The translations under genes were made by a program, and so were the position numbers. Of a stretch of 29,595 nt of DNA, positions 1-29,595 are shown in pieces. Position 1 is the stretch's first letter, and each line of letters starts with the position of its first letter. Source of the stretch: a virus; IMG/VR virus record IMGVR_UViG_2935656913_000002. The stretch is one strand, 5' to 3'. Under the pieces are notes generated by a model that worked only from the letters and a program-made list of their open reading frames with translations, was not told where the DNA came from and searched no databases.

Positions 1-267
1 TCACTTGTTTCTCCGGCGCAGTTCCTTCTTGGAATTGCCGTACTTGCCGCGATTGGCCAAATCGCGCAGGAGTTGATTACCTTGACCACGCTGGGTCTCC
101 GCGTAGGGAGATGCGTCCATGGGTGGCGGGGGCAACTTATCGCGCTTATGAAGGACTGGCACATCCAGCATCGCGATCCGGTCGCCGTCTTGGAGCGAAC
201 CCGCCTCAAGAAGCAGGAGGGCTGTCCGTAGGCCGCCCCCAACAATGATGATCCGCTCCTCTTTCAT
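1..267 (-). CDS. hypothetical protein (88 aa, MKEERIII...)
   Basis: 3' part of ORF 1..390; the ATG at 267 overlaps the stop of 264..497 (ATGA coupling). Confidence 0.55.
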   Translation of the reverse strand: MKEERIIIVGGGLRTALLLLEAGSLQDGDRIAMLDVPVLHKRDKLPPPPMDASPYAETQRGQGNQLLRDLANRGKYGNSKKELRRRNK

Positions 268-497
268 GAGTGATAGCTCCTCATGCAGCCGATGGAGCAG
301 AACTTCCCGTTGATCTCGGTCTTGCGCCCGCCGTCGCTGTTGTGGCGGTACTTGAACAAGCTGCGCCACTGGTTGGCGTTGTCGCACCAATCGCAGCCCT
401 TCATGTACGCAGGCGCTTCGACTTGCGTACGCTCAAGATCGAACCGGGCGAAAGGATCGCGGCCGACCGATACCCACTCTGCTTGCATCGTGCTCAT
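264..497 (-). CDS. small Cys-rich putative zinc-finger protein
   Basis: CDWC...FCSIGC pattern; ATGA-coupled to both neighbours. Confidence 0.65.
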   Translation of the reverse strand: MSTMQAEWVSVGRDPFARFDLERTQVEAPAYMKGCDWCDNANQWRSLFKYRHNSDGGRKTEINGKFCSIGCMRSYHS

Positions 498-664
498 GAC
501 GCTTCTCCAAATTTGCGGCGCAACTCTATGCGCTTTTCGTCCACGAAGTACTTTGCGTTGGCGTTACGAATAAAGCCATCGACAAGCAGATCGTACTCCT
601 TGTCGTCGATGTCCCCGCGTTCGCGCGCCCGATCAAGGGCATCGATCTCTGATGAAATGTTCAC
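494..664 (-). CDS. hypothetical protein (56 aa)
   Basis: GTG at 664 overlaps the stop of the DUF6011 gene, with GAGGGG upstream; 3' part of ORF 494..874. Confidence 0.5.
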   Translation of the reverse strand: MNISSEIDALDRARERGDIDDKEYDLLVDGFIRNANAKYFVDEKRIELRRKFGEAS

Positions 665-1446
665 GACCGCCCCCTCAACCGAATGTTGCGACGAGACGCC
701 TGTACGCGTACGGCGCGTTCCTTCTTGGGGATATCGGCAACTGCCGCGTCCGCTGGCGCCGCGAACTGTGCGGGACGTGATCCCCACGCTAGGCCCCAGT
801 TGTCGGCACACGTAGAACCGTACCCTACGGCGGTGGAGCGTTCGTCCTTGAGCCTGCCGTGGCAGAAGCAGCAACGGCCGGTGAGTACACCATGGGCGGT
901 TGCGACCCCTACCGGATCGTCCGCGAATAGCTTCAACTGGCCGACGATGTAGTTCGCGTTCTCACGCGCATCGTTATCGGTCGAAACTTTGGGCGAAAGC
1001 TCGAACTGGCCGTCCTTGAGAATGCGCCCGTACCAAAGTTGCTCATTCCATTCTTTGGTATCGTCATGCTCGGCAACATTGATCGTGCCGGGCATGCGGT
1101 GATGAGATTGCGCGACCGACAACGCGATGAGGTACGGAACCCCGTCTGCGTCCGCTCCCGCGTTGAGCACAATGCGCGGCTTCTTGAGATGCTGCTGGGC
1201 ACGCTCGAACAATGCGTTGATGCCCGACAAATCCCCGATGGCGACTTGTTCGCGGGCCGGTGCCTGCGAGCGGTCGATTAGCCGCTGGACCCAGACAAGC
1301 TGCTTTTCGGAAAGCTGCCGATACTTCCGCGCATCGGCAACCAGCTTCGATCCGAAGTCCGAGGACTGCGCGAGTGCTCCGGACTTAACGAGCGTGTCGA
1401 GTTGATCGACTTTCGCCCAATACACTTCCGAGAGAGGAATAAACAT
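661..1446 (-). CDS. DUF6011-like zinc-finger domain protein
   Basis: C-terminal GRCCFCHGRLKDERSTAVGYGSTCA matches the CxxCGxxLxDxxSxxxGxGPxC pattern; GGAG RBS before the ATG at 1446. Confidence 0.75.
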   Translation of the reverse strand: MFIPLSEVYWAKVDQLDTLVKSGALAQSSDFGSKLVADARKYRQLSEKQLVWVQRLIDRSQAPAREQVAIGDLSGINALFERAQQHLKKPRIVLNAGADADGVPYLIALSVAQSHHRMPGTINVAEHDDTKEWNEQLWYGRILKDGQFELSPKVSTDNDARENANYIVGQLKLFADDPVGVATAHGVLTGRCCFCHGRLKDERSTAVGYGSTCADNWGLAWGSRPAQFAAPADAAVADIPKKERAVRVQASRRNIRLRGRS

Positions 1447-1460
1447 TGTTTTTGCTCCGA

Positions 1461-1475
1461 CCACGTTGCATGTGG
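1461..1475 (-). promoter_or_regulatory. conserved leader hairpin copy 1 (CCAC-ATGCAAC-GTGG on minus strand)
   Basis: + strand CCACGTTGCATGTGG, just upstream of the RBS; same core at 1811 and 3729 with different stems. Confidence 0.55.
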
Positions 1476-1492
1476 CGTAGGAGTATTATACG

Positions 1493-1506
1493 TGCAGGTG
1501 CCTGCA
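1493..1506. repeat. palindrome TGCAGGNNCCTGCA (TGCAGGTGCCTGCA), intergenic
   Basis: exact match; 2 bp upstream of a minus-strand TATAAT (1485-1490). Confidence 0.9.
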
Positions 1507-1521
1507 ATTCGCTACGGTGAG

Positions 1522-1794
1522 TTACAGGACTTGTTTCTCGGTGCATGCCGCGTACGCCGCACTAAAGCGCGCATCCGACCGACACAGGCTCTCGAACTTG
1601 TTGACGAACAGGATCACGGCCGGGTCATCGACAAGCGCGACGGTGCTGTTCAACTCGGCGGCAGCGTGGTCAACGACCTTGACGAATTCGCGGGCGAGTG
1701 CTCGCAAGTTCACGGCGTCCTGCACATCGAGCGCCACCTTGTGACGGTTGTAGGTTTCGCGGTTGCCCCAGTGAATGATGATTTCGTAAGCCAT
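1522..1794 (-). CDS. hypothetical protein (90 aa)
   Basis: AGGAG RBS before the ATG at 1794 (MAYEIII...). Confidence 0.65.
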   Translation of the reverse strand: MAYEIIIHWGNRETYNRHKVALDVQDAVNLRALAREFVKVVDHAAAELNSTVALVDDPAVILFVNKFESLCRSDARFSAAYAACTEKQVL

Positions 1795-1810
1795 GGTAGT
1801 TCTCCTGTTT

Positions 1811-1825
1811 GCCCGTTGCATGGGC
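1811..1825 (-). promoter_or_regulatory. conserved leader hairpin copy 2
   Basis: + strand GCCCGTTGCATGGGC, 4 nt upstream of the AGGAG RBS. Confidence 0.55.
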
Positions 1826-1827
1826 GC

Positions 1828-1911
1828 TTATGGTTTCTTCACAACTTGGACGATGAGTGCCCCGGCGCAGCTACCGATCAGCAGCGTCCAGAGTAGCGTT
1901 TCGGTGGCCAC
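1828..1911 (-). CDS. putative 27-aa membrane peptide
   Basis: manual translation MATETLLWTLLIGSCAGALIVQVVKKP; GTG start overlaps the upstream stop. Confidence 0.4.
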   Translation of the reverse strand: MATETLLWTLLIGSCAGALIVQVVKKP

Positions 1912-2294
1912 TACTTGCTCACGGTGTAGAACGTGATCGCGTAGACGAGATCGCGATCATCAAGTTGCTCGACTTCCGCGATGCCGTACCCGGTGATGAC
2001 CTCGCGCCGCGTGTCGGTCAGGTGCTCAAGCATCTCGCTGTACGAGCAGGAACGAATGAGCGGTCCCATCATGTGGCCGAACATCGGCTGGTACCGCGAC
2101 AACTGAATGTTGGATGTCAGCGTATCAATGAGCCGAATAACTTCCGAGCCGCTGATGGCGTAGAGCGGATCAAGGCACGTCTGCACGAAACTATCGGGCG
2201 GCATGCGCTTCGCTTCGCCCTCGTGCATCGAGGTATGGATCAGTGGGTATCTCGGGTTCGTGGCGTCCACGAAATAGGTGAGCGACGTGATCAT
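1911..2294 (-). CDS. hypothetical protein (127 aa)
   Basis: ATG at 2294 (MITSLTYF...) with GGGAG upstream and a TGATG overlap; 3' part of ORF 1911..2477. Confidence 0.6.
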   Translation of the reverse strand: MITSLTYFVDATNPRYPLIHTSMHEGEAKRMPPDSFVQTCLDPLYAISGSEVIRLIDTLTSNIQLSRYQPMFGHMMGPLIRSCSYSEMLEHLTDTRREVITGYGIAEVEQLDDRDLVYAITFYTVSK

Positions 2295-2425
2295 CAGATC
2301 GCTCCCGCCCAGATGCCGTACATGAGGCCGATGCCGCCGACGAACATCATAATCGAGATGGCGGCGAAGAATTCTTCGAGGCCGGTTTCGTGGATCGTTT
2401 CCACGACGATGTCTTTGAGGCGCAT
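2294..2425 (-). CDS. putative 43-aa membrane peptide
   Basis: manual translation MRLKDIVVETIHETGLEEFFAAISIMMFVGGIGLMYGIWAGAI; GGAG RBS. Confidence 0.5.
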   Translation of the reverse strand: MRLKDIVVETIHETGLEEFFAAISIMMFVGGIGLMYGIWAGAI

Positions 2426-2501
2426 TACAATAGCTCCGGTTAGGTGTTGCACGATGATAAGAGCACGCGCACAACACGCCCGCAGTAGGTGATTACTTGT
2501 C

Positions 2502-2606
2502 TTAGATGCAGCCGCTAGAGCCAGTCCACCAACACGGAGGAAGCTGGGTCGAGAGCCAGTACAGCGCGATCACGTATATTGCGATTGCCAGCAACAACGA
2601 TTTCAT
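2502..2606 (-). CDS. putative 34-aa membrane/secreted peptide
   Basis: manual translation MKSLLLAIAIYVIALYWLSTQLPPCWWTGSSGCI; GAGGA upstream. Confidence 0.45.
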   Translation of the reverse strand: MKSLLLAIAIYVIALYWLSTQLPPCWWTGSSGCI

Positions 2607-2615
2607 GACCATTCC

Positions 2616-2810
2616 TCAGTTCTTGCGCCCGACCGGCGTCAGCAGGTGTTCGCAGAACGTGAAGTGCCGATCCTCGGCATAGCAGCCGTACTGTGCTGCC
2701 TTGTGAGCATCGCAAAAGAACGGGAGCTTGGCCGCGATCTTCACGATGCCGGTGTACGTATCGTTCTCTACGTAGACCTCTTGCCGAAAATCGTACTTGT
2801 GGTCTTTCAC
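2616..2810 (-). CDS. hypothetical protein (64 aa)
   Basis: GTG at 2810 after AGGGGG; 3' part of ORF 2616..2861. Confidence 0.5.
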   Translation of the reverse strand: MKDHKYDFRQEVYVENDTYTGIVKIAAKLPFFCDAHKAAQYGCYAEDRHFTFCEHLLTPVGRKN

Positions 2811-2822
2811 TGTGCCCCCTAT

Positions 2823-2836
2823 TGCAGGTCCCTGTA
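2823..2836. repeat. palindrome variant TGCAGGTCCCTGTA (1 mismatch), intergenic
   Basis: 11 of 12 fixed positions match; T/A flanks as in the other copies. Confidence 0.7.
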
Positions 2837-2879
2837 AACGAAAGGCGGCGCAGCCAATCAAGACCGCGCCGCCAGTTGA

Positions 2880-3287
2880 TTACTTGTTGATGAAGAACGG
2901 CTTCGGTGTGCCTCTGTCCACCGACTCTTTCCAGTAGTGGCCGCGATCCTTCACCAAGCCGTCGTCGGCGTAGACATTCGGTTCGAAGCCGTTCTTTTCG
3001 TAGTAGTCAGCACGGTCCCGGTGAGTGCTATAGAACTTACCGTCAATCATGCCACCGAACACCAGATCGTGGCGATAAAGCATATCCGTATGAACGTCAC
3101 GGACGCCTTCCCCGTATGACCGGACCCACTGAGGCGCACCAGCGCAGTGCTTTGCGAAAGACTGGCCGATGGCCTCATTCATCTGGTCGGACGTGTACCA
3201 GCCAATCCGCACGGCGGAGATAACATCCGCGATGGATGTCTTGAGCGCCGCCTTCCGCTTGATGGAGCGATCCAAATCCATACCCAT
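2880..3287 (-). CDS. hypothetical protein (135 aa)
   Basis: ORF track; TAATG coupling to the upstream gene. Confidence 0.7.
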   Translation of the reverse strand: MGMDLDRSIKRKAALKTSIADVISAVRIGWYTSDQMNEAIGQSFAKHCAGAPQWVRSYGEGVRDVHTDMLYRHDLVFGGMIDGKFYSTHRDRADYYEKNGFEPNVYADDGLVKDRGHYWKESVDRGTPKPFFINK

Positions 3288-3709
3288 TAGACCCGCTCCC
3301 CGATCTTCATTTCGAAGACGATCTCGGCCGGGACAACGCGGCGGAACTCGTGTACCGTCAGCGCTTCCTTGCAGGCGTAGTACTTGCCGTGCGTGTATAT
3401 GTATGCAGCGTAAGTTGCCAACACCCGCCCAATCTCACGGCACTCACGATGCGAGGACGCTTCTCCGACAAGGAAGCCAAAGCCCGTCTGGATAGCGGGC
3501 GGCAACATGCCGAGCATTTCGTCGTACTTCTCGGGGGTGACTTCGACCCACACCGGAACGAACTTAGAGGGCTCTTTTTCCGCGAACATCTCTTGGGCTT
3601 TGCCCATAAAGTCCGCGTACTCGCGCATTGCGAGCTTGAATGTCGTCAGCGTGTCAGGGTTGATTGCCCCGCCGCATGCCTTGGTGAGGTTCGGCCACGT
3701 ATCAGTCAT
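3287..3709 (-). CDS. DUF1419-like protein
   Basis: WVEVTPEKYDEMLGMLPP...FLVGE motif typical of DUF1419; AGGAG RBS before the ATG at 3709. Confidence 0.6.
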   Translation of the reverse strand: MTDTWPNLTKACGGAINPDTLTTFKLAMREYADFMGKAQEMFAEKEPSKFVPVWVEVTPEKYDEMLGMLPPAIQTGFGFLVGEASSHRECREIGRVLATYAAYIYTHGKYYACKEALTVHEFRRVVPAEIVFEMKIGERV

Positions 3710-3728
3710 AGTCTCGTCTCCTGTTGTG

Positions 3729-3743
3729 CCCCGTTGCATGGGG
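3729..3743 (-). promoter_or_regulatory. conserved leader hairpin copy 3
   Basis: + strand CCCCGTTGCATGGGG just upstream of the AGGAG RBS. Confidence 0.55.
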
Positions 3744-3764
3744 GCCGTTGACTAAAGGAAGGTA

Positions 3765-3831
3765 CCCCGGGGAAGTGATCCCCACAACCCCGGGGCGATC
3801 TCACGTCGGAGGGCGGCTCCACACGTGAGAT
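3765..3831 (-). other. two tandem stem-loops downstream of the PC4-like gene (terminator/processing site?)
   Basis: ATCTCACGT...ACGTGAGAT (3798-3831) and CCCCGGGG...CCCCGGGG (3765-3795); only a weak U-tract. Confidence 0.4.
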
Positions 3832-3837
3832 GTTCGG

Positions 3838-4137
3838 TTACGCGGCCTTCTTGGTCTTCGCAGCGGCCGGGGCGGCCTTCGGGGCGCTGGCGGCCTTGAA
3901 GCCCTCGATAACGGCGAGGATCATGCCGGGCAGGTTCTCCACGGCATCAACCGGGAACGAGATGCCCTTGCCGGGGCAGTAGTCCTCGTTCGCGTCCTGA
4001 TAGACCTCGCGAATGTGGAGGCTGGTCTTGCCCTTCCACTCGGCGGTGTAGGCCCACTTGGCGCCGCCACGGCTGGTGCCGAGAACCACGATGTTCTGCG
4101 GCTTGAAATCACTGCGGGTCGGGAATTCGGTGGTCAT
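3838..4137 (-). CDS. PC4/p15-like single-stranded DNA-binding protein
   Basis: EWKGKTSLHIREVY...PGKGISF resembles the PC4 signature FKGKxxxDIRExY...PGxKGISL; Ala/Lys tail; GGAG RBS. Confidence 0.75.
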   Translation of the reverse strand: MTTEFPTRSDFKPQNIVVLGTSRGGAKWAYTAEWKGKTSLHIREVYQDANEDYCPGKGISFPVDAVENLPGMILAVIEGFKAASAPKAAPAAAKTKKAA

Positions 4138-4264
4138 GTGATCGTCTCCGATTTGCCACTCGTTTGGGCGGGAATGCCCGGTGGCGTGATGTGGAGTAGA
4201 TAGGGTGATCTCCAGCCGTGCAATCGTTTCGTACTCGTCATGATTGTAGCAAATAAACGGCTAT

Positions 4265-4298
4265 AACAAAAGGGGCCGCCCAGCTAAGGACGGCCCCT
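4265..4298 (-). terminator. Rho-independent terminator
   Basis: minus strand AGGGGCCGTCC-ttagct-GGGCGGCCCCT followed by TTTGTT, ~20 nt after the stop at 4318. Confidence 0.8.
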
Positions 4299-4317
4299 CC
4301 TCCCACGTTGGAGTGGA

Positions 4318-4776
4318 CTACTTGAACGCTGCGTCAGTGAATGCGAAGCGGCTGGTCTCGGCCGAAGGATCACCATCCACGTGACGGATGTATCCCTTGC
4401 GGCCGAGGTACTTCAGGATGCCCGCATCGGCATTGCCCCGTGCGAAGGGAGCGGTGCCGTACTTGGCCTTGAGCGCCTTGCCGACCTGCTCCGTACGCAT
4501 CGTCAGCACATAGTCGGGCTGCGTGCCGAACGTGGCCAGATCGAGCGCAGTCGTGGACTTGCGCTTGTTGAGGCCAAGGGACGGCCCAGCGTAGGGCGAG
4601 GTCACCGTGTGTTCGATGCGCTCCACCTTGGCGCGTTCGCGCTTGGGCGGGAGTGTGACGGCGGGCGTCTGCGGCTTGGCCGCGACCTTGCGCGCGGGGG
4701 CAGCAGTGACGGGCTTGGCGACAGCGGGAGCAGCGGCCTTGGCGCCCTTGACGGGCAGAACGATCTTGCGAACCAT
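4318..4776 (-). CDS. basic Ala/Lys/Pro-rich protein, possible C-terminal winged helix (DNA-binding?)
   Basis: GGAG RBS before the ATG at 4776 (MVRKIVLPVK); strongly GC3-biased codons; DAGILKYLGRKGYIRHV resembles a recognition helix plus wing. Confidence 0.65.
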   Translation of the reverse strand: MVRKIVLPVKGAKAAAPAVAKPVTAAPARKVAAKPQTPAVTLPPKRERAKVERIEHTVTSPYAGPSLGLNKRKSTTALDLATFGTQPDYVLTMRTEQVGKALKAKYGTAPFARGNADAGILKYLGRKGYIRHVDGDPSAETSRFAFTDAAFK

Positions 4777-4839
4777 TGTTTCAGTCTCCGTTTCGAACCC
4801 ACCGGTATGGCGGCGTTGCAAAACCGACCGTATCCAATT

Positions 4840-4853
4840 TGCAGGAACCCGCA
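4840..4853. repeat. palindrome variant TGCAGGAACCCGCA (1 mismatch), intergenic
   Basis: 11 of 12 fixed positions match; T/A flanks. Confidence 0.7.
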
Positions 4854-4862
4854 ACCGAAACG

Positions 4863-5138
4863 TCACGCTCTTTGCAGGACGTTACTTAACTGCGGCCGGG
4901 CCGGAGTGATGCCCCGTTCGTGGCAGTATATATGGTCCCGTTCGTGCACAGTAACGTCCCACTGCTTGGTGGCGGCATCATAAAGCCAGAGACGTTCCTG
5001 CACATCCTCAAGGATGCCCGGCGAGTCATGCATATGAACGCAGACCCATTCTTCGCGTTCCGCGACCCACATGTACACGCCCATGCCAAAGAGCGTGTGG
5101 TGGAAGTAGACATCGATCTTAGTCTTGTTTTGCGACAT
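4863..5138 (-). CDS. hypothetical protein (91 aa)
   Basis: ATG at 5138 (MSQNKTK...) within ORF 4863..5165. Confidence 0.55.
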   Translation of the reverse strand: MSQNKTKIDVYFHHTLFGMGVYMWVAEREEWVCVHMHDSPGILEDVQERLWLYDAATKQWDVTVHERDHIYCHERGITPARPQLSNVLQRA

Positions 5139-5358
5139 CGCCCTGCCCTTTCTCCCAGCGAGCAAGCATGTCCTTCAGCGCCTTGGCCACATCCGGCCTC
5201 AGACAATTGGACACGTAGTTGGCTTGTGTCGGTAGCACTGGATCGTCGCGCTCCTCCCACACGATCAGCGCGAAAGCCACTTTCTTGCCCGCCACGTTGG
5301 TCAGGACGTTCTCGATGCCCTTTGCCAACGACTGTAACAGCGCCTTCGTCGTGCTCAT
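5119..5358 (-). CDS. hypothetical protein (79 aa)
   Basis: ORF track; FALIVW...ANYVSN pattern resembles small phage proteins. Confidence 0.65.
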   Translation of the reverse strand: MSTTKALLQSLAKGIENVLTNVAGKKVAFALIVWEERDDPVLPTQANYVSNCLRPDVAKALKDMLARWEKGQGDVAKQD

Positions 5359-5456
5359 TCTTCCACCTTCATTGCTGCTTTCATGACCTTAGACATTTAT
5401 CACGTCCACGCCTTACACCGTTGGCTCGCGAGACAAATACATTTAGTACTTACTCG

Positions 5457-5645
5457 TCAGCCGCCAAACGCAAGCAGAAGCTTGGTCGCATCCGCCGCAG
5501 TTTTGTACGCCTTCATGGCGTGCTTGAAAAAAGTCCCGCCGACACGCTTCAGCGCATACGGCAGGAGAAAGAGAAGCACCTTCTGTGGGACTAGACAGAG
5601 GACCAGTGCGGCGACGGCGAAGACTATGTACCGATACCGCCGCAC
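5457..5645 (-). CDS. putative membrane protein (62 aa)
   Basis: hydrophobic N-terminal segment; AGGGG RBS. Confidence 0.5.
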   Translation of the reverse strand: MRRYRYIVFAVAALVLCLVPQKVLLFLLPYALKRVGGTFFKHAMKAYKTAADATKLLLAFGG

Positions 5646-5654
5646 TGTGATCCC

Positions 5655-6155
5655 CTAATGGGCCGCCGCTGGCGACCACGTCGGCGCGATGCGCTGCAAG
5701 AGCGATTGCGCGTCGTTACCCGCTTGTTCGAGGTCGTCCGGCTGGCGTTGTGCTGGCGCTGTGGGGGCTTCCGATTGATCGAGAGCTAGGGCGCTGGCAA
5801 CCGCCGCTTGGCTGGTGCGGTTGCGATCCGCAAGACGCTGGCCGAGCACGCCGATTTCTTTGATCGCGACCGCGAGAATGTCGGACGTGACCTTGGGTGA
5901 GGTGACCAGTGATATTGCGAGCGTCGTCAGCTTGCAGGCCGCGTGCACTTCCGGTGAAACCGCTTTCTCCGGGTAACGGATACCAGCGATGTTGAAGATG
6001 AAGTCCATGGCCGCGTTTTCGGCAACCGCATGCATCCGACTTTCGCCATAGATGCCCGCCTCGTGCCGCATCAGCGCCGCGCCGCGCTCGATCACGTCCT
6101 TGGAGAAAAGCTTGTGGAGGTTTTCTTCGACCTCTTCGATCAGTGGGATTTGCAT
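5655..6155 (-). CDS. hypothetical protein (166 aa)
   Basis: ORF track; GGAG RBS. Confidence 0.7.
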   Translation of the reverse strand: MQIPLIEEVEENLHKLFSKDVIERGAALMRHEAGIYGESRMHAVAENAAMDFIFNIAGIRYPEKAVSPEVHAACKLTTLAISLVTSPKVTSDILAVAIKEIGVLGQRLADRNRTSQAAVASALALDQSEAPTAPAQRQPDDLEQAGNDAQSLLQRIAPTWSPAAAH

Positions 6156-6238
6156 TTCATGCTCCGTTGAGTGGTGACGCGTCGAGCTAAGCCCGGAAGC
6201 TCACGCGGCACAAGTAAGACGATCTGATCTGGGGGGCT

Positions 6239-6252
6239 TGCAGGGGCCTGCA
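6239..6252. repeat. palindrome TGCAGGGGCCTGCA, intergenic
   Basis: exact match, immediately after the stop of 6254..6547. Confidence 0.9.
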
Positions 6253-6253
6253 A

Positions 6254-6547
6254 TTACGCAGGCATATCCACGCCGGGGATCGAAACGTCAATGTCGTGAT
6301 GAGACATGTCAGTGACGAGTTGCCCGAACTGCGGCGGGATGTTGTATAGCTCGACTACCTGTCCGATATCGATGAGAGCGGCAACCGGGACAATTCGAAC
6401 GTTGTTGTCCTCTATCATTTGGCAGCACAAGAGATGTTCGACCGCGCCGTTGTCCTTACGCGTCACCTCGATGAGCGTAAGCTGGTTCTGGTCCGCGTGG
6501 AGCAGAATACCATCGAGCATCTGTGTTGCGTCATCCGGAATAGGCAT
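6254..6547 (-). CDS. hypothetical protein (97 aa)
   Basis: GAGGT RBS and an upstream promoter. Confidence 0.7.
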   Translation of the reverse strand: MPIPDDATQMLDGILLHADQNQLTLIEVTRKDNGAVEHLLCCQMIEDNNVRIVPVAALIDIGQVVELYNIPPQFGQLVTDMSHHDIDVSIPGVDMPA

Positions 6548-6575
6548 CGCACGAACCTCTTTTTTTGATGGTATT

Positions 6576-6604
6576 ATTATAGCGGTTTTTTAGCGTCGGT
6601 CCAA
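6576..6604 (-). promoter_or_regulatory. sigma70-like promoter TTGGAC-N17-TATAAT
   Basis: consensus -10, near-consensus -35, 17-bp spacer, ~30 nt before the ATG at 6547. Confidence 0.6.
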
Positions 6605-7057
6605 ACGTATATTCCGGGCCTTCTTCTTTGCGATGATAAACCTGATCGACATCGCGCCGAGACGGTCAAGCAACGAAATGTCTAGGTTGGTGATCGTCGG
6701 CACATATGAACTGTGCAGGTTCTTCAGAGCGAACGCATGCGGAAAAGTCTGGAGCGCAGTATCGGCGCTGACCCATTTGTCAGCGAGGCCGACATAGAGC
6801 GCGGTCCAGATCGAAAACCCTTTGCCTATGGCTCCGAGAATTTCGTCTATCAGGATCGCGTCGCCGCCAGTATCCCTGATCCCGTAAAAAGCTTTGTCTG
6901 GCGAGGAATACGGGACTGTGAAGTCCAAGTGTCCATTGACCCACTGATGCTTGGCGATGGCATCGAGGAACGTCTTGGCTTCCTGCCCCAGCAACGCGGT
7001 AGGCACCAAGCGCTTCCCTATCGAGTACGTACGTTGTTCCGCATTGAACTTGATCAC
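6590..7057 (-). CDS. hypothetical protein (155 aa)
   Basis: ORF track; GTGA overlap with the upstream gene. Confidence 0.6.
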   Translation of the reverse strand: MIKFNAEQRTYSIGKRLVPTALLGQEAKTFLDAIAKHQWVNGHLDFTVPYSSPDKAFYGIRDTGGDAILIDEILGAIGKGFSIWTALYVGLADKWVSADTALQTFPHAFALKNLHSSYVPTITNLDISLLDRLGAMSIRFIIAKKKARNIRLDRR

Positions 7058-7569
7058 CGGCCGAACATCCTTCGTGTAAAGCTACTCAAGTCCAGCCCGG
7101 CCGGGGGGTTACCACGTGTAACAACGTGGACCGCACCATCGGGGACTGAGGGGTCGATGACGACGGGCATACCCATAAAGTGCGTAGGTACTGTCCGGTC
7201 CTGACTGGGAATTCTTTGCCGATTTTGAATTTCTGCTCTAAGTGCATCCCCCATCGAAGGGCTTACGGCAAGGCTGTCCCCGTTGGTTGCTTCGGCCGCC
7301 GCTCGCGTAAACACCTGTAATTGTTCGCTGGTCAAGGAGATAGCGGGCAAACCACCGCCCATAGCCGCTACGGTCCGCGCCTCCATTGCGGCGAAGTCAT
7401 TCGGGGTCTCTATCGCCGCCGCTAAATCGATGCCAACTACACGTGAGGTTACCGGCCAAGGCTGACCGCGTGCAGGTTCCTGCACGGGAAGCGGCGGCGG
7501 AAGATCGTCAACGACCTTAGGTCGCGGGATAACGCTACCCTTGATGATCCGTGGCGGCAGTCTAACCAT
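7054..7569 (-). CDS. hypothetical protein with Pro-rich N-terminus (171 aa)
   Basis: ORF track; overlaps its neighbours as expected for coupled genes. Confidence 0.6.
   Translation of the reverse strand: MVRLPPRIIKGSVIPRPKVVDDLPPPLPVQEPARGQPWPVTSRVVGIDLAAAIETPNDFAAMEARTVAAMGGGLPAISLTSEQLQVFTRAAAEATNGDSLAVSPSMGDALRAEIQNRQRIPSQDRTVPTHFMGMPVVIDPSVPDGAVHVVTRGNPPAGLDLSSFTRRMFGR
7471..7484. repeat. palindrome TGCAGGTTCCTGCA, in CDS (encodes VQEPA)
   Basis: exact match. Confidence 0.9.
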
Positions 7570-8110
7570 AGGGATTGCTCACATAGAGGCAGTGTTCCAT
7601 CGGCTTGAACCAGTCCCCGCTTGAAAGACGACATCGCGTATTCGGCCGCCGAACATGCGTCACGAAATCCCCATGGAATTGAAAATTATCCAATCGAGGC
7701 GGTTGATCGAAATGCACGTTCGCAATTACGTCATAACTGGATCGGTGTGAGCGGAACGTGTAGTACCACACGTCGTCAGGATCGAGCCGCCCGGGGCCGC
7801 CGTCATGGACGACGTAGTAGATATCCATGCAGTTGTACGGCCACTGCGCTTTGGGCATGTCTTCCCGGGTGAACACACCTGCGATCACCCCTGCCGCGCC
7901 CTTCGAAAGCTTGACGCTGTGCATCCGCGTGGTCTCGGGCAGATAGATCAAGGCCGTATCTTGCTGCGTCTGGATCGCCTGAGTGATCTTGTAGAGATTG
8001 TACTTGTAGGGATTTACGATCCGCCCTTCGTAGTCGAAGTGGAAATCCGCAGCCTTCTTTTCGGCCTCTTTCCGACCACGTGTGTTGATCTTGCGGGGCG
8101 GCATGCCCAT
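7562..8110 (-). CDS. hypothetical protein (182 aa)
   Basis: ORF track. Confidence 0.65.
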   Translation of the reverse strand: MGMPPRKINTRGRKEAEKKAADFHFDYEGRIVNPYKYNLYKITQAIQTQQDTALIYLPETTRMHSVKLSKGAAGVIAGVFTREDMPKAQWPYNCMDIYYVVHDGGPGRLDPDDVWYYTFRSHRSSYDVIANVHFDQPPRLDNFQFHGDFVTHVRRPNTRCRLSSGDWFKPMEHCLYVSNPYG

Positions 8111-8120
8111 GAAACACCCA

Positions 8121-8294
8121 TTAATCTAGGTCAGAATTAAGCTTGTCGCATTTATCGTCAGCGTCCGGCCGCGACAAGACGAGATCGACGCGCTCGCCTT
8201 GTCGTTTGCGGCCATCGTCGGTGATGTATTCCTCGACGATGGCGAATGCTTTAACCGTCATTTCGACAACGGTGTAGCGTTTCTCAGTAGACAT
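8121..8294 (-). CDS. hypothetical protein (57 aa, MSTEKRY...)
   Basis: GAGGA RBS before the ATG at 8294; 3' part of ORF 8121..8681. Confidence 0.55.
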   Translation of the reverse strand: MSTEKRYTVVEMTVKAFAIVEEYITDDGRKRQGERVDLVLSRPDADDKCDKLNSDLD

Positions 8295-8328
8295 TTGTCC
8301 TCGCTGGGCTTTGGACGCACCAACGCAA

Positions 8329-8589
8329 CTAAACGAGTACCTTGTGCGAGGCGTAGACTTTATTTCGCCACCACGTCTTGCTCCGGTCCATCTTCGACCG
8401 CTTGCTGGGATTGATGATGTCCTCGTGAACCACGAGAACGGCATCCGGCTGTTCTTTCTTGAATTGAGCTTCCGCCCGGGAGATCGCCGCCGCGTCGTCG
8501 GTGTCGTTCTGGCAAACGACCTGATAGGCCATCGTTTGGTTCTCATCGAGCCGGGTAAACTCGACCGAAAATTCCTGCATGTAGTCCAC
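8329..8589 (-). CDS. hypothetical protein (86 aa)
   Basis: GAGGA RBS before GTG; upstream promoter. Confidence 0.6.
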   Translation of the reverse strand: MDYMQEFSVEFTRLDENQTMAYQVVCQNDTDDAAAISRAEAQFKKEQPDAVLVVHEDIINPSKRSKMDRSKTWWRNKVYASHKVLV

Positions 8590-8621
8590 GGCAAATTCCT
8601 CGTAGTGGTTAAGCTACGGGA

Positions 8622-8650
8622 AATATAGCAGATTTTAAGTGGAGCAACAA
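8622..8650 (-). promoter_or_regulatory. sigma70-like promoter TTGTTG-N17-TATATT (extended -10 TG)
   Basis: AT-rich intergenic region; 17-bp spacer. Confidence 0.45.
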
Positions 8651-8666
8651 TAAGCGGGAAAGGATT

Positions 8667-8680
8667 TGCAGGGACCTGCA
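8667..8680. repeat. palindrome TGCAGGGACCTGCA, intergenic
   Basis: exact match, 16 bp upstream of the predicted -35. Confidence 0.9.
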
Positions 8681-8703
8681 ACAGGCCCCTGCTCTATCCG
8701 AGG

Positions 8704-9135
8704 CTAGGCCAGATTGGGGCCGCCTACCTGCAAGGCATCGAACGATGGTGCTTTGCCCGCGCGTTTGGTGGCGCGGTTGATAAGGTTCTTGAACTGGCGC
8801 AGCCGGTCCTTCGGGTCCTCGTTCCACAGCCGAGCACTCGGCTGGAAATACCAGCTTTTGTGCGGATCGACGTGACAGAACAGTATGTGGCCGACAATGA
8901 TCAGATGCGTATTGGGGGAGTAGTGATAGTCCGTCCAAGCTGGCCGGATCGAACAAAGCACGTCGCCAACCGGCACCGTGAATTTTTCATAGTCGGGCAA
9001 GTGTTTTTGCCGAAAAACTCGCTTCTCCATGATCGTGCCCATCGGAAGGGCATTGTCGAATAATGTCATGAGCGAAGGAGGCATCAAGTATTGTTTAGTC
9101 ACGTCGGTTCCGCCGAAACGACTCTTAATTCCCAT
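8704..9135 (-). CDS. hypothetical protein (143 aa)
   Basis: GAGGA RBS; ORF track. Confidence 0.65.
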   Translation of the reverse strand: MGIKSRFGGTDVTKQYLMPPSLMTLFDNALPMGTIMEKRVFRQKHLPDYEKFTVPVGDVLCSIRPAWTDYHYSPNTHLIIVGHILFCHVDPHKSWYFQPSARLWNEDPKDRLRQFKNLINRATKRAGKAPSFDALQVGGPNLA

Positions 9136-9164
9136 TGTATTTCCTCGTCACATAGACGTGCGTG

Positions 9165-9611
9165 TTAGTGGGCTGTTTCGCCCCTCTTGGAATTCAGAAG
9201 ATCGTAGGAAAACTCCCGTAGCACCTGCACACCCGCCAGAACGACCGCTTGAATTAGCGTTCCGCCGTACGCCCTACACTGGTCCGACTTGTCGTTGCCG
9301 ATTTTGGCGCCGAAGCTGATCGGCTTGTCACCGAACTCCGCGCGCACCATCTTGAGATCGGCAGCGGTAACTGGAATGATCCGCAACTCGCCGAATTGCG
9401 TGACCCACTTGATCGCATGTTCCAGATTTTCAAGAGAGTTTGCGAAAGGGATTGCCGCCTCCCCGAAAACGTGCTGCGTATAAGGATCGAGCAGGACGCC
9501 TATCGCTTGATAGTCGCTGATCTGCCAATCGTAAACTTCCTTGAATACGATTTCAAGGTGCTCGTCAGCGTTCTTATTCAGACTGTCGTCCATATAAACG
9601 CGTTGTTCCAT
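9165..9611 (-). CDS. hypothetical protein (148 aa)
   Basis: ATG at 9611 (MEQRVY...) within ORF 9165..9638. Confidence 0.65.
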   Translation of the reverse strand: MEQRVYMDDSLNKNADEHLEIVFKEVYDWQISDYQAIGVLLDPYTQHVFGEAAIPFANSLENLEHAIKWVTQFGELRIIPVTAADLKMVRAEFGDKPISFGAKIGNDKSDQCRAYGGTLIQAVVLAGVQVLREFSYDLLNSKRGETAH

Positions 9612-9628
9612 ACTGCGCCCTTCCCCTG

Positions 9629-10987
9629 CTAATACCAAAGATTACTCACCGTTTCGTGCAGCCACTTCGGCCACTCAACGTCCGCCCATTTTACATCGAT
9701 TGCTCCATGTTGTTTTACCGCGAGATGTCGCCAGACGACGCCCATATAGGCCCCGCACAGACGTAGATCGAAATGCTCCTGCACCGCTCCCGGTTGCCAT
9801 TCGGTAGGGTACCGCCGCAGCAGGGCTTTACCGGCCCATGTGTGGTTGTCGTGGGCATAGAGAGGGATGGCCGGGGCAACCCCGAGGCGCATAACGGGCG
9901 TTGGGAACGCTAGGGAAGCTTTGAGAGTGGCCGGTGGGGTATTCCCCGCACCGTAAGGCTCCCCGAGCAGGAAATCCACGAGATTGTTCAGTTCGTGGTA
10001 CCCGATACCGAGTTTGTTCGTGGCCCTGCGCTGGATGTACGCCATGAGCTTGGCGCATTCCGCACTCTTGCTGCGCGGAGAATTCATCGCCATGAGTTCG
10101 TTGATGATCCACGCCCGGTGACTGTCGATGTCCCCGGTCTTGAGTTTCTGAAGACCCTTGAGCCCGTACTGGGCAAGCGCGGCATCTTTATTAGCGATCC
10201 CGCTTTTGAGCGCCGACATGAGCGTCGGTTTGTGTTCATCGGCAATGATGTTACCGCCTTCAGCTACTTTGCGGCCGAACTCCGCGACGAGCTTGGCGTA
10301 GCCCCTCATTTCAGCCATGAGGCAGTCGTAGTGCGTCGGGATTTGCCACTTTTTCTTGGACTGGCAGAACGCCTTGATGCCGATGCACATGTTGGCGTAG
10401 TCGTGGCTCCGGTCGTCCCAGAGATAGAGATCGAGAAGAAAATCCCCCATCGTGTGATCGCGGGTCTCCTCATAAAGGATGTTGAGGAGATACTTGATAA
10501 TGCCGCGCGATCCCCGGAAATTGGCGAGCATCGTTCCCCAGAAGACCGCCCGCTCCACGTTCCCGATCCGGAGTTCCTTATGGAACGCGCTGACGACCTC
10601 GTACATGTTGTAGCGAGAACCTACCTCTTTAGAGTACGCCGCCTGCATGTCGGCTGGGCGTCCCTTCTTTTCGAGGATATCCGCCATGGCCCGGATTTTG
10701 TGCGAGCAGCATTGGCTCCGCGCCCACGCTTCGTTCTTGATATGCCACTGCCATGGGCCGCCGTTCTTGCAAGTGCAGGTACCTGCACCGAGATCGACCA
10801 GATAGAAATCCCCGTCCAGCGCCTTAGCCTTGTGTGCCGTTGACACTAGCACCTTAGACTTGCCGACGAACCCCGGATGTAGCGGCTTATACTCTGGCTG
10901 GGGCGTGTTGCTGGGTAGACGTTCCTCCGGCATGACCGGGGGCGGTGGGGCGGCTTTTCGGGGCAACGGCAGTTTGCGCAGCGCCAT
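9629..10987 (-). CDS. SWIM zinc finger fused to an MgsA/RarA C-terminal-like helical domain (no AAA+ domain)
   Basis: YLVDL...CTC...CCSH (SWIM CxC-Xn-CxH); VVSAFHKELRIGNVERAVFW resembles RarA ISAFHKSIRGSDxxAALYW; IPLYAHDNHTWAGK near the C-terminus. Alternative start at 11089. Confidence 0.65.
   Translation of the reverse strand: MALRKLPLPRKAAPPPPVMPEERLPSNTPQPEYKPLHPGFVGKSKVLVSTAHKAKALDGDFYLVDLGAGTCTCKNGGPWQWHIKNEAWARSQCCSHKIRAMADILEKKGRPADMQAAYSKEVGSRYNMYEVVSAFHKELRIGNVERAVFWGTMLANFRGSRGIIKYLLNILYEETRDHTMGDFLLDLYLWDDRSHDYANMCIGIKAFCQSKKKWQIPTHYDCLMAEMRGYAKLVAEFGRKVAEGGNIIADEHKPTLMSALKSGIANKDAALAQYGLKGLQKLKTGDIDSHRAWIINELMAMNSPRSKSAECAKLMAYIQRRATNKLGIGYHELNNLVDFLLGEPYGAGNTPPATLKASLAFPTPVMRLGVAPAIPLYAHDNHTWAGKALLRRYPTEWQPGAVQEHFDLRLCGAYMGVVWRHLAVKQHGAIDVKWADVEWPKWLHETVSNLWY
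10774..10787. repeat. palindrome TGCAGGTACCTGCA, in CDS (encodes AGTC of the SWIM finger)
   Basis: exact match. Confidence 0.9.
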
Positions 10988-11160
10988 GGGGCTGTATGTC
11001 CGGCTGATGAAATTTGGGGGCGAATTAACGTATGTTAAATGTATCGCAGATTGTTGGCAGGCACAAGGAGATTGCCCCGCTCTCGCCATGAGTTATCCGT
11101 TGTTTTGTCATCATCTTGTATGGATGGCTTCCATGCAATTTCGGAGGGTATGCTTTAGTG

Positions 11161-11218
11161 GTGTTCCACTGACAGAACACCCTGTTCCGCTGGGGGAACG
11201 CTGTTCCAAAGTGGAACG
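11161..11218. promoter_or_regulatory. three tandem inverted repeats TGTTCC-N5/6-RGAAC (putative operators)
   Basis: GTTC-N8-GAAC, GTTC-N8-GAAC and GTTC-N7-GAAC at ~19-20 bp period in a non-coding region. Confidence 0.4.
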
Positions 11219-11223
11219 GCTAT

Positions 11224-11799
11224 TCACGGTACCGGGATTACCCCGTACTTGCCCGCGACTCGATAGTACGGGTCAACGTGCTCGATCCCTAAAAGGTCCT
11301 CGAACCGGCGCTTGGCCCTAGTTCTGGCCCGCAACAGATGCGGGTACTTGGACCGTTCGTCTGTGCCGACCTGTAGGCCCCTCGCCTTCAAATGCCAGTA
11401 CCAGTAGTAGACCGGCTGCACTTGGTGCCAGAACCAGTAGCTCCGCTCAGTGCGAGTATCGTTCTTGAGAATGATGAACGGCGGTTCGATGATGTTGAAT
11501 TCGACCCACCGCCGCAACGTCCGATCCGAGACACCGAACAGGAGCGTAAGGCTCTTGATTGTGTACTGTTTGGTGATGATGCCTTGGTAGGTGAACGGCC
11601 TGCCGTAGCACTTCAACAGGAATTGGTGCCGCGACGGGATCGACAAGGCGTTGAAGTGTCGGCTTACGGTTCTGCCGCTTCGCACCCTGTCCGGCCGCTT
11701 CGACGGGTAGAACTCAAGCTCCGCTGGATCACGGTCGCCGTAGCTTTCCCGCAACTGCTTTATGCCAGTGTTGATTTTGGCGCGGACCCGGAATGCCAT
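11224..11799 (-). CDS. MerR/excisionase-like HTH DNA-binding protein
   Basis: YTIKSLTLLFGVSDRTLRRWVEFNIIEPP; start uncertain (11799 or 11832). Confidence 0.65.
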   Translation of the reverse strand: MAFRVRAKINTGIKQLRESYGDRDPAELEFYPSKRPDRVRSGRTVSRHFNALSIPSRHQFLLKCYGRPFTYQGIITKQYTIKSLTLLFGVSDRTLRRWVEFNIIEPPFIILKNDTRTERSYWFWHQVQPVYYWYWHLKARGLQVGTDERSKYPHLLRARTRAKRRFEDLLGIEHVDPYYRVAGKYGVIPVP

Positions 11800-12082
11800 G
11801 GCTCTTGAGTATCTGAGGAATACGGAGGGCAACCGCTAGGCGGATTGCGCGCTCAACAAACGGATCGCCAAGCTTCCATTTATAGTCGCCGTCCGGACAC
11901 CTGCCCCACACTAGATACTCACGGTATGGGATCGATTTTGTGCCCCGGCACGTCTGGCAGTTGTTGGGGTAGCCCTTGCATTGCGGGCACTGTACGCGGC
12001 CCGATGGATATTGCAGGGGCCTGCAAACGTAAACAGGGCGGCGAGTGACCGCCGCCCTGATTGTTAGCTTTCGTATCGGCAC
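11729..12082 (-). CDS. small zinc-finger protein (CxxCxG...CxxCxG)
   Basis: CPQCKG...CQTCRG, DnaJ-type Cys repeats. Confidence 0.55.
   Translation of the reverse strand: MPIRKLTIRAAVTRRPVYVCRPLQYPSGRVQCPQCKGYPNNCQTCRGTKSIPYREYLVWGRCPDGDYKWKLGDPFVERAIRLAVALRIPQILKSHGIPGPRQNQHWHKAVAGKLRRP
12012..12025. repeat. palindrome TGCAGGGGCCTGCA, in CDS (encodes CRPLQ)
   Basis: exact match. Confidence 0.9.
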
Positions 12083-12085
12083 GGA

Positions 12086-13276
12086 CTAGGCAGCGGCCTG
12101 AGCCGGGGCCTGAGCCTGCGACGGATGATCGGCGGGCATCTTGACGCCCGACTTGATGAGCGCCTTGGTCTTGCGCTCGCGGGCCGCGTCCGCCTTGGCC
12201 TTGACCTCGGCCAGATGGTCGGTCGCCCACTCGGTAACGATGTGCTCGAACACTTGGTTCAAGTCCTGCGTACCGAGTTGCTTGGACGCCGCCTTCAGGA
12301 TCATTTCGACCGCCTCGCCCTGATCCTCGTAAAGCTTGAAGCCCAGCGTGAGCTTCTTGATCGTGGCGCGGGAGGCCGCCACACCGCGCGGCGTGGAACC
12401 GCCCTCGGTGGTGTAGCTGGTCTTCAGCGTCTCGTTCAGCTTCTCGTAGGACTGCGTCTTGGCAGCTTCGACGAGTTCCTTGGCATTGTCGTCCGTGACG
12501 TAACGGGCGAGCAGCGAAGCCTTCCACCAGCCGACGCCGCCGAGAGACTTGACGACTTCGGTCGCGTTCGGCAGAGCCGAGAACGACTTGTAGATGTCGA
12601 TCAGGTTCATGGCCTTGCGGTAGCCGCCCATGTCCTCGCCGAAGTTGTCCTTCAGGAAGGCTTCGAAGCCCTCCTTGGAGTCCTCGTAGTGCTTCTTGGC
12701 CGGGGACTGGTACTCGGTGAACAGTGGCTTCCCGTCGGCGCCAGCCTCGTTGTAGAGCTTGGCCAGCACGCCGCCGAGATAGAAGAACGCCTTGCCAATG
12801 TCCCCGAACAGCTTCTGCGCGATCTTGAGCGGATCGCCGTCTTCCTGCTTCAGGTAGTTCTGCATCTCACCGACGACCGGCAGATGATAGACGGGCTCGA
12901 CGGTCTTCGCGGTGCGCTTGACCTCGGCAGCGAGGATTTCCTCGCCGTTGACCGAGTTCTCGTCGGCCTTGAACGCGTGATAGTCGGCCTTCTTGACGAC
13001 GGCGACGACGATCTCGCCCTCTTTCTCGGACTGGCCGACGACCGCCAGTTCCTCGCCCGGCGTGAACGAACCGCTCGCCTTGGCGGCTTCGTCGCCGTAG
13101 CCCTTGAAGATGACGATGGTGCCGTCCTCGAACGGCTTCACTTCCGGCTTCGCCTTCGGCGCGGCGGCGGCCTTCGGCGGCTTCGCGACGGCAGCGGCCT
13201 TGGGGGCCTTCGCGGCTGCGGCGGGCTTGGCCAGACCGGCGGCCTTTGCGGGCTTCGTGATTGCTTTGAGTGCCAT
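12086..13276 (-). CDS. probably abundant DNA-binding protein with a histone-H1-like Ala/Lys/Pro N-terminus and a DUF3102-like helical core
   Basis: AKAPKAAA repeats; LGGVLAKL...FEAFLKDNFG...YRKAMNLIDIYKSF; strong GC3 bias; GAGGT RBS. Confidence 0.65.
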   Translation of the reverse strand: MALKAITKPAKAAGLAKPAAAAKAPKAAAVAKPPKAAAAPKAKPEVKPFEDGTIVIFKGYGDEAAKASGSFTPGEELAVVGQSEKEGEIVVAVVKKADYHAFKADENSVNGEEILAAEVKRTAKTVEPVYHLPVVGEMQNYLKQEDGDPLKIAQKLFGDIGKAFFYLGGVLAKLYNEAGADGKPLFTEYQSPAKKHYEDSKEGFEAFLKDNFGEDMGGYRKAMNLIDIYKSFSALPNATEVVKSLGGVGWWKASLLARYVTDDNAKELVEAAKTQSYEKLNETLKTSYTTEGGSTPRGVAASRATIKKLTLGFKLYEDQGEAVEMILKAASKQLGTQDLNQVFEHIVTEWATDHLAEVKAKADAARERKTKALIKSGVKMPADHPSQAQAPAQAAA

Positions 13277-13284
13277 GATTAGAA

Positions 13285-13980
13285 TTACCTCGTTGGGGTT
13301 GGGTGGGTGGTCAGCGTTGGAATTCTGAGTCGCCGGGGAGCAAGTTTTGGAAGGTTAGGCTTCGACCTGAAAATTGTCAACGGCCGTTTTATCGCGAATT
13401 CTTGTCCTCGGCTTGCAGGTACCTGCACCGCGCTATATTGCGGCAGACCGGTATGCTTTACAAGGGTAAGCAACTGGCCTTCTTGGTTTGCTACCAGATA
13501 TCGAGCTAGGCAAAACGCATCAACGACGTTTTCGTTCATGTGGACAAAGCCATAGCGCTGCTTTGCCGCGAGGGCCATATCGTTCTTTTCGAACTTGCCG
13601 GAACCCATGAGTTTCTTAACGGACCTGGGGGTAACCAAAAATACATCAAACCCGAATGTCGTCAGGGCTTGATACTTAATCATGCCGACGAGTTCCGCCC
13701 GGGTGAACGCCTTGCCAGTGTTCTTGCCGAAAGCGTAGTCCTCGATCACCACCGCCACACGACCGAACCGTTTGGCCAGTTCAAATTTGCCGATCACCTG
13801 CGTCAGGATCATGATCTGGCGCAACGGGTCTTTCAGTGGTTGGTACTCGGCCGAGCTATCGGCAATAACGACCGGCCAATCTGATGGTGTCCTGTCCCCT
13901 GCCCCGCTGCGAATGACAACCATCCCCGTATCCGTCAGGGAGCAATCAAGACCGACGATGGCGTCATAGGGATTAGGCAT
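13285..13980 (-). CDS. ruvC: RuvC-like Holliday junction resolvase (RNase H fold)
   Basis: IVGLDCSLTDTG, VVIEDY, NVVDAF catalytic pattern. Confidence 0.8.
   Translation of the reverse strand: MPNPYDAIVGLDCSLTDTGMVVIRSGAGDRTPSDWPVVIADSSAEYQPLKDPLRQIMILTQVIGKFELAKRFGRVAVVIEDYAFGKNTGKAFTRAELVGMIKYQALTTFGFDVFLVTPRSVKKLMGSGKFEKNDMALAAKQRYGFVHMNENVVDAFCLARYLVANQEGQLLTLVKHTGLPQYSAVQVPASRGQEFAIKRPLTIFRSKPNLPKLAPRRLRIPTLTTHPTPTR
13414..13427. repeat. palindrome TGCAGGTACCTGCA, in RuvC C-terminal tail (VQVPA)
   Basis: exact match. Confidence 0.9.
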
Positions 13981-14914
13981 GCAGCGTGTCTTTCTTGCGG
14001 AGGAAACAACTCACGCACACATTACACGCTTTGGCCCTCGGTGTATTGGGGCCGTCACAGATACGCGTCGGCAACACGTTCTTGTCGAGACTGTCCTTGA
14101 CGAGTTTGGCATTTTCGAGCATCGGCTTAATCCGGTCGCCGGGCGATGCCCTCTTGGTGAATTCCTTGTAGACCCGGTTGGAAAACAGCTTCTTCATGCT
14201 GCGATCCACGTAGAGGTAGTTCAAATCTGAACTGACATCGAGACCCTTCAGTTCGCCGCGCTCGACCATGTCGCGAAGCATCCAATAGTAGAACGTGTTC
14301 TGAAGGGTGTGGTCGCCAAGCGGCGCGTCCATTGTCTCGAAATCAACCCCTGCCCGTTCGATGGATTTAATCTCGTAGAGATGCAAAGTCTTGCCCCAGA
14401 GCAGAAACAGATCGGGGTGTCCCACAATCCTGTATTTCGCCAGTTTAAGATCGATCTCGACATAGATATCGACAGGGTGTTCGCACTTCTCGCACCGTGC
14501 GTTTACCGGCCGTGTCTGCATAACGAAATGGGTGTACCCACAGACGCAGCGCCAGTTGCCCCATACCTTATCGCCGTGCGCGCTCCGCTTGATAAAGTCC
14601 CGGGTGAGGTGATCCTGCGTGGCGTGCCCGAATGTGTGCAGCAGTGACATCCCCGGGGATACCTTGCGAACGTACGTCCCGGTGTTTTCTTCGATGTATG
14701 TGAGGGCATGCTGCCGAGCGCAGAACTTACGGTGGCTGGCCGACTGGATCAGGTCCGACACATGAATGTAGTACTGTTCGCGTGTGTAGTTCTTGGCGCG
14801 GTGATAATCGACCCGCTCGGTGTTGAGCGTTTCGGCCACGATCCCGAACGGCTTCGTGGCACTCTCGACCGGCTTGATGAACTTATTTCTTTCCGGCTTG
14901 GGCAAGATTTTCAT
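13973..14914 (-). CDS. Cas4-like PD-(D/E)XK exonuclease
   Basis: N-terminal Cys (FCARQ), GHPD, YEIKS, QxxxY, C-terminal Cys cluster (CNVCVSC); inserted CVCG...CEKC ribbon. Confidence 0.75.
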   Translation of the reverse strand: MKILPKPERNKFIKPVESATKPFGIVAETLNTERVDYHRAKNYTREQYYIHVSDLIQSASHRKFCARQHALTYIEENTGTYVRKVSPGMSLLHTFGHATQDHLTRDFIKRSAHGDKVWGNWRCVCGYTHFVMQTRPVNARCEKCEHPVDIYVEIDLKLAKYRIVGHPDLFLLWGKTLHLYEIKSIERAGVDFETMDAPLGDHTLQNTFYYWMLRDMVERGELKGLDVSSDLNYLYVDRSMKKLFSNRVYKEFTKRASPGDRIKPMLENAKLVKDSLDKNVLPTRICDGPNTPRAKACNVCVSCFLRKKDTLHA

Positions 14915-15272
14915 GGATTAAAAACTCCAATGCCTTAGTAGGAATAACGGCAACGTCGAAGATAGGTTTCCCAGAGACCGGGTCCAAGAATTCCACCACA
15001 ATAGCTGGACATTCGCCGGAGCCAGTCCCAGCCGCCATCACCTTTTCGACCATATCTCTGGTAATCGAGAATGACGCGCGCGAGGTCGTTTTGGCCTCCA
15101 AGCGCAAGATACCGGAAATAAACACATCGCCCTTCTTCGTGCCAGCCCCACTCCGGGATATCTGGTGACCGCCAAGGCGCTTGGCCAGTTCCTTCTCTTG
15201 CTTTGGTGCTCGCCAGTAAGCCTTTGATTGCTTCCCGCGCAACGCGATGCGGTCTAGGAATGGGTTTGACAT
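14883..15272 (-). CDS. PD-(D/E)XK endonuclease, Holliday-junction-resolvase-like
   Basis: QEKELAKRLGG...SGAG..KGDV...LEAKTT. Confidence 0.75.
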   Translation of the reverse strand: MSNPFLDRIALRGKQSKAYWRAPKQEKELAKRLGGHQISRSGAGTKKGDVFISGILRLEAKTTSRASFSITRDMVEKVMAAGTGSGECPAIVVEFLDPVSGKPIFDVAVIPTKALEFLIHENLAQAGKK

Positions 15273-15298
15273 ATCCGCGATACCTTATGATCCGTGGC

Positions 15299-16546
15299 CT
15301 ACGTAACCTGCCATCGTTTACGATAGATTTGGACGATCTTATCCACGATGGATAGTTCTCGATCATAGTCTTCAAGTAGGAATTGGCCGAAGGCTGGTGC
15401 GCCCGCGAATTTGCCGCCGAAAGATATTCCAGCGCTTTCGTCAAGGCTAAAACTGTTTGGTGCGCCTTGCAGTATTCCGCAGTCCAGTCCACGAGCGATA
15501 ATGGAACGTGTCTGATCGACATAAGCGACGGGTAAACCGGTGGCTTCATCGCGGATAAGTTTGAAACCACCCTCCTTAAATCGTCCGCCCGACTTGTCCT
15601 TGGTGATCTTGATAGTGTGCTCGTTCCAGAGAACCATAGTCCCCTTTTCGGCCTTCTCGCCGGGAGGCGCTTCAGCGGGTTTAGCGGCCCCCTTCTCTCC
15701 CTTCTCTTTAGTGGCATTCGTATGCTCTTTGTTCGACATTTCAATTTGCTGGGTGGTCGCGAACTCAAGAGCTTTGCCGCCCGGTAGCACGCGAGGGTCG
15801 CCAAACATAACGCCGATGGACATGCGGAATTGGTTGATATGCAGGATCAGCGGGAAGTGTCCGCGATGCCGCTCGACCAGCAAAGCCGAATTGATGCGGC
15901 GCAGGTAGTTGCCGATCAGGCGCGCGTGAATACCCGGGAGACTGTCCTCCGCGCTGCCTTGGATTTCCTTCATTGGCGTAAGGAACGCGATGCTGTCCGT
16001 GACGAGCATCGACACTTCCTTGGTATGGATCAGCGCGTCCGCGATATCCACGGCGCTTTCGCCGGTCTCGGGTTCGACCAGATGCAGTCGCTCCAGATCG
16101 ACGCCGTTCATTTTGGCCCAAGCCGGATCGAACGTGCCCTCGATATCCATGTAGACCACGAACATCTCAGGAAACATGCGCTGGATCATGGCGATGAACC
16201 GCAACGTCAGCGTCGATTTACCTGCCGACTTGTTGCCGTAAATCATCGATCCGCGAGAGAGCATGAGGCCGCCCGCGAGGCAGAGATCGACGCTCAAGAT
16301 ACCTGATCGGACGCGACCGTACATGACCTTTTCGGAACTGGCCCGCGTTATGACCGATGGACTGTAGACGTTCCTGATCTGGGCAATGACCGCCGCCAGT
16401 TCGCCGGTTACCTCAAGCTCCGTCATTTTCATGACCGGGCTGGGCTCACGCCGACGAATGCCGCCCTGCTTCGGGGGTGTTGCAGGTACCTGCACGGTAA
16501 CAGGCTTGATGATCTTGGCAGGCAACGGACGAACGATGATGCTCAT
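15299..16546 (-). CDS. recA: RecA/UvsX recombinase
   Basis: Walker A GNKSAGKST, DIEG, Walker B region TDSIA, INQFRMSIGVMFGDP...PGGKAL; GGGGAG RBS before the ATG at 16546. Confidence 0.93.
   Translation of the reverse strand: MSIIVRPLPAKIIKPVTVQVPATPPKQGGIRRREPSPVMKMTELEVTGELAAVIAQIRNVYSPSVITRASSEKVMYGRVRSGILSVDLCLAGGLMLSRGSMIYGNKSAGKSTLTLRFIAMIQRMFPEMFVVYMDIEGTFDPAWAKMNGVDLERLHLVEPETGESAVDIADALIHTKEVSMLVTDSIAFLTPMKEIQGSAEDSLPGIHARLIGNYLRRINSALLVERHRGHFPLILHINQFRMSIGVMFGDPRVLPGGKALEFATTQQIEMSNKEHTNATKEKGEKGAAKPAEAPPGEKAEKGTMVLWNEHTIKITKDKSGGRFKEGGFKLIRDEATGLPVAYVDQTRSIIARGLDCGILQGAPNSFSLDESAGISFGGKFAGAPAFGQFLLEDYDRELSIVDKIVQIYRKRWQVT
16481..16494. repeat. palindrome TGCAGGTACCTGCA, in RecA N-terminal extension (VQVPA)
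   Basis: exact match. Confidence 0.9.
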
Positions 16547-16561
16547 GTTTCTCCCCATCAA

Positions 16562-16602
16562 AGACAAATGTGGGTGGCAGAGCCTTTCGGACCCTGCCAC
16601 CC
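16562..16602 (-). terminator. probable intrinsic terminator
   Basis: minus strand GGGTGGCAGGGTCC-GAAA-GGCTCTGCCACCC then ACATTTGTCTTT, after the stop at 16625. Confidence 0.65.
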
Positions 16603-16624
16603 GGTGTTGAAGTGCGGAGAAAAG

Positions 16625-17467
16625 TTAGGCCGCAGCCGCTTCCTGCGCAGCCTGATTTTCGAGGATTTTCTTGACCGCGATCTTCTTCGCGACCTTCTCC
16701 GGGCCGGGCGGGTACTTGCCCATTTCCCACGCTTCGAAGACTGCCTTCAGTTCCTCGGTGGTGGCCTTGTTCAGGTCCTCCTCGGCGTACCGTTCGGGCG
16801 CCTGCTCCTCTTCCCCGGCCGGGGCTTCCGCATCGCCTTCGCCGGCCTCGAACAGCACCGACTTCAGCGTCTCGCGGAGGTCGGCAATGTCGGCATAGTC
16901 ACCGGCATTAACGCCGAGATCGGCATTGGCTTCGCAAAGGGCAGTCAGTTCCTCCAGCGAGGCGCCGTCGATGTACTCCTCCGTCACGCCGCCGTCTTCG
17001 CCAGCTTCCTCGGGAGCGGGCTGTTCGACCGTCTCGTCAGCGGGAGCCACAAAGTCTTCGCCGCCGACCGTCTCGCCTGCCGGGGGCACGAACTCGGCCA
17101 TCGCGACTTCCAGCGTCGCCTTGACCTTGTCCATGATCTGAAGCGTGGCGTTGTCGTATTCCTCGGCATAGCACGGCATGGAGCCAAAGGCTTCGAACTT
17201 GACCATCTCCATGTTGCCGAGATTGCGGTTGAAGCCCAGCTTGAAGCCGGTCGTGGCGTGCGCGGTCAGGAACTTGTGAACCTCGCGCTCCTCGCTGACG
17301 ATGGGCTCGCCGCGAATGGTGCCGCCTTCGAGGATCGTGGTGGTGACCGTGATCACGCTCTCGGCGCTCTTGGTCTCGGTGCCCGCGACGACCTTGAGGT
17401 TCGTCTTGGGGGCTGCAACAACTGGCTTGGTGGCGGGAGTAGCAGCAGTACGCTTGGCAATAGCCAT
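16625..17467 (-). CDS. acidic protein with two short HeH/SAP-like helical repeats
   Basis: IDGASLEELTALCE and LNKATTEELKAVFE repeats separated by Glu-rich linkers; AAGGA RBS; GC3 bias. Confidence 0.7.
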   Translation of the reverse strand: MAIAKRTAATPATKPVVAAPKTNLKVVAGTETKSAESVITVTTTILEGGTIRGEPIVSEEREVHKFLTAHATTGFKLGFNRNLGNMEMVKFEAFGSMPCYAEEYDNATLQIMDKVKATLEVAMAEFVPPAGETVGGEDFVAPADETVEQPAPEEAGEDGGVTEEYIDGASLEELTALCEANADLGVNAGDYADIADLRETLKSVLFEAGEGDAEAPAGEEEQAPERYAEEDLNKATTEELKAVFEAWEMGKYPPGPEKVAKKIAVKKILENQAAQEAAAA

Positions 17468-17479
17468 AGGTGGTTGTCC

Positions 17480-17983
17480 TTACTTGATCCCGAGCGTTTT
17501 TCGGATTGCAATGAAGCGTTGCTCGATCCGCTCCCTTACGATGGTGTGGTCCTTACGCAGATACGAAACTTCCTTCTGGTGTCCCCCTATTTCCTCGATA
17601 AGAACCCGGACTTCCTCAACTGAATACATGAGGTAAACGCGGGCTGTGACTGAGCGTAAGACAGGCTTCGGTACCGTGCCATGATCGACCCAGCGCCAGA
17701 AAGTCTGATAGAGAAGTTGGAGCATTTGCGCCGTCTTCGGCACGCTGAGCGCAAGCAGTTCGGCTTTCTTTCCGCTTGGCAGCAGTACTGTTGTCGGCGT
17801 TTTAATTCTATCCAAAAACGGCAGTGAGTAAAGGCAGGATTTCAGTTCAACTTTCGCCTTGCGTCGGTAGGTCCGACGTGAAAGCCGCTTGGACTTCTCG
17901 CGGTATTCCACGTCGGTGGCGTACTTCACCTTGCGCGGCTGAACCTTGACCGGGATGCTCCGAGTAAACCTCTGGATAGGCAT
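17480..17983 (-). CDS. MerR/excisionase-like HTH DNA-binding protein
   Basis: LSVPKTAQMLQLLYQTFWRWVDHGTVPKP...YSVEEV. Confidence 0.65.
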   Translation of the reverse strand: MPIQRFTRSIPVKVQPRKVKYATDVEYREKSKRLSRRTYRRKAKVELKSCLYSLPFLDRIKTPTTVLLPSGKKAELLALSVPKTAQMLQLLYQTFWRWVDHGTVPKPVLRSVTARVYLMYSVEEVRVLIEEIGGHQKEVSYLRKDHTIVRERIEQRFIAIRKTLGIK

Positions 17984-17991
17984 GTCTTACC

Positions 17992-19488
17992 TTAAAAGCT
18001 GTCTGCCGAGATATTTTGGACGGTGCCTCTTTGGTCCGCGAATGACCCCTCACGCGCTTTAGCCATGTCGAGCAATGGCTGGTACAGCGTCGGATTGTCA
18101 GGGGCAAAAAGGCTCGCCGTCTGGGCAAGCTCTGGGTATACCATAATTTCGTCTTTGATTGAATACCATTCGGGCGTCGGCTTACCTGCCAGAATGCGCA
18201 ATACACGACCGAGACCTTGTCTTACGTTCGAACGCGGCGTGAGTTCGACCCCCATATCGAGGCGATCAATATCCGCACCGGTCGCAAACTGCCCCCAAGT
18301 CGTCGCGATGATTTTGCAGGTCCCTGCAACGCGGTCCTTTTCCGCTTGCTTCATCTTGATCTTTTTGCCGGTCCTGTGGTCCTTGTACTGGCCACAAAGC
18401 AAGCCGATGTCTTCCTCGGCAACTCCGTAATCCCGCACCAGCAGATGAATGAGGACTTGGAGTTGGTCCGTCCGGTCAGACAGTCCGACCGAATTCATGC
18501 CCCGCTGGTATCCGTCCGCGATGATCCGGCATAACAGATCGTTGCGGTCCTTGAACCGCGCCAGCAGCGAAGTCATGTAGTTTTCGCTGGGGTAAGACAT
18601 GGTCCGGGGAAGCGTCTTCCGGTAAGGCACCACGAAAACCGTGGGCCGCTCGACTTCCTGCTTTGAGACCGCGCGTGGCTTACCCAGATGTAGTGTACAG
18701 ACCTTCAGTAACGCATCGCGTCTGTTAGTAGCTGTAAGACCAATGCGTACTGATGCGGGGTATCGAGCGAGGATGCGCCCCATGCTTGGGGTTCCGATGC
18801 TGTGCCATTCATCGAAGATGATGGCGCTGAAGTACTGTCGGAGGGCTCGCGGGTAGTCGCGACGGGCAAGTGAAGCCGCAACACCGAGCACGATAAGTCT
18901 GCCATCGTAGTCCATCTTGTTCTGTTGGATGTGACCGACGTATTGCTCGAACCACGCATCGCCCATCATGCCGCGAATTCGACTGCGCCACTGGTTGAGC
19001 AGATAGGTGGTCGGGACCGTGATGAGCGTCGGAGCCTGTATAGCGTTCTCGATCACGTACAGAGCGGTGATGGTCTTGCCTGTGCCGGTGCGCGCGTTGG
19101 CGACGATGTCTACCGGCTTGGGGCTGCGAACGAGCACACAAAGTTCATTCATGAAATCCTGTTGCGCCTTATCGCGCGGCCTGATCTTTCGCACGAACAA
19201 TTCCGGTCGGGGCCGCTTGAACGTCGTCAGGTTGATGAACTTGCTGATACCAAGCTTCTCGATGCCGTAGGTACGTGGGACACCGATATACCCGCGCTTG
19301 CTCAGATCGTAGCAGAGGATTTCCTCGTTGGCCGCGTCAACAACGGTTTCTTCCTCTACATCGCCCTCAAGATTGACCTCGTCTTGAGTGACGATGCGAA
19401 TGCGCAGCTTGTCCATGACAGCTTGCGCATCCACTGATCGCAGGGGCACGTAGAGCAACGCTTCAACGAACGGCTTTAGTGCCAGCAT
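17992..19488 (-). CDS. superfamily 2 DExH helicase (UvsW/Rad25-like)
   Basis: ARTGTGKT, FDEWH, LTAT, GADIDRLD, QGLGRVLR. Confidence 0.9.
   Translation of the reverse strand: MLALKPFVEALLYVPLRSVDAQAVMDKLRIRIVTQDEVNLEGDVEEETVVDAANEEILCYDLSKRGYIGVPRTYGIEKLGISKFINLTTFKRPRPELFVRKIRPRDKAQQDFMNELCVLVRSPKPVDIVANARTGTGKTITALYVIENAIQAPTLITVPTTYLLNQWRSRIRGMMGDAWFEQYVGHIQQNKMDYDGRLIVLGVAASLARRDYPRALRQYFSAIIFDEWHSIGTPSMGRILARYPASVRIGLTATNRRDALLKVCTLHLGKPRAVSKQEVERPTVFVVPYRKTLPRTMSYPSENYMTSLLARFKDRNDLLCRIIADGYQRGMNSVGLSDRTDQLQVLIHLLVRDYGVAEEDIGLLCGQYKDHRTGKKIKMKQAEKDRVAGTCKIIATTWGQFATGADIDRLDMGVELTPRSNVRQGLGRVLRILAGKPTPEWYSIKDEIMVYPELAQTASLFAPDNPTLYQPLLDMAKAREGSFADQRGTVQNISADSF
18315..18328. repeat. palindrome TGCAGGTCCCTGCA, in helicase CDS (AGTCK)
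   Basis: exact match. Confidence 0.9.
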
Positions 19489-19499
19489 CGGAGTAATCC

Positions 19500-20309
19500 T
19501 TAGAACGGCAGATCGTCGTTCATAACTCCACCGGCGCCGCTCGCGAAGTCTTCCGAACCAACCGTGCCGGAAGTGCTGCCGTCGATGTTGTAGATCAGCC
19601 CCATCTTCTCGGGCGAGAGACGCGGATAGACCTTCGCCATATCGAACGGCTCAGAAAGCTCGCCGTATTTCTTCAGGGTCGGTTCGTCCAACATGCGAAC
19701 GAATTCGACTTGCGAGCCGGTCGCCGGGGACTTCTTGTTGTCCCGGTGCAGCTTGATCACCATGCCGCGGAACGTCTTGTGCGTCTGGTAGAGACGTTCG
19801 AACGCCGGGATCATGGAAATCTTGACCGGATACGGACGCTTGGAGCGTGGGGTGGTCTGGCCCGCCTTCGGTCCCCTCTGGGGAGTGTACGGCCGAGGAT
19901 CGATGCACGAGAGCATCATCTCGTAGCCGCCCTTCTTGCTGAGATGGCGACACAGCGGGCAACCTTCCGGCCCGTCCGTGATGCAAACCTCGGTCTGCAC
20001 GTTGTTCTCTTCGAAACCCCACCGATGCATATAGGCGAAGTGCGGCATGGCCGGGAGCCGGGGCCGGTCGGTCAGGATGATAGTAACGCCGTTCATGCCG
20101 CCCTCGCCGGGCTTCATAGAGAATTCGAACGGTCGATTGGCGCGACGCTCGCGCTCCTCGTTCAGTGCATGGGCAACGCCGAAGCCGCCGCCAATGGTCT
20201 GGGGAGCCGGGCCGGTTCGTGCCGGGGCGCGTGTTGCAGGTGCCTGCAACGGACGGGCAGCGGGGCGAAGTGGCGCGATAAGTTTACGAGCGGGAAGCTT
20301 CAAAGCCAT
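19500..20309 (-). CDS. single-stranded DNA-binding protein (gp32-like, Zn-binding)
   Basis: H...C...CPLC; acidic C-terminal DDLPF tip; position between primase and helicase. Confidence 0.7.
   Translation of the reverse strand: MALKLPARKLIAPLRPAARPLQAPATRAPARTGPAPQTIGGGFGVAHALNEERERRANRPFEFSMKPGEGGMNGVTIILTDRPRLPAMPHFAYMHRWGFEENNVQTEVCITDGPEGCPLCRHLSKKGGYEMMLSCIDPRPYTPQRGPKAGQTTPRSKRPYPVKISMIPAFERLYQTHKTFRGMVIKLHRDNKKSPATGSQVEFVRMLDEPTLKKYGELSEPFDMAKVYPRLSPEKMGLIYNIDGSTSGTVGSEDFASGAGGVMNDDLPF
20235..20248. repeat. palindrome TGCAGGTGCCTGCA, in SSB N-terminal tail (LQAPA)
   Basis: exact match. Confidence 0.9.
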
Positions 20310-20379
20310 AATGATTAGTCCTGCGGGTTGGAGGTTTTGCGGGTGCAGCGGTTTTGCGTGTCCTTTTCGAGGACCCTGT

Positions 20380-20409
20380 AGTTTACGGACGCAGGAGTCT
20401 TTGGGTCAA
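20380..20409 (-). promoter_or_regulatory. sigma70-like promoter TTGACC-N18-TAAACT
   Basis: upstream of SSB; same -10 (CGTAAACT) as the promoter at 22809. Confidence 0.5.
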
Positions 20410-21473
20410 GCGCGACGGGTAATTAATTTCGCGTCTTCCAACATTGCATAATAGACGCGCGGCGGGATCGATGCCGGGTCTGCGCCTTCATATCCATCGG
20501 GGTATTCGATGCCGAGCAACGGAATATGGCCGAACAAATAATGGATGGCTTTTTCTGTGGCGGCGTGCCCGGGGCCATCATTGTCGAGAAAGAGAACAGT
20601 CGGCCGCCCCCACCTTTTCAACTTCTGTATCTTGGTAGGAGTTAACTCTGAGCCGAGGATTGCGAGAGGAGACGGTGCGCCCAACTCACAAGCGTACGCA
20701 TAGTCAAAGATACCTTCATGGAGTACGACGCGACCCGTGTCTCTCCGTGGAACGAGTACCCCCCGCGAGTTACTTCTATATCCGGAACCAAGTCCCATTT
20801 CACCGAGGAAAAACTCGGATTTTCTAAGCCCAAAGTAATCTCGCACAGGCAGGAATTCGCTCCCGTCCTTTTCAAACTTTCCATCTTCGTTTGAGTAGGC
20901 AGGCCCTTCGACCTTACGACCGGTAAAACCAGCAAACCGTCCGGCGTCATTGTACACAGGAAAGAGGACACGCCGCTGGAAAGGATCGTATCTAACTCCG
21001 AGTCGTGCCGCAGTTCCAACCCCGATGTTGCGTCCTCGTAAATACGGGTGCCAAGCGCCGGAATAGAATTCAAATTCGGTATGAGCTTGTGGCCAGACAA
21101 TCGGAGCTTTCGCGGTACCTGCATCCCATTCTTCCTTGATTTCATCGTCCCATTTGGGAAGGTAAAGCTTAGGCCCGAGTAGTTCCTGCTTTTCGATCTC
21201 TTTGCCGATAGCCGTGTAATCGAGACCGCGCAGATGACCAAGCTCATAGGCGAGTTGCGCTAGTGTACCGTGCGACTTACACGACCAGCACCGATAGACG
21301 CTGTGCTTGTTCTCAGGAACACTGACGTTGAAGTGGTCCGGCTTTGTCTTGCCGTGATCGTGCCGCCATTTGGCGAAGGGGCACCGATAGTGCACCCACG
21401 TGGCTGTACTGGTGCGATTAGGTGCGCCTAAACCGAGTACAGCCGCGAATTCGAGAACGCCCTGCCGTTGCAT
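20406..21473 (-). CDS. DNA primase (DnaG-type: Zn domain + TOPRIM)
   Basis: CPF...H...CWSC; RVLFP...GFTGR; HEGIFD; FLDNDGPG; DP. Confidence 0.88.
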   Translation of the reverse strand: MQRQGVLEFAAVLGLGAPNRTSTATWVHYRCPFAKWRHDHGKTKPDHFNVSVPENKHSVYRCWSCKSHGTLAQLAYELGHLRGLDYTAIGKEIEKQELLGPKLYLPKWDDEIKEEWDAGTAKAPIVWPQAHTEFEFYSGAWHPYLRGRNIGVGTAARLGVRYDPFQRRVLFPVYNDAGRFAGFTGRKVEGPAYSNEDGKFEKDGSEFLPVRDYFGLRKSEFFLGEMGLGSGYRSNSRGVLVPRRDTGRVVLHEGIFDYAYACELGAPSPLAILGSELTPTKIQKLKRWGRPTVLFLDNDGPGHAATEKAIHYLFGHIPLLGIEYPDGYEGADPASIPPRVYYAMLEDAKLITRRA

Positions 21474-21565
21474 TAGCGACGCACACCCAGCACATTTGCG
21501 TAGGCTCCCTTACGGGCACATTGGCTTGGGATAGGAGTAATTCCACTCACGGTGCGTCTTGTATG

Positions 21566-22039
21566 TCAGCTATGTGCGTTCTTGAGTTCGTCGGGCAGCT
21601 TGTGGCGGTAGCCCTTCCGGATCACACAGAAGTTGCTGCGAACGCCATAGATACCTGTGTGGCCGTACCTGTCTCGCAGGCACATCGCGAATACCGCCTT
21701 GAGATAGGTCAGCTTGGTTTCGATCTTGAAGTGCTCCTCGGCTTCCTCGTTATTTGGGAAGAGGATGCTATCGTCGAGGTTCTGGTTGATGTTCATCGGC
21801 TTGTCCGACTTCCGGACGCTGGCCGCGACCATCTCGTAGGCCCGCGCTTGCAATTCCTTGCTGCTCTCTTGCAGTTCGTTGTCGAGCGTGACCATCTCGG
21901 TATAGATGGTTCGCTCGTCGTCGGTGAGGTAGCCGATCATGGTCTCGCCGGGTGCAACCGGCGAAAGTTCGATGGCTTCCTGTTGGTCGCGCAGGAGCTT
22001 CTTCTGCTTAAGCTCCTCGATAGTGACCACGTTTTCCAT
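21566..22039 (-). CDS. hypothetical coiled-coil protein (157 aa)
   Basis: GGAG RBS; ORF track. Confidence 0.7.
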   Translation of the reverse strand: MENVVTIEELKQKKLLRDQQEAIELSPVAPGETMIGYLTDDERTIYTEMVTLDNELQESSKELQARAYEMVAASVRKSDKPMNINQNLDDSILFPNNEEAEEHFKIETKLTYLKAVFAMCLRDRYGHTGIYGVRSNFCVIRKGYRHKLPDELKNAHS

Positions 22040-22060
22040 AGCTCGCTCCGTTTACGTGTT

Positions 22061-22618
22061 TTACCCCGCCCGCCTCACGGGAACCTTGATAACCCGCTTT
22101 GCAGTCGGGGCTTTTGCAGGTACCTGCAAAATTCCGAGACGCGGCTTGATGCCGCCAGTTGGTTTGACCATTGCGGGGAGAACGATCTCGACCCCGACCT
22201 TCGATCCGGAATTGGCGTCGTCATAACGGATGTCGGCATTCGTGCCGGAAACCATGCTGCTGATCGTGGCAACCTGATCCTCACCGATGGCGAGCTTGGC
22301 ATCCTCCTTGCCGACGCGCAGTGCGTCGAAATACTGAGTTTCCGTGATCTCTTTGGACTGCCAAAGCTGGTACCACTTCCGGGGGTCGATCCGTTCGGAC
22401 TCGGAGACCGCCCACATGAACTCGGAGCCGTCGATGACGATCTTGGTTTTTGCCGGGTAGGCTTCCGTGGTGACAAACTCTTTGAAGAGTTTCTTTGTTG
22501 CGGTGTTCGTCCGATTGAACGCATTCGTGGCGACCCGCGCCTCATCCTTGGCCGCGATCCAATCGCGCAGTTGCTTCGTGAGTGCCGTGAATTGTTTTAC
22601 GTTCTTGACCGCCGACAT
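22061..22618 (-). CDS. hypothetical protein (185 aa, MSAVKNVK...)
   Basis: GGAG RBS before the ATG at 22618; the upstream part of ORF 22061..22780 crosses a terminator. Confidence 0.7.
   Translation of the reverse strand: MSAVKNVKQFTALTKQLRDWIAAKDEARVATNAFNRTNTATKKLFKEFVTTEAYPAKTKIVIDGSEFMWAVSESERIDPRKWYQLWQSKEITETQYFDALRVGKEDAKLAIGEDQVATISSMVSGTNADIRYDDANSGSKVGVEIVLPAMVKPTGGIKPRLGILQVPAKAPTAKRVIKVPVRRAG
22115..22128. repeat. palindrome TGCAGGTACCTGCA, in C-terminal tail (LQVPA)
   Basis: exact match. Confidence 0.9.
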
Positions 22619-22640
22619 GGCATCGTCTCCGGGTTTTTTA

Positions 22641-22669
22641 ATGGTAGCAGATCGCAGTTTGTTCGTCCA
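22641..22669 (-). promoter_or_regulatory. sigma70-like promoter TGGACG-N17-TACCAT (extended -10 TG)
   Basis: lies directly after the terminator and before the RBS of 22061..22618. Confidence 0.5.
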
Positions 22670-22671
22670 CG

Positions 22672-22704
22672 TAAAAAGCCCCGCCACGGTGGGGTGACGG
22701 GGCT
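22672..22704 (-). terminator. Rho-independent terminator
   Basis: minus strand AGCCCCGTCAC-cccacc-GTGGCGGGGCT followed by TTTT. Confidence 0.8.
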
Positions 22705-22802
22705 CCGGACTTGGGGTCCGTGTGGGTGGGGTCTTAGCGCATCTCAAACCTCCCCCGGGGCTCCCGGTACCGTTGCGCAAGCTGTGAACGACGTTGTACG
22801 CA
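22672..22802 (-). ncRNA. putative ~130-nt structured small RNA containing an SD-ATG-CGC-TAA minigene
   Basis: own promoter (22809-22837) and terminator (22672-22704); consecutive hairpins; no credible long ORF. Confidence 0.45.
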
Positions 22803-22808
22803 GAGAGA

Positions 22809-22837
22809 AGTTTACGCCCGGCTCAGTGTTGTCGCAA
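22809..22837 (-). promoter_or_regulatory. sigma70-like promoter TTGCGA-N17-TAAACT
   Basis: 17-bp spacer; begins just after the stop of 22839..23042. Confidence 0.55.
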
Positions 22838-22838
22838 G

Positions 22839-23042
22839 CTAGTTATCTTCGTCTTCGTTGATCGTAACGTCGAACTTGCCCCAGTCGATCTGCATCTCTG
22901 AAGGCGCTTTGACGTTCTTGAAGTGGCCGTTCTGCGTCGAGACCTGAGCGCCGCGTGACTTCAAGTAATTGTAGATGAGCAAAGCCAGTGTGGTTTTGCC
23001 GATGCGTCTGTCCCCGCTGATCGTGAGCTTTATTTTTGCCAT
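22839..23042 (-). CDS. 67-aa mini P-loop protein
   Basis: ISGDRRIGKTTLA Walker A-like motif; AAGG RBS. Confidence 0.6.
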   Translation of the reverse strand: MAKIKLTISGDRRIGKTTLALLIYNYLKSRGAQVSTQNGHFKNVKAPSEMQIDWGKFDVTINEDEDN

Positions 23043-25766
23043 CTATGCTGCCTTTCGTAGTTTGATTATCCGCAGGCCGGGCTTTGGTTTTGCAGGTTCC
23101 TGCAACGCTTTGACCTGTTCGTAGGTGGTGATTTTGTTGTCGTTGAGCCATTCCTTTTTAAGCTCGATCATCTTGGCGAGGTTCATGCCGATGGACACGT
23201 CCGCGACAATCGGAATGGGCGACTTGAAGCCGAACCATTCAACGAGCGGGTTCGTTTCCATGAACCGCTTGACCGCCCTCGCCGCTTCCATCTCCCTGCC
23301 CTTCTTGGCAATGCAGATGATGGCGTCATGCACGAACCCGATGACCCGTACAAAGTCGGTCGGCAGTTCTGCGTTGATCCGCGCCAGCGCGATAAGGCCG
23401 AGATCAGAACCGAAGCCCTGCACCGGGGAATTAACCGCCTGCCGTTCGGCCGACGACGCAACGCCCTCGTCATCCACAACGACCGCAGGCAAATGGCGAA
23501 CTCGGCCATCCTCGCAGCGTACGTACTTGTGAATGCGGACGAACGCCTTGACCGCGTCATGCCACGTCTTGAGCGCACGGTACCGGCTGAAGAACGCGCT
23601 CCGGATGTGCTGGGCTTCTTGGTCGGTGTAATCGATCCCGTACTCGGTCTTGGCGTAGATAAGAAACTTCTTCCAACCCATGCCATAGATGAAACCGAAG
23701 TTCACCGCCTTGGCGCGATACCGGCCGAGCGCGAACCGTTCGGGGTCCGATACCTTGAGCGCCATGAACGCTTCAAGACTGATGCCAATGACGATTGCGG
23801 CCGTCATACAATGGATGTCGCCGCCCTCGCGGTAAATCTTGAGGAACAGTGGCTCATTGGCGAGGATGCCCGCGATCCGCAACTCTAGCTGCGAATAGTC
23901 GGCTTCCAGCAACACCCATCCATCGGGCGCTTCGAAGATGGCGCGGTATTCCTTCGCGAACTCGCCGCGCTTGGGAAAATTCTGGCCGTTGGGATCGGAC
24001 GATGCGCTGCGCCCCGTGACAGTCGCGTGCAACTTGTACGACGGCCGGATGTATTCTTGGTTGATGTATTTCCAGAAGCCGGTGGGCTCCTGCCACACGC
24101 CTTCGCTATCAAGATGCCCGTCCCTACCGATGTAGGTCGTGAGCATCTTGTCGTTCTTCGCGAACGCGATGTAGTCAGCAATGAAATCGTACTCGACCGG
24201 CTTCCCGTCAACTAGGGACGTGCCTTTGTGCTTGCCGATGAAGTACGGAAGGTGGGTCTTGGTCGATACGCTGGGGAAGCCCGTCTTCGTGAATTGTGTT
24301 GGCTTGATCTTGAGGCCGTCCGGATGCGTGAACAAGAATGCCCGCATCATCGCGTCGCGCGTGAGCTTCAACCCGACGCCGGTATTCTCGAATTCGTCCC
24401 TGATCTTCTTAGGGATGAAATTGATCAGCTTCTTGTATTCGGACGCCTGTTTCTTTGCGACCTTGACACGAAGGACTTCCAGCGCCGTGCGGTTGATCTT
24501 GAACCCGCGCTGCTCGATATCGCAGAAGGCCCGCAAAGCCGGGACAACCACTCGTCGGTAACAGTTGTAGAGCTTGGGGTCAACCTCGATCTTTGTGCGC
24601 AAGATCGCGCGAAGCTGGAATGCGCAATCGGAGTCAGCCCCGGAATAGGCAAGAATGTCCTCGGGAGGGACAAGGTCCATCCGGGCCATATCGTAGCCCT
24701 TGCGGCGGAACTCGTCCTTGTAGCCGCCCATGTCCGGCAGGTACACGCGAGCAACGTCATCGAGGGATTTGCTCAACATGTTCTCGTTCAGCATGTGAAC
24801 GAGCATCAACGTATCGTCCGCGAAGTTGGCAATCTTGATGCCCAGCTTCGCGAAGAGGATCATCCAGTCGTATTTGAGATTATGACCGCAGCACGCAATC
24901 GTCGGGTCCTCAAGGAGCAACTTGAGTTGTCGGACCAGTTTGGCACGGGTTGCCGCGTCAATCGGGTATCCCGGGTAGTCGATGGGGACGACAAAGCTCT
25001 CCCCTGCCCGGTCGGTCAATTGGACCGTGAGTACTTTTGTCTCGGGGTAGTACCAGTGCGCAAATTCATGAGCGCCAAAGGTGCTTGTCTCGGTATCGAT
25101 CGCAAGCACCTTTGGCTTACGGTCGATCATGAATTGGAGGTCGGTGCACCAACTGTAGTTGCGCTTATGGACCGGAGCGGAAATCTGGAACTTGTTCTTG
25201 ACCATGGCCGCAGCGGTGCGGAGATCAGCGGAGAATAGCTCTGCATGTTCCGGCACGCGCAGCACGTGACCAAGACCGAGCATCGGCATGACGGGCACGC
25301 CAAGCGTTTCGTCATCAATGGCGACGCCGCGAAGCTTCGTGATCTTAGCCGGGCGATTGAGTACCTGACGTATAGCCGCCTTGCCTTGGGCAATGATCAA
25401 CCGGGGCTTCAGCGCGCGAAACGCCTCCATGAACTTGGGGTGATCGTTCTTGATCGCCTTGCCCAGTTTGGAGTCACTTTTCCACGTGACATCGTCGATG
25501 GGGTTGCATGCGCTGACAAAGCAAACGTCCTTGCCCTCGATCCCGGCCGCTTTCATATACGGGGCGAGTTGATTGAGCATCCGCGCCGTCATGGGCTTGG
25601 GCCTGTCGTCAAAGCTTTCGTTCACGTTGACGATGGGATCGACCACGATCATGATTGGCGCAGACGAGTTGCCCTGCCACGGCAATTTGCAGGTCCCTGC
25701 AAGATCGCCGCGAGGTGCAATGGTCGCCCGCAGAACACGCGGCCTAGGAAATATTTTCAGCGGCAC
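23043..25766 (-). CDS. polA: family A DNA polymerase with N-terminal UDG-like domain and 3'-5' exonuclease
   Basis: Exo I DTET, Exo II HNLKYD, Exo III YSGAD; TGRSASSDPNGQNFP; motif A DYSQLELR; motif B RYRAKAVNFGFIYG; motif C VHD; N-terminal ~190 aa with family-4 UDG-like layout. Confidence 0.95.
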   Translation of the reverse strand: MPLKIFPRPRVLRATIAPRGDLAGTCKLPWQGNSSAPIMIVVDPIVNVNESFDDRPKPMTARMLNQLAPYMKAAGIEGKDVCFVSACNPIDDVTWKSDSKLGKAIKNDHPKFMEAFRALKPRLIIAQGKAAIRQVLNRPAKITKLRGVAIDDETLGVPVMPMLGLGHVLRVPEHAELFSADLRTAAAMVKNKFQISAPVHKRNYSWCTDLQFMIDRKPKVLAIDTETSTFGAHEFAHWYYPETKVLTVQLTDRAGESFVVPIDYPGYPIDAATRAKLVRQLKLLLEDPTIACCGHNLKYDWMILFAKLGIKIANFADDTLMLVHMLNENMLSKSLDDVARVYLPDMGGYKDEFRRKGYDMARMDLVPPEDILAYSGADSDCAFQLRAILRTKIEVDPKLYNCYRRVVVPALRAFCDIEQRGFKINRTALEVLRVKVAKKQASEYKKLINFIPKKIRDEFENTGVGLKLTRDAMMRAFLFTHPDGLKIKPTQFTKTGFPSVSTKTHLPYFIGKHKGTSLVDGKPVEYDFIADYIAFAKNDKMLTTYIGRDGHLDSEGVWQEPTGFWKYINQEYIRPSYKLHATVTGRSASSDPNGQNFPKRGEFAKEYRAIFEAPDGWVLLEADYSQLELRIAGILANEPLFLKIYREGGDIHCMTAAIVIGISLEAFMALKVSDPERFALGRYRAKAVNFGFIYGMGWKKFLIYAKTEYGIDYTDQEAQHIRSAFFSRYRALKTWHDAVKAFVRIHKYVRCEDGRVRHLPAVVVDDEGVASSAERQAVNSPVQGFGSDLGLIALARINAELPTDFVRVIGFVHDAIICIAKKGREMEAARAVKRFMETNPLVEWFGFKSPIPIVADVSIGMNLAKMIELKKEWLNDNKITTYEQVKALQEPAKPKPGLRIIKLRKAA
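23091..23104. repeat. palindrome TGCAGGTTCCTGCA, in polymerase C-terminal tail (LQEPA)
   Basis: exact match. Confidence 0.9.
25688..25701. repeat. palindrome TGCAGGTCCCTGCA, in polymerase N-terminus (AGTCK)
   Basis: exact match. Confidence 0.9.
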
Positions 25767-26395
25767 AGATAATCTACCATTTCTTCTGAGGTCATGAACG
25801 GCGTATCGCCTTTGACGTACAGCGGATGCCGTGGGTGGCGCTTAGAAGTAAACCCAAGGCACGTGATTTTATCTTCGCAACCTTCAAGCGCTTTGAGCAA
25901 CCGCAGCAGTAGCTTCCTGTGGTGATTGGCAACATTACCGTAAGCCAAAACTACGCGATGTGACATTGATGCCTGTTGCGCAATCCTCGCGAAATTATCG
26001 CGCGAAAACGGTGGCAGTCGCAATTTCTTGGGATGGAGGTCAGTGGGGTTTGTTGCCCGATAATCCATGACATTCATCTTGACCATTTCGCGAAAGCCTT
26101 CGCGCCAAGAAAACTCCATCTCACGACGAATGGTGGGATCATCAATGTTACCCGCAGCAGTCGATGGATTGTGGCCGATCCATAGAACGTTTCCTCGACC
26201 TTCACACCGTCTACGATAAAGCTTATAGCGGTAGCGCCCGCAGTCGGATAACCATGCCTGCCCTACAATCCCGGGCTGGAGGGGAAACTGTTTACTGCCT
26301 CCGGCAACGTGGTTCGGCTCCGGTGGGCTAGGCGTGAACACCTCTCCCCGGAGCCGAATAATCCGTCGCGGTAGTGGCAGAATTCTTAGTGCCAA
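25757..26395 (-). CDS. DUF1643 family protein
   Basis: SDCGRYRY.L.R, WIGHNPSTA...DDPTIRR, YRATNP, CLG...PRHPLY; probable TTG start at 26395 after GAGGA (ORF track start 26419). Confidence 0.85.
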   Translation of the reverse strand: MALRILPLPRRIIRLRGEVFTPSPPEPNHVAGGSKQFPLQPGIVGQAWLSDCGRYRYKLYRRRCEGRGNVLWIGHNPSTAAGNIDDPTIRREMEFSWREGFREMVKMNVMDYRATNPTDLHPKKLRLPPFSRDNFARIAQQASMSHRVVLAYGNVANHHRKLLLRLLKALEGCEDKITCLGFTSKRHPRHPLYVKGDTPFMTSEEMVDYLCR

Positions 26396-26955
26396 AGCAC
26401 GTCCTCGATGATCGTCCACATGGACGCCTCACTCATGGCGGTGTTGCGGTTGAACCGATTATCGGGCTCCGAGCCCATCGGCACAAGAACGCGCGCAACT
26501 CCTGCGAAGCGCTTGCCCTTCGACATGATCGTGGCAGATGGTCGGTCGGTGAACGTCTCATGGAATGCGTATGGGCGCATGTTGTACGCCTGCCCCGCCG
26601 CGACCACCTGTATGCGACGCTCCGCAATGGTGCCCCGCTTGCCGCTGTCCACGAGCACCGTATCCTCGCCGTCCCGTGTCTCGGGAGTGTAGACCTTGTA
26701 CGTCGCGTCCACTGGCGAGAGCGGGTAGACAAGCTCCATCACGCGGTTGACCACACGACCGACGAGAACCTGACTGACGAACTCGAACAGGTGATCGTGA
26801 ATGCCGGTATCGACAATCTGCCGGGGCAAACTCGGGTGGCCCCAGATGTGCAACCGCGTCCCCGGCCCGATGTCGAGTTGCAGGAAGCCGTTGCCGTGAA
26901 CACGCGGAACGTTACCGATATCGCGCAGTTCATCAATCGTCGGTTTCTCGATCAT
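26386..26955 (-). CDS. cupin-like (cysteine-dioxygenase-type HxH...H) protein
   Basis: RLHIW...IHDHLFEFVSQVLVG...GQAYNM...FHET. Confidence 0.55.
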   Translation of the reverse strand: MIEKPTIDELRDIGNVPRVHGNGFLQLDIGPGTRLHIWGHPSLPRQIVDTGIHDHLFEFVSQVLVGRVVNRVMELVYPLSPVDATYKVYTPETRDGEDTVLVDSGKRGTIAERRIQVVAAGQAYNMRPYAFHETFTDRPSATIMSKGKRFAGVARVLVPMGSEPDNRFNRNTAMSEASMWTIIEDVLWH

Positions 26956-28265
26956 ATCATCCTCGAAACATCTAGGGGTGGGGCTTCGTCGTCCTCTTCG
27001 GAGCCCGCCGATATCATATCAAAATTCACCGGCGAAAACTGGTAATTCAGGAGCATCCGGCCGAGCGTGCCTTCGCGGTTTTTCATGAGGCCGAACCAGC
27101 GCCGCGTATCCGCGTACGGTGCAAACGCCTTCGCCGCCGCCGCAACAATCGAGGATGATTGTCCGATAACATCGGTCTCACCGATCTTGGCCATGTTGAG
27201 GTGTGAGAGGGGATTGGCACCATTCTGGGAGGTGTCCCGCGTACGCACACTCTCCGCGCTTCGATTGAACTGTGTGCTCTGGATCAACGGGCGTCGGCGT
27301 TCGATGGTGATACGCTTCAAGTCTTCGATGGTGTCGCTGATCGCTTCGCGCCGCCCGTCCGAATTCTTGCGCTTCGTGGTCGGCTTCAGGAGGTAGCCCG
27401 CGTCAACGCAGATCAAGTCAGGGTCGGTAGCATCCGCGACGGCTTGCACTGTCTCGACGCTTTTCTTGAAGCCGCCGACGATCACATTGAACGGGATGCC
27501 GTTGTCCATCGTCGAAGCCATCTCAGTCATTTGATTTGAGATGAACGTCGATAGCCGCCCCGTCCGGATCATGCTGGGGTTGATCTTCGTATGGATGCCG
27601 AACAGGCGTCGGAATAGCTGGGTTGCTCCAAGCTCCATCGACACGAACAGGACATTGTACCCTGCCCGCCAAGCGGCATAAGCGAAGATCAGCATGAGAT
27701 AGGTCTTACCCACTCCAATGCGACCGACAATCGAGATCAGATCGTCCGCGAACCAGCCGCCTGTTAGCTCATCGAGGTAGTGGTAGCCTGTCGGGATGCC
27801 GCGCAGGCCGGTGGTACGGTGCGCCTCTTGGAAGTCGGCTAGAACGTGCTCCATGCCTGCACTGAGCGGCACGAAGTCGGCCGACTGTGAGTTGAACGTG
27901 CCGGACTGAAGGAGCGTCTGTCGCATGTGAGCAACGAACGCGTCCGGGTCCTTACGCTCCAACGCGTTGCGCATCTCCTCGTATGCGCCCATGCAGGCAT
28001 TGTAGAGCGCAGCGAGCCGCGCCTGATCAGTGTAATAGGCGAGCGGCTGGGCAACCTGCAACGTGGTGATGCCCGTCCCGCGCCGGAACATGTTCGGATC
28101 GGGGAACGTCCTATGACGCGTGACGTGTTCCTTGAGCCATCGGAACGCAGCGAGTTCGTCCGGCTCAATGAAGTACGTTTCCGGCGTATCACGCACGGCC
28201 GAAGTGCTGCCGCTCCTCCGCAGTGCGGAAAGCAAATTGATCGCAGTCTGTGATGCCATTACCAA
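26952..28265 (-). CDS. dnaB: DnaB-like replicative helicase
   Basis: GIPTGY..LDELTGG, Walker A GRIGVGKT, FVSMEL, ICVDAGYL, STQFNR, KNREG; start may be 28259. Confidence 0.92.
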   Translation of the reverse strand: MVMASQTAINLLSALRRSGSTSAVRDTPETYFIEPDELAAFRWLKEHVTRHRTFPDPNMFRRGTGITTLQVAQPLAYYTDQARLAALYNACMGAYEEMRNALERKDPDAFVAHMRQTLLQSGTFNSQSADFVPLSAGMEHVLADFQEAHRTTGLRGIPTGYHYLDELTGGWFADDLISIVGRIGVGKTYLMLIFAYAAWRAGYNVLFVSMELGATQLFRRLFGIHTKINPSMIRTGRLSTFISNQMTEMASTMDNGIPFNVIVGGFKKSVETVQAVADATDPDLICVDAGYLLKPTTKRKNSDGRREAISDTIEDLKRITIERRRPLIQSTQFNRSAESVRTRDTSQNGANPLSHLNMAKIGETDVIGQSSSIVAAAAKAFAPYADTRRWFGLMKNREGTLGRMLLNYQFSPVNFDMISAGSEEDDEAPPLDVSRMI

Positions 28266-28796
28266 TTAAACCGTGAGAGGACGTGAGGCTTCGTTCTGGG
28301 CCGCCCGGAAGTCCGCGCTCCACCAACCAGCGCCAAGCATTGGCTTCGACATAGAGAAGCAGTTGCGTTGGCCCCGTTCGATCCGTTCACGAAGAAACGT
28401 CTCGACCTGTAGTCTTGCGTATCCCGTGATCGGCATATCCACGCTGTCATCGTACGCCGATTGGATAAACAGCGCACCGCAGTTCACAGCGTCATCGTAC
28501 ACCGGATGATTGTCCACCGTGACCGCCGCCTCAAGGGTCGCGAGATGAACGTACAGAACGCTATCCTGCTTGAGCACGAACGCCCGCGCCATCGCAGTGA
28601 ACGCCTTGATGCGAGAAGTTGCAGGCCCCTGCAAAACGAAACCGATGCCCGCCTTGCGATCCTCGTCGTATCGGGGAGAGTTGATGTACTCCACGAGATG
28701 CGATGTGCCGGGTAGCGTCGAGAGTTTGAGTTCATACCCGGTCGGTGGAATGCGGGCATCCTTGAACATGCCAGCGTATCGCGCAACGTCATTCAT
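28266..28796 (-). CDS. DnaC/IstB-like helicase loader with degenerate ATPase motifs
   Basis: ARIP N-terminus; GIGFVLQGPATSRIK at the Walker A position; LFIQSA at Walker B; FLRERI; directly upstream of dnaB. Confidence 0.6.
   Translation of the reverse strand: MNDVARYAGMFKDARIPPTGYELKLSTLPGTSHLVEYINSPRYDEDRKAGIGFVLQGPATSRIKAFTAMARAFVLKQDSVLYVHLATLEAAVTVDNHPVYDDAVNCGALFIQSAYDDSVDMPITGYARLQVETFLRERIERGQRNCFSMSKPMLGAGWWSADFRAAQNEASRPLTV
28620..28633. repeat. palindrome TGCAGGCCCCTGCA, in DnaC-like CDS (LQGPA)
   Basis: exact match. Confidence 0.9.
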
Positions 28797-29389
28797 CGCT
28801 TGTCATCCCATTTCGGAAGTCCAAGCCGCTGCCGTGCAGCCTCGCCCGTGGCGTGATTGATTTTGCGAGCAAGGGGAACGATTGGAAGGCCGCGCAGTGG
28901 CGTTGCTGGGGCCGCTGGGGCGGCTTTTGCGGCGCTGGGCACCGGAGGCTTGACCGATACCGCCCCGCCCGCACGTCGCGCCGCTAGAGGCAGGTTTGCT
29001 GCCACTTCCGGTTTGCTCCTCATGTAGAGACCGTGGACCTGCGTAAGGAACGGAACGACCGCTTTCATGTCCGGTACTTCCGGCCCGCGAGGACTGCTCG
29101 GGTTGAAGCTGAAGACCTGTTGCCGAAGCAGCGGCCAACTCATGACGATCCAGCCGATGAAGTTGCCCATGTCCGCGTAAGGAAGTCCACGCTTCTCGAT
29201 GGCTTGCTTAAGGTTGTTCTGCACGCGGTCGGTGTACTGCACCACGCTCTCAGGATAGTGGACGCGAAGCGCATCCTCCCAGACCTTGCGCCAAGCGGTA
29301 GGATTGCCCTTGGCAATGTTGGCGGCCCGCCGCGTACGCGACTTGTCCTTGGCCCCAGCAATCGCAGCCTTGATGTTCTCGATAGACAT
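28793..29389 (-). CDS. hypothetical protein in the replication-initiation cluster (198 aa)
   Basis: ORF track; ATGA-coupled to the DnaC-like gene. Confidence 0.7.
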   Translation of the reverse strand: MSIENIKAAIAGAKDKSRTRRAANIAKGNPTAWRKVWEDALRVHYPESVVQYTDRVQNNLKQAIEKRGLPYADMGNFIGWIVMSWPLLRQQVFSFNPSSPRGPEVPDMKAVVPFLTQVHGLYMRSKPEVAANLPLAARRAGGAVSVKPPVPSAAKAAPAAPATPLRGLPIVPLARKINHATGEAARQRLGLPKWDDKR

Positions 29390-29405
29390 GTGATGCAGCC
29401 CGGTA

Positions 29406-29595
29406 TTATTTGTTGATGTTAATTTTACGCTGCACTCTGAGATTAGACCCTGTCCTCACACCGCCTTCGGCGGCAGGGTTAGAGTTCTGATCTTTGTTAG
29501 TTTCTGTATCTTGTTTATACCCAATCCGATTGGGGTACCCTTCCCCATCCTGTTGGGGTACCCCTCCCAAACCAGTTGGGGTAGGTGCATGGCGT
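29406..29595 (-). CDS. 3' end of a probable replication initiator (truncated by the window edge)
   Basis: open frame from the edge: RHAPTPTGLGGVPQQDGEGYPNRIGYKQDTETNKDQ...QRKININK*; contains iterons followed by an A-rich tract, as in lambda O-type genes. Confidence 0.5.
   Translation of the reverse strand, partial: RHAPTPTGLGGVPQQDGEGYPNRIGYKQDTETNKDQNSNPAAEGGVRTGSNLRVQRKININK
29515..29583. repeat. three imperfect 23-bp direct repeats ending TTGGGGTA (putative origin iterons)
   Basis: TTGGGGTA at 29530, 29553 and 29576 (exact 23-bp period), each preceded by CCC(A/C)A(A/T)CC; adjacent T-rich tract ~29480-29518. Confidence 0.65.

Follow-up and report, generated by a model that had tools for sequence, protein, structure and literature searches.

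Evenly spaced, lineage-specific palindromes in a Bradyrhizobium prophage and related siphophages: candidate docking sites for a phage DNA-binding protein

Results

The element studied here is a ~100-kb prophage with a tyrosine integrase, integrated in Bradyrhizobium; "the window" refers to the whole 29,595-nt stretch of it that was analysed. The palindrome TGCAGGNNCCTGCA occurs in 14 exact copies in the window (Table 1) and in 49 in the 101-kb record, where 0 are expected; at least one further copy lies just outside the record end. As all phage genes point the same way, transcription runs through every copy. An earlier reading of the window (the original prediction) had listed the 14 exact copies and two copies with one mismatch, and all of them were found where it had placed them. 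It had also counted 11 copies inside genes, but by our own and public gene calls the number is eight of the 14 exact copies. Six of these are read as (L/V)QxPA and two as AGTC, which bears out the proposed use of several frames for two of the three; the third (CRxL) is used by one copy, outside the window, elsewhere in the genome, and the peptide CRPLQ had been read off the non-coding strand.

Table 1. Palindrome copies in the window and candidate reader genes
Feature	Position	Strand	Context
Exact copy, TGCAGGTGCCTGCA	1493..1506		intergenic; DUF6011-type gene starts 47 nt downstream (genome 99859)
One-mismatch copy, TGCAGGTCCCTGTA	2823..2836		intergenic; immediately past strong terminator hairpin 2873-2844
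One-mismatch copy, TGCAGGAACCCGCA	4840..4853		intergenic
Exact copy	6239..6252		intergenic; gene end 2 nt before
Exact copy	7471..7484		intergenic in own and public gene calls
Exact copy	8667..8680		intergenic
Exact copy	10774..10787		within g120 (434-452 aa, no assigned function); frame reads GAGTC
Exact copy	12012..12025		intergenic, g118/g119; adjoins T-tail of terminator 12059-12034
Exact copy	13414..13427		within RuvC-like gene; peptide AVQVPAS
Exact copy	16481..16494		within RecA-like gene, codon 17; peptide TVQVPAT
Exact copy	18315..18328		within DEAD/ResIII helicase gene; peptide RVAGTCK
Exact copy	20235..20248		within SSB gene, codon 20; peptide PLQAPAT
Exact copy	22115..22128		within g107 (185 aa); peptide ILQVPAK; in-place conversion in G002
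Exact copy	23091..23104		within DNA polymerase I gene, close to 3' end
Exact copy	25688..25701		DNA polymerase I start 36 nt downstream
Exact copy	28620..28633		within g102 (176 aa); peptide LQGPA
g119, MerR-type HTH protein, 191 aa	11224..11799	-	candidate palindrome reader
g118, 396 aa	12086..13276	-	found in all 11 related genomes
g112, second MerR/Xis-like HTH protein, 167 aa	17480..17983	-	weaker candidate reader

The array is real. Dinucleotide shuffles of the window contained no exact copies, compared with the 14 seen, and 1.2 copies with up to two mismatches, compared with 17. When codons were shuffled synonymously, the mean number of in-gene copies was 0.23, with a maximum of 2, against 27 observed. 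Both arms are invariant and fully symmetric and the central bases are free, which supports the earlier view that the layout is that of an operator bound by a dimer. The palindrome is 14-16 bp long, and the 16-bp form is K-TGCAGG-NN-CCTGCA-M: the T or G on the left and A or C on the right described for the window recur in each of the 49 copies of the genome (left G17/T32, right A39/C10). The two flanks are complementary in 28 of the 49 copies, where 28.9 are expected, and hence vary independently. An excess of A at central position 8 stems mostly from coding copies (GNA codons, for Ala, Glu, or Gly), and the central-base bias among intergenic copies (10 vs 5) is not significant. Given this origin of the bias, and as isolated half-sites are not enriched, a strand-oriented signal of the Chi or KOPS kind was rejected.

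The quasi-regular spacing originally described was also borne out. Copies occur at a mean density of about one per 2 kb across genes and gaps, and the coefficient of variation (CV) of their spacing is 0.47 genome-wide and 0.50 in the window, whereas copies placed at random give 0.98 and copies at random gene starts 1.02; none of 20,000 simulations of either kind was as even as the array. Evenness reached p<0.01 in six of the ten arrays tested (this phage, G001, G002, JP1, SM1, and G005) and was not significant in RcTiptonus and HJ05. Long genes contain copies as well. For example, g71 (4.4 kb) has one exact copy inside, and g76 (4.6 kb) has one exact and one one-mismatch copy; these genes are orthologues of tape-measure and tail-protein genes. 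In G005, 16 of the 17 copies are intragenic and the spacing is still even.

Intergenic DNA is enriched 3- to 9-fold for sites, and many copies lie 3-80 nt before gene starts or right behind terminators, a placement that is also compatible with a transcriptional role. Within 45 bp on either side of the sites, no promoter element is conserved at a fixed distance, and no sigma-70-like match overlaps them; a promoter reading was rejected on these grounds.

The array ends at the prophage junction. No copies were found in 24 Mb of sequence from three Bradyrhizobium genomes, in additional loci totalling 1.5 Mb, or in the flank of the actual host (8.3 kb), which agrees with the expectation that the motif is not a host repeat and led us to reject that reading. 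Mobile palindromes of the REP/MITE type are found outside genes, measure 20-40 bp or more, and are dispersed by transposition. They too were rejected, since the present element is 14-16 bp, has in-frame genic copies with in-place conversion at orthologous codons, and has no copies in the host.

The prophage belongs to a group of 80-110-kb siphophages whose hosts are Bradyrhizobium, Rhizobium, Agrobacterium, Rhodobacter, Pseudomonas, and Aeromonas. The nearest phages by polymerase infect Proteobacteria, and phages of Actinobacteria show only ~28% identity; megablast against phage records gave no matches. Fourteen related phages or contigs each carry their own version of the motif, mostly TGCA-N6-TGCA with GG, AA, AT, AC, AR, and others within it, while further lineages have CGCAAG-YR-CTTGCG or ATAAC-N2/3-GTTAT. 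At six orthologous protein positions the motif is converted in place, with (L/V)QxPA in one phage and VQPSA in another, and the portal protein provides one more such conversion. In the RecA-like protein, for example, the place of TVQVPAT is taken in G002 by VQPSAS, the motif of that relative, and in the RuvC-like protein the position aligned with AVQVPAS also bears the motifs of G001 and G002. Since the motif changes in place at orthologous positions, selection acts on the DNA rather than on the peptide, as had been claimed, and this DNA-level selection is strong. Addresses of sites are shared with the closest relative in 22 of 27 cases, against 9 expected, and in distant relatives they are near chance, with density and evenness kept. 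One relative, G003, has the same motif family in a different arrangement: eight sites lie within 500 bp of a divergent intergenic region, as an operator-like local cluster, and there is no genome-wide array.

Three proteins were examined as possible readers, two with a MerR/Xis-type HTH and one that is universal and HTH-like; none of them follows the motif cleanly. The first candidate in this lineage, tentative and with a chance well short of even, is g119. Its recognition helix matches the motif class, but this is confounded by phylogeny; g119 is not detectable in RHph_I4 and HJ05, both of which have arrays, and in SM1 and G005, which also have arrays, ParB_N genes occupy its slot. The second protein, g112, was rejected because its helix is nearly identical in phages with TGCAGG sites and phages with ATAAC sites. 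The third, g118, combines a disordered Ala/Lys/Pro-rich tail, a Tudor/KOW-like barrel, and a helical HTH-like domain. It is possibly a DNA-associated phage protein, but is unsupported as a sequence reader, as its putative recognition helix does not change with the motif class. Searches of Pfam and PDB sequences with g118 gave no matches. The idea that it is a split-off ParB DNA-binding domain was rejected: structural matches to Spo0J/ParB are weak (VIA Z 6.8-7.0, with an unrelated Raf1 match higher at Z 8.1; Foldseek E ~1), and profile comparison with ParB by hhalign fails (probability 0.1%).

The protein g50 has a ParB_N domain (PF02195, E 1e-8), and no recognisable DNA-binding domain was found in it. 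It was rejected as the reader, as ParB_N proteins 46-48% identical to it occur with a different palindrome (G004) or without a genome-wide array (G003). In six-frame searches, HTH_ParB (PF17762) was absent from the whole record and from nine relatives, and a full ParB with its HTH is present in G005 only. Among the proteins scanned, no repressor gene was recognised.

Discussion

The facts that weigh most on the interpretation are the integrated state of the prophage and the different motif in each relative. An even, private array of palindromes, with its own version in each relative and none in the host, would most likely provide chromosome-wide docking sites for a phage DNA-binding protein. 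In its specific form, we give roughly even chances to the proposal that K-TGCAGG-NN-CCTGCA-M is the double-stranded docking site of a phage-encoded homodimeric protein that marks the whole chromosome. The independent flanks, the unenriched half-sites, and the weak RNA hairpin point to a dimeric reader of double-stranded DNA rather than to a hairpin. Such a homodimer would recognise the palindrome sequence-specifically as its cognate site, and the ~50 exact copies would be kept so that the 100-kb chromosome lies everywhere within ~2.4 kb of one. The protein would most likely dock or nucleate at each site and, by spreading, sliding, or bridging, act over 1-2 kb from there. Jointly, the sites would mark the entire phage chromosome, and nothing else, for a genome-wide process, with reader and site co-evolving as a private pair in each lineage. 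We infer the reading by a protein dimer, the phage origin of the reader, its short-range action, and the nature of the process. Because addresses turn over while density and evenness persist, the array would appear to cover the chromosome as a whole and not to regulate individual genes. Spacers of 2 or 3 bp are both accepted in G004, which is unusual for a rigid dimer and counts against docking sites.

The original prediction had proposed the system as a candidate new one, with a sequence it did not recognise. Literature searches found no paper describing this palindrome or its array in these phages, but an array of the same kind has been published. This closest case is the 17-bp dyad TGTTCGGNNNCCGAACA of the Cluster O mycobacteriophages, Corndog and relatives, described by Cresawn and colleagues (2015) without an explained function (PMC4351075). 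It has more than 30 invariant palindromic copies genome-wide with a free centre, partly between genes and with about one-third intragenic; most have no link to promoters, and a dimeric binder was predicted by the authors (PMC4351075). The same phages have genes for a protein with a ParB-like domain and for an AAA ATPase (PMC4351075). Our array likewise has more than 30 invariant dyad copies, in coding and intergenic DNA, with a variable centre. However, the motif (TGCAGG here, TGTTCGG there) and the phage are unrelated and the host phylum differs, so the resemblance is one of kind and not membership by descent. Cluster O sites are denser toward one genome end, with no claim of even spacing, whereas ours are evenly spaced; and that comparison covered five close genomes with one motif, in which neither motif turnover nor in-place conversion was seen.

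The analogy with barcodes of the parS, stoperator, or Noc type is reasonable. None of the roles listed in the original prediction, namely nuclease protection, nicks, modification, ejection or packaging, and roadblocks, could be connected with the sites. One alternative to docking sites is that the palindromes are operators or roadblocks for a prophage repressor, silencing the co-oriented 100-kb genome in lysogeny, with motif and repressor diversifying for heteroimmunity; we regard this as possible but unlikely. In the Cluster A phages (L5, Bxb1), stoperators and their repressor co-evolve into immunity groups, and immunity systems would yield private motifs among close relatives. Both elements are prophages, the present one integrated and with its integrase, and both have dozens of genome-wide sites, the ~1 site per 2 kb here being comparable to the stoperator density of L5. 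The enrichment between genes, near starts and terminators, and the cluster in the divergent control region of G003 also fit. Against this, the array-bearing cultured relatives JP1, RcTiptonus, RHph_I4, HJ05, and SM1 have no PF00589 tyrosine integrase, nor do G002 to G005, and SM1-type phages are described as lytic (PMC10281142). The arms of the present sites are perfectly symmetric, in contrast to stoperators, which are asymmetric and run with transcription (PMC4351075). Silencing would require neither selection on the maximum gap, nor copies inside long genes, nor a near-wholly intragenic array as in G005, and a repressor is what the protein scan did not find.

KorB-OB (RK2, 12 OB operators), ParB-parS, and Noc-NBS are also built on multicopy palindromes of 13-16 bp, as is the present array with its 49 exact copies; their sites are read by dimers that act at a distance as sliding NTP-dependent clamps. 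By extension, parS- or OB-like palindromes might load a ParB-fold NTPase that slides 1-2 kb and licenses a DNA-modifying partner on phage DNA only, with the adjacent glycosyltransferase as the partner in this phage and a methyltransferase fusion in SM1 and HJ05. We consider this improbable. Every phage of the group encodes a ParB_N-fold protein (11 of 11 genomes), adjoining a glycosyltransferase in this phage, JP1, and RcTiptonus and fused to Methyltransf_23 in SM1, HJ05, and L194; the full ParB of G005 and the even spacing, which suits a limited sliding range, are in keeping with it. ParB-family proteins read palindromes of 13-16 bp and slide from them (PMC13229309, PMC12704722), and phage ParB homologues activate a DNA-modifying enzyme on double-stranded DNA, but required no specific site (PMC13229309). 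An N-terminal NTPase domain with an HTH is not what we find here, given the absence of HTH_ParB and the ParB_N protein without a recognisable DNA-binding domain, and the likeness of g118 to that domain is weak. Moreover, G003 has the ParB_N and glycosyltransferase pair, yet no genome-wide array; there are 50 sites here against ~10 in the known systems; and this phage has no ParA and no evidence of partition.

It is very improbable that the palindromes are targets at which a phage endonuclease cuts, nicks, or resolves DNA, starting recombination-dependent replication or leaving site-specific interruptions of the T5-like or phiKMV-like kind in virion DNA. Dimeric nucleases typically target palindromes, and the phage has a complete set of recombination genes (RecA, RuvC, a second resolvase, a Cas4-type exonuclease, helicases, and SSB), but no candidate nuclease is linked to the sites, 49 perfect ones persist in an intact integrated prophage, and all nick sites known to us are asymmetric. 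Least probable, and disfavoured, is an RNA hairpin for processing, translation, or termination: all copies are transcribed and several lie 3-24 nt upstream of a start codon, where AGG could be a Shine-Dalgarno core, but the hairpin has only 5-6 bp (-5 to -7 kcal/mol) and does not always have the lowest energy among the possible folds, two central nucleotides are too few for a loop, the A/T-rich versions of JP1 and G004 would lack stability, the flanks show neither covariation nor G-U tolerance, no Rfam family matches, and most copies lie within reading frames.

Returning to docking sites, a broader version seems to us plausible, though somewhat less probable than not: a previously undescribed chromosome-identity system, in which a private palindromic barcode, placed every 1.5-7 kb and in essential genes too, and a co-evolving reader would confine a genome-wide process to phage DNA. 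That process might be protection, modification, compaction, or silencing, with host DNA never touched, and competition among related phages would drive the lineage-specific switching of motifs. If so, a group of 80-110-kb siphophages would tell its own chromosome from that of the host by sequence alone, and sequence-based marking of self DNA would stand beside base modification. Proteins would bear the cost in their sequence, with (L/V)QxPA inserted into polymerase, RecA, SSB, portal, and terminase, and the Cluster O repeats would be explained as well. As JP1, RcTiptonus, RHph_I4, SM1, and HJ05 are cultured, the hypothesis is directly testable, and, given a reader, the in-place motif conversions would form a natural series from which to decode its recognition code.

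Palindrome Array and Selection on DNA

Fourteen exact copies of TGCAGGNNCCTGCA occur in the window, each where the original prediction had placed it, against 0 in 100 dinucleotide shuffles; allowing up to two mismatches raises the count to 17, where 1.2 are expected. The window corresponds to record positions 71770-101364 read on the minus strand, and the whole 101,364-bp record holds 49 exact and 7 one-mismatch palindromes. Across the 49 copies, the consensus is K-TGCAGG-N-N-CCTGCA-M, with two invariant arms flanked on the left by T (32) or G (17) and on the right by A (39) or C (10), and no extra conserved position was found within 45 bp on each side. The in-gene copies, which had been taken as a mark of selection on the DNA itself, are real by a codon-preserving control: 27 are observed, while shuffling synonymous codons within every gene gave a mean of 0.23 and a maximum of 2. 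The proteome contains 23 [LVM]Q[VADEG]PA peptides, and the palindrome encodes every one. Spacing averages 2,004 bp (CV 0.47), an evenness equaled by 0 of 20,000 random placements and by 0 of 20,000 random draws of 49 from all 143 gene starts, and the biggest gap is 4.1 kb when one-mismatch copies are also counted.

The two flanking positions vary independently, with complementary pairs in 28 of 49 copies (28.9 expected if independent). Isolated half-sites are neither enriched nor avoided, and the center is free in this phage and fixed as AA/TT or TA in close relatives. Judged from sequence, this pattern fits sites that would be read as double-stranded DNA by two identical protein subunits. A hairpin is mismatched by the independent flanks, plain half-sites, and variable center; the RNA form is weak, with a 5-6 bp stem of -5 to -7 kcal/mol that is not always the best fold, and no Rfam family matches the palindrome. 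The palindromes are thus unlikely to be RNA elements, and cleavage sites are also an unlikely reading. As a separate observation, two strong intrinsic-terminator hairpins (11-12 bp stems) have T-tails that directly abut a palindrome copy, and a T-rich tract lies immediately upstream of six genome copies, of which 89340 is the one beside the second hairpin.

Palindromes of Related Phages

By DNA polymerase, the nearest cultured phages (36-43% identity) are Agrobacterium phage JP1, the Rhodobacter RcF phages (RcTiptonus), Rhizobium phages RHph_I4 and L338C, Aeromonas phage HJ05, and Pseudomonas phage SM1. Every one of them has a private palindrome built on a common plan. Among comparable arrays in other phages, a GCAATYRATTGC array matches the RcTiptonus motif.

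Palindromes of cultured and uncultured relatives
Phage or locus	Motif	Copies
JP1	TTGCAAA-CG-TTTGCAA	33
RcTiptonus	TGCAAT-CG-ATTGCA	21, plus variants
RHph_I4 / L338C	TGCAAC-NN-GTTGCA	45 / about 47
HJ05	TTGCAAC-YG-GTTGCAA	16
SM1	TGCAAR-CG-YTTGCA	29
G001 (uncultured)	TGCAGG-AA/TT-CCTGCA	42
L191 (uncultured)	TGCAGG-AA/TT-CCTGCA	8, in a 21-kb locus
L192 (uncultured)	TTGCAGG-TA-CCTGCAA	9, in a 21-kb locus; a tenth with CG
L193 (uncultured)	GTGCAG-RYRY-CTGCAC	9, in a 15-kb locus
G002 (uncultured)	TGCAG-MCRK-CTGCA	62
G005 (uncultured)	CGCAAG-YR-CTTGCG	17
G004 (uncultured)	ATAAC-N2/3-GTTAT	23

Evenness reached p<0.01 in this phage, G001, G002, JP1, SM1, and G005, was marginal in RHph_I4 and G004, and was not significant in RcTiptonus or HJ05. 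The ATAAC/GTTAT spacers of G004 (L094-L097) are 2 bp in 13 copies and 3 bp in 10, a mixture that a rigid dimeric reader would not usually tolerate.

Sites are enriched 3- to 9-fold in intergenic DNA in nine of ten arrays, and one frame predominates among intragenic copies, the NTG-CAx frame in nine of ten. At six orthologous protein positions, (L/V)QxPA in this phage stands against VQPSA in G002, each peptide being the translation of its own phage's motif; the portal C-terminus is likewise motif-encoded, as ELQAPAR here and IMQSIAA in RcTiptonus. The motif has therefore changed in place and carried the protein sequence along. Site addresses are common with the closest relative at 22 of 27 positions (9 expected) and fall near chance in distant relatives, where density and evenness are nevertheless retained. 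The two longest genes (4.4 and 4.6 kb) hold internal copies, and G005, with only 6% non-coding DNA, keeps even spacing with 16 of its 17 copies intragenic. Together, this turnover of addresses, the long-gene copies, and the G005 array suggest that the conserved property is even cover of the chromosome rather than regulation of individual genes.

No genome-wide palindrome array was found in another relative, G003, whose complete 111-kb genome has terminal repeats. Of its 24 GCAA-N4-TTGC sites, 16 fall between 50 and 60 kb, and eight YGCAA-N4-TTGCR sites lie within 500 bp of a divergent intergenic region. Such a grouping resembles an ordinary operator cluster, and it may be an ancestral, local version of the array. 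About 6.5 kb from it, the 10-bp unit CCAAAAATCG occurs in 11 tandem copies; repeats and cluster together are a candidate origin or control region.

Full-text literature searches found no published account of a palindrome array in these phages. Among published cases, the nearest is the 17-bp dyad of Cluster O mycobacteriophages, whose function is likewise unassigned and which, as in the phages here, is accompanied by ParB-like and AAA genes (PMC4351075).

Prophage State and Host

The isolate assembly GCA_040547745.1 at NCBI has the record's DNA inside a 295-kb contig. Past the record's right end come two phage-type genes and an AMP-binding gene fragment; ordinary genes of the chromosome follow (TPR_21, Der GTPase, MFS transporter, and PurF), and the Der protein matches that of Bradyrhizobium canariense BTA-1 at 100% identity. 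A tyrosine integrase is encoded by the record's first gene. This integrase and the host-gene flank show that the element is a prophage integrated in a Bradyrhizobium. The two phage genes just past the IMG/VR boundary come with one more exact palindrome, and the 99-aa AMP-binding_C fragment that follows them may mark the attachment site.

That the palindrome might be a host repeat had been set as a ground for refutation, and it is not one: exact copies are absent from 8.3 kb of host flank, from 1.5 Mb of Bradyrhizobium-type loci, and from three whole Bradyrhizobium genomes totaling 24 Mb, in which the reversed pattern, as a control, is present once or twice per genome.

Nearly all genes of the record lie on one strand. 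Besides the integrase, the sole sizeable opposite-strand gene encodes a 262-aa protein that is rich in Pro, Thr, and Ala over its N-terminal half and matches no Pfam family; G001 and G002 also keep this gene in inverted orientation, and it may be expressed in lysogeny.

Positions of features
Feature	Position	Strand	Remark
g118	window 12086-13276	-	in all 11 related genomes; no Pfam match
g119	window 11224-11799	-	MerR/Xis-type HTH protein
g112	window 17480-17983	-	MerR/Xis-type HTH protein, distinct from g119
Terminator hairpins	window 2844-2873 and 12034-12059	-	
Copies with T-rich tract	genome 7667, 20604, 21902, 64680, 72732, 89340		
Tyrosine integrase	genome 1-1074 (L005:2-1074)	-	outside window
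262-aa protein gene	genome 20621-21409 (L006:1621-2409)	-	
AAA ATPase, DUF1257, DUF2997	genome 65724-69729 (L008:8724-12729)		
Genes and palindrome past boundary, AMP-binding_C fragment	L106:10500-12400		
ParB_N partnerships	L006:4939-7373; L029:5625-7902; L023:91-2624; L099:11020-12000		
G003 cluster of eight palindromes	L090 55,190-55,680		
G003 tandem repeats	L090 48,670-48,810		

Function of the Array

We rank a short-range coverage function first because it best explains the spacing. Spreading, sliding, or bridging from each site, a protein would act on phage DNA only, by coating, protecting, or compacting it or by licensing its modification. A specific alternative is a repressor array like the stoperators of Cluster A mycobacteriophages, which fits the prophage state, the density and intergenic preference of the sites, the use of private motifs, and the operator-like cluster in G003. 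However, the sites are symmetric, five cultured phages with complete genomes bear arrays but have no tyrosine integrase, and silencing needs no pressure for short gaps, even within long genes.

Candidate Readers

Families found in all or nearly all of 11 whole genomes comprise structural and replication genes, the ParB_N protein g50, an AAA ATPase with DUF1257 and DUF2997, g96, and g118. g50 has the ParB N-terminal domain only, and HTH_ParB is absent in this record and nine relatives. As the reader of the sites, g50 was rejected, since close homologues occur in G003 and G004, which have no such motif. In this phage, JP1, and RcTiptonus, ParB_N has a glycosyltransferase as its neighbor; it is fused to a methyltransferase domain (Methyltransf_23) in SM1, HJ05, and the locus L194; the ParB of G005 is complete, with HTH. 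This variety of partners recalls a phage ParB that activates thymine dioxygenase (PMC13229309), although here the DNA-binding part is missing. By that analogy, a clamp-and-modify version of coverage is kept alive as a further specific alternative. ParB_N directly follows the g118 orthologue in SM1 and L194, and the full ParB of G005 lies two genes downstream of it.

The fold of g118 is predicted with confidence (pLDDT 78, or 88 when the helical domain is taken by itself), and the model combines a disordered tail rich in Ala, Lys, and Pro with a Tudor/KOW-like barrel and a helical domain that contains an HTH-like pair. On this model, g118 may be a phage chromatin-type protein; the tail is histone-H1-like. 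g118 resembles the ParB DNA-binding domain weakly (Z 6.8-7.0, Foldseek E about 1), and the likeness does not hold up in a profile comparison. g118 was set aside as reader, its putative recognition helix being out of step with motif class, as was g112, whose helix is nearly identical across phages with unrelated motifs.

The helix of g119 reads TLxR(W/L) with TGCAGG sites, TI with TGCAG sites not followed by G, and TV with TGCAA sites. Because this match parallels phylogeny and the gene is undetectable in four genomes with arrays, g119 is only a first candidate reader, in this lineage. Its family is large and confined to viruses (an Atlas cluster of 538 members), and g119 and g112 both sit in the replication and recombination module. 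The AAA ATPase (581 aa), followed by the DUF1257 and DUF2997 proteins, forms a trio conserved in most of the 11 genomes, with AAA and DUF2997 in 10 and DUF1257 in 9.
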